Both the position numbers and the translations under genes were made by a program. A stretch of DNA of 64,000 nt from Botryllus schlosseri (taxonomy: Eukaryota): positions 6,016,001 to 6,080,000 of the forward strand of contig CM119372.1 in assembly GCA_051294905.1 (NCBI GenBank), read 5' to 3'. The notes under the pieces are model-generated. The model searched no databases and was not told where the DNA came from. It saw nothing but the letters and a program-made list of their open reading frames with translations. This document shows, in pieces, positions 1-64,000 of the stretch. Each line of letters begins with the position of its first letter. Within the stretch, counting starts at the first letter, position 1.

Positions 1-1529
1 CGGGGAAATATTAACAGACCGCGCGAAACACAGCGGAGTCAAATTACTTGATTTGTTGGACATGGTAATATTGATATCAAGACGTCGAATGCTATGTCTC
101 GCAACTCTATTTTGTAGACAGATATATTTTTTGATAAAGTATCAGAACACCGACCGACACATAGCTCCCCAGGCATTATACACCGAGACTTTGCTTCCAC
201 ATGGTCCCATGGTCACCCGCGTTCAATATTTACTCAACGGACGTTAATGAAATATGACAAAAACATACATATATATTGACATTGTAACTTTGTATATTAT
301 GGCATATTATAAAGTAATCTACCGAGCCACATCTCAAATAATCTGCGTTATGTCATTTGCTTAATATACTTATCATTATCCGCAAAAAGTGCAAATCTCT
401 ATGTAGATTCCCATGTTTACAGGCCTTAACTATATCTGTTGCAATATGAAGATATCATTATCAGTTATCATCGACAAATGGAAATGGATACGACATAGAG
501 TGGTAAATCTATTACGAGTCGGCTTCGAGGTTATGCATACCCATTAGACCCCATCATTATACAATTATACCGGTTAGAACAAGTATTGCACTGAATAAGT
601 TGTGTTAAGAATCAATCCAGGAGCGGGCGATTCTTCAATTGGCATATATGCGCGCGTGGCCACAAATAAGTAAGATCGTGTAGCTTGAATGCATAGAAAC
701 TGAATAATATAGCACAAGGAAAAATAAGCAAGAAAACACTCAAATTTTGGCTACTTCGATGATTCCCGTTCGTTGATGGCGTGCGCTTTCATAAATCATA
801 ATTGACGAAATTAAGTTTCCCGGTATTACGCATACAGTATAGGTATCCAAATCAGCATGTTTGTTGGGTGGCATGATGAATTTACTAGCACCCTTTATTT
901 TTATCATAGGTGGCCAGTAACTAAGAACTCTTAATTTCCCGGAGTACTCATGTTTACGTTACCTATATTTACTCAAGCGGTTAAGATTTCAGAACCTTCC
1001 GCTTCACACTTTTCAGGCAAAACCAGACGTACGAATAAACCTACTCTTGCAGATAACTGGAAATCGCCATATCTACTTACAATTGCGTTTACATGCACGA
1101 CGTTAAATCTATACTGTTACTTGAGTGATAGCGTTGACTGTGACCACCTCTGATTCTTACATGCGCCATCTAGGGGCCGCTAACTTGAACAAGCGGATAC
1201 GTTGCCGACACACCTGTCCACTGTCTAGGCTTGACGCGACTACGAAATCATCAGTAAGTATACAGTCCGCTTTCAAACTTAATACTGCTGACCGCAACGA
1301 TTTGCGCATTCGCATATGGAATGAGAGTTACTGTTGTCGATCGCTTCAATTAAAGAAACTACGACCCAGAAATTTATCCCACGTTAAGTCCAAATGCGCC
1401 TATACAAGCTACAGTATTGTCAGCCTTGACACCGACGCCCGAGAACTGCAGCCTATCTTGCGAGCTTTACAGCGTGATCAAGATAGGGCGGCTCGCCTTG
1501 ACCAGTTTATCTTTGCAGGCAGACCCAAG

Positions 1530-4500
1530 CTAAAGCCTGTTGTCATACTCCTCGTCATTAGCTGCAACGCCGCTAACAGCAGGCCCGCTTATCGTACTTT
1601 TCGGCGTGGTACTGCGACTGCTCATCATTTGTTTGCCGTGCTGTACGGCTTCGTCCAACGCGTCGAGCACTTCCTCTTCCTCTTTGCGGGTCTTGCGACT
1701 GGTAGCTTCTCTCGCCAGCTGGCGGGCCAACGATGGGGTGTATATCGAATCGCCGCGAGTTATGTTCGGCGCTTGGTGGCCGCTCGGATCGCCTTCGTTC
1801 GATTGGTTTTCCTCTAGGAGGCTGGGAGGCGGTGGCGGCAAAGCGTCTTTAGTTTCTTTGGACTGCGATCTGCGAGCGGATGAAAGCATGATAATTTGGC
1901 TGGTGACAGTAACAAGCAGGGTTGTAATGACTCGAGTCACCATATTTTGGCGACTCGACTGGAATCGAGTCAGTTTTTGCATTGACTCGACTGGTACTCG
2001 AGTCATTGTGCATGGCTCAAACCAACCCATATGACTCGAAACTAGGACGGCCAAGACAAACATTTCACCGTAACTTCGAATAATAGTGAAGTCACCACAT
2101 TATTGGTATTTCGTCTATCAGTCCTGATACTTGGAAAATAGGGCCAGAAACTGTTAGAACTGAGGAAAATTACGATAATATGAATGCAGCCATTCTATAT
2201 CACTGGAGCCGAGTTTAAAAAGTGGGTTGAACCGGATTGAACTCAAAACTAAACAGTGAACACTCTGACTTGGACTCGGACTCAAGTCACAACACTATGA
2301 CTTGGACTCGACCCTCTACTCACTGACTCGGACTTGACTCGGACTCGGTGGCGGATAGAAAATGACTCGACTTAACTCGAGTCAAAACTATAAAAGTGAG
2401 ACTGTGGTCTGTGTGCAATAGATTAAGCTGGAATTTAGAAGACTTCACAATTATAATCCAATGTTTACAATCTAAAATCATAGACAATTGACTAATTAGT
2501 ATACACGTCGGCGAAGCCTACTTGGGTACTTCGTAACTAACGACCTCTACTTATAAGTGTCCAGACGCAGCCTTCGTAGTTTATTTCATGTCCAACTATA
2601 ACAGTGGCTGTAATGTTGCTCAAGTATATGCTCTTTACTTTTGGAAATATAATGCGGTTATCAGCGAAGGAGTTTGATATCGGTTTTAATGTTATCGGCT
2701 CACAAATCCGATATAGGACGGGCTATAATAAAATTTTACTTACGTGGGCGGAGGTGGCGCTTTCCTTCTTGTATCTCTCCGGCTGTGATCAACCGTCGCA
2801 TACGTAGGCTGCGTATTAGCAGCAGTAGCAGGCCCAGGTGTTGAAATAACATGCCCGTCCGACGGTTGAGAGTTTATTATTGCCGGTTTCGCGGGAACCG
2901 GCGGCTTCGAAGATGGCGCGGGAGACAGAGGATCTTGTGGTTGTGATGGCGCACTCTCGAAATCGATGTCCACAATTTTGGTTTTAGTAGACCTACGTTC
3001 GAGCTTTTTGTTGTTGCCACGACTATATAGAAAACTAGTCGGGTCGTTGAGAGTGTCGTAATTGATTTCCTTCGGTCTAGAATCTTTCTGTGGGGGAGGA
3101 GACGGTGCCGTTCTGCTCTGTCTGTTTTGGTCATGCCTTGCAATGGCTACGGGACTCTCGGGTTGATAGTGATATTCAGGATACTCTTGTGAGGACGTTC
3201 TCTCTAGCCTTGCTTCCTGCGGGTGAGAATGCGCCATTCTCTGCGGTATTGGATACAGTTCGTCATCGTCGGGACCTTCGTCATCGAAGTATTCTCTCTC
3301 GTCGTAGTGTGTCTCCATAGGTTCTCTGGTTTGATAATGGTGGTTTCTACGTTCGTCTTCGTCGTATCGTCTGGAGGTGTAGCCTACAAAATGAAGTATG
3401 ATCACTATTGATCAAGAATATATATGTTTCGATACATTTCCTTTACGCTCACTTTGCCATGAGATCCGGGTAAACGATATCTTACAAAAACCTACAACGA
3501 AAGCCTATAGTACGAACTATATTACTACTTTGACCATATCTGCATGTAAGCTATAAGAAGTAGATCCATATTCCCAGTCTAGCAGTCGCGGATTCTAGCT
3601 CCCCGACACGCCACGAAAATTGGCAATATTTTCTCTCCACTGACCTATATTTCTTTTAAAGTATATTGTCGATACGATATTGGCAAACCGATACTCGGTA
3701 GGGCTCTAGTCTGGTGCAATCTTAGCGAAAAGAGTGTGTATTCACGTCCAAAGGGCCGAAAAGTTTTGGTACACGAAAACATAACCTAATTCAGAATGAT
3801 ATCGCTGTCATAAATCCCGCGTGTGGACGACGTCCATACCTGCCTACGTTCGCACGTGCATTAGGGCTGTTCAAAAATAACTTTTTTCCCTGATTCCAGC
3901 CATTTACAGATTAAATTGTCAGATTACCCTAAAAAACCCTGCACACCAAATTTGGTTCAATTCTGACGAGTATAGGACTCCGCAGATCCAATTGTTTGTT
4001 TGTTTTGGGGTATTCATCGTGTTTGTCGACTACTATGGTCATTTACACCAGGCCGATATTCTTCTTATTTTCCGTAACTGCCGACTTATAGCACGGCCCA
4101 CCTCTAGGCTTTTGTAAGACACCGCTGATGAGGATGAGGTGGCGAGGACGCAGATCCAGTTAAAGTGTTTAATATATTAGGCAGATAAATCTCGGATTAT
4201 CCTTTAGTAGTGGATAATCCGAGAATTATCAATGAAAAACTCAAATAACTACGCTTCTACTGGTTGGAATCGAGTAAAAAATGACGTCATGACATGACGT
4301 CATAAAAGTAGGAAAACTGACAAAGCGGCGACGGAATTATTAAATCTATTCACTCAATTGCTTTTTACCAACCGGGATTCGCGATTCCCTCTGCGTGATG
4401 ATGTCCCACATGCCCATTCCGCGTCTCGTAGGTGCTCGCGGCAGCCTATTCAAAATACACCTTCAACATACCGTGTTATGAAATAGCGTTCTGCGACTCA

Positions 4501-7500
4501 CCATTCGATTCGTAAAATGTTTCGCTCCCGTACCGTCCACTGTCCCGTTTCCAGGATTGACTTGCTCAAGTTCGTACTGCTGATGCTTATGTTTTGCGAC
4601 GCGCCACGGCAGCACAAGGTTGAAGTAGATGAACGCGAACGCGGCGAAAAAGTTTTTCAGCAGGAAAAGCGTGCTTGTCTCCAAAACCAGTGTTGATCCG
4701 AAAGTGCAATAAATCGAGATCCGAAGGATGAAGAATGGCACGTCTTGAAATATCACGGTCATGCTGGACCTGCACCAAAGTACGTGATTCAAAGTGGTCG
4801 CGTTACAAATTAAAGTGAATAACAATATGTTCGTATATTAATCTGAGATCACAGATGGAACATCAAGAGAAGGCATGGCGAAGTTTCATATTTTCAATGC
4901 TTTAAAATGAGGTCATCGACGCTGTGCCATGGTTAAAAAATTGTCACGCATCCCTCCGCCCCCCCCCCCCAAAAAAAAATACTTTTTTGTCAGATTTTCA
5001 CCCTGATATGGCTACGCCTATACTGATGACATCTCATCAGACTTGTACCACTACATAATTGTATTTGTCAAATATTAGACTAATTAGAGCCGGTAATCTA
5101 ATTATACTCTAACAGCGAAATGTTTTTACGGTTTAATTTTAAAATTCGAATAAAAATTGCGGATTTATTGAAAATATACATACCTTGAATCATACTTGGT
5201 GTACTGACATTTTCAATTTCATGTTCATGATCATTAAATCTGATTTGATATGAACTGAACAAGATTTTGGTTGCATTTCTTTCTAATCCGGAATTTGATT
5301 CAATTTCAATTCAATTCTTTGCGAATTCAGTAATTCTTGTTTTTTTTTAATTTGGGGTATTCCATGGTGTTTGTCGTCATTTTTATTCCGTAACTGCCGA
5401 CTTATAGCACGACCCACCTCTAGGATTTTTGTAAGACTCCGCATACGCGGATGAAGTGGCAAATTCAGTAATTCTATTTCTCATCTAATTTGGAAAATCT
5501 GAAAACTTTCTCCAATTATCCAACTCTACATCTCATATTACCTGATTGCTGAATTCTGACTGAATACCAGTGGTATTAGGCTTAGCGCCGAAAGAATGTA
5601 GACCGCATATATCCACGACGTTTGAAATATCACGGTATCGCCGCCCGCGGGGAGTATCGAAAGTCCCAAGATGAGTCTGGTGTCGTACGCCAGCATCAAG
5701 TCGCGTAGAAGATTTTCCGGCCTGCGTATACAACGCGTACAGTGATACGAATTCGACATTAAAACTATCACTCATAATTTCGACCTAGCATCCTTCCATT
5801 TAAGATTCCGCGTTATCCTTTGCCGCAAAGAACCGCCCCGTCGCTCGTACAGTAAAGACCGGTGCGACAACGAGCTACGTCGGCTTACTGTCGCAATCGC
5901 TTCATCCACGGACGACGAAGAATAGCCTGTAACAATACCCCCTTTCGTTTAGGATTAGGAATAGAGACGTACCCTGAGATACAAAATGCGTGCTATCGCT
6001 CTGTAATAAAGAAGATACGATACACACGAATTTGTCGAGAGATGCTTGATGCGTACGGCCCATCCAAATAGTGTGAACCCGCGCACCATTAGCATTCATT
6101 GACATCGTTTTTGTATTCAACTAAAGAGCCGCTGAACAATGAACAAACTGAACATATGTCACACAGAGTGACATTTGAATTCGCGACATAGTGTGCGTGT
6201 AATGTGATTATCCAGAGACAATGACCGTAAATCGTTACGACTGTGCGTTAATAAATATTTGTGTGCACTTAGTGCAAGTGCATTCTTTAAAAAGCATAAA
6301 CAGGTTCGAGGAAATGATTTGACGCGCGCTCCTATTTATTCTAGAATCAGACTGTATAACATCCAAATTTAATTTACTCGTATCATGTAACTGTAATCTG
6401 TGGTGATATAATGTTTAGAAATACTCTACATACGTAAAGTAGACCTACACAACAATAACATGAGTTCGTGAGACTACGCTCTCACTCGATAATATATCTG
6501 CGCTGGCTGGCAGTTCATAATTGCGGATATTGTGAGTCAGGAAATTATTTTGCGCGTATGTATAACTATTAACTAACATATGCAGAAGGATTTCGTTTTT
6601 AATCAGATTCCCTAATGTCTACGTGGTCACACGCAATTTGACCTGGGCACTAACCATATAGTATTGCTGTAGTCGGATTGAAACATTCGATCCAACCTTT
6701 TTCGGCTTACAATTGTATAATAATCTGGTGCTAGTGTATGATAGGAAAGTACTAAAAGAGGAGTGCGCATTGCACAATGTATTGAGTGGCATATGACACC
6801 GGAACATATATATTATCGAGATAGATATTGTGTGATTCGATCTTACCTCTTCCTTCGGAACGCTTACGTCCATCGTAGTCTGCGTATAGATATTTTTTTG
6901 TTCGTACAGTGTCATCCGTACTGCGCAGCTTTATGTATCGAATTTTCTCTGACCAATCTACGGACAGGTTGAAATATTACTGACACGAATCCAATTAATC
7001 GCCATCCTCCCTCGTGAGCGCTATATTCACGAACACTAGTTTCCGACTGCATGCTTTTGTGGGCAAGACATAAGTACGACTGTTCCTTTTACATCTTTAT
7101 TTAAAATATCCATGTCTAATTTTGATTTTAGGTTAGTGAAACGGAATCTCGCAGTAATTTGAAAACAATAAGGCTATTTGGACATATGTTAACCGCCAAC
7201 GATCTTGCAAACCGCGGAATTTTTTTCGAACAAACGTTTGATCTGCCAACGTATTGCGTTTGCGAAATGATTGTTGACAAGTCAACCGGATTTCACTTGT
7301 CGTCAGCAATGCCCAATCTAGGTAGACGTTCTATAATTGCTAACGACCAATGCTAACTTGGAATCCCTAGCCGCAAATGACATTTCAATTTTTCCCTCTT
7401 AGTCAGTCGCAGTCATTGAAATTTTCAACAGATCAGACAGAATACAACAGATAAGAGGGTGTCGAAACGACATAGAGTATACTTTTAATCAGACACCCAC

Positions 7501-9454
7501 CTTGGTCCAGAGATTTTCACCTAGAGACCTGTGGACCGACAATCGCTAATTTACATCTATTGTCATTTTTATATTATGACAACTAGTCGACACGAATCTG
7601 TCTTCAGGTAATTTAAATATACAAGATAGAGAAACAGGTCAATAAAAACCGTGGGTATTCTTCTTCATAGTTCTTTTGCTTACGCCCTAATTAGAACGAG
7701 GTGTGTTTTCGGATACTGAGAGTGATTGTAAACAAATCACAAGAATATCATATTGGCATTTTTTGAAACTCCGCGTCCTCGACTGTCGGTTAGTGATTCA
7801 AATCTGATTCTTAGCCTACTGAATGTTTTCCACATACTCGACTGTCTTATCAGAAGTTATATAATTCTTCATAATCATAATAGCCTTCATGTAGTCTATA
7901 ACTCACCTGTCACGACCATCATAATTATCAACGTCTCCAAAGGTGCTCCCTTAAAATAATCGAAACACATATCCGGCTGTCGGACGCACACTTCATGACC
8001 TGCCAATACCAACGCCACGCACGGTATATAGGCGAAAATGATATAGAGCACATTCCCAGGAAACCTGGAACAAAATATCATAAAATGAGCAAATGTATCA
8101 CCGTGCTAATGATTTCATATATAGCTAGATAATTCCATTTCTTTTGAAATACTCGGCTTTAATTCAAGTGACGCTATCAGCAGTAATGTAAATATAGTAC
8201 TACAGCATACACACGTGCCGGGTTTTGGACCACATGTCACGGAGTCTTCGAATACCGCGACGACGTTTTGGTTAAAAATATCCTATTCATTGGGGTCATT
8301 AGAATCATCACCAGATGCGTACAGGTACAGGGTTCCTGAATAGGACTTTATATATTTTTGTCCTTGATATTTTACTGCATATACAATGTATGTATGTATA
8401 TTAGTTATATGTATATTATAGATACACCGGCTCGTGACATAACACACAGTCTGTGCGTATCATGCATGGAGCATGAGTGCATGATTTACATATGCCGCTG
8501 AACAAGGGAGGTGCATATATAGCCTAGTAGGGCTTTTTATATCAGCCTTGTAACCAATCCTTCAAGCTATCCCGAGACGCCAAGCGGGGAACCCAAAGAT
8601 GCCAGTCTTACCAATCAGATCTTTGGTCTGACCCGATCGGGGATTGAACCCGCATGACCTATCGATCAAGAAGCCGGCCGCTCCACCATTACGCAATCTT
8701 GTAGTTTCAGTTATGATATTTGTAATGTTTTGCATCCGGAGGACAAGCAGTAAGGGTCGCGGGAAAATAAGGTAATGGATCACTGGGCTGTAGTAAACAG
8801 CAGAGGTGGTGGTCAGTAGCTAAGCATTTTTATTTTTCGAAGTACTTTTAGTGGATATTAAGTACTCGCACTACTCAAGTGGCTATAATCTTATAATACT
8901 ACTTCTACTTGACTTTTACTCAACAACAACAACGTACTTCTTTACTTACTTGTAAATCACTACTTCCACTTCTACTTGAGTGCCGACGGTGACTGCTTTG
9001 ACCACTTCTGGTGTAGGTAGACTGAAAACTTGTGAGGGGTAAGTAGAAATTTGGGAGTTTCGAATTTGGTTGTAAATGACGCCAATAGTAATTTACTGTC
9101 ATGTCAGTACAAATATCCTCAAAATGTCTCAGTCTAGAGTTGGAGGCAGCCATATCGATGTACCCCAAAGTGAATTTGTGATTCAACTCACCATAACCCT
9201 TCATAAGGCCGGTATACTTTCTTCCAAGTAATCAGTAGCTTTGCTGGTATCCAGATTAGCAATGTTATCCCGGTCACATAGGCTATTATTGCAGATATGA
9301 AGAGCCAATACGTCGTGGAATCGTCGACAGGGGGACAACCGTCCACGCATTCTTTTGTAGCTAGTCTTTGTCCGGTAACAAATATTGGCGTTGCGAAGGC
9401 GCATAATTGAAATGCTTCCATGCATATTTTTTTAATAGTTTTAGAATTCGGCAT
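1530..9454 (-). CDS. TMEM236: TMEM236-like multi-pass membrane protein with long low-complexity C-terminal tail (9 exons, ~724 aa)
   Basis: Exons (minus strand): 9454-9192, 8064-7907, 6957-6847, 5926-5785, 5721-5542, 4769-4502, 4445-4373, 3383-2744, 1869-1530. All introns are GT-AG with matching phases; total 2175 nt = 725 codons. Motifs match recalled TMEM236: N-terminal 'MEAFQLCAFATP..TYWLFISAIIAYVTGITLLIWIPAK', 'DWSEKIRYIKLR', 'TSWIYAVYILS', 'QDVPFFILR..LLKNFF..FIYFN'. Confidence 0.85.
8450..8695 (-). mobile_element. Second tRNA-related SINE-like repeat
   Basis: B-box-like GGGTTCAATCCC followed by 'TCAGACCAAAGA'. A diverged copy lies at ~31710-31900 (+). Confidence 0.55.
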
Positions 9455-11489
9455 CGCGAAGTGTTTCTCGTCAAAAGTTATTTATCGCCAAACCGTTGTA
9501 TTGCTATTACTCGAAGCAGTCTCTTCTACAATATATAGTTATCTGCGTGGAAGGCGTTTGCAATAACCAGAAGAGGTCAAATGGACCATCGGCACTGAAG
9601 TAAAACTGGGATTTACACTGCTTTCTTTATAGGCATGTCGAAATGCCCCGCGATAGCCGTAACCAATAGGATTTGGAATCACTTAAGATAAGTTATCCTG
9701 CAATGGTGCGTAATCGGAATAATTCATCGAAATATTTCAACAACAGATGCATTCACTGAAATTGATAAACAGCGCTATAGATAGAGCACAATGATGTTAG
9801 CCTACTTATACGATATAACACAGAACTGAAGCAAATCTACCTCAGTAACTTGTAAGGGATGGCTAGTTTTGATTGCATAAAACAGGTGAGAAACACTGAA
9901 ATATAGCATCGTCATAGTGACAGATTCATTCGCATATTCACACCATCATTCGTAAACTATGTTAATCCTGGTAGAACGAGATGTTTTAAATGGGTCTCTA
10001 GCGGGGCAGTAGCCTACATGCTACATCACTGCATATAGTGCTTATATGTATCCCCTTCAGTAACATTTTCCTATATTACTAAATCTCCAGACATAATGTA
10101 TATAGTTTCGAATTTTGGATTTGAAATTAACTCCGGATGGGTGAAAATAGGAATTTGTATTTCAGAATTTACACAGGATTTAGTATGCATGGTGAAAATT
10201 CGAATAATTTGGAATTGTTTAACTTCCGATTTTAAAACTTGAGATTCCTGGTTGGAGTGGAGTCATCACCACATATGATGACCTAGACATTAGCCTGGTA
10301 CGAAATGACTTCAGGCTTTGGGATTCCGAAATATTTAATCCGATCATAATCGCTAAATCCGTAACTAGCGTTGCCAGTTGACATTTGCCACGAAAATATT
10401 CCACTTTCAGCGAACAACTGCAGCTAGCATGCCTCATATTGCCTATACTCACTAAAAGCCGCAGTAACTGATCGATTATTGCTTTAAGATCCACATGCAG
10501 CTATAAATTTTGTCCATTCTGTAGATGATTGGACGTCTGCACCCCTCGCCCTGTCTTGCGACCGCGGTAAACTCAAAAACTCACGGTTGCACGCAGCAGT
10601 GTGAACTAAAAACGACAAATCCCTAAATCAGCCAGTAACTTCACTTGAAAATCTTCTAAATTTTGGGTTGACGAGTCTCAATTCACCTTCGTTAGATCTT
10701 ATACTAGTAACAACTCTGCCTGACCTGTTTTAAGTTCTTTGTTAAATATTGCGCATGCAATTGGTAGTTTCGTCACTGTTTATCCGCACCTATGCGAGAG
10801 CAAACAGTGGGGTATTGTGACGGAATGGTACCGAACAGCGGCATTGTAATCACGTGTCGGTCTATATATGAGAGATCGATATTGCAATCGTACGGCTATG
10901 ACAACTCACAATGCATGAGCTTTAATCTTATATAGGAGGGTAAAAAAACCGCACCATCACAAACACGCAAATATTGATGCATGCAGGAATGATATAACGA
11001 CTGTACCATGAAAGAATGCGTTGCGGAATGCCAAATATGACAGCTAAATAATACATAGAAACTTGAGCACACATTCGCATCGAGGGAGGTCTGCTCGAAT
11101 AGGGACAGGCACAGATTCGTAATCGATTCGAATCATTTTATCATGCCGTATGATTCGAATAGGGACGTTCTAATATCGAACCAGATCGATGCGAGTCAAC
11201 GGGATTATAATCACACTGCGAGTACTGGAGATATTTGTTGGGTGAAATAAGTTTACCATATTATGGAATCGAGAAACGGGGAAACTTTTTCAAAATTAGA
11301 ATACTGGACTCAAATCTGAAAAGAATGGTAGTTTTCCACGATATTGTAGTTGGTTGACTAAAAAAAGAACGTATGGTAAAGCGATCTGAATTGTTTGCTC
11401 TCAATATTGATGGTAATGTGATTTAGAGTCGTGTGTGAAGATCTGCATCGCACGTAGGCATCCACCCTACAATCGTGACAGGCCGCAAC

Positions 11490-14247
11490 TCATCGGGGCG
11501 GTCTGTCCACAAAACGATAAACACGCGATGACGGGAAACCCCAATCGCAGTCTACAGGCAATGCGTATTCCTTCTCAATTTCGACATGATCTGACAACAC
11601 CGATAAGCCATGCCGACCGGGATCACCCAGCAATATGGTGGATTCGGGACAAGCAAGTTGCATACTACGTAGTAACAAAAACAGTCTGGAAGCTACATCC
11701 TCATCATAACACATGTCGCCGATCAACACTACGTTGAATAACGCTTGTTGCCCCTCACAAGTATTTTGCATCGCGAGATCTTGCGATTTCATGTCTTTTT
11801 TTAAAGGCTCGTTGAAATCAGTGGGGAGAAGATCCAAGCAGTGGAATCTCACCTGTTCCAGTCCCTTGTTCTCTAAAAGGTGAAAATGTAGCGTTACTCA
11901 AAGATGGGTAAAACGTCAACTGCTAATAGTATCAGGAAAGCGTTAAGAAAACATGTAATTCATACTTTCCAGTCAGATGTAACAAACATGAATGATTTAC
12001 AAGACATCAATAGCTTATGCAAGAGCACGCCTGTCTTAGTCATCACTATGGCATATGCCTGTGCGCAATACAACCCATATAACGCAAAGTTACCGCCATT
12101 TGGCGATGGTCAAAGTAACCAGCACTCTCGCACAAATACGAGTAGAAGTAGCTACTTCCAGAGGAATTCGAAGGTCACAAACTACTATGTAGTTTTGAAA
12201 AGGAAATTTAGGTGAAGGATCGCATACGTTTGGCAGATAATTGGAGAACTTCAATATCCAACTTAAAAGTATATTCATATTGAAATGAAACCAAATATTT
12301 TCTGCTGACACTCGTCAGGGGTAATCGTCAGCAACTAGTAGAGAATTCAAAAGAACATCGTATATCAACAATCGTATCACAAAATATGACGGCACCAGCA
12401 TGAAATTTCGAATATGAGAGCATTAAATGTACCATTTTTAGATGGTACATGAGCTCCTTTTGTTGAATGGTTAAATATAAGTTGAACTAATCTAAAAACA
12501 TGACAAACCGAGTGATAGCAGTGATAGTAGCAAATAAAATAATCGAGCGCTTCAAAAGAGTGGTAGTGCATCGTTACTGACCGACTGTGCTGTTATTCAG
12601 ACGTATATTCATTTTCATGGCTTCATTCGCCACTGGGTCGATGTCATTTGCAACGACGAAAGCGGCCCCGCACATAGCTGCTGCAATTGACAACGCTCCA
12701 GATCCGCTTCCAATATCAAGTACAGTCTGACAAAAAATACGTTGCAACTCTCATGTAAAGGATACGGAACGAGCTATTTATGATGAATTGTCTGTACCAG
12801 TAGGCTATATCATAAATGTAGGCGGATATGTTAGATTACAGAAGATTTTCTCCTGCATCAACGAGGGGCTGAATAATCTTTTCACATATGCTACTATATT
12901 TAAGAATTACCAAATCAGTAAGCTGAAACAACTCATGGTGATGAGTAGCCTATATATTTTAGAAAATGTTTAAGACAAAAATTATGAATTGTGATAATTT
13001 ACAAAGATGTGATTTATGAGATTTATTAATTAGGTATCGTAAAACTAGGGACATGTTTTCACGAGGTTGGTTTACTTGCCCGCGTCTCAGATAGATTGTG
13101 GAAATTGTGGATGTATTATTACATTGATCGTATCATAAAAAGATCAACAAAATTTGAGGGATGCTGGCATGCTGCAACTGAATGGTATTGGAGTTTTGAT
13201 CCAATCCTTCCCCTTGAGGTTCACAATGCTACCACGATCAAGAATTCAAGATGATGCATGGAGTACGGTGTCCTATGATAATTTGAAACTAAGTTAGTAT
13301 TTGTGTGTTGTTTTATTAGTAAAGGGATTTCATGTCCAGTACACTGTCTTATTCATACCGCAAAGTGTTCCCGAAGATCATCAGCGATTAATTCTCTCAA
13401 TGAACATGCCAAAAAGTTACGACCTTTCGCATCATTATCTACTGTGCTCTCCACTGAACTCGATATATGCAAAACGAACATCCAAGCGTTTATTTTTGGT
13501 TTGGGGTTTTGTAGCAGCATTCATAAACCTTATCTCCAATCTTAAACTAAGCAAACCTGAGCCTAACTTGATTATAATCAACAAGAGTAGCCTATTCCAG
13601 CATATATAGATGTCTGGTCTAGACAGGAAATCTGTCAGCTTCATTTATATCACAGGCGACCAATTAAAAAATTTCTTGGAATACACAGTTGATGATCATA
13701 TGAAACTCCATCCATTTTTGTCATGTTCTATATTCACAGAGAACACTGATTGGTGCTGGTCATGAGGAGCACTTCTTGATGTGTATAAGAAAGTAGGCTA
13801 CACCAAACCCAAGATTTCAAGCTAGCTAGACTACTATATTAAAATACATCTATACCTTATTTTTACAAATCCACGGGTTATCCAGCAGGTAGCGACATAA
13901 TGCTTGTCCTCCGGGCCAGAAAAAAGCCCAATACGGATCGCTGACTGGACAATCTTCGGGTGGAGACCTCCATAATTTACACTGCGATGTGATGAGGTGA
14001 AGTTTTATTTCAGGTACCAGAGGAGCGCCTGCATGTGCAATGGAATTAAATTGAGGATCAAATAACACTGGGAATAATCACACTCACTTGTTTGAACGGT
14101 TATATTTCCAATTATATCGCACAGTCTTAAACTATGTTCATTTGTCTGAAGACCCCTGATCTGAGAGGCGGTATTGGTAGCGTTGGTGGAGTAGAGGAAA
14201 TTGCCAAACACATTCCGTGTCCCTCTGAAGTTCAATCTTCTCAACAT
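11490..14247 (-). CDS. ETFBKMT: Electron transfer flavoprotein beta subunit lysine methyltransferase (METTL20 family), 4 exons, ~286 aa
   Basis: Exons 14247-14088, 14028-13856, 12726-12582, 11872-11490 (861 nt, phases consistent). Contains 'PEIKLHLIT', '[22 protein letters not shown]', SAM motif I 'VLDIGSGSG', 'NDIDP', 'GDMCYD' and 'LLGDPGR'. The Arg-rich, acid-free N-terminus ([12 protein letters not shown]..) resembles a mitochondrial presequence. Confidence 0.92.
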
Positions 14248-16059
14248 GCAGAGACTCAAATACAGTATCGTGAGACTGGTTAAAGAAGCACAATGTCGGT
14301 AGGACTGGGATTGATCACTTAATTGAAGCTAGGTCATTGGTTCTCCAGCTTTTTGGTCTTGAGGCACGCGATCAATAAGATAAACAGTTCAGAGCACCTC
14401 AGCACTGGATCAACTTAGTAGGTTTCAGCATTGACAATAACGTACAAAATAGCACCTAATAAGATGTAGGCTATAAATGCTGTCAATAGGAGAATGTAGT
14501 CGAGCTACTGTGTAACCCGTGTGAATTTATAAATTAGATTGAATAATTCAAGTGTATATTGAAGTTCTGTACCTCCACGACGCTCTTCAAATAACTTAGA
14601 TTGATAATGTAACAATAATAAATGTGTTAGACCCATATCGGAAATGAAGCTACTATTCCAAAATCCTTTTATGCCTAAGCCTACATTCAAAACATAGTCT
14701 GGTACAGCACCATGGAATTTCTACATGTAGCATATTTGCTAACAACTTCCTGACTAATATGCTGCTGTTAGCAAATGAAGGTTTGATCAGAGAGGTAGGT
14801 AAGAGAGAGCATAATCTGATCCCATTTTAGATATAAAATATATAATAAAAATACCATAACACTCTCCACTCGTCGTTATGAATGAATGACTAATCTTGAA
14901 CATTTTAAAGTCAAAATCTAACATTGATAGTAGAGTTGTTGCCATAGGCCTACTACCACTAGTCCACTACCACTGTAAAATTTTTGTTTCAAAAGCTGCT
15001 TCAGGAATTTACAAAGTTGGAGGTATCTGAATCAGCTCATAAATGTGAACAACCTACTTATAAACCCGGATAATCAGTTACAAAAATCTAATATATTGTT
15101 ACATACATCTTTCAACACTCAATTTTGACTCTGAATAACACAAATGTTAAACCCATCATGTCTGCAAACTAGGCCTATACCATTGAATTCACATTATCAA
15201 AGATACTTTATCTTGGAAATCTCATACCGGTATTGATCTGACTATTACAAAACTTACCAGGCTTGTAGCAATTTTTCTCATCTAAGACAGAGCCTTCATA
15301 GAATGTGCTTAGAAATTTGTATTTTTTTCTCTCTCTCAGAGTCAATCAAGCAGTATTATTCAATCAATGGACTGGACATGGTATAGCCTTCTGAGTACTT
15401 AGCTACAAAACTTACTATTCCAAGCATGCAGTACGCTATTACTATCGAATGTAATATGCATGTAATGTAATGCGAATGTAATGTTTACATTCGATACTAT
15501 TATTTGACATACCAAAGAAAGGGCAGGATTCTCCAGAGGCCTGAGAATCTTGAAAGTATATGCTCTTAGTCTTAGCAATCTAGACAAAGTGTTACTAAAT
15601 TAATGCATAAGTGTAGTATGGTATATAAGCATAACTTACCAAATTCGTATGTTATTAATCTATAGCAGAGATTGTATAGCAGATATTGTACTGTAGCAGA
15701 GATTGCACTACAGAGATTACTACAATCTCTATAATTGTACTATCTCTACAATCCTATAATAAGCATCAGCAATTAGCATCATAAAGGGGAACTCCCAAGT
15801 TTGTTTAGAGTTATTTATTTACACCATCTAGCGTCGAGTATTCACACCATTCTAGGTCTCAGATTCCCAATAATTCCCGAATAATAAACGCCGCTGATCA
15901 ATCTTATATCGTGTCCCGGATATATGGAATTACATTGCGTTAAAACTGATTGATTGGTTGATTAACCCTGGAGGATATGTCTTCAGCGATTTTACAGGGT
16001 TCCGCCGTGAATTTGAATTTCATTTACTTCTGTCATATTAAAGTTACGTATAGTTTTAC

Positions 16060-18683
16060 CATAGTGTCCTATATGGTGTCGACACAAGCAAATCGCACGG
16101 TTCAATGAAATTGTATCACGTCACAGTTTCCATTTGGCTACAGGCAATTTGACGGTGATTTTTGACCGGCTTGCCGAGCATTAAATTTGATGAATCGGGT
16201 ATCAATCGAAAGCTGACTCTGCACTGATTACGAAAATATAAATTTTATTCCGCTCGCGGCCCTGGAACCCCCACAATCAGCCCCAAATTATTCATTGTCG
16301 AGTAGATTGGCAGTGTGACGCAACAATGCTGTCGGGCGAAACGAGAGACTAGCTCAAGAGCAAGGATGCGGCCGAGCGGCGAGAGTGGGATCAGCTGACG
16401 TCGCGGCAATAGCAATGTGCAACCGCGCCACAGAGAAACGCTGCGCTGTTGATACTTTTTCTATGCGTTTCGGTACAAGCGAGCACACACCGGCCTTTCC
16501 ATGACTTGTAAGGGTAGAACTGGGTCCACAGAATGTATTAGGGCCCTACCAATTTTCGCGCAATATCCTTCAGCTGATAGAGATATGTAGGCTACAGTCC
16601 ATCCTCAAGATTACCGGACCACGACTGACCTATCGATCTCGCTTCCCATGACATGCCGCCCTATTTCTTGTCGCTTTCTTTTTCTATACTGTATTCTTTA
16701 CTTTCATTCAGTGTGCATGCCTCCTTTTTACTACGCCTAGGCCAAGGTGGGTGTCCGTTTCCATTGACAAATCCAAGTCGCTTCGACATCTTCCTGTCTA
16801 TTCATTGTATCGCATTTTTTGTGGTGTATTGAACTGATAAAATTGCTAATAAACCAATGATGATGATGATGACATTGGATATGTCAGATTATTATGATAT
16901 CGATTGCCTTAGCCCGCTTGTTGGGTAGGGCTCCAGAGATGCGTGGCGCTGTTGATACCTTTTCTATGCGCTTCGCTAAAAGCGAGCACACACCAGCCTT
17001 TCCTTGACTTGTAAGGGTAGAACTGGGTCCACAGAATGTATTAGGGCCCTACCAATTTTCGCGCAATATCCGTCAGCTGATAGAGATATGTAGGCTACGT
17101 CTAAGTAGTCTACATTGGATATGTCAGATTATTATGATATCGATTGCCTTAGCCCGCTTGTTGCGTAGGGCTCCAGAGACACGTCGCGCTGTTGATGGCG
17201 GGTGTCGATACTTTCTATAGTCGCTTTTATGGTCAAGTGTGAGCAAGGAGCATTGAGCATGAGCAATTGAGCATACATTACAATTAAGCTTTTATTTGAT
17301 CCGTATGGGTAGGACTTGGTCCGCGAATGCAGCAGGTAAAATGTTGATTGTTGAATAAAGTTTAACAGCAGGAGTGTCGAATTAAACTGGTATCGCTGTC
17401 CGGATTCAATCCGTTACTAGAAAGCTTGCGGGCCATACCTGCCAAATGATTCCAAAATGTTACCATCAAATTCATACCTCTGTTTTTCACTGGAATATAT
17501 CTGATATCACTATAAACGTTGACGTTGGAATTTGGTTTAGCATTTTTCAATCACCAAACAGTTTTTTTGAATGCCGCGGGGACCTTTTGCGTCAAAAGTA
17601 ATACAGTGGTATCACAGATATTTGAATTATTTTCATTCTGTAGCCTGTATATATATTCCTAATGTAACTTACGTAAAACGGATTTGCAGTTTTTTTTTTG
17701 CATCTGTGAATAACTGAATGTCCATTGTCCATTCGGCCCAACAGAGTTTGCACTTTTTCGCCTTCTCGGAATATGGCAAGGTCACCGACGTGGTGCTTAT
17801 GGGGACTAGAGTGAAAACTCAACACTGTAGTTGTATTACTACAATATGATATTTTTACATTATCTAAATTTGCTGTCTTGAGTGAATCTTATTACTTGAA
17901 AGTATATTTTCTTACTAGAAATATCTCTAACAGCTGAAGGATTGCGCGAAAATTGGTAGGGACCAAATACATTCTGTGGACCCAGTTCTACCCTTACAAG
18001 TCAAGGAGAGGCTGGTGTGTGCTCGCTTTTAGCGAAGCGCATAGAAAAAGTATCAACAGCGCCACGCATCTCTGCAGTCCTACGCAACAAGCGGGCTAAG
18101 GCAATCGATATCATAATAATCTGACATATCAAATGTAGACTACTTAGACGTAGCCTACATATCTCTATCAGCTGAAGGATATTGCGCGAAAATTGGTAGG
18201 GCCCTAATACATTCCGTGGACCCAGTTCTAACCTTACAAGTCAAGGAAGGCTGGTGTGTGCTCGCTTGTACCGAAACGCATAGAAAATGTATCAACAGCG
18301 CAGCGTTTCTCTGTGGCGCGGCTGCACATTGCTATTGCCGCGACGTCAGCTGATCCCACTCTCGCCGCTCGGCCGCATCCTTGCTCTTGAGCTAGTCTCT
18401 CGTTGCGCCAGACATCATTGTTGCGTCACACTGCCAATCTACTCGACAATGAATAATTTGGGGCTGATTGTGGGGGTTCCAGGGCCATGGGTGGAATAAA
18501 ATTTATATTTTCGCAAGCAGTACAGCGTCAGCTTTCGATTGATACCCATTCATCAAATTTAATGCTCGGCAAGTCGGTCAAAAATCACCGTCAAATTGCC
18601 TGTAGCCAAATGGAAACTGTGACGTGATACAATTTCATTGAACCGTGCGATTTGCTTGTGTCGACACCATATAGGACACTATG
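16060..18683. mobile_element. Non-autonomous foldback DNA transposon, P-superfamily/Galileo-like (long TIRs, 7-bp TSD)
   Basis: Termini CATAGTGTCCTATATGGTGTCGACAC...GTGTCGACACCATATAGGACACTATG. Arms of ~0.75-1.1 kb are inverted copies, each with an internal duplicated block. Flanked on both sides by GTTTTAC. Confidence 0.85.
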
Positions 18684-19083
18684 GTTTTACCATAGCCTTT
18701 ATAAAGGCTATGGTTTTACTTACATTTCCATCTGGTTTATTTATCCATTTATTGTTTTGCAATCCCTTTGTTATTTTTTTACTGCAGATCATTTTTCTGT
18801 GGATAGTTCAACTTTCTTTCCACTGTTCTGCCTGTACCCATCATTTCACTATAGAATGTAAACATTCTATAATTTCACCTTGTTTTCAACATATTTGTGA
18901 CCTAGGAAACAGACACAAAGGACAAAGATTACTCGCATTGAGATGTAGGCACGTCACAGAGATAGCTTATTAGTAGGAATTTTGCGTACTCCTGCCAAAA
19001 GGTTCGGATTCGACTTAAACCAAACCTTTTGGAAAGGTTCTATGTGAACGCGTACGTGAATGCTGTGAACACGAACCTGTGAC

Positions 19084-22000
19084 CAGAGGTGGTCAAAGTA
19101 GTCAAGAAAGCTACTCAAGTAGAAGTAGCGAAGAAAACATCTACTGAAGTAAGAGTAGAAGTACTTCTTCCATAAACAACTTAAAACTACTTGAAGTAGA
19201 AGTAGAATTGACTGACTTTAAATCTACTCAAGTCAGTTTGTGAAAACGATCGTCATTCGTTCGCTTGGATTGTCAAAAGCTGCAAATTGAGCTCTGCGAA
19301 AGTTCTAGAGCTTGATTCATATTCATTCATACCAGGAGGTATCTAATTTTCGACAGCATAACCATTTGTAGCCTACACATCATGCGATGAAAATGACAGT
19401 ATATTGATGTGGAAATGCGATACTAATCCTCTGTTTACTCGAACAGCCCGTTTTAGAAAATATCATGGTATCGCATCCTCACCTATATTATAAGGCTCAG
19501 TTTAGTCGAAGAGCAATACGGAGAAGTTGCATCACATTCGGTGTAAACATTTGCGCGGTTAGTATAAACGTTAATAAAAAAAATATGGTGGATCGTAAAA
19601 TGCTATATTGTGTAACTTGATTTCCGAAAATTAAAGGCATTACTACACTTGCTTTTGCACTTCAACATGCATGTTCTCCAGAAAAGCGGAAAATATATTT
19701 CATGTCTTTTGTCGAGACCATTTTAACGGTGGTCTGCTAAATCAGGGCTAACGCTAAAAAAGTCAGAGCCCACTTTTCCATATTATGACACGCCATGGGC
19801 TGTTAGAATAAAGTAGGCCTATGAAAGGTAAATTCTAGATTGCGAAACGGTAGTTTCAAACGTTATGATGCCCCGTATTTACTGTGAGGAATTATGTCAT
19901 AAGGGCGACGATGCGGTGCGAAAGGGGCCACACAACCTGCTACCTAAATAATAGTCACTCTCGTGAAAACATATTTGTAACTCAGTGGCGGCTCGTCCTA
20001 TAGGGCAACTGGGGCATTGCCCCACCTAAAATTCTGTTCAATAACAATTTAACCATTTATAGACGCACAGCAATCAGTATATACCGAGATCACAGCGAAA
20101 CCCGCATTATTCTTGTGCTTTCGCTAACAAATGCCCATACATAGCGAAGTCTCTGCGAAAATCGAATTCTCTTCTGTGTTTTCGCTTTGTGAATGCCTAG
20201 CCGGGGCTTGCCCCGGTAGCGCTCATAACAAGCTTTCACTATCTATTCTCTCAAAGCCGCGCACAATAAAGAAACGGTGATTTACTCTCTCTTATTCGTA
20301 AAATGGCCGAGCAAGTGGGGCAACTATGCCTGTCGCCCTTAAGGTGTGATGTAACAATCGTATCTATATCTGAACTCGGTTACCATGATATGCGTTGAGT
20401 CGACCTTTGCTGGTATATGTCGATTTTGACGGTGTTTCGCACCATGATAATTCTTGAAACTTGGTATGATATGTCGTGAAGGTGGTATTTAGCACTGCTC
20501 CAAGTTTCAGGCTTGCTACTTAAAGATAAGGGTAGTAATTTCGTTTCCGAAGTTCAGTGTGTGCTGATCTATCATGTACATTGTACAGCAAACAGATTTT
20601 ACTCAAAAGCCGGCATTGGTCTCCATTGATTTTGACGTTCCATACCGAGATCGGTCATGACATTTGGCACAGTAAGTCTTAATGTTAGTATCGACCGCTG
20701 TAACAAGTTTTAAGTTTGTCACTGAACTATGTGGGTGGTAATTTCGTTTCCAAAGTCGAGTGAGAGCTGACTCTTCATTTATCGCTAACAGATTTACGCA
20801 AAAGCCGTTATTGGTCTCTATTGATTTTAACGATGTTCCATACCTAGATCTGTCATGAGCTTTTGCACGGTATGTCTTGATTTTAGTATCGAACGCGGTG
20901 CCAAGTCTTAAAGTTGACGCTCAATGATTGAGGCAGTTATTTCGTTTTCGAGGTCGAGTATGGTAGAGATGCGCGCTGATCTGATACTTAGCCTACCCAC
21001 ATCATTGCGGATCTCACGCAAAAGCCGGTGTCTGTCTGTGCTAATCTAGTCTGCGTTCCATAACGAGATCGGTGATGATATTTCCAATGGTATATCTCGA
21101 TGATCGCATGAAACAGCAAACTAAGTTTCTCGGTTTGCATTCAAATATTCACATAATTTTATGTTCGCCAATGTGCATTTCACTGTGAAATTGTGGCCTT
21201 CAAACCATTTGCTTACAATCCCCTGTCAAATGCGATAGCTATTTCATTTTCGATGTCGGCTAACAGCTGATCATTCGATCAGCCTATTCCTCGATCTATT
21301 TTACTCAAAGTTCGGTGTTCGTCTGTTTGTATTGATTTTGACAGTGTACCATGCCGGAATGGGTTATGAGATTGCGAATGCTACTTCTCGATGATTTCAT
21401 GTAACAGTATGCTAAGTTTACGGCTTTCATTCATGTCTTTATTGATTAATATATTTTCCAACGGCTATTTCGCAGCAGACTTATAGACAGTAAGCCGTAT
21501 GTGTTGCGTCACAATCTCCAGTTTCAAGGCCAAAATGTACTATGTTGTTCCGAGACCGAAGTTCCGAGGCTGCTGTCCTTAGTTCTTCAAAGACCATTCA
21601 AATTGATGTTCTGGATTCAATATGACAGGCCCAATCTATGAGATAACAATTGCGTATGTGTCCGAAGTCGTTGACCTTTGCAGTTAGGCTTACGCAATCT
21701 CTCGAGTTCTAGTCATTGGAATTAGTCTGGTCAAGTCAAGTGCGAACATGAATCGTATTGAATCTTTGCTCCGTACGTAGGCTAGTTTACGCAGTTGCCT
21801 TTAGAGCGAAAATTAAAGGTCTAGAAATTGTCCAGTCCATTGATCCAATCGTACGCCGGGTACCTCCGCTTTGGTTGCCTATCACCTGTTCGTAACTCGT
21901 AACCACCAGCTCAGTGGTCGTAACACACCAGGATCGTGTACGAAACACTTTCGGACGGCCTATCGATTTGCGTATTCTCTAACTCTACTATGAAATCATA

Positions 22001-22617
22001 ACGCATGCTACTAAGGATGACCTGATAATTGATTCGTGGCATAGGGACGATTCTTAGTTCACGTACATTATGTAAAATAATCCTTTGATTAAAAAAAAAT
22101 GAATAAAACATTTGTTACCACACTTCAAGTCACGGCTCACCGGCAAACCTCTCGCGGCACCTACGTTAAAATCACTGTTGTCGGGAAATTCATGTGACCA
22201 TCATATTAAAGTTACTTTTTAACGTTGGAAAACGCCATTGTGACGTCATGTTGATAAAAGTCGCTCGCAGCCCTTGCCCCACCGCCCGATATTGTCACGA
22301 GCCGCCACTGTTGTAACTCCATATCTAGTTTGCGTGAGGCGCGACGTAAATTCTGTGTTCGACTGAAATTTTCTTAAAACTGAAAGTTATAGAAGTCTGT
22401 GAAAACAGCCCGAGAATTCCCCAGATTCTCTTTCTAATTGGAGGGTTACACTACTTCCACTTGACAAACTGAAAATAGCGAAAAGTAATAAGTAGATCAC
22501 AAAATATAACGAAGCAGAAGTAGCGAAAATCTATCTACTTGAGTAAGTACCAGAAGTAGAGGAAAACTACTTGATTACTTCGAAAAAGTAGAAGTACTTC
22601 GTTACTGAATACCTCTG
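19084..22617. mobile_element. hAT-type element with AAGTAG subterminal repeats, split by the 2.3-kb hAT copy 1
   Basis: Ends CAGAGGT...ACCTCTG with perfect 8-bp TSD CCTGTGAC. Relatives at 49701-50337 and ~8801-9010. Confidence 0.8.
19983..22310 (-). mobile_element. 2.3-kb non-autonomous hAT element, copy 1
   Basis: 14-bp TIR CAGTGGCGGCTCGT and perfect 8-bp TSD TTGTAACT. Reverse complement of 32250-34577 (same 2328-bp length). Strand is relative to the other copies. Confidence 0.92.
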
Positions 22618-22780
22618 CCTGTGACGTCATCTTGCTAATTCTAACCATACATTTCCGTAAAGTAATATTTATGTTCACGATACCTAGCGATGACTCAGGC
22701 CACATAATGCCACAATCCTGAAGTAAAAGCTGAATGTATGACCTGGAACAATCAAATGACATAATATTATGACATAAAAC

Positions 22781-23758
22781 CAGGGGTCGCCAATTCAGAA
22801 CGAGTTGCGGGCCAATTTTCAAATTTCGTAGCGACCGCGGGCCGCATGAATTTAATATCGATATAAACTAGGCAACCACGTTTTAAAACTCTACGTCAGT
22901 ACAACGCCGTACTACCTAAAATAGACAACGGAAATAATGACTACAAAAGAAGTAATATTTTACTAAACGAATACAAATACAACAAAAAATCATTATCATC
23001 AATATCATTTTATTTTGTACTATGAGCTGTGCACAATACCTGGAAACACTCTTCAGCGACTAAAGAATCGATATTGGGGCGAGGGGTATACGTTATAGCT
23101 GAAAGACCATTTCCACGTTAAGCTTGATGTTGCAGGGAAGCCCTAAGCCACTTTTTTGAACACGCCCCCTTGAAAAATTTTGCTCCCCCCTTATCGTCAT
23201 ATCACAAAATGCAACCAGAATGCTATAGCAATCCCAACAGATAGTTTGATGACATGGAAAGTTATGACTGTTGATGAAAGAATTGTATAATATGAATTCC
23301 GGACTATCAACAAAATTTGAATGTGATGTGAATTTCGCGGACCGCGAAAAATCTTTTCAGTTGACTGCAGCTCCGCGCCCCCTTCAGTTGCTTTCATTCC
23401 CCCACAAGAGGGCCGCTCCCCCAGTTTTAGAACCACTGCCCTATGCCGTTTTCTAAGCGTCTCGGTCTTGGCAGTGTTTGAGCCATCGCACGTCAAGGCT
23501 ATATACCAGGCACATTCATATCCGCTGATTATTCTCCCTCGATGGAATGCTGTTGCCATCGCCAAAGCTAAAGCTATAGATACGAATAAGTGATGTTTGG
23601 CACATGAGAATAGCTTATTTTGAAACAACAACAACATATGTTGAAACTGTATTCAATTTCAGCATTTCAAAATGTTTTTCGTAGCTTTTTTCCGAAATCT
23701 CAAATCAAGTCGCGGGCCGCAAAATATGACCTCGCGGGCCACGTGTTGGTGACCCCTG
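22781..23758. mobile_element. Charlie/Buster-like hAT MITE (CAGGGGTC termini), carrying a further internal element fragment at ~23150-23437
   Basis: CAGGGGTCGCCAA...TTGGTGACCCCTG; GCGGGCC subterminal motifs; degenerate TSD CATAAAAC/CATTAAAT. The internal piece matches 43488-43795 in reverse. Confidence 0.7.
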
Positions 23759-24058
23759 CATTAAATCAACGATGAGGACTTGGAGAAGAGAATATAGGCA
23801 ATAAGCTTACGCCTTAATAGTCTAGGCTAGACCGGATTGTGGAAAATGTATTCAGAATGCCGTATATTTGAATTTCGATTAGAAAAAAATATACTGAGTA
23901 TTCGCAGAACCGAACACGGCAGATAGCATGTAAGATCAAAAATCACAAATAAATGTATGATTATTCTGAGCAGCACCCCAATCTACATTACGGATCTGTA
24001 CGATATATGCACCATTCATAAGCAGGTCAAACCAGTCTGACAAAGACATGTTCATTGT

Positions 24059-25779
24059 TCATTCATTATAGTCGTCACGTGCTACGGCCCAGTCGCTGTC
24101 ACGTTTTTCGTCCTTCTCTTCTGCGTATCCCGTATCTCCGTAGCATGATCTAAAATGAAAGGATATGGGATCAAATTGTAGAACTAATACTGCTTTAGAA
24201 TAACGACGAATAAGAAACTACATAGTACAAGTATGTCTAATATACTTACGGAGCTCTCTGTATTATTGGCATTGGTGGCATTGGCGGTACTGGTCCACCA
24301 GGAAATGGCATCGGTGGGGGCATCATTCTGAAACAAATATCAGTCTACTTTGTAATAACTAGTGGCGAGATAGCGCAGTGGTATAATCCGCGGCTGCAAC
24401 ACCAATGGGTGCGGGATCGAGTCCGACCGAGGTCGACTTCCGAACTCCGATACCTAAGTGTTGGAGGTTTACCTAGGCTCCTCCTCGCCACCTCATCTGC
24501 GTCAGCGGTGTCTTACAAAAACCTAGAGGTGGGCCGTGCTATAAGTCGGCAGTTACGGAAAATTAAGAGACATATCGGCCTTGTGTAAATGACCGTAGTT
24601 GTCGACAAACAGCATGGATACCCCAAAACAAACAAACCTTGTAATAGAGAAGAGGCACATAGCAATCTAGTATTTTTAGTGCGGACAAAGAGTACTAGTA
24701 TACTTACGGAAGTCTCTGTGTCATTGGCATTGGCGGCACTGGTGGAACTGGTGGAACTGGCGGCATTGGGGGCATTGGTCCACCAGGCAGTGGCATCGGT
24801 GGAACCAGCATACTGAAATAAGCGTTATCTTGCCTGGTTATAGCGAAGCACAAAGCAATCCAATATTTTTCGATAATAGAAATCATTACATTTAGTTCGG
24901 CAGATCTTACTCGGCCGAAGTGTAGATTTACTTTTACGCTATCAATTTACATATATAAACACTGATGAGCACTGTATGGTATAGCCACGCTTCTGACCAT
25001 TATTGTTAGGTTTGTCTATTATTTCTGTGGGTCAACACAACTTATCTAAGTCAGGGGGGGTAAACCTTTTTGCCGCATTTCGATAATTAATGTCGCCTAT
25101 ACGACCGCATTACAGGGCATATTCCTAATGAACTAACTGGAAGCCAAATAGACATGTTAACTGTCCATGTTGATTTTCGGGAAACTCCGGACTAATCTAA
25201 TTTTTCGTATCAGCTGACTATACGGGCCGAAATCGTGAGCGATCAATGGTCGCGCGAAGCGCAAAATTATTTTCAGATTCATGAATGAATTTCGTCTATT
25301 AGCAATAGTTTCCAATTTATCCGTTTTCAGCCAGTGTGATCAGATTCATTGGTAGAGTAGATGGAGGGATTGTTTGAAAAAAACTCAGCGCAGGTTATAA
25401 ATGTCAATGCATCCTCGAGTGGGCCAATTACTAATAGTCAATTTGATAATGTTCTTTCTGGGCCTCTCATCATGATTGTCGATACAGTGGAAAAATGTTG
25501 GAATCGCCCAAACGGCGGCCCTCGCATACTAATTGAATTACGCGTCGACGGCCGCACATTGCCTGCTTCGGCCGCAGACTGGCCACCCAGATCTAAGTGT
25601 AGCCTATGCAACTATACTCATACTCACGGTGCTGCTATTTTCATCGCCCCTCCTGCTACAGCCATTCCCTTCTTGGCAACGCTTTTCGCACCATTTTTAA
25701 GTTTTTTCTTCCAATTCGAATGCGCTGGACGCGTAATAACAACGATGAGAATGACAAATGTAACTAAACGCAGCTGCAT
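24059..25779 (-). CDS. Secreted prepropeptide: signal peptide + Lys-rich cecropin/styelin-like helix + Pro/Met-rich repeats + Gly + acidic tail (putative antimicrobial peptide precursor, 141 aa)
   Basis: Exons 25779-25628, 24812-24708, 24327-24250, 24149-24059; all introns GT-AG, phase 2. Translation: MQLRLVTFVILIVVITRPAHS-NWKKKLKNGAKSVAKKGMAVAGGAMKIAAP-MLVPPMPLPGGPMPPMPPVPPVPPVPPMPMTQRLP-MMPPPMPFPGGPVPPMPPMPIIQRAP-SCYG-DTGYAEEKDEKRDSDWAVARDDYNE*. The gene structure is seen in sequence; the function is inferred. Confidence 0.8.
24364..24637 (+). mobile_element. tRNA-derived SINE (full-length copy)
   Basis: A-box-like TAGCGCAGTGG, B-box-like GGGATCGAGTCC, and a (CAAA)n tail. Further copies or fragments at ~3993-4155(-), 5340-5460(-), 30820-31020(+), 43090-43360(-), 47570-47700(+), 60100-60300(+). 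Confidence 0.8.
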
Positions 25780-26455
25780 TTCGCAATCTTCTGGTATTAA
25801 CTGTAAATTAAGAATGCATGATAAAGGTTGGTCCGGTGGTATAAACGCGTTTTGCTTATATGGACTGTGTGAACTGTTTCCTCTTTAGCTACCAGATGTT
25901 CCAGTCGTAGAATTGATGCTGTGCATTGTCTTATTTTGCAGAGGTTATGTATTGAACATATTGCAATCAGATAGCCTATACTGTGAACAGACAATTATGC
26001 AATTGTCGCTTTCAGAGAAACGGAAAAAAACCATTCAACCAGTGATACAACCAAAGATATGACACGATCGCCTCTAAATATTTATACGACAATTTGTAAT
26101 GAATGCTGATTCTGGTATATCAGGCGTCCAGTTACTAAGAAAAGGCCTTGTTACGGATCAATGTACTCCGAAAAATCAAAGTTTGCCTAATTGCAGTGAA
26201 CCATTGGCCTCTTCCAGTTAATCGATGTCAATTGGCCGATGGTTTGATAGGCTTATTTCGAAGTGCTGAAGCATTGGTTGTCAACTTTTATTCCGTCGAA
26301 CTGCCCAAACTGTAAGCGTATTTTGAGAAGGTCGCGACGCGAGATTGTGGTATCCTGAGGCGTTTTAGCCCCTCCATAGTTTTGATTCGTTCATTGTGAT
26401 AGTATTTTCGTTCACTAAGTCACAGTGAACCAGAGACAACATAATTGCTAATAGC

Positions 26456-27576
26456 TAGGGCGATTTTTTTTACCTAAAAAACGGAATATTTTGACCTAAA
26501 AAATTTAAATTTTGACATTTTTTACCTCAAAAAACTTAATATTGACCAAATGTTGACCTAACGTATGCAAATTAGGAGTTTTCCCATATAATGTTAGAAT
26601 TGTACTACTTATCTTCATTTCTGGTTCAGTCCTTTCGAAGTAGTTTGGCCCAAAAAAAATATTGTGACTCAAAAACTGACGAATTTTTACATGAAAAAAC
26701 TTCATTTTAACGAAATCTGGCCCTATGAAGAATTCCTGTAATTACATCACGTATTATTAGCCAGCCGTCAGGATTACCGGACAACGACCTAGCATCGCCC
26801 TCGCCCTCCGCCACATGCCACCTCATTTTGTCGCTTGCGTCTTATATTCTCTGCATTACTTTTCATTCAGTGTGCAATGTGCAATTGTGCATGCCTCTTC
26901 TTTACTTCGCCAAGGCTAAGGTGGGTGTCTGATCTTAAAGGCTACTCCTAGTTGTTCCGACAACTTCCTATATTTTCATTGTATCGCAGTCTTGTGATGT
27001 TTTGAACTAATGAAAATATTAATAAAAATTGATTGATTGATTATGGTAGAAAAAATTAGTATTTGTTGTAGTACAACGTACGATACTATCCTACATTCTT
27101 GGGTAGAAAGTGTATGTCCTTACTAAGTAGCTTGTAAGAAATGGAGAAACTACGTTCTAGAGCAGCAGTTGTTGGCTGCGTACACTGCTGGGGACAAATT
27201 GTGTTGCTTCATTATTACAATGGTGTCTATATTACAATATTTCATCATGCGCTTCTTGATATAAGAACCATGCAATGCCCACGCAGTCTTGCTTCAGTTA
27301 AGATATTGCGGTACGTTGAATAATACCATGTCAACCTATTTGTTTCATTTGAATGTTTATGATTCACAATGAGCAGACAATGGGTCTACAACGGTAGGCC
27401 TATAAAGTAGAATACAAGCTGTAAAATATCAAATGACAAGCTCACCGACAGTGCACAGTCGACGATACAAACGACATGCAGGTTGCAAAGAATTTTTACT
27501 TTGGTAACAATTTTGACATTTCTGACCTAACACTACAATTTTGACTTTTTTGACATGACAAAAAAAAATCGCCCTG
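26456..27576 (-). mobile_element. Internally deleted hAT element retaining the end of the transposase dimerisation domain; contains a LINE 3' fragment (26770-27041)
   Basis: TAGGGCGATTTTTT...AAAAAATCGCCCTG termini with degenerate TSD CTAATAGC/TTAATAAC. Bases 27060-27190 match, on the minus strand, the QPTT..RSFS..GKLL..DR segment at 44940-45070. Confidence 0.7.
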
Positions 27577-27637
27577 TTAATAACATTTCGCATCTCACGA
27601 AATATATCATTCGTCGCTCCCAAACATTCACTGTGCA

Positions 27638-27932
27638 CTCTTAGCGAAAAGAGTATGTATTTCCACCTGTGTATCACCCCAATATGCGAGTGTGAATAAA
27701 CACCAATGGCACACGAAACCAGAACGTACCTCAGAATTATATTGCAGTTATAAATCCTACACCCCTACGTGATTATCATTTGGATTAAAATGTTGTGTTT
27801 GATTTATACCGTGGTGTGAGTCAGAGGTAAGTTCTGGTGTCGTGTACCACGGATGTATCTTCACACCCTTATATTACGAGTGGTACATGGGTGTGCACTG
27901 TGCAAGTGTGCATACACATTTTTTCGCTAGGA
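27638..27932. mobile_element. Small MITE-like inverted repeat
   Basis: CTCTTAGCGAAAA...TTTTCGCTAGGAG with partially complementary arms; a related fragment at ~3720-3790. Confidence 0.5.
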
Positions 27933-28024
27933 GCATGACATCATATATATGATCTATACATGTCATAAAGTTGTGTGTAAATTCCCCATATAAAAGGTAA
28001 CTGCGAAGGCATGATTAGAGATGA

Positions 28025-29050
28025 ATGTCAATTCAATTCATTTCAATTCATTGCTAACAATTTCATCATTTCAATATTCCACAAGACTGTGATACAATAA
28101 ACGATAGGAAGGTGTCGGATCGACTTGGAGTAGTCGTCGAAATCAGAAACCAACCGGGCCAATGCGATGTAAAAAGGAGGCATGCACACTGAATGATAAG
28201 TAAAAGAAGACGATATAAAAGGACAGGTGACAAAAATATGGCATGTGTTGGAAGGCGAGATCGATATGTCATGTCGTGACCCGGTAAACTAAAGGGATAA
28301 CTAGTATTGATTCAGTAGAAATTGTATTTCGACTTGTATGTGGACAATGGACATGCTCGATAATTATCAGATAGCCGGCGAGATAGTGTTACGAAAATCA
28401 GACCCGGCATATTTGATGGAGCGATGATCTTTTTTGTCTGCCATATGATAGTTGGACGCGCGTGTGTCGTACTTATGCAATTTTGATACCGAGGTAAAGA
28501 AGTCATTGAAGTTTTCGGAGCAGTGGCGTCAATGGAACTGATACAAAAAATTGGCAATTTCTAGTATCCGCGTATCTTTCATGTTTAGGACACAGAATCT
28601 TTTGAGCAGTGAGTTTCTGGAAACACACCCTGGTCCCTTCGGGGCCCTGACTATGATACGGAGGACCTGATGTTGTAGTTTTTGCAATGGCTTCAGTGCG
28701 CTAACACTGCTGGCAGCCTCCCTAAACCGTGATGACATATTGTAACTTAGATTGGAAGAATGATTTCAAGAATATCAGAATAACGACGCAGACTGGCAGT
28801 AGAACAGGCCACAGTTTCGTGATAATTTTGTTTCTTGCGACTGACTGTGGCTCTTCCAGGACACGTTCGAGTATAGCGGGTATAGCATTTCACATTTTAA
28901 GAGTTGGAAATAGGCGGACCAGCGAACAGTGTGGTATTCAATGAGGAAGATTCAAGAATATCATTATATAAAGAGGACCGGCTCAGGCACTAGGCCTTGG
29001 GCTATACCACAGGTAACCAGTTGAGGAGAGGACAAGATGTTGGAGATAGA
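28025..29050 (-). pseudogene. Decayed non-LTR retrotransposon (CR1/L2-group) ORF2 3' part and 3' UTR
   Basis: Minus-strand remnants 'VTCGIAQGLVPEPVLF' (GVPQGSVLGP-like), 'YNDILESSSLNTTLFA' (preceding the RT DD), 'FFQSKLQYVITV*GG' and 'LQKLQHQVLRII..LLKRFCVLNMKD', broken by stops and frameshifts. The ~270-nt 3' UTR recurs at 16600-16872 ((TGA)n tail), 26770-27041 ((GATT)n tail) and 44370-44830. Confidence 0.75.
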
Positions 29051-29376
29051 AACCATTGCTGGTGCCCAGTGAGGTAGCGTATAGGAAATAAGTATCTCTA
29101 TTCACGCTTTGGCACAGTACGTTGTTGAGCGTAATCAGTTCATAGCTGCATTTCTACGAAATATCGATCATGATTCATGGAAACTGGATCTTTTATTCCA
29201 TTGTTCGCGCTATTCCCGCTTGATAGAGCAGCCGTTGGATCACATAGCTTGTACTGAACATCAGCAATAACAATTACTGGCGAAGGTCATATATATAGCC
29301 TAATCTTGGTGTTTAAAGAAGATGCATATTGCATTGGTTGATAGCACAGTAGATTGAATAATAAACTTTTAACGAA

Positions 29377-30688
29377 ATGTCTCTTCGTTCGATCATCGTT
29401 ATTGCAGTGGTAGCGGTTTGTATTAGGGAAGGGGCATGCAGCTGGAGTCATTTTGTAGACTTTGCTAAAAAAGCCGCTACAGGTGCTGGAAAATTCGTCG
29501 TAAAACATCCGTGAGTATGTTCACGCAATTATTCCTCTCACGTTACAGAACATAAGAGATGTACGACTCACATAATAGCCTGTATTTCTATGTCTTTGTG
29601 AGTGACAACTCACAGATTGAAAGTCAATGATGTTGAGTAGGGGTCGAAGATCTGATTCGTTTAATGAGCCATATTGCCCCTCCATTGTGAATTTATGGAT
29701 CTTATGGAATCATATAACACTTTCGATCAGTTGTGACGTTGCTCGACATTCAATTCTTATGGTCACATAACGGTGATGTCGTGAAGAATTCGTGCTCAAC
29801 GAATTAAATTGAAATAGCGAAAGTATCGATAAATATATTACGAATATGTGTCTCGAAGAAGCGAGTGTTGGCTCAATTCTATAAATTATGCCACCGATAT
29901 TAAAGAGGGAAATGCAAATCACTGCGATATTTGTCAGCTAATGTAAAAATAATATATATACCATTTCACGAAATCTCCTCATAACCAAATCCCTCGGACT
30001 CAATTTACAGTCTTATATAAGTCTGGTGTAATCCTACTTTTCGTAACGTAGTGCATACGTTCTGATCAGCTCATAAGACTGTGGTAAGACAGAAATGTTT
30101 GAATAAAGAGTTCATCAGTGATCGAACACTACCCGTCCAACACACCACCTTACCGTGTACCGAATTGAGGGAAACTTTATAATTGCGAACTTGTCTACAT
30201 ACAGGGAGATACTCGCCACTGCGGCCATGCTCGACGAAGATTTGTTGCATTACATGCACGATTTAAAAGAAAAGGTTGGCAATTTGCTACATCTCACGAC
30301 ATCTTATAAATTAAAAATCATTTCAGTTTTCATCCTTAGAGTCTGTCTCATGAAATAAAGCTATTTTCATAAACACGGCCATATGGGCGCATCGGAACTA
30401 AAAAAAACTCACAAGTTTTAATTTTTACTTCAGGACCAAGCTGCCTATGACCAAACCATCGGGAGTTTGAGGACAGAGTTCGCCAGCATCATGAACGATG
30501 CTGCAGCAGACGACGCCATCAACGATTTTGAAGCCATCATATCTATGGGTAATTTCACACCGTTTTGTTGTTGCGCTGCATTTTGTGTAAGTAGCCTACT
30601 ATTAATCTTGCGTTCAGACGCAGGCAACGAAAGGGAGGAAGCGAGCGACGCACTTGTGTCACAGATGATGTCGCACTTGCTTAATTAA
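29377..30688 (+). CDS. Styelin-like antimicrobial peptide precursor, paralog A (129 aa)
   Basis: Exons 29377-29510, 30205-30274, 30434-30548, 30618-30688. Translation: MSLRSIIVIAVVAVCIREGAC-SWSHFVDFAKKAATGAGKFVVKHPEILATAAML-DEDLLHYMHDLKEKDQAAYDQTIGSLRTEFASIMNDAAADDAINDFEAIISMDAGNEREEASDALVSQMMSHLLN*. Exon sizes 134/70/115/71 mirror paralog B (134/76/115/71). Confidence 0.82.
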
Positions 30689-32249
30689 ACGGGCCTATAT
30701 CGTCAGCCGCATTGATATCAACGATGCTTCCGTCAACGAAAACCAGATCACGGCACACCTGGGTTTAGCATGTTTCATTCACATGTATGTTGCTGGCAAT
30801 AAAAATACAAGCGAACCATATACGACCGAGGTCGACTCCAGAATCCCTTTCCCGAGTATTGGAGGTTAATCTCGGCTCCTCCATGCCATCTAATCAGCTT
30901 AAGCGATGTTTTACAAAAGGCCCAAAACGAAAGTAGGCCGTGATACAAATCGACAGATCATAATAATCAATACCGGTGTGGTGTAAAATGACCATAGATG
31001 TCCAATACTAAACAACAACATGCGTTGATATATGGCACATATTCATTGCGCGCACTATACGAATAGTGCCTGTATAGGACACGCATGTCGCATAATCAGA
31101 TCACACGATCGCCGATGCACATGGGATATCCAGGGGTCGAAAGTAAAGGGGGCACACGTAACTTTTAGATCATAAACACTTTGACATCATATATTTTCGC
31201 TACGTCACGAAATCTCTGCGACGAATAATCGTAGCTCCAAGTTTGACTCCCACTATTTATCCAGGATATGGTACGGACAGATAATATCGGGGTCTGCATG
31301 GATTACCATACATTGTAATTATGACTTTCAACGTTTGAAACGAACTGAAGTACACTAATACGTTCCTTTGGTATGACTGGACCGGGTCTTGATTCCGCAA
31401 TCAATCTGTCGAGGGCCTTGGCACTCAAACACTATACTCAACTTCATGTTTCTATGCCACGTACAATTTAAGGATTCTTAACCAGGAAACACGAGAAAGA
31501 AGATGAAATTATAAGCTATTTAGCGTATTTGTATATAAAGAATATACGTGACAAGTAACTTTGGAATAGTTTGGTTTTGTGTTATGATCAGATATGGTCA
31601 AAGTTGTCAGTGTTCTACTGTAGCAGATTTGAGGCCGTGATTTTCAACTCAAATACATGTAGAAGTTGGTGGTGGTGGCCCCTTTAGAAATTTCAGGGTA
31701 TCGGTATACGTCGTGGGTTCTATCCCCGTCCGGATCAGACCAAAGACCAGATTAGTAACACCGGTATCCATGGCTTTTACGCTTGTCGCTCAGCATTATC
31801 GGGATTGCACGGAGAGGTAACCTAGACTTAAAAACATCACAAGCATATATATCCGCACCAGCGGCATATGCAAATCATACACCCATGGTATGTATATGCA
31901 GAGATCGTGTATATGTAGGCTATATCATGAGTAGCCTATACATCAAGGAAATGTACAACGTCCTATTCATTCGTATTCCTATTCCTATATCTTCACGACA
32001 AAAGCAAAATCACCACAGACAATACGAATAGGTGAGATGTTTGGAAATCTATTCAGTTCCAGGGCCTGCTTCGCTAAGCTGTCATAAGATTTTCACCAAT
32101 ATAAGTGGCGCAAACATATCCCCAACCTTCTTGCTATACCTTACAAAATCCAAAGTGTAAGGAGGAACTATAATCCAACCTAAAACCGGTAAGAAGAAAT
32201 GCAAGTGGTCTACAAACATAAACACTTGATTCAAGTAGTAGGCTACAAG

Positions 32250-34577
32250 CAGTGGCGGCTCGTGACAATATCGGGCGGTGGGGCAAGGGCTGCGAGCGAC
32301 TTTTATCAACATGACGTCACAATGGCGTTTTCCAACGTTAAAAAGTAACTTTAATATGATGGTCACATGAATTTCCCGACAACAGTGATTTTAACGTAGG
32401 TGCCGCGAGAGGTTTGCCGGTGAGCCGTGACTTGAAGTGTGGTAACAAATGTTTTATTCATTTTTTTTTAATCAAAGGATTATTTTACATAATGTACGTG
32501 AACTAAGAATCGTCCCTATGCCACGAATCAATTATCAGGTCATCCTTAGTAGCATGCGTTATGATTTCATAGTAGAGTTAGAGAATACGCAAATCGATAG
32601 GCCGTCCGAAAGTGTTTCGTACACGATCCTGGTGTGTTACGACCACTGAGCTGGTGGTTACGAGTTACGAACAGGTGATAGGCAACCAAAGCGGAGGTAC
32701 CCGGCGTACGATTGGATCAATGGACTGGACAATTTCTAGACCTTTAATTTTCGCTCTAAAGGCAACTGCGTAAACTAGCCTACGTACGGAGCAAAGATTC
32801 AATACGATTCATGTTCGCACTTGACTTGACCAGACTAATTCCAATGACTAGAACTCGAGAGATTGCGTAAGCCTAACTGCAAAGGTCAACGACTTCGGAC
32901 ACATACGCAATTGTTATCTCATAGATTGGGCCTGTCATATTGAATCCAGAACATCAATTTGAATGGTCTTTGAAGAACTAAGGACAGCAGCCTCGGAACT
33001 TCGGTCTCGGAACAACATAGTACATTTTGGCCTTGAAACTGGAGATTGTGACGCAACACATACGGCTTACTGTCTATAAGTCTGCTGCGAAATAGCCGTT
33101 GGAAAATATATTAATCAATAAAGACATGAATGAAAGCCGTAAACTTAGCATACTGTTACATGAAATCATCGAGAAGTAGCATTCGCAATCTCATAACCCA
33201 TTCCGGCATGGTACACTGTCAAAATCAATACAAACAGACGAACACCGAACTTTGAGTAAAATAGATCGAGGAATAGGCTGATCGAATGATCAGCTGTTAG
33301 CCGACATCGAAAATGAAATAGCTATCGCATTTGACAGGGGATTGTAAGCAAATGGTTTGAAGGCCACAATTTCACAGTGAAATGCACATTGGCGAACATA
33401 AAATTATGTGAATATTTGAATGCAAACCGAGAAACTTAGTTTGCTGTTTCATGCGATCATCGAGATATACCATTGGAAATATCATCACCGATCTCGTTAT
33501 GGAACGCAGACTAGATTAGCACAGACAGACACCGGCTTTTGCGTGAGATCCGCAATGATGTGGGTAGGCTAAGTATCAGATCAGCGCGCATCTCTACCAT
33601 ACTCGACCTCGAAAACGAAATAACTGCCTCAATCATTGAGCGTCAACTTTAAGACTTGGCACCGCGTTCGATACTAAAATCAAGACATACCGTGCAAAAG
33701 CTCATGACAGATCTAGGTATGGAACATCGTTAAAATCAATAGAGACCAATAACGGCTTTTGCGTAAATCTGTTAGCGATAAATGAAGAGTCAGCTCTCAC
33801 TCGACTTTGGAAACGAAATTACCACCCACATAGTTCAGTGACAAACTTAAAACTTGTTACAGCGGTCGATACTAACATTAAGACTTACTGTGCCAAATGT
33901 CATGACCGATCTCGGTATGGAACGTCAAAATCAATGGAGACCAATGCCGGCTTTTGAGTAAAATCTGTTTGCTGTACAATGTACATGATAGATCAGCACA
34001 CACTGAACTTCGGAAACGAAATTACTACCCTTATCTTTAAGTAGCAAGCCTGAAACTTGGAGCAGTGCTAAATACCACCTTCACGACATATCATACCAAG
34101 TTTCAAGAATTATCATGGTGCGAAACACCGTCAAAATCGACATATACCAGCAAAGGTCGACTCAACGCATATCATGGTAACCGAGTTCAGATATAGATAC
34201 GATTGTTACATCACACCTTAAGGGCGACAGGCATAGTTGCCCCACTTGCTCGGCCATTTTACGAATAAGAGAGAGTAAATCACCGTTTCTTTATTGTGCG
34301 CGGCTTTGAGAGAATAGATAGTGAAAGCTTGTTATGAGCGCTACCGGGGCAAGCCCCGGCTAGGCATTCACAAAGCGAAAACACAGAAGAGAATTCGATT
34401 TTCGCAGAGACTTCGCTATGTATGGGCATTTGTTAGCGAAAGCACAAGAATAATGCGGGTTTCGCTGTGATCTCGGTATATACTGATTGCTGTGCGTCTA
34501 TAAATGGTTAAATTGTTATTGAACAGAATTTTAGGTGGGGCAATGCCCCAGTTGCCCTATAGGACGAGCCGCCACTG
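32250..34577 (+). mobile_element. 2.3-kb non-autonomous hAT element, copy 2
   Basis: TIR CAGTGGCGGCTCGT; perfect TSD GCTACAAG; no differences from copy 1 seen by eye. Confidence 0.92.
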
Positions 34578-34766
34578 GCTACAAGTATAGGTAAAACATA
34601 TTTAAGAGTAAACATGCTCTGTTACTGAGTATCTCTGGCTATGATGCCATAGTGCAGCCTACAGATGTTGTTGTGTGTGGTGTTCATGATGGTCACGATC
34701 ATTTGATATCATAGGCCGATATTCTTTGTTATGATTCCATAGCTGCCGACTTGTAGCTATACTAGC

Positions 34767-35213
34767 TAGGGTTGCATTTAAAACAAAAATCAATTTAAAA
34801 TAAACATGTTTAAAACAATGCCCTAATTAAAAACATGTTTTTTATTGTTTTTTTGGTTTTTTCGAGCCATGACGTCACGAATATTAAATTGTGACGTAAT
34901 AGTGGATTGACATTGACAATTGAAAATATAGGGTAAATATAGCTCCTTTGGCGAAATATCTGTACTAAAAATGTTGAACCGACTATTTTGAGGGTTCCAA
35001 CCATCCCATGTCGATATACGTCAGCTATATCGGGTGGTAATTGTCCATAGGCTCATACAACATGTTTTTTGGAAAGTATTTGCACACTTATGGCATAATT
35101 TTACAACTTAAAAAAACGTAATTTTTTTAAATAAGGCCTTTGTTTAAAACACTGTTTAAAACATGTTTTAAGCAAAGTGTTTTAAAACATCGTTTGTTTT
35201 AAATGCAACCCTA
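34767..35213. mobile_element. ~440-bp hAT MITE (TAGGGTTGCATTTAAAACAAA TIR), inserted into a SINE
   Basis: Long perfect TIR. A second copy at 49843-50268. SINE pieces lie on both sides. Confidence 0.8.
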
Positions 35214-36156
35214 CTTGGAGCAGGGCCCACTTCGACACCGCCTGCGCGGATCAGATGGCGAGGAGGAGCCTACGGGGGGAACTAACACATGTCAGATATC
35301 ATTTTAGCATCATCATTAACGAAAAGCAGTTACTGGAATCCATTCGTGAATTGACCGACTAAATGATAGTTCAGAGTGTTGTAAATGTTACTGAACTTAC
35401 ACGATTGTTTTAGTTAGTTCATACATTCAACGCGTGAGTTATTAATACACTGGTTTTGATTCATAATATTACCAGTTCATTTACTACAATCGACCATTGT
35501 AGACAGAACGTCCGAGAAAATTTCATGAAATCTTTTGGGATACTAGCGCTGAAAAGGTTAAGAACTACTGCTCCAATCTATTTGTTTTCACTTTGATACC
35601 ATTTGGCTGCATATCAATGCTCGTTGCTCATGCTCACGCCGTTTTCGTTATTCCAGCTACAATTCAATTTCCCTCACAGCATCTTCCAGACTATAGTATA
35701 GTTGAGTAAGCATAACTCACCGTTACGCCAGCTTCAGTTATAGTTTTAATGGTAACTAACTGGGATATCTGCTACCATCGAAAGTCACCGTGACGCACGG
35801 TACCGCCCTTCTATATATACTCTGTCGGTAAACGGAGCCGCCTGAGCGAGGTCATGTGACTATGATACAGTGCAATGGCAGGTAAACCTGAAGGAACCAA
35901 AATAATATTTGGGTACCGTGGTGAAAATTTGTTCTTGGGCTGTAAAACTAGGACTAGTAAGTAGCCCATACTACTAACCTAAATCAAGGGTTCCCAACCT
36001 TTTTTACATCGTGAGCTCCTCTGGAAAGTTTATAAAAATCAATGCCCCCTATTTCTTCAACCCTTGTAAAAACGAAGGAAACATCATTTTAATTGGAGAA
36101 AAAAACAGTTGTGTACAGTTATAGTGGAGAGGATTTAGAGATGATAAATAAAATTA

Positions 36157-37080
36157 CAGTGTTGGGATCAGGTCACTACCTTCGAGTCACGAGTCATTTC
36201 GAGTCATTGCACATTTTGACTCGAGTCAAGTCAAGTCAATCGATTTTCAAAGGTGACTCGAGTCAAGTCAAGTCAGTCGTTTTTTGGAGATGACTCGAGT
36301 CAAGTCAAGTCACGAGTCAAGTCACAATTCAAGTCAAATTGAATTTTCGAAGTACGAGTGATGATTCAAAGTCATTACATTTTGCTAGCTGTGTGAAAGA
36401 CAGATTAATAAATCATTTATCTTAATCGAATAACGAATATCTAGTCAAATATAAATGCAAAACGACGGTGTATCCCTCACGTACACGTAGAACTGGTACG
36501 TGAGTAACTGTACAGCTACCTACTACAGTCAGTTCTTATCAGCCAAAATATAGGACCTAATAAGACGATTCGAGAAGTTACAACAAATTGATATGGTACA
36601 ATAGCCTACACTACCCATCTACATATCCGTGAGAATATAAACGCACGCAATATATTCGTTCGATTTAAATCATACAAGAGGATTGGTAAATGTGAGCACT
36701 GGGCAACGTAAGCATTGAGCCGTCTAAGAAACAGAGACACATTGCTATTTACATTAATTTTCGACTTTGCGGTCAACTTATTTGTGATCTAACAATAGAG
36801 GAACCTTGTAACGTACAATCACTGAATGACTGGTTGTTCTTACAAGTGACACCGGCGTATCTCGAACAATCCGAACATACACAACATGCAGTGATTTATT
36901 CGACACCGCTTACTTAATGACTTGAAATTGACTCGTAAATTTTGCTCCGAGTCACGAGTCAATGCACATTTTCGAAGCTCCGAGTCAAGTCAAGTCAAGT
37001 CATTTTTCCAAAGTGACTCGAGTCAAGTCAAGTCATACGAAAAAGTTGACTCGAGTCTGACTCGAGTCATCCCAACACTG
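36157..37080. mobile_element. hAT MITE with GACTCGAGTC / AAGTC subterminal repeats
   Basis: TIR CAGTGTTGGGAT. Inverted diverged copy at 45503-46457. A related GACTC-repeat remnant at ~1918-2385. Confidence 0.8.
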
Positions 37081-37592
37081 AATAAAAACAGAATTACTTT
37101 TCATGGCTTTCTTGAAAGCTAAACGATTGTAAATGTTCGCTGTGAACACGAACATTTGACGTCAGTTTACGTCACAATGCTAATTCCAAGGCACATCAGT
37201 TTTTGCCTCCTCTTTCTGTTCTCGTCTATATAAGATATTGCCAGAGTGATAGTCGTCGTAGTACATTTGGTATCAATCGAAACATGTCACTCATGACGAT
37301 GTGCAGTTGTGAACCTATTGCATATAGGCCGCGGCTAGCCCTACACCATATTGAATCGCAATACCTGAACACACACTGACACACAGACTGTATTTCTCGT
37401 AGTGTTGGTGTATCAATACAGACAAAAGCCCATCAGATCGCTTCCGGATGCGAAAAGTAAGTATCCATTTATTGTCATTGAAATATTCTGCATACAATTC
37501 AAGGCGCATAGGCCTGCACCAAATGTAGTCTGCATAGCATCCGAATAAGATTTTCTTGGTTACACCGCATATTATTGATAAGATTGGGATGG

Positions 37593-40500
37593 TTACTCAA
37601 GAAGAGACGAAGTAATCTTCTGTGCGAGTTGGTCGCTTGCTCTTTGTTGTTCTTTTTCGTCATCTAAATTTAAGGGGTCGTATATTAATGCAGGGCGGCA
37701 TTATGGATTAGTCAATAATATTACACTAAATGCACCTGCGGAAATTGACCGTATAGCGCTCAAGACAAGAGCCCGCAAACGGATATTTCAAACCGGTATC
37801 GAAATATGACATATTTCAACTAAAAAATCTAATTAATGACTCTGATTTAAAATATGGGTCAAATAAAAGTTTCAGTTAGGTATATTAAAGGTCCAGCGGA
37901 CTAGGAAAGTAGTACTTCCAGTCCGACAATATTGTAGTTCAGAAAACACAATTCTCAGCATTTCAACCACGAGTTGAGCTGGTATGTACCTTGTAATTAC
38001 CCCCAACAGTACTCAAAACCCTCCCTGGTATGGCCTTCGTAAATACTCTGCCGGTCGGGAGCATGACAGTACCAGCGCTAAATGGTTGACGGAAATGGAC
38101 CGAGAGAATTCAGATTTTAATGCGGCCATATTGGCGATGCTTATCGCAATCAATAGAAGACAACATTAATGACCAAAGAGCGCGGTTTATGAAGGGTAGC
38201 TGGATAATTCCGATGTTTCTACGGAGCGCGATACGTCGGCTTAATAGACACCGCGTTTAATTCTCTCGCTCTCTCTCACCATATATATATACATATCGAA
38301 TTTAGTAGCGCAGCCTAGTTTTATTCTAATGCTGCATCACTATAGTTGGTAACAGGTTCGAGCCTGGGACGGGAGTGGACTGTTGTATAACTCAGCGGTC
38401 CAGGAATAGTCCATAAAGTGTCAAATGATTTCACACGTCAAAGCGCCGTCATTTCTATGCAGCAACACGAAATGCTAGTCATTTTAATATTCCGTGGAAA
38501 GCTCACCCATGGCAATCATCGATTCCAAGTCTCTAATCGCATCGTTGACATGTTCATCGCTCATTACGTTGCTGAATTGTGATTTTACTATGTCTAAGGC
38601 TTGATCATACGTGTCCTGGTCCTGAAATGAAGTCGCATGAAACCATGTTGAGTTTGCCTGCGCGGATACGAGTAGGATATACTTGGAGAAAGCGGACAAG
38701 GACGGCATAGCTTGGCAAAACGGCTGGAGTAGGCTACTCGAAACCGAATCGAATATACCGATTTTCTTTTATTCGTGTCGGACAGTGAGAATCGATACAT
38801 TCGAATAACGACATTATACGCCCATCGTTACTTAACGTTCTTCAATCAACATCAACTATTTTGGATGAAATAATTGCTAATTACAGTTTCGATGCCTTCA
38901 TCGCACCACGGCAACCCTGAAGTCTCGATCGCACGATCACATACGTCAGAACAGGGCACAGTGTAAATGGACTTGAAATATTTGCCTTCATGGAATAGTA
39001 ATATACAGTTTAATATATGTTATAGACCAGTGGTTCCCAACGTGGGCGATTTGGCGGTCTAGGGGGGCGAAAACAACGAAGGGGGCGATAGGGAGCGAAA
39101 ACGAACGAAGGGGGCGATAGGGGGCGAAAACAACGAAGAGGGCGATGGCGCGTTAAAACGGCTATATGGAGTGAGAACCAAACTCCAAACCCCCCAATTA
39201 GGGGGGGGGGCGAACTCGAAGGGGGCCCAAAATTATTTCGTGAATTAACATAAAATATATAGTAATTTTGGCATATATCTTAATTTTTGGGTACCCTTCC
39301 CCCAACAAATCATGTCTAATTACTATTTAGGGGTCCTACCTTTTCCAACACACCACACTCGGCTCTACCGGTAAATCTGATTACGTGAGCAGAGAGAACT
39401 TAAAAAATCGATAGTAATATATATGTAATTCCCTACCATATTGACCGATTCAAACATGAATTATATAAATTTGTCACGCTTCGCGCGTTTAGATGAGATA
39501 CGGTGACTCACCAAACAGTACATGAAATAAGGTATAGCTGATATGTAGCGACAAAAAGCCCACTGGCGGAGGGGGGTCTGGGGTTGGGTTTACCACCGTA
39601 TGGGGCCCAAGACCAACGTTTGGGGGGCTGACGAAGTGCTCTCACGGTCCTGATTGGAGTCAAGTTGGAGAAAAGACTTTTTTTAGGCAACTCACGAAAA
39701 TTTAGCTGCAAAATAGTAATTTCGAGTCAACTCGCCGGTGATCCCAGTTTGTAAACCCATTTTTCGGTTACCAATATTTGGGGGGCGATGATGATCGGCG
39801 TGGAGCTTCAAAGGGGAGCGATGAGTCGAAAAAGGTTGGGAACCACTGTTATAGACCTTATACTTTATATGCCATCCTACACCCAATTAATGATCATATC
39901 CTGTAAGGTTGCTGCTATAATAGAAGAGTAAAACGGTGTACGATGGGAGCCGTGTACATTCTGGTCGTATTTGCCTCTTTGTTCATATACACCTAGGATC
40001 ATGGACGTGAAGCCTCGACAACCCGAGTTTCGATACCCCCCCCCCCCCCGCAATTTGGGCTCAAGATATTATTTTGAGAGACTACAATTTTTAGGGCATA
40101 GAAAGTAAAGAAGGCTACAAAGGACTCACATACCAGTTTTTCAGAAACTAGACACTATATTAGTTTATGAATTATAGCAATTTGAAATTTTAACTAACAA
40201 AACTGTACCTTTATTTATCTATCGCATGTGGAACAATGCTGTAGAACAATGTTCACTTGAACCACATGTCTTTGCAATAGTCAATACTAGGGATGGTGTG
40301 AACCTCTTAAAGGTTCAGGTTCGTGTGAACGCGAACCTTTTTGAAAGGTTCTGTGTGAACACGAACGTGAACCTCATGACGTAACGTTACGTCATATTGC
40401 TAATTCCAACCCTATCTTACAATGAAGTGATAGCTTATATCAATGTACAATTGTACATGGTACCTAGCGACGACTCGGGCCACACCAGGCCACAATGCCG

Positions 40501-41713
40501 AAGTAGCCTACATGTTGGCGTTTTAAACGTCGCTAAATGTATCAACTGAGGCAATCGAAGGATATGATACTCCTATAAATCAATATCTTCTGTCGCTTTG
40601 CTTACAATTTCGACGAGGACTTACCAGGGAATATAAGCTTACGCCTTAAGGGTCTAGGTCAGACCGGACAATTCATTCGGCGTCTGAGTATCGCTACATT
40701 GATATTGAGCAGCGTGTAAACGGGTTTCTATACTTGCTGCCGATACTACCCCATTAACAAGTTATACAGCAGTAGCCAACACCTCAATCGCAAGCATTTG
40801 ATTTTAATGATGCAGTAAAGATATGAAGTCAAGATTGACCCCGTACGCCTGCTAGATTTTTTTGCATCAAAAACGATATCAATCTCATTGATTGCTTGAA
40901 TAAGCATCATTCGCTGACTACGTATTTCGCTAGGGATGTTGTGTGATTGCGGGTCAAACTCACAGCAGAGAGTCACTAAATATTCACAAACGGAAAGCTG
41001 GATATTTCGAGCAAATTTTTGTAACAAAGCAAGTAAGACTTTTGAGATTGTCAAGGTGCATGCTCGTTTAGTGTTGATTTCTAACGCTGCCAGCGCCATG
41101 CATAGAGTGGCCCACAGTTGAAATGCAATAAATATAAACCAAAGATGTTAAAATGAAGTGAAAATTTTATTATATGAAAAAGGTTCACAGTGCAGAACCT
41201 ACCAAGGTTCTGTTGTGAACGCGAAACTCCAAATTTCCGAGGTTCGCACACAGAACGCGAACGTGAACCTCACGTTCACACCATCCCTAGTCAATACCTT
41301 CTTTCAACAGTCTAATTTGTAACAGTTTTTGTGGAGATCGCGATTCGTCAGAGGACGGAAAGCATTTCGCGTAGTTCATCAAGTTCCAAAACTAATTACT
41401 GATACACCAAATAAGAACCGCCGACAGGCATACGCACCTTCGCTTTCAATTCTTTCATGGTCTTCAAGAAATCTGCATCTCCGGCTAATGCTGCCGCTGT
41501 CTGGGCGATTTCACTGAATGTAAAATCCTGACTCGAAAGACTGAATCATCACACTAAATAACGGTAATCGAGTACTTACGGGTGCTGAGCAACGTATCCC
41601 AGTCCACTCTTGAGGCCACTCGTAATTTTGTGAAATATGCTACCAATAAAGGATTCACCTTCATTTATGCTCACGGCAACGACAAGCAGAAGAAGCGGGA
41701 CGCGGAAATTCAT
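37593..41713 (-). CDS. Styelin-like antimicrobial peptide precursor, paralog B (131 aa)
   Basis: Exons 41713-41580, 41513-41438, 38621-38507, 37663-37593. Translation: MNFRVPLLLLVVAVSINEGES-FIGSIFHKITSGLKSGLGYVAQHPEIAQTAAALA-G-DADFLKTMKELKAKDQDTYDQALDIVKSQFSNVMSDEHVNDAIRDLESMIAMDDEKEQQRASDQLAQKITSSLLE*. Intron phases (2,0,1) are the same as paralog A. Confidence 0.82.
39028..39848. mobile_element. Buster/Charlie-type hAT MITE in intron 2 of paralog B
   Basis: TIR CAGTGGTTCCCAAC; perfect TSD TTATAGAC (nnnTAnnn); GGGGGCG subterminal repeats. Confidence 0.88.
40288..41289. mobile_element. hAT MITE with GTGAAC repeats in intron 2 of paralog B
   Basis: TIR TAGGGATGGTGTGAAC; perfect TSD GTCAATAC. 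Fragments of the same family at ~19000-19083 plus 22626-22780 plus 23760-23840, and at 61300-61376. Confidence 0.88.
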
Positions 41714-42851
41714 ATTGATAATTGCTACGGTTCATGCAACGAAGTTCGAACTGGATCAATGGATAACTCGTATAGAGTCGCTCATCTTATAGCTTTCGGG
41801 GTTTGTCAGGATTTCCGCTGGCTTCAATCCGAACAATAGTTCATAGATTGCGTTGGTTCTGTTCGTTCATTGTGAGATATACCGGAATGAATGCTCTAGC
41901 ATGTGCTGTACGTCGATTTCGAGAACATCTGCATTTCCTAGTAAGTCCTGATTTTAATCCAACTGGTGCTATCTCCCATTCGCAAACGAATCTAGCTAGC
42001 CACCAATATTCGATAAAGAAGATTATTATTTTTTACTTATCAAAAAAGTAAAATTTCATCAAAATTTTAGGGTTGGGCCAGAAAAATGTCAAAATTGTTT
42101 ACAAAGTAAAAAGTTTCATTCTAACTACATTTCGTTGGTGTCGTAGAGGATGCATTGTCGGGGTACTTATCAATTGACATATTACACCTTGTAGCCTACT
42201 GTATATAGGGCCTACTGTTACAGATGGCTCCTTATCTACTCATTGTGAATCACAAACCAACGAATGAAGCAAATAAGTTTACATGTCGTGTTGTGTCGCG
42301 TCAACACTTCTAAAATCGAGCGAAGATTTTACTAGCTCATGCCGATATCTCAAATCCGAATCTGAAACTTTTCTGTTTGGTCTGGTGGACATTGGTTCTT
42401 ATAGCACAGCGGTTCTCAACGTACGGATGGATCGCGAGATGTAAACAAAACGCAGATTTGGGTTGCGGTGTATACAACGTTGTCGGTGTGAAGCAACAGG
42501 TGTGTTACTAGCACTCCAGCAGCATATACTGAATTTCAATGCTGCCAACAAACAACTACTGCTGTTGAACGTTTTCTTTTCTATTCTTGTCAAGCTACTT
42601 CCTGAGGACTGACAGTTCCAATCAGAAATGCAGAAAAGTACTACAATTATGAAATAATGAGGAAAATGTCTAATTTAAATATTTGAGTGTAGAGTCTTGC
42701 CAGAAGGAAGTTTTTTAATGTCAAAAAACGTCAAAATTATCATTTGTTTAGTGCGAAATCTTCAGATTTCTAGATAATAGAATAATCGACTTTCATATTA
42801 GTTATTACACTTACGTTCGATTGCATGATGCCTATATGGTAAAGTCTAGTT

Positions 42852-44015
42852 CAGGGCCGGGCAACATATGGCCCGCGGGCCGGATCCGGCCCGCGACGGC
42901 ATTTTGTCCGGCCCGTGGGCAGCTTCCCGTCTTACATGATAATGTGGCCCGCTGCCGATTATAGTCTGCCGAGATTCCCCACTACTTGCTTACTACGTCA
43001 ACTTTTAGTGACTGTGTGTATATTCGAGCGTGAGAGAGTGGAGCTTACGGGTAAGTTCGTCGAAGCATTTACTATGTACTTAACCCCAATGTTGTTTGTG
43101 GTAATCATGGTGTTGGTCGACTGCAATGGCCATTTACACCAGGCCGTTATTTCTTATTTATGATTCCTTAACTGCTAACTGGTAGCATTGCACACGTCCA
43201 GGCTTTTGTGAGACACCACTTAATAGTTATGCCGATGAGATGGCAAGGAGGAGCCTAGATAAACCTCCAACACTTGGGTAGCAATTCCAGAGTCGGACTC
43301 GAACACACAACACATTGGGTTTTGTAGCCGTGGATTATACCACAGCACTATCCCGCCAGCTACTCAACCCTAATATCTTGGTAAATTTGGGATACCGGGC
43401 TTATCGAACAACTTAAAATCTTAATTTTTATGGATTGCACATTGTGTTGATTGATCAGAGAGAAGCAGACATGGCGGTGCATGTATGACAGTGGTTCTCA
43501 AGCTGGGGGGCGTGAAAGCATCTGAAGGGGGCGCGAAGTCACAGTTAACTGAAACTTTTTTCGCGCTTCGCACAATTTACCTCAAGCGCATGGTGTTTAC
43601 TCTATCTATTGTCCTAATTTCATATTTGAGAATTCTTACATCAATAGCCATTACGTTTAATGCCATCAAACTATCCGATGGGATGGCTAGCATTCTGATT
43701 CACCTCCTTAATATTTGTGATATCACGATAAGGGGCGCGCGGAATTTTTCACTATCAAAAAGGGGGGCGTGTTCAAAAATGTTTGAGAACCACATGACAA
43801 TGCTGTTCTCAAATCCACATTCTCTTCGTCGTTATCGGCGAGAAATTGCTTTGAAATAACATTGCTTCGTTAAAATACTATCATTAAATACGATTTATTC
43901 CATGTATAATGTATATGTGAATAAATGGGCAAATAATGTATTGATTCAGCGATCCGGCCCGCCAAGTACTTAATTTTCCTATATCCGGCCCGCCGACTGG
44001 AGAAGCACGCGGTCC
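42852..44015. mobile_element. Charlie-like hAT MITE carrying an internal SINE; diverged inverted relative of 47106-47972
   Basis: Begins CAGGGCCGGGCAACATATGGCCCGCGGGCCGGATCCGGCCCG. Colinear in reverse with 47106-47972, plus an extra insertion at 43488-43795. Confidence 0.7.
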
Positions 44016-44874
44016 CGTTCACCCGTTTAGTCATGAGTGACGCGATTGTTTTTGACATGTCCAAAAGAGTCAAAATTTTGTCGAAATTATAGCGTTAGGT
44101 CAAAAAATTGTCAGAATTGTTTGCAGAGTCAAAATTTCTATTGCAACCTGCATTTCGTTTGTATCGTATATGTTTGCACTGTCGGTGAACTTATCATTTG
44201 ACATTTTACATATTGTTGCATACTTTACAGGCCTGTAGTTGTAGACGTTGTCAGCCCATTTTGAATCATAAACGACCAACGGCATCAAATAGGTTGACAT
44301 GGTGTTATGTTCAATGTACCGCAATATGCTAACCGAAAAGAGACTGCATGACCATTGGTACTTATATCATCATTACCATTGGTTTATTAGCAAATTTATC
44401 AGTTCAATACACCACAAAAATGCGATACAATGAAAAGATAGCGAGGTGTCGAAGCGACATTGAGTAGTCTATGTAATCAGACACCCACCTTGTGCTAGGC
44501 GATGTATAGAGGAGGCATGCACACTGAATGAAAAGTAAAGAAGATAGTATAGAAAAAAGCAATGGACAAAAATGGGGTGGCATGTCATGGAAGGCGAGAT
44601 CGATAGGTCAGTCGTGGTCCGGTAATCTTGAGGATGCACTATTTAGTAGTAATTGCTTGTATTTCGACTTGAATGTGGGCATGCTCGTCGACTGTGGGAT
44701 AGCCAGCGGGATACTGTTCCACACATCAGGTGCGGCATATTTGATGGAGCGATGATCTTTTCGGTCGATCATATGATATTTGGACGACGTGGACGCGCGT
44801 GTGTTGTACTTGTGCGCTTTTGATTCCGAGGTAAAAAAAAGTCATTGAAATATTGAAATATTATCAAGACGCGC

Positions 44875-45096
44875 ATGTTGCAAAATTTTGATGTAGACAA
44901 AATTTTCAGAATGAAGCAACTACCACCAGTGTACGCACAACTTCAGTGTTGTCAGCCAACAACTACTGCTGCTAAACGTTCTTTCTCCATTCTTGGCAAG
45001 CTACTTGATAATGACAGACACTTTCTACCCGATAATGTAGGAAAGTATGTTTCGTTGTACTACAACAAATTTTATTTGAATATGTTTGTTTTTTAG
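44875..45096 (+). pseudogene. Remnant of hAT transposase C-terminal dimerisation domain
   Basis: 'YAQLQCCQPTTTAAKRSFSILGKLLDNDRHFLPDNVGKYVSLYYNK' fits the hATC P-T/S-x-x-x-ERxFS motif. Homologous pieces at ~27060-27190, 42540-42620 and 55670-55760. Confidence 0.7.
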
Positions 45097-45502
45097 TCAC
45101 GAGGAAATGATCATGTTTTCGACGAACACGCATATTCCCGTATACCTATACGTTCTACAGGTCGATATTCCATTGAATGACAGGAAGCGTTGATTCAGTC
45201 TGCGGAAACCGTCATCCTAATTCTCGGATACCAAAAAAATAGATACGATATTCAATTGCACCATCTGCTTTGTTTCGATTGCTCAGTATTATAATACGGG
45301 TTATGTATTTCTCAGTAATGCATTATGAGATTTCAATGAATAGGTATGCATCGGCAGCCATTGTTGTTCGCAATATGGACTCGGTGAAGTAGAGCACGAC
45401 GCTTGATTCGATTCCAATTTATAGGCCACCAAACAGTAGACATCTACGGTTCGATAACGTAACCGAACGCTGCTCTTATGCGTGTTCTGAGCATGGAGAA
45501 GG

Positions 45503-46457
45503 CAATGTTGGGATGACTCGGTTCATGACTTGACTCGAGTCAGACTCGAGTCAGACTCGAGTCAACTTTTTCGCATGACTTGACTTGACTCGAGTCACTT
45601 TGCTAAAATGACATGACTTGACTTGACTCGGCGTATCAGAAATGTGGATTGACTCGTGACTCGGAGCAAAATTCACGAGTCAATTTCAAGTCAATAATTA
45701 ATCGGTTTCGATCTAAGTCACTGTATCTTGCATATGTTCGGATTGTTCGCGAACGCTGGTGTAACCCGTGAGAGCGAACAGTCATTCAATGATCGTGCGT
45801 TTTACTGAGCCTCCATTGTTCTTTCACAAATAAATTGACCACAAACTAAGTGATCGAAGCTTACAGCTTACGTTGTCGTAAACTAGTAGTAAAGTAATAT
45901 AATAGAAAATTATCTACATTAACCAAACCTCTTGTTTTATTGATTTCGATTTCGAATATAGTTTATATACTCCTCAAGACCTCAACCATTGGCGCAGGCT
46001 CGAATTGTATCATATCAATATGTAAATGGGTAACGGGTAGTGTAATGTATTGCATCTTATCAATTCGTTTCTCTATTCTCTATTTTGGTTGGTAACTATA
46101 AACTGAGGCTAAGTATATGTGAGCGATACAGCGCCTTCTTGGGTGTATATTCAACTCTTATGTTCGCTCATCGGTTCAAAATCAATGGCGACTCAATCTG
46201 TATTTCAGACAGCTAGCAAAATGTCATGACGTAATCATGCCTCATACTACGAAAAGGCAACTTGACTTGAATTTTGACTTGACTCGTGACTTGACTTGAC
46301 TTGACTCGACTTGACTCGAGTCATCTCCAAAAATCGAGTGACTTGACTTGACTCGAGTCACCTTCGAAAACCGATTGACGTGACTTGACTCGAGTCAAAA
46401 TGTGCAATGACTCGAAATGACTCGTGACTCGAAGGTAGTGACTTGATCCCAACACTG
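45503..46457. mobile_element. hAT MITE with GACTC repeats (copy 2)
   Basis: CAATGTTGGGAT...ATCCCAACACTG; TSD GGAGAAGG/GGAGAAGC. Confidence 0.8.
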
Positions 46458-46668
46458 GGAGAAGCATGGAATGATTTTATACCTTCTCAAAAGCAACTAT
46501 TATAGTTGTCGGCAAAATCATACCAGTCCAAGGAATCAAAGTTTCCCAGCCGTCGTTCACAAAATCATAAATATAAATTCAATGTGCACCATACAATGTC
46601 CGTGGGATGCTGTCAAGATATCATGGCATCTGACTTTGCAGTGTTCATTCTAAATAGCTTATCTATCC

Positions 46669-46941
46669 TAGGGTTACCATATTTGGTAAATCTGAATAGA
46701 GGACACATTTTCAAAATTTTCAGACTTACAATACCGGACAAAAATCTGGAAAAATTGGTAAATTTTCTCCGATTCAACTTTCCGGCTCAACTCACGATAT
46801 ATCCAATTTCTATAGAACTTAAATTTTTAAAAAGAGGACAAATTCTCAAAAAAGAGGACATTGGGGCGTCCTCCGTGGCCACTTTCGAAAAAGTCAAAAA
46901 AGAGGACAAATACTCTTAAAACGGGACGTATGGTAACCCTC
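46669..46941. mobile_element. Small hAT (Tip100-like) MITE
   Basis: TAGGGTTACCATA...TATGGTAACCCTC; perfect TSD ATCTATCC; AAAAGAGGACA repeats. Confidence 0.8.
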
Positions 46942-47105
46942 ATCTATCCGAAAGGTATAGCCTGCTGTGTACAGCCTGGGTAGTTTTGCTCGTGCAAAAC
47001 ATAATTTTCGCAAGGTTTGTTGCCACGTTCAAAAATAATGTCGTAATGACATCAACGTCCCAAACTGATTGCGAGTAGCTTTTGCTCTCTGCTTAGTGCT
47101 TATAG

Positions 47106-47972
47106 CAGGGGCGGTCAACTTCTTCAATCGGCGGGCCGGATATAGGAAAATTAAGTAGGCCTACTTGACGGGCCGGATTGCTAAATCGATTTATTCGCCC
47201 ATTTATCCACATATACAAGGAATAAATCGTATTTCATGACTGTATTTTTAACGACAGCAACGCCACTTCACCGCCATTTTTAGCCGATAATGACGAAGAC
47301 ATTGTGGATTTGAGAATCCAGGCGCCACCGTGTCTGGTTCTCTCTGATCAATCAACGCACGGTGCAATCCTTAAATAAGATTTCAAGGCGTTCGATAAGT
47401 CCAGTGCGCCAAATTTACAAAGAAATCAATTCATTAGCGTTGAGTATAGGTGACGAGATAGCGTCGTTGTTCAACTGTATGGCCTAATTAATCTCGATAT
47501 TGAATTCATGCGGCCTGCGTCCTCTACGAAATTTGAATAGTGGCCCGTTTTGACTTGACAACCATCTGGCATAAGCGGTGTCTTACAAAAGCCTAGAAGT
47601 GGGCCGTGCTACTTGTCGGCAGTTACGGAATCAAAAATAAGAACTATCAGCCTGGTGTAAATGACCAGTGTAGTCGACAAACACAATGATTGCCACAAAC
47701 GACATTACGGTTGAGTACATTGTAAATGCCGATAATGTAAGTCTTCTCGCTTCGACGAACTTACGCGTAAGCTTCGCTCTCGCACCCTGCGCATACACGC
47801 ATATGATAACACACTGTCACTAAAATTGGACCTAGTAAGCAAGTTGTGGGGAATCTCGGCAGACTGACGCCGCGGGCCACATTATCATATAAGACGGAAA
47901 ACAGTCCGCGGACCGGACAAAATCCTTTCGCGGACCGGATCCGGCCCGCGGGCCGTATGTTGCCCGCCCCTG
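47106..47972. mobile_element. Charlie-like hAT MITE with captured SINE 3' part
   Basis: CAGGGGCGG...CGCCCCTG termini; perfect TSD GCTTATAG. Confidence 0.85.
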
Positions 47973-48495
47973 GCTTATAGCATAGCATGTCCGATCGTCC
48001 ATCTAATGTGCATAATCGAGAGTACAGTGAGACTACAAATTAAATTAATGGCTTTGTTATCGGAGTATCGATTGACCAGATGCTAACGAAACGGTTCTCA
48101 AAGTTTTTGAATACAATTACATAACAGTCTGCTTGCAATATTTTGAATGGCCCACGGTAAATCAAAAATAGAAGGGACGCATAATGATTAATCTTAGGTC
48201 ATGTTCATTCTACACGGTACTATTCGTGAGATTCTCGCCCCTCGCTTGTTCGTCATAATTTCAGATTTCTCAGCCCGTTTTGGCGCGGAAATGGTCATCG
48301 CGCCGACGACTACAAGTCCCGCTCTCGCATGCTGCTACAAGGAATATAGCGCTCTCTCGTAATTTTGAATACAGTTAGATTCATTCATGTATATTATGTT
48401 TATTTTTACGTAAGCGCATGGCACTAAATCGCGCCCCGCGCGAAGAAAAATTAAAAGTTTAATAATTCTGAAAGTGCCCGCAAATACTGTGATTT

Positions 48496-48949
48496 GGCGC
48501 TTCTTCGATATACCCCCGAGATCAAAATATATAAACGGAAAAATAAATTCTTTTTTCGTGTTCGGTACGAAATATTAGGGTTTGAAGTGGGTTAGGGTTA
48601 GGGTATCCCAATATTAGGGTTGTGGGTGAGAGATATTAAGGTTAGGGGATGACATATATTAGGGCTGTGTTAATGACGTATATTAGGGTTGGGCGTGAGG
48701 GATATTAGGGTTGGGGGTGATAGAATCCCCGAACTAACGTCCGAAACCACCCACTCACAACCCTAATATTACTCAACCACAAATCTAATGTCTCCCACCC
48801 CCAACCCTTATATTGGAATGCCCTAACCAATACCCTAACCCACTTCCAGCCCTAATATCCAGCACCCACAACTCCAATCCCAAGAGGAAAAAAGAATATA
48901 TTTTTCTGTTCATAAATTTTGATCTCGGGGGTATATCGAAGAAGCGCCG
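48496..48949. repeat. Inverted repeat with telomere-like TTAGGG/CCCTAA-rich arms
   Basis: GGCGCTTCTTCGATATACCCCCGAGATCAAAAT pairs perfectly with ATTTTGATCTCGGGGGTATATCGAAGAAGCGCC. The inner left arm has repeated ATATTAGGGT and GGGTTAGGGTTAGGG; the inner right arm has the complements. Confidence 0.8.
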
Positions 48950-49700
48950 AAATATTTATGTCCCCGTCTTTCTTCTGGCTAGTTATAAGTTTTTGGAAGG
49001 TGCTTCTCGGTCCCAGAAAATTGTTTCCCGTACCTCGAAATGACAACTTAACCCAGTTTTGTAAACCACTGAACTAACATCTTCATATGAAGGAAGGAGG
49101 AAAACTGCGGTCAGCTACAAGACTTTTGTTGCGACTCCACACAATTTCGTAAAAGTACCGTATATGCTCATACTACATACTATAAAACTGAATTTGTGTA
49201 AAGTGTGAATCTCCCACTACGTGAAGTCGACTTATCGATGATTTATAATAATCAGTGTATTCTCATTATACCCGATGACGTCGCACTTCCGCAAAAATTG
49301 CGACACATTCAATAGATATATATTTGTGATGTTATATATAGGCCTACTCACTAGTTGCCATTACACAAAAGCGCTTTTTATAGTTTCTCTTGAGAATCAC
49401 ATTCTGGTATCTGATAACAAGTTGTCCACTGTCCAGTATGAAACAGATTCTTAATATATCGGCGAATATTTTAAGAGAATCCTGTCCGTATCTACTGAAC
49501 ATGAAGAAGGAGTAATCTATACCGATTCCCAGTATAACTAATTACAAATAGTCCATCATCATGTAACCCAATATACTGTAGCCACTCGATTGCCTCTCCC
49601 AGCTCTAAGATTTTTATACCAACTGCATGGCACAGAGCGTGTTTTTATGGGTATGAGCACGATGTAAAATTTTTAAACAGCTCCTTGTATTGCTATTCGA

Positions 49701-50337
49701 CAGAGGTGGTCCGAGTAGGCATCGTCTGTACTCAAGTAGATGTAGAAGTAACATCAGAAACAGCTTTGCCTAGAAAACTTGACACTCTAAAGTAGAAGTT
49801 AAAAGAATCTAAAATCATAACTCCTTGAGTAAGAGGTGTAAGTAGGGTTGCATTTAAAACAAAAATCAATACAAAACAAACATGTTTAAAAAAAGGCCTT
49901 TATTGAAAACATGTTTTTTTTAGGCCATGTCGTCACGAATTTTCAAGTGTGACGCCATAGTGGATTTACATTGACAATTGAAAATATAAGGTAAATATAG
50001 CTCCTTTGACGAAATATCTCTACTGCTAATGTTCAACCGACTATTTTGCGGGTTCCAACCATCCCATATCGATATACGTCGGCAATATCGGGTGGTAATT
50101 GTCAGTAGGCTCATACAACATGTTTTTTGGAAAGTATTTGCACAATTATGACATCATTTTACAACTTAAAAAAACACATTTTTTTTAAAAGGCCTTTTTT
50201 AAAACACTGTTTAAAACATGTTTTGAACAAAGTGTTTTAAAACAACGTTTGTTTTAAATGCAACCCTAAGTGTAAGTATAAACAAAATTGCTTTAGTACT
50301 TCGAAAAACAAGAAGTTTTCGTCAGCGATCACCTCTG
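49701..50337. mobile_element. AAGTAG-family hAT MITE containing nested MITE 49843-50268
   Basis: CAGAGGTGGTC...GATCACCTCTG with TSD CTATTCGA/CTATTCAA. Inner element TSD GGTGTAAG/AGTGTAAG. Confidence 0.78.
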
Positions 50338-51707
50338 CTATTCAAATTATATTCATGTATGCATAATGCCATCTGGGGAAGTATCTATATTTAGTGGTGG
50401 AAGGGGGTAATTTATTTCCAATGCAAAAAATACATTTTTTTTGAATAATTGACAAACGTGTACTGCATTCTCGTTGAAAGCACATACATGTATCTAATGA
50501 TTAAGTGATCAAAAAACGTTCAAATGAGAATTATGAATAGCGACATTTTATGTTGAGCGAAAAATATCGTGTGGTTCTCACAGGGAAAAAAACATTCTGC
50601 CGCAATCTTCTTTTGACTTCTTGCCGTTCGTCCAATGTAACGTCACTCCTCGTTTGCATCGGTTTTTATACGGAATTTGAAAACGGAAACACCTTCGGGC
50701 CCGCATAGTACGCAATTCACGCGGTCCAGAGGACTTCATTTATTTTTCATCCGCACCAGTGCGTACCATCCCACAGGTTCAAAAGCACTGATATGGGATA
50801 CGTGTCTTGATTCGCTGGAGTTGAACTGCCGGGAGTACAGCCACTGCACATTGCACCGCTGTATTCAAATTTATCATTCTGTTTCATTTCATCGATACGA
50901 ATGCTATATAATATAGAGTGGTAAACTGAGATTTGTCTCTTTAATACTATAAACAGCATTGTATCACAATCACATCTTGACGTAGCCTACTCCTTGTCAG
51001 TCGCTTAGTTGTTTCATTCATCTGCGTGATTTGAAGATATCTGCGTCCAACCTGGGAATGCAACAGATCAAACTGAGTTACGAGTATAGGGCTGCATGGG
51101 TAGGGTTGAGCTACTGAATGATGTGATTACAAGTCTAATGTCCAAGGACTGCGTATTCTGACGTCACAGCAGTACTAATGAGTAATGACTAGAAATGCTC
51201 GTATATATATTTTGCGGCCACAATGTTGCCAGTTGCATGTGGCTCAAAATAATTGCGTATTTCTGAGTCATGACTTTGCGCTTTGGGACCAATGTGAGGG
51301 TAACTTGACAGAAATGTCGTCCCATGAATATTCGCAATCTTGTGTTACATGCTTCCCGTGAAGAGATACGGCTACCCTGCTCAATGCCTGTTACGTCGGA
51401 TTTGGTGATGGGATTGTTGATAAAGTTATTTTCAATTCTCAGCTAGTTGCTGACGATTATCCCTGACGAGTGTCAGCCGTCAATATTAGGGCCATAATTT
51501 CTATATGAATTGAATACGTTATTCAATTATAATTAAAGTATTGAAAATGAATTCACATTTGATGATCGACTCGGATTATAATTCTAGATTCGCTGTCCCC
51601 ATTCCTATAATATCACCTCATTAAGTATGCCTATGGCTTTGTAAGTCAATTTGTATATGGTGTGTAAATCTGAGCCAAACTCCACCAATAACATGCCAAA
51701 TAATAAT

Positions 51708-54700
51708 TCATAACCAACGTCCGATGTCCAATAGCGCATTGAGGTCGCTAACGGCATCTTCTGCGTCGGTGTCTGCTACTTGATCTGACATTTTGCGAAT
51801 TAATTTTTCGACATAGTCATCGTACGATTCAGAGTCCTGCAATGAAAATTAATGTAAGTAAAACACTTTTGGGGCCACTATCTTTTAGATCTCTAATTCT
51901 CTATTAAGAAATCTCTATACACGATTCGATCCCTAGAAGACGCATTTATACTGTCCACTGAACACGCGATTTCACATGAACAATGAACATGACATAGAAT
52001 AGGCAGGGCGCAAAAGGCCTCAGCTACCGATAAGCACCCCGTCCCCCCATAAACATACATGCGTGCACTTTTTGGCCTTAAAACTGATGTAAACAAGACT
52101 TTAAATTAAATAGGGCAGAAATTCACGACAGGATTTCGCGACGAAAATTGTATCAGAACGGAACACAGGAGTGGAAGACGAGCTTCTGGTCCAAATATTC
52201 GTTCGGTATATCAGTATACAAGATGCTCTTAAATCTCATGAACTATACTTTGTAATATCGTAACCCAACGATAAAAAATCACTATATATTTCAGTGCGCT
52301 TTGCAGTGATTACCTTTTCCCTCAACTCTTTCAGCGCGTCGAAGAACTCTTGGTCTCCAAACATCGTTGCTGCTTTTACCAATGCTCTACACATAGTATA
52401 AAAGCCAGCATAAAAGTAAGACAATAATATAAACTGTAAGGATTTCAAACTGTGGGTGGGGTGCTTATCCAGTAGTAAGCGATCGACGCAATCGCTGATC
52501 AATCAATTGTATACGTAATTTGTGAATGGATTTAGAAACAAGCAGTGGCGGCTCGTGACAATATCGGGTGGTGGGGCAAGGGCTGCGAGCGACTTTTATC
52601 AACATGACGTCACAATGGCGTTTTCCAACGTAAAAAAGTAACTTTATGATGGTCACATGAATTTCCCGACAACAGTGATTTTAACGTAGGTGCCGCGAGA
52701 GGTTTGCCGGTGAGCCGTGACTTGAAGTGTGGTAACAAATGTTTTATTCATTTATTTTTAATCCAAGGATTATTTTACAAAATGTACGTGAACTAACAAT
52801 CGTCCCTATGCCACGAATCAAGTATCAGGTCATCCTTAGTAGCATGCGTTTTGATTTCATGGTAGAGTTATAGATTACGCAAATCGATAGACCCTAAAAT
52901 CCGACCGTCACCCCAAATTCGAAATCCGGATCCAGTCCGGCCAGGTAAAAAAACATTGAAATCCTGCTCCGGCTCCTGAACCGGACTGTGGCCATCTCTG
53001 GTTACGACCAGGTGATAATAGGCAACCAAAGCGGAGGCACCCGGCGTACGATTGGATCAATAGACTGGACAACTTCTAGACCTCTCATTTTTGCTCTAAA
53101 GGCAACTGCGTAAACTACGTACGGAATAAAGATTCGATACGATTCATGTTCGCACTTGACTTGACCTGACTAATTCCAATGACTAGAACTCGAGAGATTG
53201 CGTAAGCCTAACTGGAAAGGTCAACGAGTTCGGACACATACGCAATTGTTATCTCATAGATTGGGCCTGTCATATTGAATCCAGAACATCAATTTGAATG
53301 GTCTTTGAAGAACTAAGGACAGCAGCCTCGGAACTTCGGTCTCGGAACAACGTAGGACATTTTGGCCTTGAAACTGGAGACTGTGACACAACACATACGG
53401 CTTACTGTCTATAAGTCTGCTGCGAAATCGCCGTTGGAAAATATATTAATCAATAAATACATGAATAAAAGCCGTAACTTAGTATACTGTTACAAGAAAT
53501 CATCGAGAAGTAGCATACGCAATCTCATAACCCATTCCGGTATGGTACACTGTCAAAATCAATGCAAACAGACGAACACCTAACTTTGAGTAAAATAGAT
53601 CGAGGAATAGGCTGATCGAATGATCAGCTGTTAGCCGACATCGAAAATGAAATAGCTATCGCAATTGACAGGGGATTGTAAGCAAATGGTTTGAAGGCCA
53701 CAATTTCACAGTGAAATGGACATTGGCGAACATAAAATTATGTGAATATTTGAATGCAAACCGAGAATCTTGGTTAGCTGTTTCATGCGATCATCGAGAT
53801 ATACCATTGGAAATATCATCACCGATCTCGTTATGGAACGCAGACTATATAGATTAGCACAGACCGACACCGGCTTTTGCGTGAGATCCACAATGACATA
53901 GGTAGGCTAAGTATCAGATCAGCGCGCATCTCTACCATACTCGACCTCGAAAACCAAATAACTGCCTCAATCATTGAGTGTCAACTTTAAGACTTGGCAC
54001 CGTGTTCGATACTAAAGTCAAGACATACCGTGTGAAAGCTCATGACAGATCTAGGTATGGAACATCGTTAAAATCAATAGAGACAAATAACGGCTTTTGC
54101 GTAAATTTGTTGGCGATAAATGAAGAGTCAGCTCTTACTCGACTTTGGAAACGAAATTACCACCCACATAGTTCAGTGACAAACTTAAAACTTGTTACAG
54201 CGGTCGATACTAACACTTACCGTGCCAAATGTCATGACCGATCTCGGTATAGAACATCGTCAAAATCAATGGAGACCAATACCGGCTTTTGAGTAAAATC
54301 TGTTTGCTGTACTATGTACATGATAGATCAGCACACACTGAACTTCGGAAACGGAATTACTACCATTATCTTTAAGTAACAAGCCTGAAACTTGGAGCAG
54401 TGTTAAATACTACCTTCACGACATATCATACCAAGTTTCAAGAATTATCATGGTGCGAAACACTGTCAAAATCGACCTATTCCAGCAAAGGTCGACTCAA
54501 CGCATATTACGGTAACCGAGTTCAGATATAGATACGATTGTTACATCACACCTTAAGGGCGAGTAGGCATATTTGCCCCGGTTGCTCGGCCATTTTACGA
54601 ATAGGAGAGAGTAAATCACCGTTTCTTTATTGTGCGCGGCTTTGAGAGAATAGATAGTGGAAGCTTGTTATGAGCGCTACCGGGCAAGCCCCGGCTAGGC

Positions 54701-56693
54701 ATTCACAAAGCGAAAACACAGAAGAGAATTCGATTTTCGCAGAGACTTCGCTATGTATGGGCGTTTGCAAGCGAAAGCACAAGAAGAACGCGGGTTTCGC
54801 TGTGATCTCGGTATATATTGATTGCTGTGCGTCTATAAATGGTTAAATTGTTATTGAACAGAATTTTAGGTGGGGCAATGCCCCAGTTGCCCTATAGGAC
54901 GAGCCGCCACTGGAAACAAGCCATGTCATAATTTAGTTGTGGCTTTATCTCGTATAAGCATTAGGAATGAAAAAGTTCTTACGACATCACAAAAGCTGTT
55001 TCCTCTCGACCTTCGAAATATCAGTGTCGGATCGTTCTAACGTCAAAATAAACGTTTGGCCGTTAGACCGTCAGCGTCATTAGTTCGTAACTGTCACTTC
55101 ATCGGACGACTTTCTCGATTGAATGCTATGGCCATGGACATTTGTTTTGTCGTAAAACGAGCGAATGCATGGCTGGGGGCCTACAATAACTTCAGTTTGC
55201 ATTTGCATATATTTAAAATTTTTAATGATCAATTGCATCCATCGCATAAGACGGTATCTATATAATATTTAATTCGTTATCTGTTCATTTTTTGTGATTG
55301 GTTATTAGTAGGGCGATTTTTCTTTTGACATGTCGAAAAAATTCAAAATTAGGTCAAAATTGTAGTGTTAAGTCAAAAAATGTCAAAATTGTTTACAAAG
55401 TTAAAACTTTTTTGCAACCTGCATTTGCTTTGTATCGTAGATTTTGCGATGTCGGTGAACTTATCATTTGACGGCCCATTGTCTGCTCATTGTGAATCGT
55501 AAACATTCAAATGAAACAAATAGGTTGAAATGGTGTTATGCTGAAAGTACCGCAATATCCTAACTGAAGCAAGACTGCGTGGGCATTGTATGGTTCTTAT
55601 ATCAAGAAGCGCATGATGAAAAATTGTGATGTAGACACCATTGCCAGAATGAAGCAACACGGTGTGAATGTCCTTTCTCCATTCTTGGCAAGCTACTTAG
55701 TAAGGACAGACACTTTCTACCCGAGAATATAGGAAAGTATCTTTCGTTGTACTACAACAAATTCTAATTATTTCTACCATAATACGACATGTAGCTACTG
55801 GAATTCTTCATAGGGACAGATATCGTTAAAATAAAGTTTTTTCATGTAAAAATGTGTCAGTTTTTGAGTCAAAAAAGTTTTTTTAGGCCAAACTACTTCG
55901 CAGACAGTTCCAACCAGAAATGAAGAAAAGTAGTACAAATTTAACATTATGTGGGGGAAATACCTAATTTGCATACGATAGGTCAAAATTTGGTCAAAAT
56001 TAAGTTTTCAAGGTAAAAAAATATTAAAATTTTGATTTTTTCTATCAAAAGCTCCCGTAGTTTAGGACAAAAATATCCCCCTAGGCATCAGAACTGAAAA
56101 AGTTCTTATGACATCACAAAATCTGTTTCCTCTTGACCTTCGAAATATCAGTGTCAGATCGTTCTCGATTGGAGGCCATGGACACGTGTTCTTGCGTAAA
56201 ACGCGCGAATGCATGGCCGAGGCCTACAATAACATCAGTTTGCTTATATTCAAATGATCGAGTGCATCCCTCGTATTAGAATGTCTCTACATAATATTTA
56301 ATTCGTTATCTATTCATTTTTATGATTGGTTATCAGTATATTTTCACTGAAGACATTCGTTCTTCAAGAAAAAGACGATTTATATTTGCAATGGGCGGTT
56401 ATTAACTACTTTTATTTTACATATAAGATTAATTCACACCCATAAAAGGTATATAAATGCCGATTGGCGGTCGCGTGGAAATTTCAAGTATATAATTTAA
56501 AAGGGGCTAGAAGCTCTCTGTTCTACCACGTACTCACTCTATGCCAATATACTAAGTTTACTCACGGATGCTTCTGTACGAATTTTCCGGCCCTCTTCAC
56601 CATCTCGCCCAGTGTGCTGAGCAAAAATGCATTGCTACCTTGCGTCAAGAGAGCGACAACCGCTACGATAACAAATGTGACTTTGGAATTCAT
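51708..56693 (-). CDS. Styelin-like antimicrobial peptide precursor, paralog C (~109 aa; 3' end uncertain)
   Basis: Exons 56693-56566, 52386-52314, 51836-51708. Translation: MNSKVTFVIVAVVALLTQGSNA-FLLSTLGEMVKRAGKFVQKHPALVKAATMF-G-DQEFFDALKELREKDSESYDDYVEKLIRKMSDQVADTDAEDAVSDLNALLDIGRWL*. 'AGKFVQKH' and 'AATMF-G-D' resemble recalled styelin 'VGKFYYKH' and 'AATLL-G-D'. No convincing fourth exon was found. Confidence 0.78.
52543..54912 (+). mobile_element. 2.3-kb non-autonomous hAT element, copy 3 (diverged), in intron 1 of paralog C
   Basis: Same TIRs; perfect TSD GAAACAAG; scattered substitutions and a replaced segment at ~52890-53000. Confidence 0.92.
55309..56083 (+). mobile_element. Deleted hAT element (same family as 26456-27576) in intron 1 of paralog C
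   Basis: TAGGGCGATTTTT...AAAATATCCCCCTA; reverse-colinear with 26456-27576 but lacking the LINE insert. Confidence 0.72.
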
Positions 56694-57190
56694 CTGATAA
56701 ATCGAAGGAATTGATTCATGACTTGCGATCATCACGCGAATAATTTTTTCATAGCGCCTAATCTTGGTGATAGCGTTGAGGAATACTGGTACAGGTACAT
56801 TGAAAGGTACACCAAACTTTGCCCGGTAGGTGGCACATCAATACCAACGTCGGGTCCGGCGAAAGTCAAATATATCATGTTCCTTCATGGAAAAGATACG
56901 TTCACGTGAGGAACACTGACCGCGTACCCCGTATGGCAATGGCGCTTACAATAAAAACCAGCTGATTTGAATTCGACTTATATGCGCCGAATGGTCCTTT
57001 GTGAACTCTGGCTTACAATTGACAATCGTTCCTCGAATTTTCTAGAATACAGCTGCGGAAAATCCATTGTGTATTGTATTTGGCAGGGCGATTGTTACTG
57101 TTGTCGGTATTCGTTCATTCGCGCGTTGTAATCATTGTCAAATGCTCCTGATATCGATAATAGGGAATATATCATGCATCCTGTGCCAGA

Positions 57191-58608
57191 CAGACTTGGA
57201 CAACTAGAAAACTTTCAGCCTTTCCAAATCAGATTAGAATTAGAATTAGAGCTACACAATTTTTCATAATTAGATTAGAATTAGAATTAGAGCTACACAA
57301 TTTTTCCAAATTAGATTGTAATTAGAATTAAAACTACACAGCTTTTTCCAAATTAAAATTAGATTATAATTAGAATTATTGAATTCGCAAAAAAATTGGA
57401 AACTGAATGAAATTGTGAATGAGAAAGGAATACGGCAAAAATCAAGTTCAGTTCATATCAAATCACGGTACGTTCCCATAAGCATGAGAATGGTTAACGT
57501 CTGTTCACCAAGCTTGGCTCGTTTTGCACTCACCAGGGGTCACTAAGACGCGGGCCACATGCGGCCGGCGATCTGATTTGTGATTTTGGAAGAATGCGAA
57601 GTAAAGCATTATGAAATGCTGAAATTGATTTCAGTTTCAAATTTTTATTGCTGTTATTTCAAAATATGCTTTTCGCCTGTGCCCAACTAGACTAGCTGAA
57701 ACGACTTCGGAGTTGTACCAACACATGGCTATTATTCGTCACAATTACTTCTATGATTGTAAGTACGGTGTAAGCATAGTGTCCTATATGGTGTCGACAC
57801 AAGCAAATCTCACGCCTCAGTGAAATTGTATCACGTCACAATTTCCATTTGGCTACAGGCAATTTGACGGTCATTTTTGACCGGCTTGCCGGGCTTTAAA
57901 TTTGGTGAAACGGGTATCAATCGAAAGCTTACTCTGCACTGATTACCAAAATATAAATTTTATTCCGCTCGTGGCCCTGGAACTCCCACAATCAGCCTCT
58001 AATTTTTTATTGTTATGGAGATTGGCATTGAGACGCAACAATGCTGAACAATGCTGTCTAGCTCTTTTTCTCTTGAGCTACTCTCTCGTTTCGCCAGACA
58101 GCATTGTTGCGTCCCAATGCCAATCTCCATAACAATGATAAATTTGAGGCTGATTGTGGGAGTTCCAGGGCCACGAGCGGAATAAAATTTATATTTTCGT
58201 AATCAGTGGAGAGTAAGCTTTCGATTGATACCTGTTTTACCAAATTTAATGCTATGCAAGCCGGTCAAAAATGACCGTCAAATTGCCTGTAGCCAAATGG
58301 AAATTGTGACGTGATACAATTTCACTGAGGTGTGAGATTTGCCTGTGTCGACACCATATAGGACACTATGGTGTAAGTATAATGCGATATTGGCTTGGCA
58401 CTGGATTTCCCTGCGCGAGAGGGTATTCTTGTAAACTCGCTGCAAAATGCCGCGGACAACACGGTATTTTCAGAAAAACGATAAATTAGATTATAATTAG
58501 AATTAGAGCATAAAAACATTTCACAAATTAGATTAGAATTAGAATACTGGCATTTCACTCTAATTTAGTGGAATTAGACAACTAGAATTATCTAGTTGTC
58601 CAAGTCTG
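57191..58608. mobile_element. hAT-type element with (AATTAG)n subterminal repeats, hosting the short foldback element
   Basis: TIR CAGACTTGGACAACTAGA; TSD GTGCCAGA/GTGCCAAA. Confidence 0.8.
57775..58370. mobile_element. Short (596-bp) near-palindromic copy of the same P/Galileo-like foldback family
   Basis: Same CATAGTGTCC termini as 16060-18683. The arms abut almost without spacer. 7-bp TSD GTGTAAG on both sides. Confidence 0.85.
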
Positions 58609-61399
58609 GTGCCAAATATATGAGTTGGTATCACCAAGGGTATCACAAAGAGCACTATACATTCATTCGACGAGAGCTATATGAATTACTACAGGGGGGC
58701 TGTCTTCCAAACCGCCCAAGCGAGGGGAAGAGCTCAAATGGGGCCCAGAATTATTTCGTGAATGATAATAAATCACAGAGTATTCTTTCGAAAATTTGTG
58801 TAACTTTCTTCAAAATTTTATTTTGCGGTACACGTGATTTAATGTTGCCATATATCTTGATTACTGGATAGCTTTCCTACAAAAAGAAAATAGGCATGAT
58901 TTATAGAATGGGCATTTCGGAGTCGACCATCACCGCGCCACGACCCACCAAGACATTGACGTTTTAGGCCATGTAACATGTGACTCCGAGAAGTGTGCAC
59001 GGAGGATCGGCAGCGAGAAAACGTTGGCCGAAAAGGACTGCCCTTATGCTGACCGAAACCTTCGATTTATATGTACGTACATAAAGTTTAATTTCCCATG
59101 GGCGCCTAAATGGCCAGCGCCGGATGTCCCTGTCCTAGCAATCTGAACCCCCCAAGACAAATGTCATACCGCAGAGAAACATTATTTGCCAGTGAAGCAA
59201 TACTAATTTGAATTCGTGTGCGTCTTTTAGCTTAGTACGTTTGGGCGATTTCAAAATATTTTGACATAGCAGACAGGAAGTTACGAAATAACATCATGTA
59301 CCGAAAGCATTATACCAACGGGCCCACCCTGACTACGTTGGCAAATAGAGGATAAAAAAAATTTATAGCAATATTATGCAATTCTCGATATTATATATAG
59401 ACCTATTGAAACATGAATTACAAAACAATTTCGCGCTTGGAGCGATTAGTTGATATAAACTTACTCACTAAAGACAATAACAAATGTCGCTCACAAAGTC
59501 GCGGTTAAAACGTATAACGTGATGGTGGGCGAAGTCCCCAGAAGTTTGATTTGTCACCCTATTGGGAGCCCAAGAAAAGAAAAAGAAATTGGGGGGGAGT
59601 GCTGTTTCGGCCCTGCCGTTCATACAATATAGGCTCTTTCAGTATGTCTTCATATGCCATTTCAGGCATGATATTTCGGACTTTTGTTATTTCAACCCAA
59701 GATATTGCCTATGTGATATGGTAACACACACAAATATCAAACATGTCCAGTGTCCATTGCCTTTTCCGTAACCCGTTAATTCAAAGCCACAACCCGAACT
59801 ATATTACTCTAACTAACATAACCCGAACCCTGTAAATCTAATACTCCATTTCTAACAGCAAACCCACCGAAGCCTGTCGAAGCGAAAAAAACTCTGTCCG
59901 TGTTTTACGTGGTCAAGGCTTTGTCACCGACCCGCGTCGACAGATGTTTCAAAATCGACCTGACTACCCATCGCGTCGATGATATATCGCGGAAGGATCA
60001 TTGTTATGTTATGAATGTTCGATAGGACAGGCGTCACATATTGCAAGTTTATCACACGGCGATGAATCGGGTTCACATTCAAAATAGCGGTACTACTAAA
60101 ATATGCTGAAGGTTCGAGTCCAAACCGGTACGACTACAGAATACCTTATACCAACTGTTAGGTTAGCGTACAGTCAACGCCATTCGATCTACATAAGCGG
60201 TATCTTACAAAACCCAAGAAGGTAAATGGGCCGTGTTATATGTAGGCAGCTCGGGAAATCCGAATATGATTGTCAAGCGTGGTGTAAAATGACCACCAAG
60301 CAACACGAGCCCTTAACGTAATCCCGGTCCTAACATGACATTACCCCGAACCCTAACGCCAACCAAGTGGAATCCAAGCTAACCCTCCACTCAATTTGAA
60401 ATTGAATTATATTAAAGAACTGGTGTGGCTAACATCCAGTGTGCAGTTAGGGCCAACAGCAACATAGCTCGTAGGAAATGAGACGGGCCAAATTCAGCAG
60501 CGATCCTGTAATACTGTATGTTGCTACAGGCCTTTCTGAAGTGTCGTGAACTCAGAGATGGACTCTACCTAACCCTACATGTTTGTGACGTTTTCGACAC
60601 GCTTCATTTCATTCAAGAAATTTTATTTCATATGTTTGCGAAGTTTTGATCGAACTCACGATGCGCAATTAATTAAAATTCTGTCGCCATACATAAATAT
60701 ACCTTGTGCACCTAAGTTAATGAGCCCAATCCACCACACATGAACACTCCCGGGTGACGATGTTTTCCATATAATAAATATACCACCGTAGTATTAGGGT
60801 GAGTGTATGGTATAACGGAAGTATAAGGTTACCTACTAACGCTATAATTTTAGGCTGAAGCCCCCATTATCCTTCCCTAAGGTGTGTCATTTTGTGCTTG
60901 AATGGACGTGACTAAAACTTGTCCATCCTCGCGCGCAAGGCACGCGCGGTCGTGCGAATATGTATGTCATGAATATCTCCTTGATCTATCTTTATCCTAG
61001 GGTTTGTTGTTAATCACTGTGACGTCATATGTGCGACACTTTACTCTAAATATAGATCAATTATGCTATAATTATCGGATTCGTAACTAACTTCATTAGA
61101 TTCCAACCACCACTTGTGCAGATTTGCGCAATACGAACCCGGTGTATCTATAGATAAAAGCAGCAAGTATTGAACCCTATTCTGAACACATAGTAATTGT
61201 AATGTCGCAATATTCATATTGATGACAAGTATGGATTTCGTTGTGATGCTCGATAAAATGAATGTGGACTCGGACCGGATATGACTCTCTCTATATATTA
61301 GGGGTTCACACAGAACCTTTCAAAAAGGTTCGCGTTCACACGAACCTGAAGCTTTCAAAGGTTCACACCATCCCCATATCAATGTAGAAATCGGTTGAA

Positions 61400-62114
61400 C
61401 TTTTATTATTTCAAAGTGAATTTCTCTGCAAATATGTGGTCAAGTGTGAAAAATCGATTACTTTTGAACCAGTGCTGAAAATCTTTTTCCACAGAGATAG
61501 GTGGTGGCGAATGTATTATTAACGAGTAACGCTTCCGACGACACCTTTGGGTATGATCGCAATTCGCAACATACATGGCTCCAAAATTGAGAACTGAACA
61601 TGAACATATCACGCCCAGCCTATAGTCATTTCCTTCTACCAGCTCATCTTGAAGCTATTCTGGAAAATCTATTCCTTCGCTAGGTTTCAATCGCTTTATT
61701 TGGTCGGATAAGCAAGGAAAACTTCATGAATTTCTATTTCAAACGACTGTTCACTAATTTGCTGGGACTGACAACATCAAACCCCAAATGTTTCGCGAAC
61801 ATTTTCGAAGTCAGCTTGATTGACCTCACTACTCCAACTTTTTATTTTTATTCACAAATCCCAATCTCTAAACAGCAATATGTTTGTATAAGTATTGGCA
61901 ATTTGGCAATTGAAATGAATTTGCACAGCAGGATATTTCATCCCATACGGTCATTGTGTTGATGTTAGTCCTAAAGTCTTAGCAGTTATGAAGCAAACGG
62001 CCTCGTGATTTTCCTAGTTTTGAACCTTACAAATTAGGTTATCACTCATTTTACAAATTTTGAGGTTTCATGGATCCCCTGAGAATGCTTCGCGAACCCC
62101 GGTTGAGAACCACT
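61400..62114 (-). pseudogene. Decayed Buster/Charlie hAT transposase fragment with one terminus
   Basis: Minus-strand 'QFWSHVCCELRSYPKVSSEALLVNNTFATTYLCGKRFSALVQK*' (~61465-61595) matches the Buster hATC pattern FW..YP...AL...F.TTYLCE.GFS. A CAGTGGTTCTCAACC end lies at 62114. Confidence 0.72.
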
Positions 62115-64000
62115 GCTCTATATCAATAACCGGACGCATAGATTCGAATAGGAAATCTCTGATATATGTATTCAAGCAATATAGCTCGTAATCATCTATA
62201 ACATCATTTATACCTCACGGAACTTTTATGTTTGGCTATCCATAATCGCGAAATTCGCGCGAGGATATAGCATGTCATGGTTTCGCAAACTTATTTTACC
62301 TCGCTAATACCTTTTTCACATTCAGTATCGTTTTCGGCTACACACGAGCGACGTGCTATGATAGGAATACGGTTATCGAATGTAGAATCTGCATTCCAAG
62401 GAGTGTTGTAGCGTGGCTAAGAATTTCCAGAGAATAGCTATATCACGTTGCGGTATGGATATTAATCACCAAACATATGTGTTTAGTGCACGTGGTTTCA
62501 TTACACACGAATCTGTCTATGAATGTGGTGGTGGTTGTTTCAATATCCATGATGCCTCGGCAGCTATGTTCATTTTACACCAAGCCTACACTTTTGCATG
62601 AGATTCAGTTTCATCCCATCAGATACTGTTGCATCAAATTCGAAATATTTGTGATCGTAAACTTTCCATATTATTCTAGTTATGCCGGCTGCTCACGCAC
62701 GATTCGTGATTATTGATTCTGCTTCTTTCGGTTTGTATACACGTGATACAAATATATGATACTTTATCTAATAACTAATAACTAATAATATATGTTTTGT
62801 ATTTTACTTTACGAACTGAACAAAATCGATCAAACAGAATTTACCAACGGTAGCTATAAGAGATCGCTAACATCGTGGTTTCGCGATTGAACGGAGCTGA
62901 ATGAAATAATTATTTGAAAAAATGTGACACACATTGCGAAATGGGTCATTATGGAGGGATGATATACATTCGGGAGAACCGCACTATCTTTGCCGTTCTC
63001 GCATTTTTTCATTATATCAAGAACCAGTGCATAGCTTAGTCAATTTACCAGATCAGTAGGCACATTTCAACGATGATATGACAATCGATCAACTTATCTT
63101 GTTACACCTAAATAAGCGCACGATTGCACCCAATTCAATACAATCAAAAGTATTTAACTGGCAATGACTCGACGATATACCATATTTTTCAACAACTCTA
63201 GAATTGCGAGACGTGAATAGCCTACCACATTTCAATAACACAAACAATGCTATGCGTGTAAAGCTGGCTGCTCTTGCTTCTATTTGTGAATTGAAATTCA
63301 AATAAGTATCGATACTTATCGTAAGACGGTTTTATCGGCCCCCGTGTGTTTAATTTTTATTGACGGTGTTTTCCTTATATATGAAGCAAGCACAAATACA
63401 TGTACCCCCTGAAATTATGTCTCCCGAAACTCGACACCATAATATATTATGTTTACTCAATATAGGTCAAGAGCAGAGGTCTGAAACACGTGGCCCGCGG
63501 GTCGCATGCGGCCCGCGAGAACAGTTTGTGCGGCCCGCGACGGCATTTTGGGTTTTTAAGTATTCGACAATTTATTCAACTGCCACATATCTTTGTTCGA
63601 TTTGAGAACTTGGAGTTCACTCAAAAACTACTCGAAAACCAAAAATCTCATGAAACTTCACTATATAACATCACTCAAAAAAGCTATTATGCGGTGGAAG
63701 ATCGCTGCTATTATGTCACATTTCTAGTTCATGGCGATAAAACACCATCTACTGATGATTCGTGACTGAAAAGTGTGATTTGGACTTCGGCGCAACCGTT
63801 CGTTAAATTATTCGAATTCGGACTGGGTTATAATATAAAAATGACTCACTCGAGTTGACGTAAACGTTAAAATCAGAGAAGTACTTGTGACTCGGAACGC
63901 CGTGACTTGGTACGACCAAACTATCAAACTCATGGGACATAATAGCATAATATATAAAAAGGTCGTTGCTTGCCTTGCGTAGCGTAAATAGCTTTCTAAT

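Follow-up and report, generated by a model that had tools for sequence, protein, structure and literature searches.

A candidate cluster of four antimicrobial-type helical peptide precursor genes, apparently lineage-restricted, in Botryllus schlosseri

Do four small genes grouped within about 33 kb of Botryllus schlosseri DNA (24,059–56,693) encode precursors of antimicrobial peptides? Positions refer to the window, the whole stretch of 64,000 nucleotides that was analysed. Among invertebrates, ascidians are the nearest relatives of the vertebrates, and they depend on innate defence; to our knowledge, no more than a handful of peptide families have been described from them (styelins, clavanins, botryllin, Ci-MAM/Ci-PAP, and a few others). 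An earlier note had described four small multi-exon genes, and all four are present: G1 (25,779 to 24,059, minus strand, 141 aa), G2 (29,377 to 30,688, plus strand, 129 aa, four exons), G3 (41,713 to 37,594, minus strand, 131 aa, four exons), and G4 (56,693 to 51,706, minus strand, 109 aa, seemingly three exons). Their first exons follow one plan, in which a hydrophobic leader of 21–22 residues precedes a cationic stretch of 21–30 residues. In 4/4 genes, exon 1 closes within a Pro codon interrupted in phase 2 (CC/GT, with the slash marking the splice point). The leaders and the intron phase agree with the earlier description; the leader length is a prediction that assumes cleavage by the small-residue rule, and small residues occupy positions −3/−1 in all four. 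Screening the window for ATG frames that open with a hydrophobic leader returned 11 rows, four of which carry the phase-2 donor CC/GT(A/G)AGT, starting at the ATGs at 25779 (−), 29377 (+), 41713 (−), and 56693 (−). In a 264-kb scan (the window plus 100 kb on either side) with a strong-donor filter, a CC phase-2 donor was confined to these four of 13 rows, each of which falls within the 33-kb region. The claim that the open reading frame track misses the first exons holds for G2 and G3, whereas those of G1 and G4 stand in the 60-aa stop-to-stop list; only two of the four are therefore truly hidden. TATA boxes lie 78–87 nt upstream of the ATG in G1–G3.

Gene structure, transcription, and splicing were observed directly in RNA reads from coded runs (X1, X6, X9, and X10), tested over a 20-kb stretch covering G1–G3. 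In G3, exon 1 (41580..41713, minus strand) encodes a 21-residue leader and a 24-residue peptide (net +2, 2 His), closing with Gln-His-Pro at CC/GTAAGT. Exon 2 (41438..41513), with RNA joints on both sides, and exon 3 (38507..38621), also with RNA joints, are further placed by alignment to the paralogues, and exon 4 (37594..37663) ends in a TAA stop. Intron 1 (joint 41513/41580) is spanned by 68 X6 reads and one X1 contig, intron 2 (38620/41437) by 64 X6 and 5 X10 reads, and intron 3 (37663/38507) by 13 X6 and 8 X10 reads; the X9 run gave no reads on G3. Since X6 holds 13 reads on intron 3 versus 64 and 68 on the others, many transcripts may retain this intron, and these may stop seven codons later. 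In the promoter (41760..41791, minus strand), TATAAG occupies 41786–41791, and the transcript likely begins at 41760, 31 nt past the TATA box. At this position, 45 X6 reads have a loose end, which reads like what we take to be a template-switch adapter. In G2, on the plus strand, the TATA-box element TATATATA (29290–29297) stands upstream of the ATG, and exon 1 (29377..29510) encodes a 22-residue leader and a 23-residue peptide (net +3, 2 His), closing with Lys-His-Pro at CC/GTGAGT. Exon 2 (30205..30274) supplies the first acidic segment, putatively helical, exon 3 (30434..30548) the acidic segment that is most conserved across the family, and exon 4 (30618..30688) the acidic end with a TAA stop. 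One X1 contig each covers intron 1 (29510/30205), intron 2 (30272/30432, cut +2), and intron 3 (30547/30617), the last together with 6 X6 reads.

G1 has a different body. Its exon 1 (25628..25779, minus strand) encodes a 21-residue leader and a 30-residue peptide (net +8) and ends in phase 2 at CC/GTGAGT; TATAAG lies at 25855–25860, 81 nt upstream of the ATG. The peptide carries Trp at its second position. Its first half is strongly basic and amphipathic (best 18-residue moment 0.49), its second half is rich in Ala/Gly/Val/Met, and AlphaFold places a helix at residues 19–45 of the exon 1 product. Exon 2 (24708..24812), flanked by phase-2 introns in Pro codons, and exon 3 (24250..24327), 62% identical to it, are Pro/Met-rich. 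Exon 4 (24059..24149) encodes an acidic, Tyr-containing end with a TGA stop and by our own count has a net charge of about −6 alone. Intron 2 (24327/24708) is covered by 10 X6 reads and one X1 contig; for intron 1, no joint appears among the matches listed (15 of 61 RNA joints). At position 24090 in exon 4, a Trp-to-Leu variant occurs in 11/11 X6 reads. The introns of the Pro/Met-rich repeat itself are all in phase 2 within Pro codons. Altogether, spliced reads with GT..AG ends fall on the predicted borders, as the earlier note had proposed to check, at all three introns of both G2 and G3 and at intron 2 of G1. These results support G1–G3 as genuine genes that are transcribed and spliced and encode small secreted proteins.

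Sequence comparison supports G2–G4 as paralogues that arose by local expansion. They share 20–50% identity in every part and not in the peptide alone, with identical positions numbering 5–10 of 22 in the leader, 6–10 of 24 in the peptide, and 9–15 of 38 in the tail. In antimicrobial peptide genes, the leader is usually conserved while the peptide varies; this pattern is not seen in G2–G4, whose leader and tail are as diverged as the peptide. Diverged paralogues of such genes are usually clustered. G1 shares only the first-exon design with the other three and is not paralogous beyond exon 1. Because its body differs, consisting of Pro/Met-rich exons, the locus is better described as three paralogues and one look-alike; the four-gene tandem expansion proposed earlier thus stands for G2–G4 over their exons but not for G1, which is alike in exon 1 only. 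No relative of G1–G4 was found in two protein libraries or in the PDB, no Pfam match exceeded its threshold, and no additional copy was found in the 495-Mb genome. Nor did the genes show significant homology to an antimicrobial family, and G2–G4 matched no known helical protein family. Given the lack of a database relative, the peptides are probably undescribed, as had been surmised.

The charge pattern and amphipathicity were evident in all four products. The stretch following the leader has a net charge of +8 in G1, +3 in G2, +2 in G3, and +3 in G4, and a helical hydrophobic moment of 0.38–0.51. The fraction of shuffles (n = 5000) matching this moment was 0.0102, 0.0030, 0.0028, and 0.0056, respectively, so that 4/4 head peptides lie above approximately 99% of shuffles. 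AlphaFold rendered the head stretch as a helix with moderate confidence (two models, mean pLDDT 69.3 and 70.4; range about 64–72). The moments in all four genes and the two models agree with the predicted amphipathic helical peptide, and the expected acidic C-terminal piece was also found, with net charges of −4, −15, −10, and −9 in G1 to G4. In G2–G4, the tails lack proline and comprise 66–86 residues over two or three exons. The leader, the cationic amphipathic helix, and the anionic C-terminal part that characterize ascidian helical antimicrobial precursors are therefore all present, with the helicity of the tail being putative. None of the four genes has a dibasic site at the peptide/tail boundary, and dibasic pairs occur only within the peptides of G2 and G4. 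An amidation signal is absent in G1–G4 because no Gly precedes the acidic part; of the order signal, cationic peptide, Gly, and anionic extension that the earlier note gives for styelins and clavanins, all but the Gly were recovered. Since the heads of G2–G4 carry +2 to +3 and their tails −9 to −15, the secreted protein as a whole is strongly acidic, and the tail exceeds what simple charge neutralisation of the head needs.

This build resembles that of linear cationic helical antimicrobial precursors of Ciona, which, as printed in PMC7387483, consist of a signal, a cationic amphipathic helix, and an anionic helical pro-region, without a basic processing motif and with acidic boundary residues. 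Ci-MAM-A, Ci-PAP-A, KH.S908.1, and others, as given in the same text (PMC7387483), have the same order of parts as G1–G4 (signal of 21–23 residues), the boundaries are alike in both respects, and both groups contain several diverged members. Judged by eye, the central part of the G1 peptide is similar to KH.S908.1 as printed there, being rich in Ala/Lys/Gly/Val with a Gly-Met-Ala core (PMC7387483). No sequence homology is detectable between the Ciona peptides and G1–G4. In that account, five of seven synthetic peptides with net charges of +4 to +12 are reported as active, while the activity of Ci-MAM-A and Ci-PAP-A is cited from earlier work (PMC7387483). The G2–G4 peptides are less charged (+2 to +3), and the acidic part is longer, with 66–86 residues versus roughly 20–35 in the Ciona precursors as described (PMC7387483). 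Unlike these precursors, G1 contains an insertion of about 60 Pro/Met-rich residues. For Ciona, the source presents activity and haemocyte expression (PMC7387483), whereas the Botryllus cluster is known from genes and RNA reads.

The styelins of Styela clava and botryllin of B. schlosseri share with this cluster an origin in styelid ascidians, as given in the sources (PMC9966394, PMC2866484, PMC10608444), and the order of signal, helical cationic peptide, and C-terminal remainder (PMC9966394). Botryllin is described with a 23-residue signal and a 37-residue peptide in a 158-residue precursor, and since this precursor carries a long remainder, a long tail has a precedent (PMC9966394). A Lys-His-Lys motif is said there to be conserved among styelins and botryllin, and the Lys-His-Pro closing the G2 and G4 peptides recalls it (PMC9966394). 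The motif itself is absent, with Lys-His-Pro in G2 and G4, Gln-His-Pro in G3, and neither in G1. The mature styelins and botryllin are described as Phe-rich and C-terminally amidated, with 31–32 and 37 residues, respectively (PMC10608444, PMC9966394), whereas the peptides here have 21–24 residues in G2–G4 and 30 without Phe in G1. Botryllin has a charge of +11 in the printed account, far above G2–G4, G1 being the exception (PMC9966394). The printed descriptions of amidated styelins also set them apart from G1–G4, which have no Gly ahead of the acidic part.

In the cecropins and moricins of insects and the pleurocidins of fish, as in G1–G4, an amphipathic basic helix follows the leader immediately. 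Cecropins have Trp at position 2, and their first half is basic and their second half rich in Ala/Gly/Val, a design that the G1 peptide presumably reproduces. However, we know of no cecropin with a long acidic tail, and the cecropin gene structure differs from that of this cluster. The Cecropin family PF00272 gave no match at E values up to 10 with any of the four exon 1 products. The best Pfam matches were Pleurocidin PF08107 for G3 exon 1 (E 0.044, 14 bits, below the cut-off of 22) and Moricin PF06451 for G4 exon 1 (E 0.064, 13.5 bits, below the cut-off of 27.6). The named language-model clusters nearest to exon 1 of G1 and G2 were insect cecropins, at 0.86 and 0.83, followed by dermaseptin and moricin; on this scale, the level for a lead is 0.9, and one in three shuffled proteins attains 0.8. 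These leads suggest a resemblance to cecropins, moricins, and pleurocidins in design, with descent not demonstrated. The styelin/cecropin-like identity proposed earlier was thus not upheld, given the lack of a PF00272 match, of Lys-His-Lys, of a 31–32-residue peptide, and of amidation.

As the build matches the printed Ciona precursors and botryllin, the best reading of the locus is a lineage-restricted four-gene cluster of ascidian-type linear cationic α-helical antimicrobial peptide precursors with an anionic pro-region, to which we assign a probability of about 50%. Exon 1 would encode the signal peptide and the adjoining amphipathic cationic helix of 21–30 residues as the proposed active peptide. 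The later exons would form the acidic pro-region, proline-free and putatively helical in G2–G4, and in G1 a Pro/Met-rich spacer plus an acidic end. This region may keep the peptide soluble and harmless inside the producing cell and may be removed near the Pro closing exon 1, whereupon the released helix would lie on microbial membranes and disrupt them.

A less probable but serious alternative is that G2–G4 encode small, acidic, entirely helical secreted proteins that function as intact molecules, with the N-terminal helix never set free. They could serve in the matrix, tunic, or mucus, in ion binding, or as carriers, with the first helix as part of the fold or as a lipid or surface anchor. 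The secreted product would be strongly acidic (net about −6 to −12), a tail of 66–86 residues faces a weakly cationic head of 21–24, the boundary has no recognisable processing site, and the conservation of exons 2 and 3 equals or exceeds that of the peptide. Basic processing motifs are, however, also lacking in the Ciona precursors of tested active peptides as printed (PMC7387483). Furthermore, each of the four heads, taken as an isolated helix, is significantly amphipathic, the neighbouring G1 joins the same first-exon design and a +8 peptide to an unrelated body, and no known helical protein family was matched. The general prepropeptide build, in which a short peptide follows the leader and an acidic part is discarded, and the occurrence in a lineage-restricted and clustered family would also suit other bioactive peptides, such as peptide signals or toxins directed at predators or competitors. 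This reading is improbable, considering that the peptides lack flanking dibasic cleavage sites and an amidation signal and that membrane-active peptides typically have the design of an amphipathic cationic helix. If the peptides were haemolytic or cytotoxic, this would be another side of the same membrane-active mechanism. Styelins are reported to be haemolytic in the text of PMC10608444.

Small size alone speaks for the four frames being chance open frames and not genes. We consider this extremely unlikely, as reads of three of the four genes are spliced GT..AG exactly at the predicted borders and paralogy extends across four exons; for G1–G3, the spliced RNA reads led to its rejection. A narrower doubt is whether only some of the genes work, with G4 as a possibly decaying copy. 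Its exon 1 (56566..56693, minus strand) encodes a 22-residue leader and a 21-residue peptide (net +3), closing with Lys-His-Pro at CC/GTGAGT. Exon 2 (52314..52386) follows a 4.2-kb intron, its splice sites being predicted from sequence only, and exon 3 (51706..51836) ends at a TGA four codons beyond the exon-4 splice point of G2/G3. No TATA box was found at −78 to −87, where G1–G3 have one; repeat insertions, including a 2.3-kb element, enlarged intron 1 to 4.2 kb; the exon-3 donor is lost; and no exon 4 candidate was found in the 5.7 kb downstream. On the other hand, G4 keeps an open frame across three exons with intact splice signals, as well as the Gly-Lys-Phe-Val...Lys-His-Pro end of exon 1 conserved with G2. 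Since a G3 transcript retaining intron 3 would end at about the same place, the three-exon form may be normal. Decay of G4 is accordingly possible but doubtful.

Should the antimicrobial-type peptides prove active, they would add a family beyond the reach of homology searches and provide four salt-water-adapted helical peptides as test candidates. If they are not released, the genes would simply constitute an orphan family whose products are small, acidic, and secreted. It is conceivable, though rather unlikely, that the first exon with signal, cationic helix, and phase-2 Pro end is a portable cassette joined at this one locus to two unrelated bodies, the acidic, putatively helical pro-region of G2–G4 and the Pro/Met-rich repeat of G1, such that diversification proceeded by exon shuffling and not by point mutation alone, and that the acidic body acts independently after cleavage. 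The locus is also a compact one for studying the birth of such genes. It combines a shared first-exon design, a retained Pro-codon intron phase, repeat elements between copies, and one possibly decaying copy.

The window is AT-rich eukaryotic DNA with a GC fraction of 0.36–0.44, from an assembly of 495 Mb. It contains 11 ATG frames with a hydrophobic leader, four of which end in CC followed by a GT(A/G)AGT donor in phase 2. A rescan of 264 kb, comprising the window and 100 kb per side, with a strong-donor filter yielded 13 frames, and the CC phase-2 donor was found in the same four only. No further copies were detected in the ±100 kb flanks of the window, and all four first exons fall inside 33 kb. 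The earlier note had proposed a four-gene cluster here, and gene modeling confirmed it at 24059–56693, a span bounded by the G1 stop and the G4 start. G1 lies on the minus strand (exons 25779–25628, 24812–24708, 24327–24250, and 24149–24059) and encodes a 141-aa protein. G2 lies on the plus strand (29377–29510, 30205–30274, 30434–30548, and 30618–30688) and encodes a 129-aa protein. G3 (41713–41580, 41513–41438, 38621–38507, and 37663–37594) and G4 (56693–56566, 52386–52314, and 51836–51706), both on the minus strand, encode proteins of 131 and 109 aa, respectively.

Transcription was analyzed with four RNA runs bearing the same species label (X1 as contigs, X6 and X10 as reads, and X9), mapped on window positions 24000–43999, a range outside which G4 lies. 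The earlier note had proposed mapping RNA-seq to its predicted junctions, and spliced sequences were obtained for all three introns of G3, all three of G2, and intron 2 of G1. In G3, intron 1 (joint 41513/41580) is covered by 68 X6 reads and a single X1 contig, intron 2 (38620/41437, cut +1) by 64 X6 and 5 X10 reads, and intron 3 (37663/38507), which was absent from the first model, by 13 X6 and 8 X10 reads; all these joints are GT..AG on the minus strand. Each G2 intron is supported by one X1 contig, and intron 3 additionally by 6 X6 reads. For G1, intron 2 (24327/24708) is supported by 10 X6 reads plus a single X1 contig; the 15 joints listed out of 61 do not include intron 1. X9 gave no reads on G3, and a run search listed no RNA run as containing the queried 7-kb stretch. 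A loose end at 41760 in 45 X6 reads, which we take to be a template-switch adapter from its resemblance to one, suggests that the G3 transcript starts there, at a distance of 47 nt upstream of the ATG and 31 nt downstream of a TATAAG sequence. TATA boxes occur at −81 and −87 from the ATG in G1 and G2, the same distance as in G3, and none was found at the corresponding upstream distance in G4. Because of these RNA joints and the promoter evidence, G1–G3 are transcribed, spliced genes; G4 is a gene prediction. The upstream regions of G1–G4 contain no 8-mer common to at least three of the four and, by a simple pattern, no kappa-B-like site.

The RNA also differs from the assembly. In G2, the X1 contigs (window 29372–30712) deviate at 12 coding positions (about 3% of the coding sequence) in 11 codons, resulting in six amino-acid changes and five silent ones, and lack two bases in the 3′ UTR. 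One of the changes replaces an Asp of the peptide by Asn, which would increase the peptide's charge. These differences reflect high polymorphism or a different population, and are too few for a selection test. In the last exon of G1, a Trp-to-Leu variant is present in 11 of 11 X6 reads.

The first exon of each gene encodes a leader of 21–22 residues, with a putative cleavage site marked by small residues at −3 and −1. The stretches following the leader in G1–G4 are 30, 23, 24, and 21 residues long, with net charges of +8, +3, +2, and +3 and zero to two His residues. Their helical hydrophobic moments are 0.38–0.51, values reached by only 1.0%, 0.3%, 0.3%, and 0.6% of 5000 same-residue shuffles, respectively. 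AlphaFold predicted a single helix over residues 4–43 for the G3 exon-1 product (three-sequence alignment; mean pLDDT 69.3), and helices at residues 3–16 and 19–45, with a break at the predicted cleavage region, for that of G1 (mean pLDDT 70.4). Both products are thus predicted to be helical with moderate confidence.

The later exons divide the cluster. G2–G4 are paralogues in every exon, as judged by alignments, tblastn, and BLASTP; tblastn between the three genes gave E values of 3e-9 to 5e-3 on exons 2 and 3, and BLASTP showed 34% identity between the first-exon products of G2 and G4. Their tails of 84, 86, and 66 residues are acidic, with net charges of −15, −10, and −9, and contain no proline. 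G1 shares only the exon-1 design with these three genes. In hhalign, its exon 1 aligned to the G2–G4 exon-1 profile mostly over the leader, at an indecisive probability of 36%. The G1 body comprises two Pro/Met-rich exons with 62% mutual identity and an acidic last exon, and all three of its introns are in phase 2, splitting Pro codons. The exon-3 donor present in G2 and G3 is missing from G4, which reaches a stop four codons further on; no candidate for a fourth exon was found within 5.7 kb downstream. A similar ending may be common in G3. In X6, reads across its exon 3–4 joint are about five times fewer than across the other two, and intron 3 (38320–38506) presents a stop at seven codons in, followed by AATAAA at 38320–38325. 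These features point to a possible shorter, three-exon isoform ending where G4 ends.

Relatives were sought with single-exon queries of 38–45 residues, which makes these searches weak. In a word-indexed protein library, exon 3 of G3 (45 aa, searched against longer proteins) returned a single scored candidate, P0001, a 105-aa frame that is 96% identical to it. The frame is a genomic read-through on a 941-base contig, and at this identity its source is the same or a sister organism. Exon 1 of G3 and of G4 found no relative among 53 and 29 candidates, respectively. A HMMER search of 1.84 billion representatives with the exon-3 profile gave three matches at E ≤0.001, one of them P0001; the other two, repeat-rich proteins with seven to eight short matched stretches, one bearing a C-type lectin domain, were judged compositional. 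The library and HMMER searches with these single-exon queries therefore yielded no relative outside P0001. A PDB sequence search with three peptides and two profiles produced no meaningful match (best E values 0.22–0.43), which includes the resemblance of an IMP dehydrogenase stretch to the G3 peptide at E 0.28. Within the own genome, exon-level protein searches returned the queries and, once, G2, with nothing outside the cluster; they missed G4 and are thus insensitive. When a 29-place degenerate pattern of the conserved exon-1 end was run over the genome, it matched G2 and G4 only, with no hit for the reversed control. A literature search by keyword found no paper describing such a locus.

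Comparison with known peptide families leaves the styelin/cecropin-like assignment of the earlier note plausible in kind, with family membership and function putative. No Pfam family matched segments of G1–G4 at its curated cut-off, and the cecropin profile gave no match at all. The best of 24,736 Pfam models for G3 exon 1 was the Pleurocidin family (E 0.044), and for G4 exon 1 the best match was Moricin (E 0.064), both below the cut-off. By language-model features, insect cecropin clusters are the closest to the exon-1 products of G1 and G2 (0.86 and 0.83), followed by dermaseptin and moricin; these scores fall short of the lead level of 0.9. In design, exon 1 hence resembles an antimicrobial prepropeptide, a likeness distinct from demonstrated descent. 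According to PMC9966394, the botryllin precursor has 158 residues, of which 23 form the signal and 37 a peptide of charge +11, and botryllin shares a KHK motif with the styelins. In contrast, the peptides of G2 and G4 end in Lys-His-Pro and that of G3 in Gln-His-Pro; those of G2–G4 are shorter and far less basic, G1 being the exception on basicity, and the G1–G4 precursors have no Gly amidation signal. Compared by description, G1–G4 therefore lack the styelin marks given in print.

The best-supported reading, with a probability of about 0.5, is that G1–G4 are prepropeptides of the ascidian cationic-helix type and form a lineage-restricted family. Architecture, transcription, and amphipathicity are observed, and from them we infer the later steps. 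The leader would direct secretion, the acidic body would mask the helix, and a cut near the Pro closing exon 1 would free the helix to attack microbial membranes. The His residues of G2–G4 may strengthen this action at acid pH, by analogy with clavanins, for which such an effect is reported in PMC2866484. The Ciona precursors, as described in PMC7387483, proceed from a signal through a cationic amphipathic region to an anionic helical pro-region; they lack a basic processing motif and carry acidic residues at the boundary. Five new synthetic peptides from them were active. This description fits G2–G4, and G1 more loosely. The principal alternative, which is less probable, is that G2–G4 function whole, as strongly acidic helical proteins. 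In favor of it, their tail charge exceeds the head charge several-fold, the tail is conserved as much as the head, and no processing site is visible. A complex prediction that combined the G3 peptide with the products of its three acidic exons, each as a chain of its own, lent no support (score 0.07, mark 0.34), for a set in which all chains but one have fewer than 30 residues, unlike the calibration of the tool.

The gene cluster is interspersed with repeats. A 2.3-kb element, abundant in RNA contigs, occurs at 19983–22310 and 32250–34577 as inverted, 100% identical copies 9.9 kb apart that bracket G1 and G2, and a third copy (96–97% identical) lies at 52645–54920 within the first intron of G4. 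If the bracketed segment were flipped, G2 would be oriented like G3 and G4, and an inversion between the copies is therefore possible, as is an assembly artefact. Intron 2 of G1 carries a short interspersed repeat at 24362–24563, probably a SINE-like element. Its depth is very high in every RNA run (word depth in X1 >10,000), more than 90 X10 reads have loose ends at its borders, and an RNA joint links it to 43151 on the opposite strand; ARAGORN and Rfam detected no tRNA in the window. At 31735–31776, up to about 190 X6 reads cover a 42-base piece and continue into unlike sequence on both sides, one flank resembling the 3′ part of a tRNA. This piece is part of an abundant transcript or repeat whose source lies elsewhere in the genome. 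In intron 2 of G3, short inverted-repeat elements at 40290–40420 and 41200–41290 are rich in the word 'GGTTCACG', with many RNA loose ends at 41289, and resemble miniature transposon copies. At 48592–48724, an imperfect tandem array with a period of 22, which includes TTAGGG-like units, constitutes an interstitial telomere-like repeat. Beyond the right end of the window, at 14 kb and 74 kb (about position 4150 of flanking piece L016 and 3820 of L022), lie two nearly identical copies of a small secreted-type first exon with a hydrophobic leader, a Cys-containing stretch, and a phase-1 GTAAGT donor, a predicted second duplicated secreted-protein gene near the cluster.

Follow-up and report, generated by a model that had tools for sequence, protein, structure and literature searches.

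A spliced, single-copy orphan gene of Botryllus schlosseri encodes a candidate antimicrobial-type precursor with a proline/methionine-rich insert

Innate immunity and allorecognition in chordates are studied in the model Botryllus schlosseri, and botryllin was the sole ribosomal antimicrobial peptide (AMP) found when the literature on this species was searched. The locus described here, located in a 64-kb window (the whole stretch of DNA that was analysed), raises the question of whether a four-exon gene that joins a Lys-rich amphipathic segment to a Pro/Met-rich stretch specifies a further AMP and, if so, of what kind. When both strands of the window were filtered for signal-like and cationic ATG-ORFs, that of this gene was the sole one to pass.

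The coding gene lies on the minus strand, as do all of its features given below, and runs from an ATG at 25779 to a TGA at 24061-24059; the limits of the initial annotation, 24059..25779, coincide exactly with these two ends. The coding sequence of 426 nt specifies 141 aa, and its three introns are all GT-AG and in phase 2. A TATAA box (25856..25860) precedes the outermost 5′ end of any contig (25829) by approximately 30 bp, and the 5′ UTR, with contig 5′ ends at 25829 and 25799, extends at least over 25780..25829 and includes a three-codon uORF. The coding part of exon 1 (25779-25628, 152 nt) consists of a signal-peptide part (25717..25779, residues 1-21), delimited by translation, a rule-based cut and an AlphaFold2 helix at residues 3-16, and a Lys-rich amphipathic part (25628..25716, residues 22-51, charge +8) that closes with a phase-2 GT donor. 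Intron 1 (24813..25627, 815 nt, GT-AG) carries a repeat at 25471-25624 and is followed by exon 2, the first Pro/Met-rich module (24708..24812, 105 nt, 35 codons, phase 2-2), intron 2 (24328..24707, 380 nt), and exon 3, the second such module (24250..24327, 78 nt, 26 codons, phase 2-2). Beyond intron 3 (24150..24249, 100 nt, GT-AG), the coding part of exon 4 (24059..24149, 91 nt) begins with Cys-Tyr-Gly and continues into an acidic tail that ends at the TGA. The 3′ UTR can be followed to the contig limit (23711..24058), its true end being uncertain, and enters a repeat at 23700-23776; neither AATAAA nor ATTAAA occurs as a poly-A signal in the 3′ region of the gene.

Splicing of this gene is visible in transcript-like contigs from public data of three studies, in which the joints 24149>24250 and 24812>25628 were present in all three contig runs and the joint 24327>24708 in two of the three. 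Every observed joint reads CT..AC on the plus strand, and a single 762-nt contig spans all four exons in joined form. The proposal of the initial annotation depended on exon 1 being spliced to the Pro-rich exons, and the intron-skipping contigs show this splice. The three runs are not recorded as RNA; we infer their RNA nature from the intron-skipping GT-AG joints together with the empty unique intron bins. The 495.5-Mb genome has just one copy of every exon, so a retrocopy cannot explain the joints. Raw reads from one bulk RNA run, covering about 13% of that run, included 0 on any exon, which indicates that expression is not broad. The gene is real, spliced, expressed, and single-copy.

All of the sequence features listed by the initial annotation were found in the translated gene. 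The leader (residues 1-21) has an n-region of MQLR, an 11-residue hydrophobic core and AHS before the predicted cut, which is a canonical signal-peptide shape with Ala at -3 and Ser at -1, the cleavage site being a rule-based prediction only. Behind it, residues 22-51 read NWKKKLKNGAKSVAKKGMAVAGGAMKIAAP, with eight Lys, no Asp or Glu, and Trp as the second residue. AlphaFold2, run on the single sequence, predicted with moderate confidence a Lys-rich helix at residues 19-45 (mean pLDDT 70.4), so that the earlier claim of a membrane-type helix holds for its predicted helicity, the segment being amphipathic. Hydrophobicity (H), hydrophobic moment (uH), and charge (z) of the Lys-rich 30-mer were 0.146, 0.339, and +8, calculated with an implementation that reproduces the published values of a validated Ciona peptide exactly (0.294, 0.319, and +6), and the best 18-mer hydrophobic moment was reached by 215 of 5000 shuffles.

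The central part (residues 52-112) comprises 61 aa with 29 Pro (48%), 11 Met, 5 Val, and 2 Arg and has a charge of +2; its Met motifs are MPPM (twice), MPM, and MM, with no accompanying His or Cys. It is rich in Met and Val rather than Arg, as had been noticed before, and contains 0 Pro-Arg-Pro motifs; this nearly uncharged Pro/Met/Val stretch is probably a polyproline-II-like rod. The tail (residues 113-141, 29 aa) opens with SCYGD, has a net charge of -6 and three Tyr, and contains a dibasic KR at 127-128 as well as the one Cys of the protein (residue 114). Between the helix and the Pro-rich part there are 0 processing sites of the type RxxR or Rx[KR]R, and dibasic sites occur only inside the helix and in the tail.

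The unusual feature of the precursor is the presence of the 61-residue stretch between its cationic and anionic parts. Exon 3 duplicates exon 2 minus a 27-nt block encoding PPV, with the frame kept, and the identity of the two extends across acceptor and donor sites (76% mean column identity over the exon and 60 nt on either side); the stretch is best read as the outcome of a tandem duplication in which a symmetric phase 2-2 exon was copied. Genome-wide (495.5 Mb), a PMPPMPP-coding pattern was found at two sites, and a reversed control gave 0. The second of these sites (C12:1131568) was considered as a paralog and rejected, as it is an unrelated short PMSPMS frame.

Searches for relatives were conducted at several levels. 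In Pfam, the cecropin family (PF00272) was matched neither by exon 1 (E<=1) nor by the 29-aa mature part (E<=10), in a search where HMMER filters discard many matches above E ~0.1, and the exon peptides together with 135 ORFs of at least 70 aa from the window gave only weak sub-threshold matches to TMEM26, a lipid-desaturase, and a DUF. There were 0 matches among PDB sequences at E<=10, 0 of 13 candidates at E<=1 when longer proteins were searched for homologs of exon 1, and no relative among the 589 pattern matches in metagenome contigs. The 1.84 billion protein representatives likewise held no relative; the single match among them, a bacterial tandem-repeat protein of 2,981 aa, was discarded as a summed low-complexity artefact with 0 significant stretches. 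A protein-language-model cluster search with the Pro/Met module gave no usable match, whereas the nearest cluster of the helix was dermaseptin with a score of 0.82, which falls short of the level that counts and is attained by one in three shuffled proteins, and this proximity serves as a lead only. The protein databases are sparse for the Botryllus lineage (a neighbouring exon retrieved one Logan protein), and the proteome of the species has evidently not been deposited, though botryllin is present in them; because of this poverty the lack of a homolog is weak evidence. CesA together with GH6 marks the genome as that of a tunicate, and a COX1 search met with no mitochondrial contig. The best reading is a lineage-restricted gene of Botryllus schlosseri (or a very near relative).

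What kind of protein such a gene encodes may be judged from its layout. We tentatively favor, at a probability somewhat short of even, a secretory host-defence peptide precursor that follows the layout of tunicate linear cationic AMPs with a novel spacer. The order of signal, cationic amphipathic helix, and C-terminal anionic region is that of most Ciona LCAMP precursors (Ohtsuka and Inagaki 2020, PMC7387483), from which the Botryllus precursor differs in its 141 aa, its one Cys, and its 61-residue Pro/Met-rich insert before the anionic part. Under the cationic-helix thresholds given in that report (18-residue window, H 0-0.6, uH 0.1-1.0, charge +3 to +10, no Cys), 9 of 103 18-mer windows passed (starts 25-33), and under its anionic-region thresholds (H -0.7 to 0.4, uH 0-0.5, charge -10 to -3) 13 of 103 windows passed, all in the tail (starts 109-124). 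The mean hydrophobicity of 0.146 is lower than that of six of the seven active Ciona peptides tabulated in PMC7387483. The gene also fails two prefilters of the Ciona screen described there, with 141 aa where 50-100 were required and Cys114 where no Cys was allowed. Both prefilters are screening devices, not biology.

Among the Ciona peptides, KH.S908.1 is a validated AMP that is broad-spectrum, salt-resistant, and LPS-induced in haemocytes (PMC7387483). It is rich in Lys, Ala, Gly, and Val, as is the Botryllus helix, and the two share 10 identities over 17 positions in one ungapped register. The Smith-Waterman score of 40 between them was reached by 98 to 262 of 20000 shuffles, controls that erase the amphipathic periodicity common to any two such helices, and default BLASTP returned no alignment. 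The apparent likeness to KH.S908.1, which was picked by eye from about 25 peptides, is not significant after correction.

In the favored reading of a host-defence precursor with a spacer, the protein would enter the secretory pathway and be stored or released, the acidic tail might temper the cationic part ahead of release, and the cationic helix would attach to the anionic membranes of microbes and make them permeable by a carpet mechanism, as cecropins and dermaseptins do. The Pro/Met-rich rod could act as a spacer or propiece, or could remain attached and modify activity. Secretion, processing, antimicrobial action, and cell type are features that we infer.

Cecropins are characterized by an N-terminal Trp, a basic amphipathic N-terminal helix, and a more hydrophobic C-terminal part. 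The orphan peptide resembles cecropins and dermaseptins in having Trp near its N-terminus, a Lys-rich amphipathic N-terminal half, and Gly-Gly ahead of an Ala/Val/Ile-rich end, but it differs from them in giving no Pfam match at E<=10, in lacking an amidation signal, and in its other precursor architecture. This likeness is physico-chemical, with ancestry not demonstrated, and the suggested membership in a cecropin or styelin family found no support, either in Pfam or in a hidden Markov model (HMM) of the botryllin/styelin-like family, whose score lies at the level of shuffled sequences. The product, a candidate AMP precursor of the tunicate layout, could be assigned to none of the cecropin, botryllin/styelin, and Ciona AMP families. 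In cecropins, the signal for C-terminal amidation is a Gly, often with basic residues, after the mature peptide; the amidated product that had been envisaged finds no such Gly plus basic site here, as the helix is followed at once by the Pro-rich exon. Dimers of the halocidin/dicynthaurin type are formed through a single Cys within the cationic mature peptide. The idea that the orphan product might dimerize in this manner is unlikely, because its only Cys (residue 114) belongs to the acidic tail, outside the cationic peptide.

Other readings of the same precursor differ mainly in what they make of the Pro/Met-rich part. The initial annotation took it for one half of a two-domain mature AMP, a view weakened by the finding that no processing site divides the helix from the Pro-rich part; the latter might for this reason just as well be a spacer or propiece. 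It is improbable that the mature product is a covalent two-domain AMP whose helix breaks through the membrane and carries the Pro-rich rod to a second target, possibly as a disulfide dimer. The missing cleavage motif between the two parts would suit it, and the Pro-rich part satisfies both sequence criteria for proline-rich AMPs (PrAMPs) quoted in a review (PMC11678341), namely at least 25% Pro (48% here) and a charge of at least +1 (+2 here), the PRP motif being non-essential according to the same source, which also describes pore-forming helical AMPs and PrAMPs as synergistic when they are separate molecules. PrAMPs have an intracellular target, the 70S ribosome or DnaK. Penaeidins and stylicins likewise unite a Pro-rich extended domain with a second domain in one secreted immune peptide, although they pair it with a Cys-rich or WAP domain and the orphan gene has an N-terminal cationic helix instead (PMC11678341). 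However, PrAMP mechanisms described there depend on cationic residues, whereas the orphan Pro part is Met/Val-rich with only 2 Arg in 61 residues and is devoid of PRP, unlike typical proline-rich AMPs; the available portion of the review contains 0 occurrences of tunicate, ascidian, or methionine and presents no tunicate or Met-rich PrAMP. The position of the Cys in the acidic tail and the absence of an amidation signal argue against this possibility as well. We consider it decidedly doubtful that the protein is a one-piece secreted fusion of a cecropin/dermaseptin-like helix with a non-cationic Pro/Met polyproline rod, formed de novo in Botryllus via exon duplication, which would represent an AMP architecture with no described counterpart and in which the helix would deliver or anchor a hydrophobic polyproline-II domain with a target, or a Cu(I)/redox chemistry, of its own. 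Such chemistry could even be the main function, if the product were a secreted Met-rich metal-binding protein or redox buffer whose MxxM/MxM motifs bind Cu(I), or whose Met residues scavenge phenoloxidase-associated oxidants, while the charged ends target it. Copper transporters bind Cu(I) through Met motifs, and 11 of the 61 central residues are Met, in the motifs listed above. Composition is the only basis of this possibility, which we regard as very unlikely given that the Met motifs are unaccompanied by His or Cys and that the protein is not similar to any metal-binding family.

A direct antimicrobial role would be missing altogether if the gene encoded a secreted disordered structural, adhesive, or matrix protein of the tunic, extracellular nets, or an adhesive secretion, in which the Lys-rich and acidic ends mediate electrostatic assembly, the Pro/Met rod is a stiff spacer, and Cys and Tyr are used for cross-linking. 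This seems rather unlikely, though much of the sequence could accommodate it: low-complexity Pro/Met/Val makes up about half of the mature protein, no internal processing site is present, the tail offers one Cys and three Tyr, the opposite end charges (+8 and -6) suit self-assembly, helix hydrophobicity is low, and the lack of expression in one bulk RNA run agrees with production by a specialised secretory cell. The usual structural secretion is longer and more repetitive and is encoded by several genes, whereas this protein is small (120 aa when mature) and single-copy, its Lys-rich part shows helical periodicity and not simple repeats, and its layout fits tunicate AMP precursors. Descent from the botryllin/styelin-like family, of which the Botryllus genome has 14 members (exon-1 paralogs), would involve a diverged paralog that kept the exon-1 layout and exchanged its downstream exons. 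Botryllin, a validated AMP that this species stores in granules (Franchi et al. 2023, PMC9966394), resembles the orphan product in that basic residues come immediately after the signal peptide and an acidic propiece lies downstream. The common exon-1 plan comprises a signal, Trp at or next to the cut, a basic run, a Lys/Val/Gly stretch, and a phase-2 donor, with exon 1 closing in a phase-2 intron 28 residues past the signal in botryllin and 30 in the orphan gene; in the family, 9 of the 15 listed loci have a phase-2 donor matching GT[AG]AG, and in most of the remaining loci the motif is immediately followed by GTAT. The exon-1 peptides are also collinear as W-x6-G-x5-KK-x5-GG, and KKVAKSVKKV in one family member can be set beside NGAKSVAKKG in the orphan. 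Despite these resemblances, a paralog is highly unlikely. Exon 1 scored 2.8 bits against the HMM of the 14 exon-1 paralogs, a value reached by 334 of 3000 shuffles when both regions were shuffled, by 985 of 3000 when the signal was kept, and by 1656 of 3000 for the mature part alone; the pairwise score was reached by 109 to 519 of 5000 shuffles, and genome searches with either exon 1 missed the other at E<=10. The family has W-G-polyArg after the signal peptide and, where exon 1 ends, a terminal Y-K-K-H/Y-K, which is the KHK motif named in PMC9966394; both are absent from the orphan gene, which has N-W-KKK, ends in AMKIAAP, and contains neither KHK nor KYK. Botryllin is without Pro/Met-rich exons, and its propiece has 88 residues with a net charge of -21 as compared with 29 residues and -6 in the orphan tail, the tails being unrelated (score reached by 1913 of 5000 shuffles). 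Finally, it is hardly credible that the transcript is non-coding or its ORF fortuitous. No homolog was found in the protein databases searched, and half of the ORF is low-complexity, as this explanation would predict, but a single frame extends across four exons and three phase-2 introns, the duplicated exon preserves the frame with a difference of exactly 27 nt, the leader has the canonical signal-peptide shape, and the longest ORF of the 824-nt spliced transcript encodes 141 aa with a runner-up of 39 aa.

The orphan gene is an RNA-supported second AMP candidate of Botryllus schlosseri, of a sequence type unlike botryllin, and would escape homology searches as well as the published Ciona screen, whose prefilters act on length and Cys. 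If it is active, the tunicate AMP precursor layout can absorb a long Pro/Met-rich module via exon duplication, and the gene would offer a natural case in which the activity of the helix can be compared with that of helix plus polyproline at the salinity of sea water. If the product is not an AMP, the locus is still a clean example of a young orphan gene for a secreted protein whose exon duplication can be traced.

Several minor features of the locus can be added. Six NF-kappaB motifs occur in the window where 2.9 are expected, a number that 16 of 100 shuffles reach; none is upstream of the gene, and one lies inside intron 1, which leaves the count uninformative. Neither ARAGORN nor Rfam finds anything in the 64-kb window, including the tRNA-like SINE inside intron 2 (about 24361-24570), over which sequence depth rises to about 50,000, with loose ends at 24361/24362 and 24563/24570. 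In exon 4, a C>A variant at 24090, which changes W132 to L, is present in all three contig runs.

The joined reading frame of the gene runs along the minus strand in four exons (25779-25628, 24812-24708, 24327-24250 and 24149-24059) and comprises 426 nt encoding 141 aa. All three introns start with GT, end with AG after a pyrimidine tract and split a codon after its second base. A hydrophobic leader of 21 residues is followed by NWKKKLKNGAKSVAKKGMAVAGGAMKIAAP, a segment with eight Lys and no acidic residue, then by a central Pro/Met-rich part and a C-terminal tail, which begins with SCYGD, has a net charge of -6 and carries KR at residues 127-128. The pieces listed in the initial annotation (leader, Lys-rich segment, Pro/Met-rich stretch and SCYGD tail with KR) were thus recovered on translation.

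The region 23700-26000 was compared with the contigs of three runs, each from a different study, and with the raw reads of one RNA run. The joints 24149>24250 and 24812>25628 were present in all three contig runs and 24327>24708 in two of them, each with CT..AC ends on the plus strand, that is, GT..AG on the minus strand. One contig (record 1 of run X6, 762 nt, depth 28.5) contains 25767-25628, 24812-24708, 24327-24250 and 24149-23711, and hence all four exons, which bears out the earlier proposal that exon 1 is spliced to the Pro-rich exons. Although none of the three contig runs is recorded as RNA, we infer that their contigs are transcripts because the joints skip introns and the unique intron bins are empty. 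A processed DNA copy is an unlikely source of the joints, since each exon occurs only once in the 495.5-Mb genome assembly. No exon read was detected in the approximately 13% of the raw-read RNA run (X17) that was read, and expression is therefore restricted rather than ubiquitous. Further contigs reach upstream to 25829, and a TATAA precedes the furthest 5′ contig end by approximately 30 bp. All three contig runs differ from the assembly at 24090 (C>A, plus strand), which replaces Trp132 of the acidic tail by Leu.

Several repeats accompany the gene. Intron 2 contains a SINE-like repeat of approximately 200 bp with a tRNA-like head (24361-24570), called by neither ARAGORN nor Rfam, whose summed contig depth reaches approximately 50,000, whose borders are visible as loose contig ends and which has reads on both strands in the raw RNA run. 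Two more repeated elements also stand out, with depths far above their flanks in all four runs: one in intron 1 (25471-25624), the other at the end of the 3′-UTR (23700-23776).

In a rule-based reading, the leader resembles a cleavable signal peptide in shape, with MQLR, a hydrophobic core of 11 residues and Ala-His-Ser ahead of the predicted cut. AlphaFold2 predicted helices at residues 3-16 and 19-45 of exon 1 alone (mean pLDDT 70.4). HeliQuest-type measures were calculated as in the available text of Ohtsuka and Inagaki (PMC7387483), the published values of one peptide being reproduced exactly, and gave H 0.146, uH 0.339 and z +8 for the Lys-rich 30-mer. By the thresholds in that text, 9 of 103 18-mer windows qualified as cationic helix and 13, all of them in the tail, as anionic region, and the protein falls outside two prefilters of the same screen (length of 50-100 residues and absence of Cys). 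The best 18-mer moment (Eisenberg scale) was equalled or beaten in 215 of 5000 shuffles.

Exons 2 and 3 are duplicates whose identity extends across both splice sites and which differ by one 27-nt block; because both are phase 2-2, the frame would survive the gain or the skipping of either one. Only two sites in the genome carry the PMPPMPP-coding pattern, and the second is unrelated. The central part (61 residues, including 29 Pro, 11 Met, 5 Val and 2 Arg) agrees in its 48% Pro and charge of +2 with the criteria for proline-rich AMPs quoted in the available text of PMC11678341, and contains no Pro-Arg-Pro motif, consistent with the earlier remark that it is unlike Arg-rich members of that class. 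That text mentions no tunicate and no Met-rich example. No usable match to it was found in the protein atlas.

No true relative was detected by word-indexed protein search, among PDB sequences or in metagenome contigs, and no Pfam family matched. An exhaustive search with phmmer across 1.84 billion representatives returned one match, which was rejected as a repeat artefact. Together these searches suggest only weakly that the gene, which is undeposited in the protein collection, is an orphan, since coverage of the lineage is thin and the protein itself is absent from the collection, in which the positive control botryllin is present. In the searchable literature (bioRxiv supplements and subscription journals being outside its scope), botryllin is the sole B. 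schlosseri AMP and no Pro/Met-rich secreted tunicate protein was found. According to the available text of PMC7387483, experiments showed that the Ciona peptide KH.S908.1 has a broad spectrum, stays active in up to 500 mM NaCl and is induced by LPS in haemocytes. It shares 10 of 17 positions with the helix; the alignment score of 40 was matched in 98 to 262 of 20000 shuffles, but because the peptide was picked from approximately 25 listed and shuffling abolishes amphipathic periodicity, the likeness is a lead and not evidence of homology.

A published botryllin primer matches the assembly exactly once (approximately 0.004 expected by chance), in an exon with 98% identity to 'botryllin [Botryllus schlosseri]'. 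The DNA therefore comes from B. schlosseri or a species very close to it, and the ascidian source assumed in the initial annotation was correct. Botryllin is a member of a multigene family: genome search (loci L013-L028) revealed at least 14 paralogous first exons, on contigs C11 (9117408 and 9172170), C12 (11110484), C5 (19237969, 19257951, 19300911 and 19316443), C2 (17353882, 17374495, 17387027 and 2487164), C15 (6780930, 3153860 and 3157692) and C181 (14546). Their common features are a signal peptide, W-G-polyArg, a stretch rich in Lys, Val and Gly that ends in Y-K-K-H/Y-K, and a phase-2 donor. The two C11 copies are near-identical and 55 kb apart. According to the available Discussion of PMC9966394, botryllin paralogs and isoforms were not separable because the genome was fragmented.

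The best-supported explanation, which we favour tentatively, is that the product is a tunicate-type precursor of a host-defence peptide, in which the Pro/Met-rich part is a new spacer. It might also be a disordered secreted protein, structural or adhesive, a reading that is rather unlikely. The covalent two-domain AMP of the initial annotation, a helix plus a polyproline rod, is clearly unlikely. The amidation and halocidin-like dimer proposed with it are unsupported because the sequence prerequisites are missing from the protein, whose single Cys is residue 114, in the tail. Descent as a diverged botryllin paralog is quite improbable. In plan and phase, exon 1 agrees with botryllin exon 1, with which it is collinear as W-x6-G-x5-KK-x5-GG; family membership is nevertheless not supported because the pairwise score is matched in 109 to 519 of 5000 shuffles, the family HMM score (2.8 bits) is matched in 334 to 985 of 3000 layout-preserving shuffles, and genome searches with either exon 1 do not retrieve the other. 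A Met-based metal or redox protein, as the Met-rich module might suggest, is very improbable, and a fortuitous ORF is hardly credible, the 141-aa frame being the longest in the 824-nt spliced transcript (runner-up, 39 aa).

Within the window, the gene has no paralog and holds the only first exon of the signal-plus-cationic type, and none of the 135 window ORFs provides an informative Pfam neighbour. An open exon at 11493-11897 (minus, 135 aa) has no Pfam family and 83% identity to a 121-aa Logan-assembly protein (P0001), and probably belongs, as a conserved exon, to a neighbouring gene that lacks annotation. The segment 4466-4837 (minus) shows a weak resemblance, below the cut-off of 22.2 bits, to the C-terminal end of Pfam Tmem26 (16 bits, E 0.0086). 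Elsewhere in the assembly, a GH6 match lies 3.3 kb downstream of a cellulose-synthase match, both on one strand (contig C9:15025585-15029521); this is the tunicate CesA-GH6 arrangement, which among animals is, to our knowledge, known from tunicates only. A second GH6 match 43 kb away (C9:15068570) is possibly a tandem second copy.

What the first reader, a model, noticed from the sequence alone, without database searches (positions are those of the whole stretch)
30205..52386. The acidic pro-piece of paralogs A-C is long and conserved like a folded helical domain
Seen: the mature-peptide regions differ strongly, but the C-terminal ~55-75 aa keep a gap-free pattern: (D/E)L(K/R)xKD...YD...........D....DA(I/V)xD(F/L)x(A/S). 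A and B also share a last exon (ASDxL....S.LL). This is longer than the short anionic extension I recall for styelins. Inference: it may be a structured inhibitor, chaperone or sorting module, analogous in role to the cathelin domain of cathelicidins.
Basis: partly seen in the sequence, partly recalled or inferred. Interest (0 to 1): 0.7.

Follow-up and report, generated by a model that had tools for sequence, protein, structure and literature searches.

The report
Botryllin-like precursors with helical acidic tail
Three neighbouring transcribed genes, likely of a colonial sea squirt, encode predicted secreted defence-peptide precursors resembling botryllin, whose long acidic tail is predicted to form helices that likely keep the peptide harmless in storage, though the tail is not clearly better conserved than the peptide itself.

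Summary
The three paralogs are real four-exon genes with shared intron phases; RNA covers all three. Each encodes a signal-like start, a 31-35-residue amphipathic segment and a 65-75-residue acidic tail. A 52-column block of the tail is gap-free, 14 columns are hydrophobic in all three (1.6 expected), and exon 3 is predicted as a helical hairpin (pLDDT 88). The claimed contrast is weak: tail identity is 27-42% against 29-43% for the peptide, and lower non-synonymous change holds in 1 of 3 pairs. By charge and hydropathy the isolated tails look disordered and only peptide plus tail looks foldable, suggesting co-folding rather than a free-standing domain. A long tail is not new: botryllin (PMC9966394) has about 98 residues after its peptide, and its published tail epitope matches the exon 2/3 junction here (p=0.0007). 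The cathelin comparison is an analogy only. This scan noted a similar exon and reading earlier on other DNA of this genome (e1-9814913). Verdict: new, weakly cationic relatives of botryllin; structured tail plausible, function untested.

The parts
29377..29510 (+). Gene A exon 1: signal-like 21 residues and first 24 residues of the predicted peptide, ending in KHP (outside the finding's span)
30205..30274 (+). Gene A exon 2: end of peptide, then the tail from Asp55 (30233); boundary reads L|D, no Gly
   Evidence: splice sites from sequence
30434..30548 (+). Gene A exon 3 (115 nt, phase 0 to 1): predicted helical hairpin of the tail
   Evidence: low RNA depth
30618..30688 (+). Gene A exon 4: last predicted helix and stop; AATAAA 110 nt downstream
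   Evidence: X1 contig laid from 30617 with 184 letters before it, close to exon 2 plus exon 3 (185 nt)
41580..41713 (-). Gene B exon 1: signal-like 21 residues and first 24 residues of the peptide, ending in QHP
   Evidence: joint 41513|41580 in 68 reads of X23 and one X1 contig
41438..41513 (-). Gene B exon 2: end of peptide, G|D boundary, tail from Asp57 (41479)
38507..38621 (-). Gene B exon 3 (115 nt): predicted helical hairpin, helices 2-19 and 22-37
   Evidence: RNA depth; allele in P0001
37593..37663 (-). Gene B exon 4: last predicted helix and stop
   Evidence: about 100 reads deep in X23 and in X21
56566..56693 (-). Gene C exon 1: signal-like 22 residues and first 21 residues of the peptide, ending in KHP (outside the finding's span)
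52314..52386 (-). Gene C exon 2: end of peptide, G|D boundary, tail from Asp54 (52355)
   Evidence: joint 51835|52313 in 2 reads of X23 and one X1 contig
51719..51836 (-). Gene C exon 3: hairpin region; the window allele has GA at the paralogous donor (after 51722) and GT three bases further on
51014..51051 (-). Gene C last exon: short tail without similarity to exon 4 of A and B
   Evidence: joint 51052|51724 in 3 reads from 2 starts, in 1 of 4 runs

Best explanation
A, B and C are transcribed four-exon paralogs that likely encode botryllin-related defence-peptide precursors, in which a 65-75-residue acidic tail predicted to form three or four amphipathic helices likely folds together with the 31-35-residue amphipathic peptide, would keep it inactive during storage, and would be cut off just before an Asp. 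Shown: gene structure, transcription, gap-free tail, kept hydrophobic register, a 12-residue match to the botryllin tail. Predicted: signal peptides (by eye), the exon 3 hairpin, helices in exons 2 and 4. Inferred: the tail covers the hydrophobic face of the peptide helix rather than only cancelling its charge, because its charge (-9 to -14) far exceeds the peptide's (+1 to +4) and neither part looks stable alone; cleavage at G|D would give amidated peptides from B and C and a non-amidated one from A; storage in blood-cell granules as for botryllin; antimicrobial activity.
For: Same exon layout and phases, canonical splice sites (one donor of C excepted), open frames; RNA over exons of all three and joints for B and C. 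First 18 residues after the signal are amphipathic in 3 of 3 (moment 0.44-0.54, p 0.002-0.007). Botryllin's published tail epitope (PMC9966394 Table 4) aligns in the same register at the exon 2/3 junction of all three: 5, 7 and 4 of 12 identical, joint p=0.0007. G|D boundary in 2 of 3, as in styelins, which carry a Gly amidation signal and are cut before Asp (PMC8659048; PMC7387483). Conserved hydrophobic columns spaced by 3-4 residues, no Pro, no Cys; hairpin at pLDDT 80-88 in 5 of 5 models, repeated with gene A as query. Charge-hydropathy index negative for the tails and slightly positive (+0.06, +0.05, +0.01) for peptide plus tail. [quoted passage not shown]
Against: The other two botryllin epitopes, from the peptide, match none of the three (p 0.10-0.89), and the KHK motif shared by styelins and botryllin reads KHP or QHP here. 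The peptides are weakly cationic (+2, +1, +4) against +11.2 for botryllin, so their activity is uncertain. The link to botryllin rests on 12 residues noticed by eye before testing; its full sequence could not be read. Of the 11 tail segments tested singly, 4 have a significant hydrophobic moment, none of them in A. The tail is not clearly more conserved than the peptide. C keeps only a short unrelated last exon, so the fourth helix is dispensable. Botryllin's own cleavage is inferred, not measured. The charge-hydropathy margins are small.
Confidence: 0.5

Rival explanations
1. The tail is an autonomously folded helical domain with its own job (granule sorting, self-association, scaffold in extracellular traps, ion binding).
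For: Gap-free 52 columns with 14 all-hydrophobic columns; confident hairpin for exon 3 alone; exon 3 kept at 38 codons in all three; charge far in excess of what neutralisation needs; an antibody to the botryllin tail epitope labels both granules and extracellular traps (PMC9966394); lower non-synonymous divergence in A-B (0.30 against 0.49, interval excludes zero).
Against: Isolated tails predicted on the disordered side; pTM of the hairpin only 0.53; short amphipathic sequences are readily modelled as hairpins (own knowledge); no extra constraint in A-C or B-C; last helix lost in C.
Confidence: 0.22
2. The proteins are not cut: the whole 96-110-residue secreted chain is one small helical protein (membrane- or lipid-active), and 'peptide' and 'tail' are simply its helices.
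For: Divergence is about even along the chain; only the whole chain scores as foldable; the N-terminal segment is weakly cationic; A lacks the Gly; botryllin processing has not been shown biochemically.
Against: All indels fall in the N-terminal segment; sharp switch to acidic sequence at a G|D site in 2 of 3, as in styelins whose processing is known; the synthetic botryllin peptide is active alone.
Confidence: 0.15
3. The tail is only a polyanionic, mostly disordered spacer; its conservation reflects common descent and a weak helix or charge constraint.
For: Identity no higher than in peptide or signal; negative charge-hydropathy index; a plain deca-glutamate pro-piece suffices to block an antimicrobial peptide in a model system (PMC6057973, passages).
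Against: With synonymous sites near saturation the tail kept its length and 14 hydrophobic columns in helical register; about 30% large hydrophobic residues and no Pro; 24-29% Asp/Glu is more than a +1 to +4 peptide needs.
Confidence: 0.13

Closest known systems
Botryllin of Botryllus schlosseri (Franchi, Ballarin and Cima 2023, PMC9966394)
   Same: Signal, 30-40-residue helical peptide, long C-terminal pro-region; tail epitope matches the exon 2/3 junction in register; its second epitope ends in KEL, which B and C carry just before that match (adjacency in botryllin not checked).
   Different: Precursor 158 residues with about 98 after the peptide, against 118-131 and 65-75; peptide charge +11.2 against +1 to +4; KHK motif against KHP/QHP; the paper does not analyse the structure of the pro-region in the sections read.
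Styelins C-E of Styela clava (PMC8659048 passage; PMC7387483 passage)
   Same: 22-residue signal, 31-32-residue peptide, Gly, cleavage before Asp, anionic C-terminal pro-piece.
   Different: Pro-piece 26 residues; DOPA-bearing peptides, whereas A-C have 0, 1 and 0 Tyr in the peptide; no KHK.
Ciona linear cationic helical peptide precursors (Ci-MAM, Ci-PAP; PMC7387483)
   Same: Signal, cationic amphipathic region and anionic helical pro-region in that order, in 17 of 22 candidates; pro-region relatively conserved within the Ci-MAM family.
   Different: That screen took 50-100-residue precursors with one short anionic helix; here three or four helices. Sequence homology not tested.
Nematode cecropin P4 pro-region (PMC2834666 passages)
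   Same: Anionic C-terminal pro-region that inhibits the mature peptide: the closest functional precedent.
   Different: About 30 residues; no homology claimed.
Cathelin-like domain of cathelicidins; BRICHOS pro-domain of annelid peptides (PMC6057973, PMC6780910, PMC10608444 passages)
   Same: A pro-region with more regular structure than the peptide it carries; proposed chaperone or inhibitor role.
   Different: Both lie N-terminal to the peptide; cathelin has a cystatin-like fold and is much more conserved than its peptide, which does not hold here; its inhibitory role is itself disputed.

Membership tests
Styelin/botryllin precursors | Signal, 31-37-residue peptide, C-terminal anionic pro-piece in that order | tested here: met
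   21-22, 31-35 and 65-75 residues; signal judged by eye, no signal predictor run
Styelin/botryllin precursors | Cys-free amphipathic helix in the peptide | tested here: met
   Moment 0.44-0.54, p 0.002-0.007 in 3 of 3; no Cys
Styelin/botryllin precursors | Strongly cationic peptide | tested here: inconclusive
   +2, +1, +4 plus 1-2 His against +11.2 for botryllin
Styelin/botryllin precursors | KHK motif in the peptide (PMC9966394 Discussion) | tested here: not met
   KHP, QHP, KHP; hence filed as relatives of botryllin, not as styelins
Styelin/botryllin precursors | Gly amidation signal and cleavage before Asp | tested here: inconclusive
   G|D in B and C, L|D in A; sequence only, cleavage not observed
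Styelin/botryllin precursors | Sequence similarity to the botryllin pro-region | tested here: met
   12-residue epitope, joint p=0.0007, same register in 3 of 3; only 12 residues available
Styelin/botryllin precursors | Full-length homology and shared exon structure with botryllin | not testable with these tools
   Sequence and gene map are a picture in the supplement; searches did not return the protein
Styelin/botryllin precursors | Antimicrobial activity; expression and storage in morula cells | not testable with these tools
   RNA runs show transcription only, no cell types
Cathelicidins (cathelin domain) | Pro-domain N-terminal to the peptide | tested here: not met
   The acidic region is C-terminal
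Cathelicidins (cathelin domain) | Four conserved cysteines (recalled) | tested here: not met
   No Cys in any tail
Cathelicidins (cathelin domain) | Cystatin-like fold | tested here: inconclusive
   Only exon 3 was modelled with confidence; all-helical
Cathelicidins (cathelin domain) | Pro-domain far more conserved than the peptide | tested here: not met
   Identities overlap; lower pN in 1 of 3 pairs
Saposin-like proteins | Six conserved cysteines (recalled) | tested here: not met
   No Cys after the signal in any paralog

The most novel reading that the evidence does not exclude
The exon 2-3 helical module is an unrecognised, disulfide-free carrier domain of styelid ascidians: one fold that caps and stores interchangeable N-terminal payloads, from the weakly cationic helices of this cluster to strongly cationic botryllin, and that stays in the released extracellular traps with a job of its own. 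It would be an independent, all-helical, C-terminal solution to the problem that cathelin and BRICHOS solve, and a sequence handle for finding divergent tunicate defence peptides.
Probability: 0.25. Interest if true: 0.65.

Novelty: new member of a known kind. Interest (0 to 1): 0.37.

Why it matters
How anionic pro-pieces silence antimicrobial peptides is unsettled: charge neutralisation, complex formation and induced conformation are all proposed, and precursor structures are lacking (PMC6057973, passages). These three paralogs separate the ideas, because the tail keeps its hydrophobic register while the peptide charge is only +1 to +4. They also add weakly cationic members to a family in which one gene has been studied. 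The layout itself is known from botryllin, styelins and Ciona, so the finding extends a known kind rather than opening a new one.

Tried and rejected
Homologue searches: exon 3 profile against longer proteins gave 1 hit among 303 candidates, an allele of B read from genomic DNA; near-length proteins none; exon 1 profile 0 of 1189 candidates; full HMMER over 1.84 billion representatives gave the same allele and two repetitive proteins rejected as compositional matches; metagenome contigs 0 of 597 candidate stretches. These collections are poor in spliced animal proteins, so this shows neither novelty nor absence, and no ortholog set could be built for dN/dS. Pfam on 11 exon pieces: nothing at cut-off; weak pleurocidin (E 0.044) and moricin (E 0.064) matches on exon 1 of B and C. 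PDB by sequence: nothing under E 0.2. Fold searches with the hairpin: no Foldseek match at E 0.001 (saposin D at E 6.7 rejected); best Z 5.6 among 48,161 chains, generic hairpins only. ESM Atlas: unnamed 30-34-residue clusters, recognition below the mark. Complex prediction of B exon 3 with residues 15-44 of B exon 1: no answer (score 0.02, alignments not used), no evidence either way. Folding gene A's contiguous exon 3-intron 3-exon 4 frame: hairpin recovered, the rest at pLDDT 45-57, uninformative about a bundle. The spliced precursors could not be folded. dS: near saturation in most blocks, so dN/dS rejected as a test. Search for a hidden exon 4 homologue downstream of C exon 3: best score 26, in a repeat, against 33 for A-B; rejected. 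A botryllin primer site is absent from the window with up to 3 mismatches, so none of A-C looks like botryllin itself. Run search: no RNA holder listed; raw-read runs were laid instead. In one search repeats crowded the tables (824 joints not shown), so the joints of A and the two later joints of B were not seen directly. No whole genome was held, so family size was not counted. Literature searches found no structural analysis of the botryllin pro-region; subscription papers, including the styelin cloning paper, are not in the library.
Full report
Gene structure. The window holds three related genes: A on the plus strand (29377-30688), B (41713-37593) and C (56693-51014) on the minus strand. 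Each has four coding exons with introns in phases 2, 0 and 1; exon lengths are 134/70/115/71, 134/76/115/71 and 128/73/118/38 nt, giving 129, 131 and 118 residues (the end of C's exon 3 was mis-set by one base and corrected). Exon 1 of A and of C lie outside the finding's span. RNA supports all three: B is the best covered, with the first joint in 68 reads; A has low depth and contigs that end at predicted exon borders; C shows the exon 2/3 joint in 2 reads and one contig, and a joint to a short last exon in 3 reads from 2 starts in 1 of 4 runs. Other joints were not displayed.

Anatomy. Each protein has a hydrophobic signal-like start (21-22 residues, by eye), then 31-35 residues whose first 18 are amphipathic (p 0.002-0.007) with net charge +2, +1 and +4, then an acidic tail of 75, 75 and 65 residues with net charge -14, -9 and -12. 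The boundary reads G|D in B and C and L|D in A.

The observation. The last 14 codons of exon 2 and the 38 codons of exon 3 align without gaps in all three. Ten of 52 columns are invariant and 14 are large hydrophobic in all three (1.6 expected), mostly 3-4 residues apart. A and B share exon 4 (9 of 23); C has a short unrelated end, and no hidden copy of exon 4 was found. The claimed contrast with the peptide is weak. Identity is 22/52, 14/52 and 15/52 in the tail block, against 13/30, 10/30 and 9/31 in the peptide with gaps or 8/28, 10/28 and 5/28 without, and 9/21, 5/21 and 5/21 in the signal. Synonymous sites are near saturation. Non-synonymous divergence is lower in the tail for A-B (0.30 against 0.49; interval 0.03-0.35), equal for A-C (0.44 against 0.43) and not significantly lower for B-C (0.44 against 0.55). 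All length differences fall in the peptide part (chance 0.02-0.06). So the tail is constrained in length and hydrophobic pattern, but not shown to be under stronger selection overall.

Structure. AlphaFold2 on exon 3 with three rows gives helices 2-19 and 22-37 at mean pLDDT 87.7, pTM 0.53, and the same hairpin with A as query. Exons 2 and 4 each hold one more helix-like stretch by pattern; singly, 4 of 11 tail segments have a significant hydrophobic moment, none in A. The tails have no Pro or Cys. Against a free-standing domain, the charge-hydropathy index is negative for all three isolated tails and slightly positive only for peptide plus tail; the margins are small. The spliced precursors could not be folded, so a bundle is neither shown nor excluded.

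Relation to known peptides. That paper also reports anionic helical pro-regions in 17 of 22 Ciona candidates. Botryllin, from the colonial styelid Botryllus schlosseri, is a 158-residue precursor with a 23-residue signal and 37-residue peptide, leaving about 98 residues (PMC9966394: abstract to results 2.3, Discussion, tables and legends, passages; the supplement with the sequence is a picture). Its tail epitope aligns at the exon 2/3 junction of A, B and C in the same register (5, 7 and 4 of 12; joint p=0.0007, one of three epitopes tested, noticed by eye first). The two peptide epitopes do not match, the KHK motif reads KHP or QHP, and a botryllin primer site is absent. A-C are therefore best called divergent, weakly cationic relatives of botryllin, not styelins and not botryllin itself. 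The species is inferred from this match and from unreviewed earlier notes, not shown. A 2026 atlas speaks of 'one described Botryllin paralog' in morula-like cells (PMC13635237, one passage). Earlier notes of this scan report four-exon botryllin-like clusters elsewhere in this genome, about twenty genes, and a 121-bp acidic exon predicted as two helices; I could not check these, beyond noting that 121 and 115 nt imply the same phase shift.

Mechanism. The most likely reading is a cis-acting storage cap. The tail's helices would pack on the hydrophobic face of the peptide helix, both parts gaining structure, and the acidic surface would keep the precursor off membranes and help granule packing; cutting before Asp would free the peptide, amidated in B and C. 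The gene anatomy and pattern are shown; helices are predicted; packing, cleavage, storage and activity are inferred. Supporting precedents are storage of pro-botryllin in granules, inhibition by the cecropin P4 pro-region (PMC2834666, passages) and the general chaperone-like role of pro-domains (PMC10608444, passages). Simple neutralisation is less satisfying because tail charge exceeds peptide charge three- to ninefold, although a plain acidic run can block a peptide in a model system (PMC6057973, passages). Rivals are an autonomous domain with its own role (the anti-tail antibody also labels extracellular traps), an uncut helical protein, and a mere spacer. PMC5198042, PMC2866484, PMC6780910 and PMC12258801 were read as passages and gave background only.

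Cathelin comparison. Cathelin is N-terminal, cystatin-like and much more conserved than its peptide, and its inhibitory role is disputed. The tail here is C-terminal, Cys-free, predicted helical and about as divergent as the peptide. It may work like a pro-domain of that sort; it is not one.

Verdict. Observation partly confirmed, interpretation partly supported. New members of a known kind, with a tail that is more ordered than a simple anionic extension but not shown to be a domain. Interest 0.37; the bolder carrier-domain reading has probability about 0.25.

Noticed in passing
window 19983-22310, 32250-34577, 52543-54912: Three copies of a 2.3-kb element with 14-bp terminal inverted repeats, each flanked by its own 8-bp target-site duplication, as in hAT-type DNA transposons (class recalled). 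The first two are 99.8% identical; the third sits in intron 1 of gene C.
   Followed up: partly
window 51714-51724 and 51005-51052, minus strand: The window allele of gene C has GA where A and B have the exon 3 donor, with GT three bases on; RNA reads come from another allele that splices at the paralogous point and reads three codons further in the last exon.
   Followed up: partly
window 30549-30617: Intron 3 of gene A is 69 nt and open in frame; if retained it would insert 23 hydrophobic, Cys-rich residues. No RNA evidence for retention was seen.
   Followed up: partly
window 56694-56710, minus strand: The start codon of C directly follows an AG after a pyrimidine-rich run, a possible acceptor for a 5' untranslated intron or a spliced leader.
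   Followed up: no
window 31710-31900: Short element with a tRNA-like stretch, very abundant in RNA run X23 (over 2000 reads deep) but not called as a tRNA: probably a SINE.
   Followed up: partly
exons of A, B, C and P0001: Alleles differ a good deal: the listed variants give A to S in A, T to A and L to M in B, I to F in C, and P0001 has two changes in exon 3 of B; those within the helices are conservative. Only the best-supported variants were listed.
   Followed up: partly
window 26455-28510, 42030-45077, 55301-56084: Blocks 70-85% alike lie upstream of A, upstream of B and in intron 1 of C; either relics of the tandem duplication or an old repeat family.
   Followed up: no
window 4466-4837 and 11493-11897, minus strand: An exon with a weak TMEM26 match (E 0.0086, below cut-off) and an open frame that by eye resembles the C-terminal part of a class I methyltransferase but has no Pfam match.
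   Followed up: partly
window 48493-48951 and 57775-58370: Two self-complementary elements of about 460 and 600 bp.
   Followed up: no
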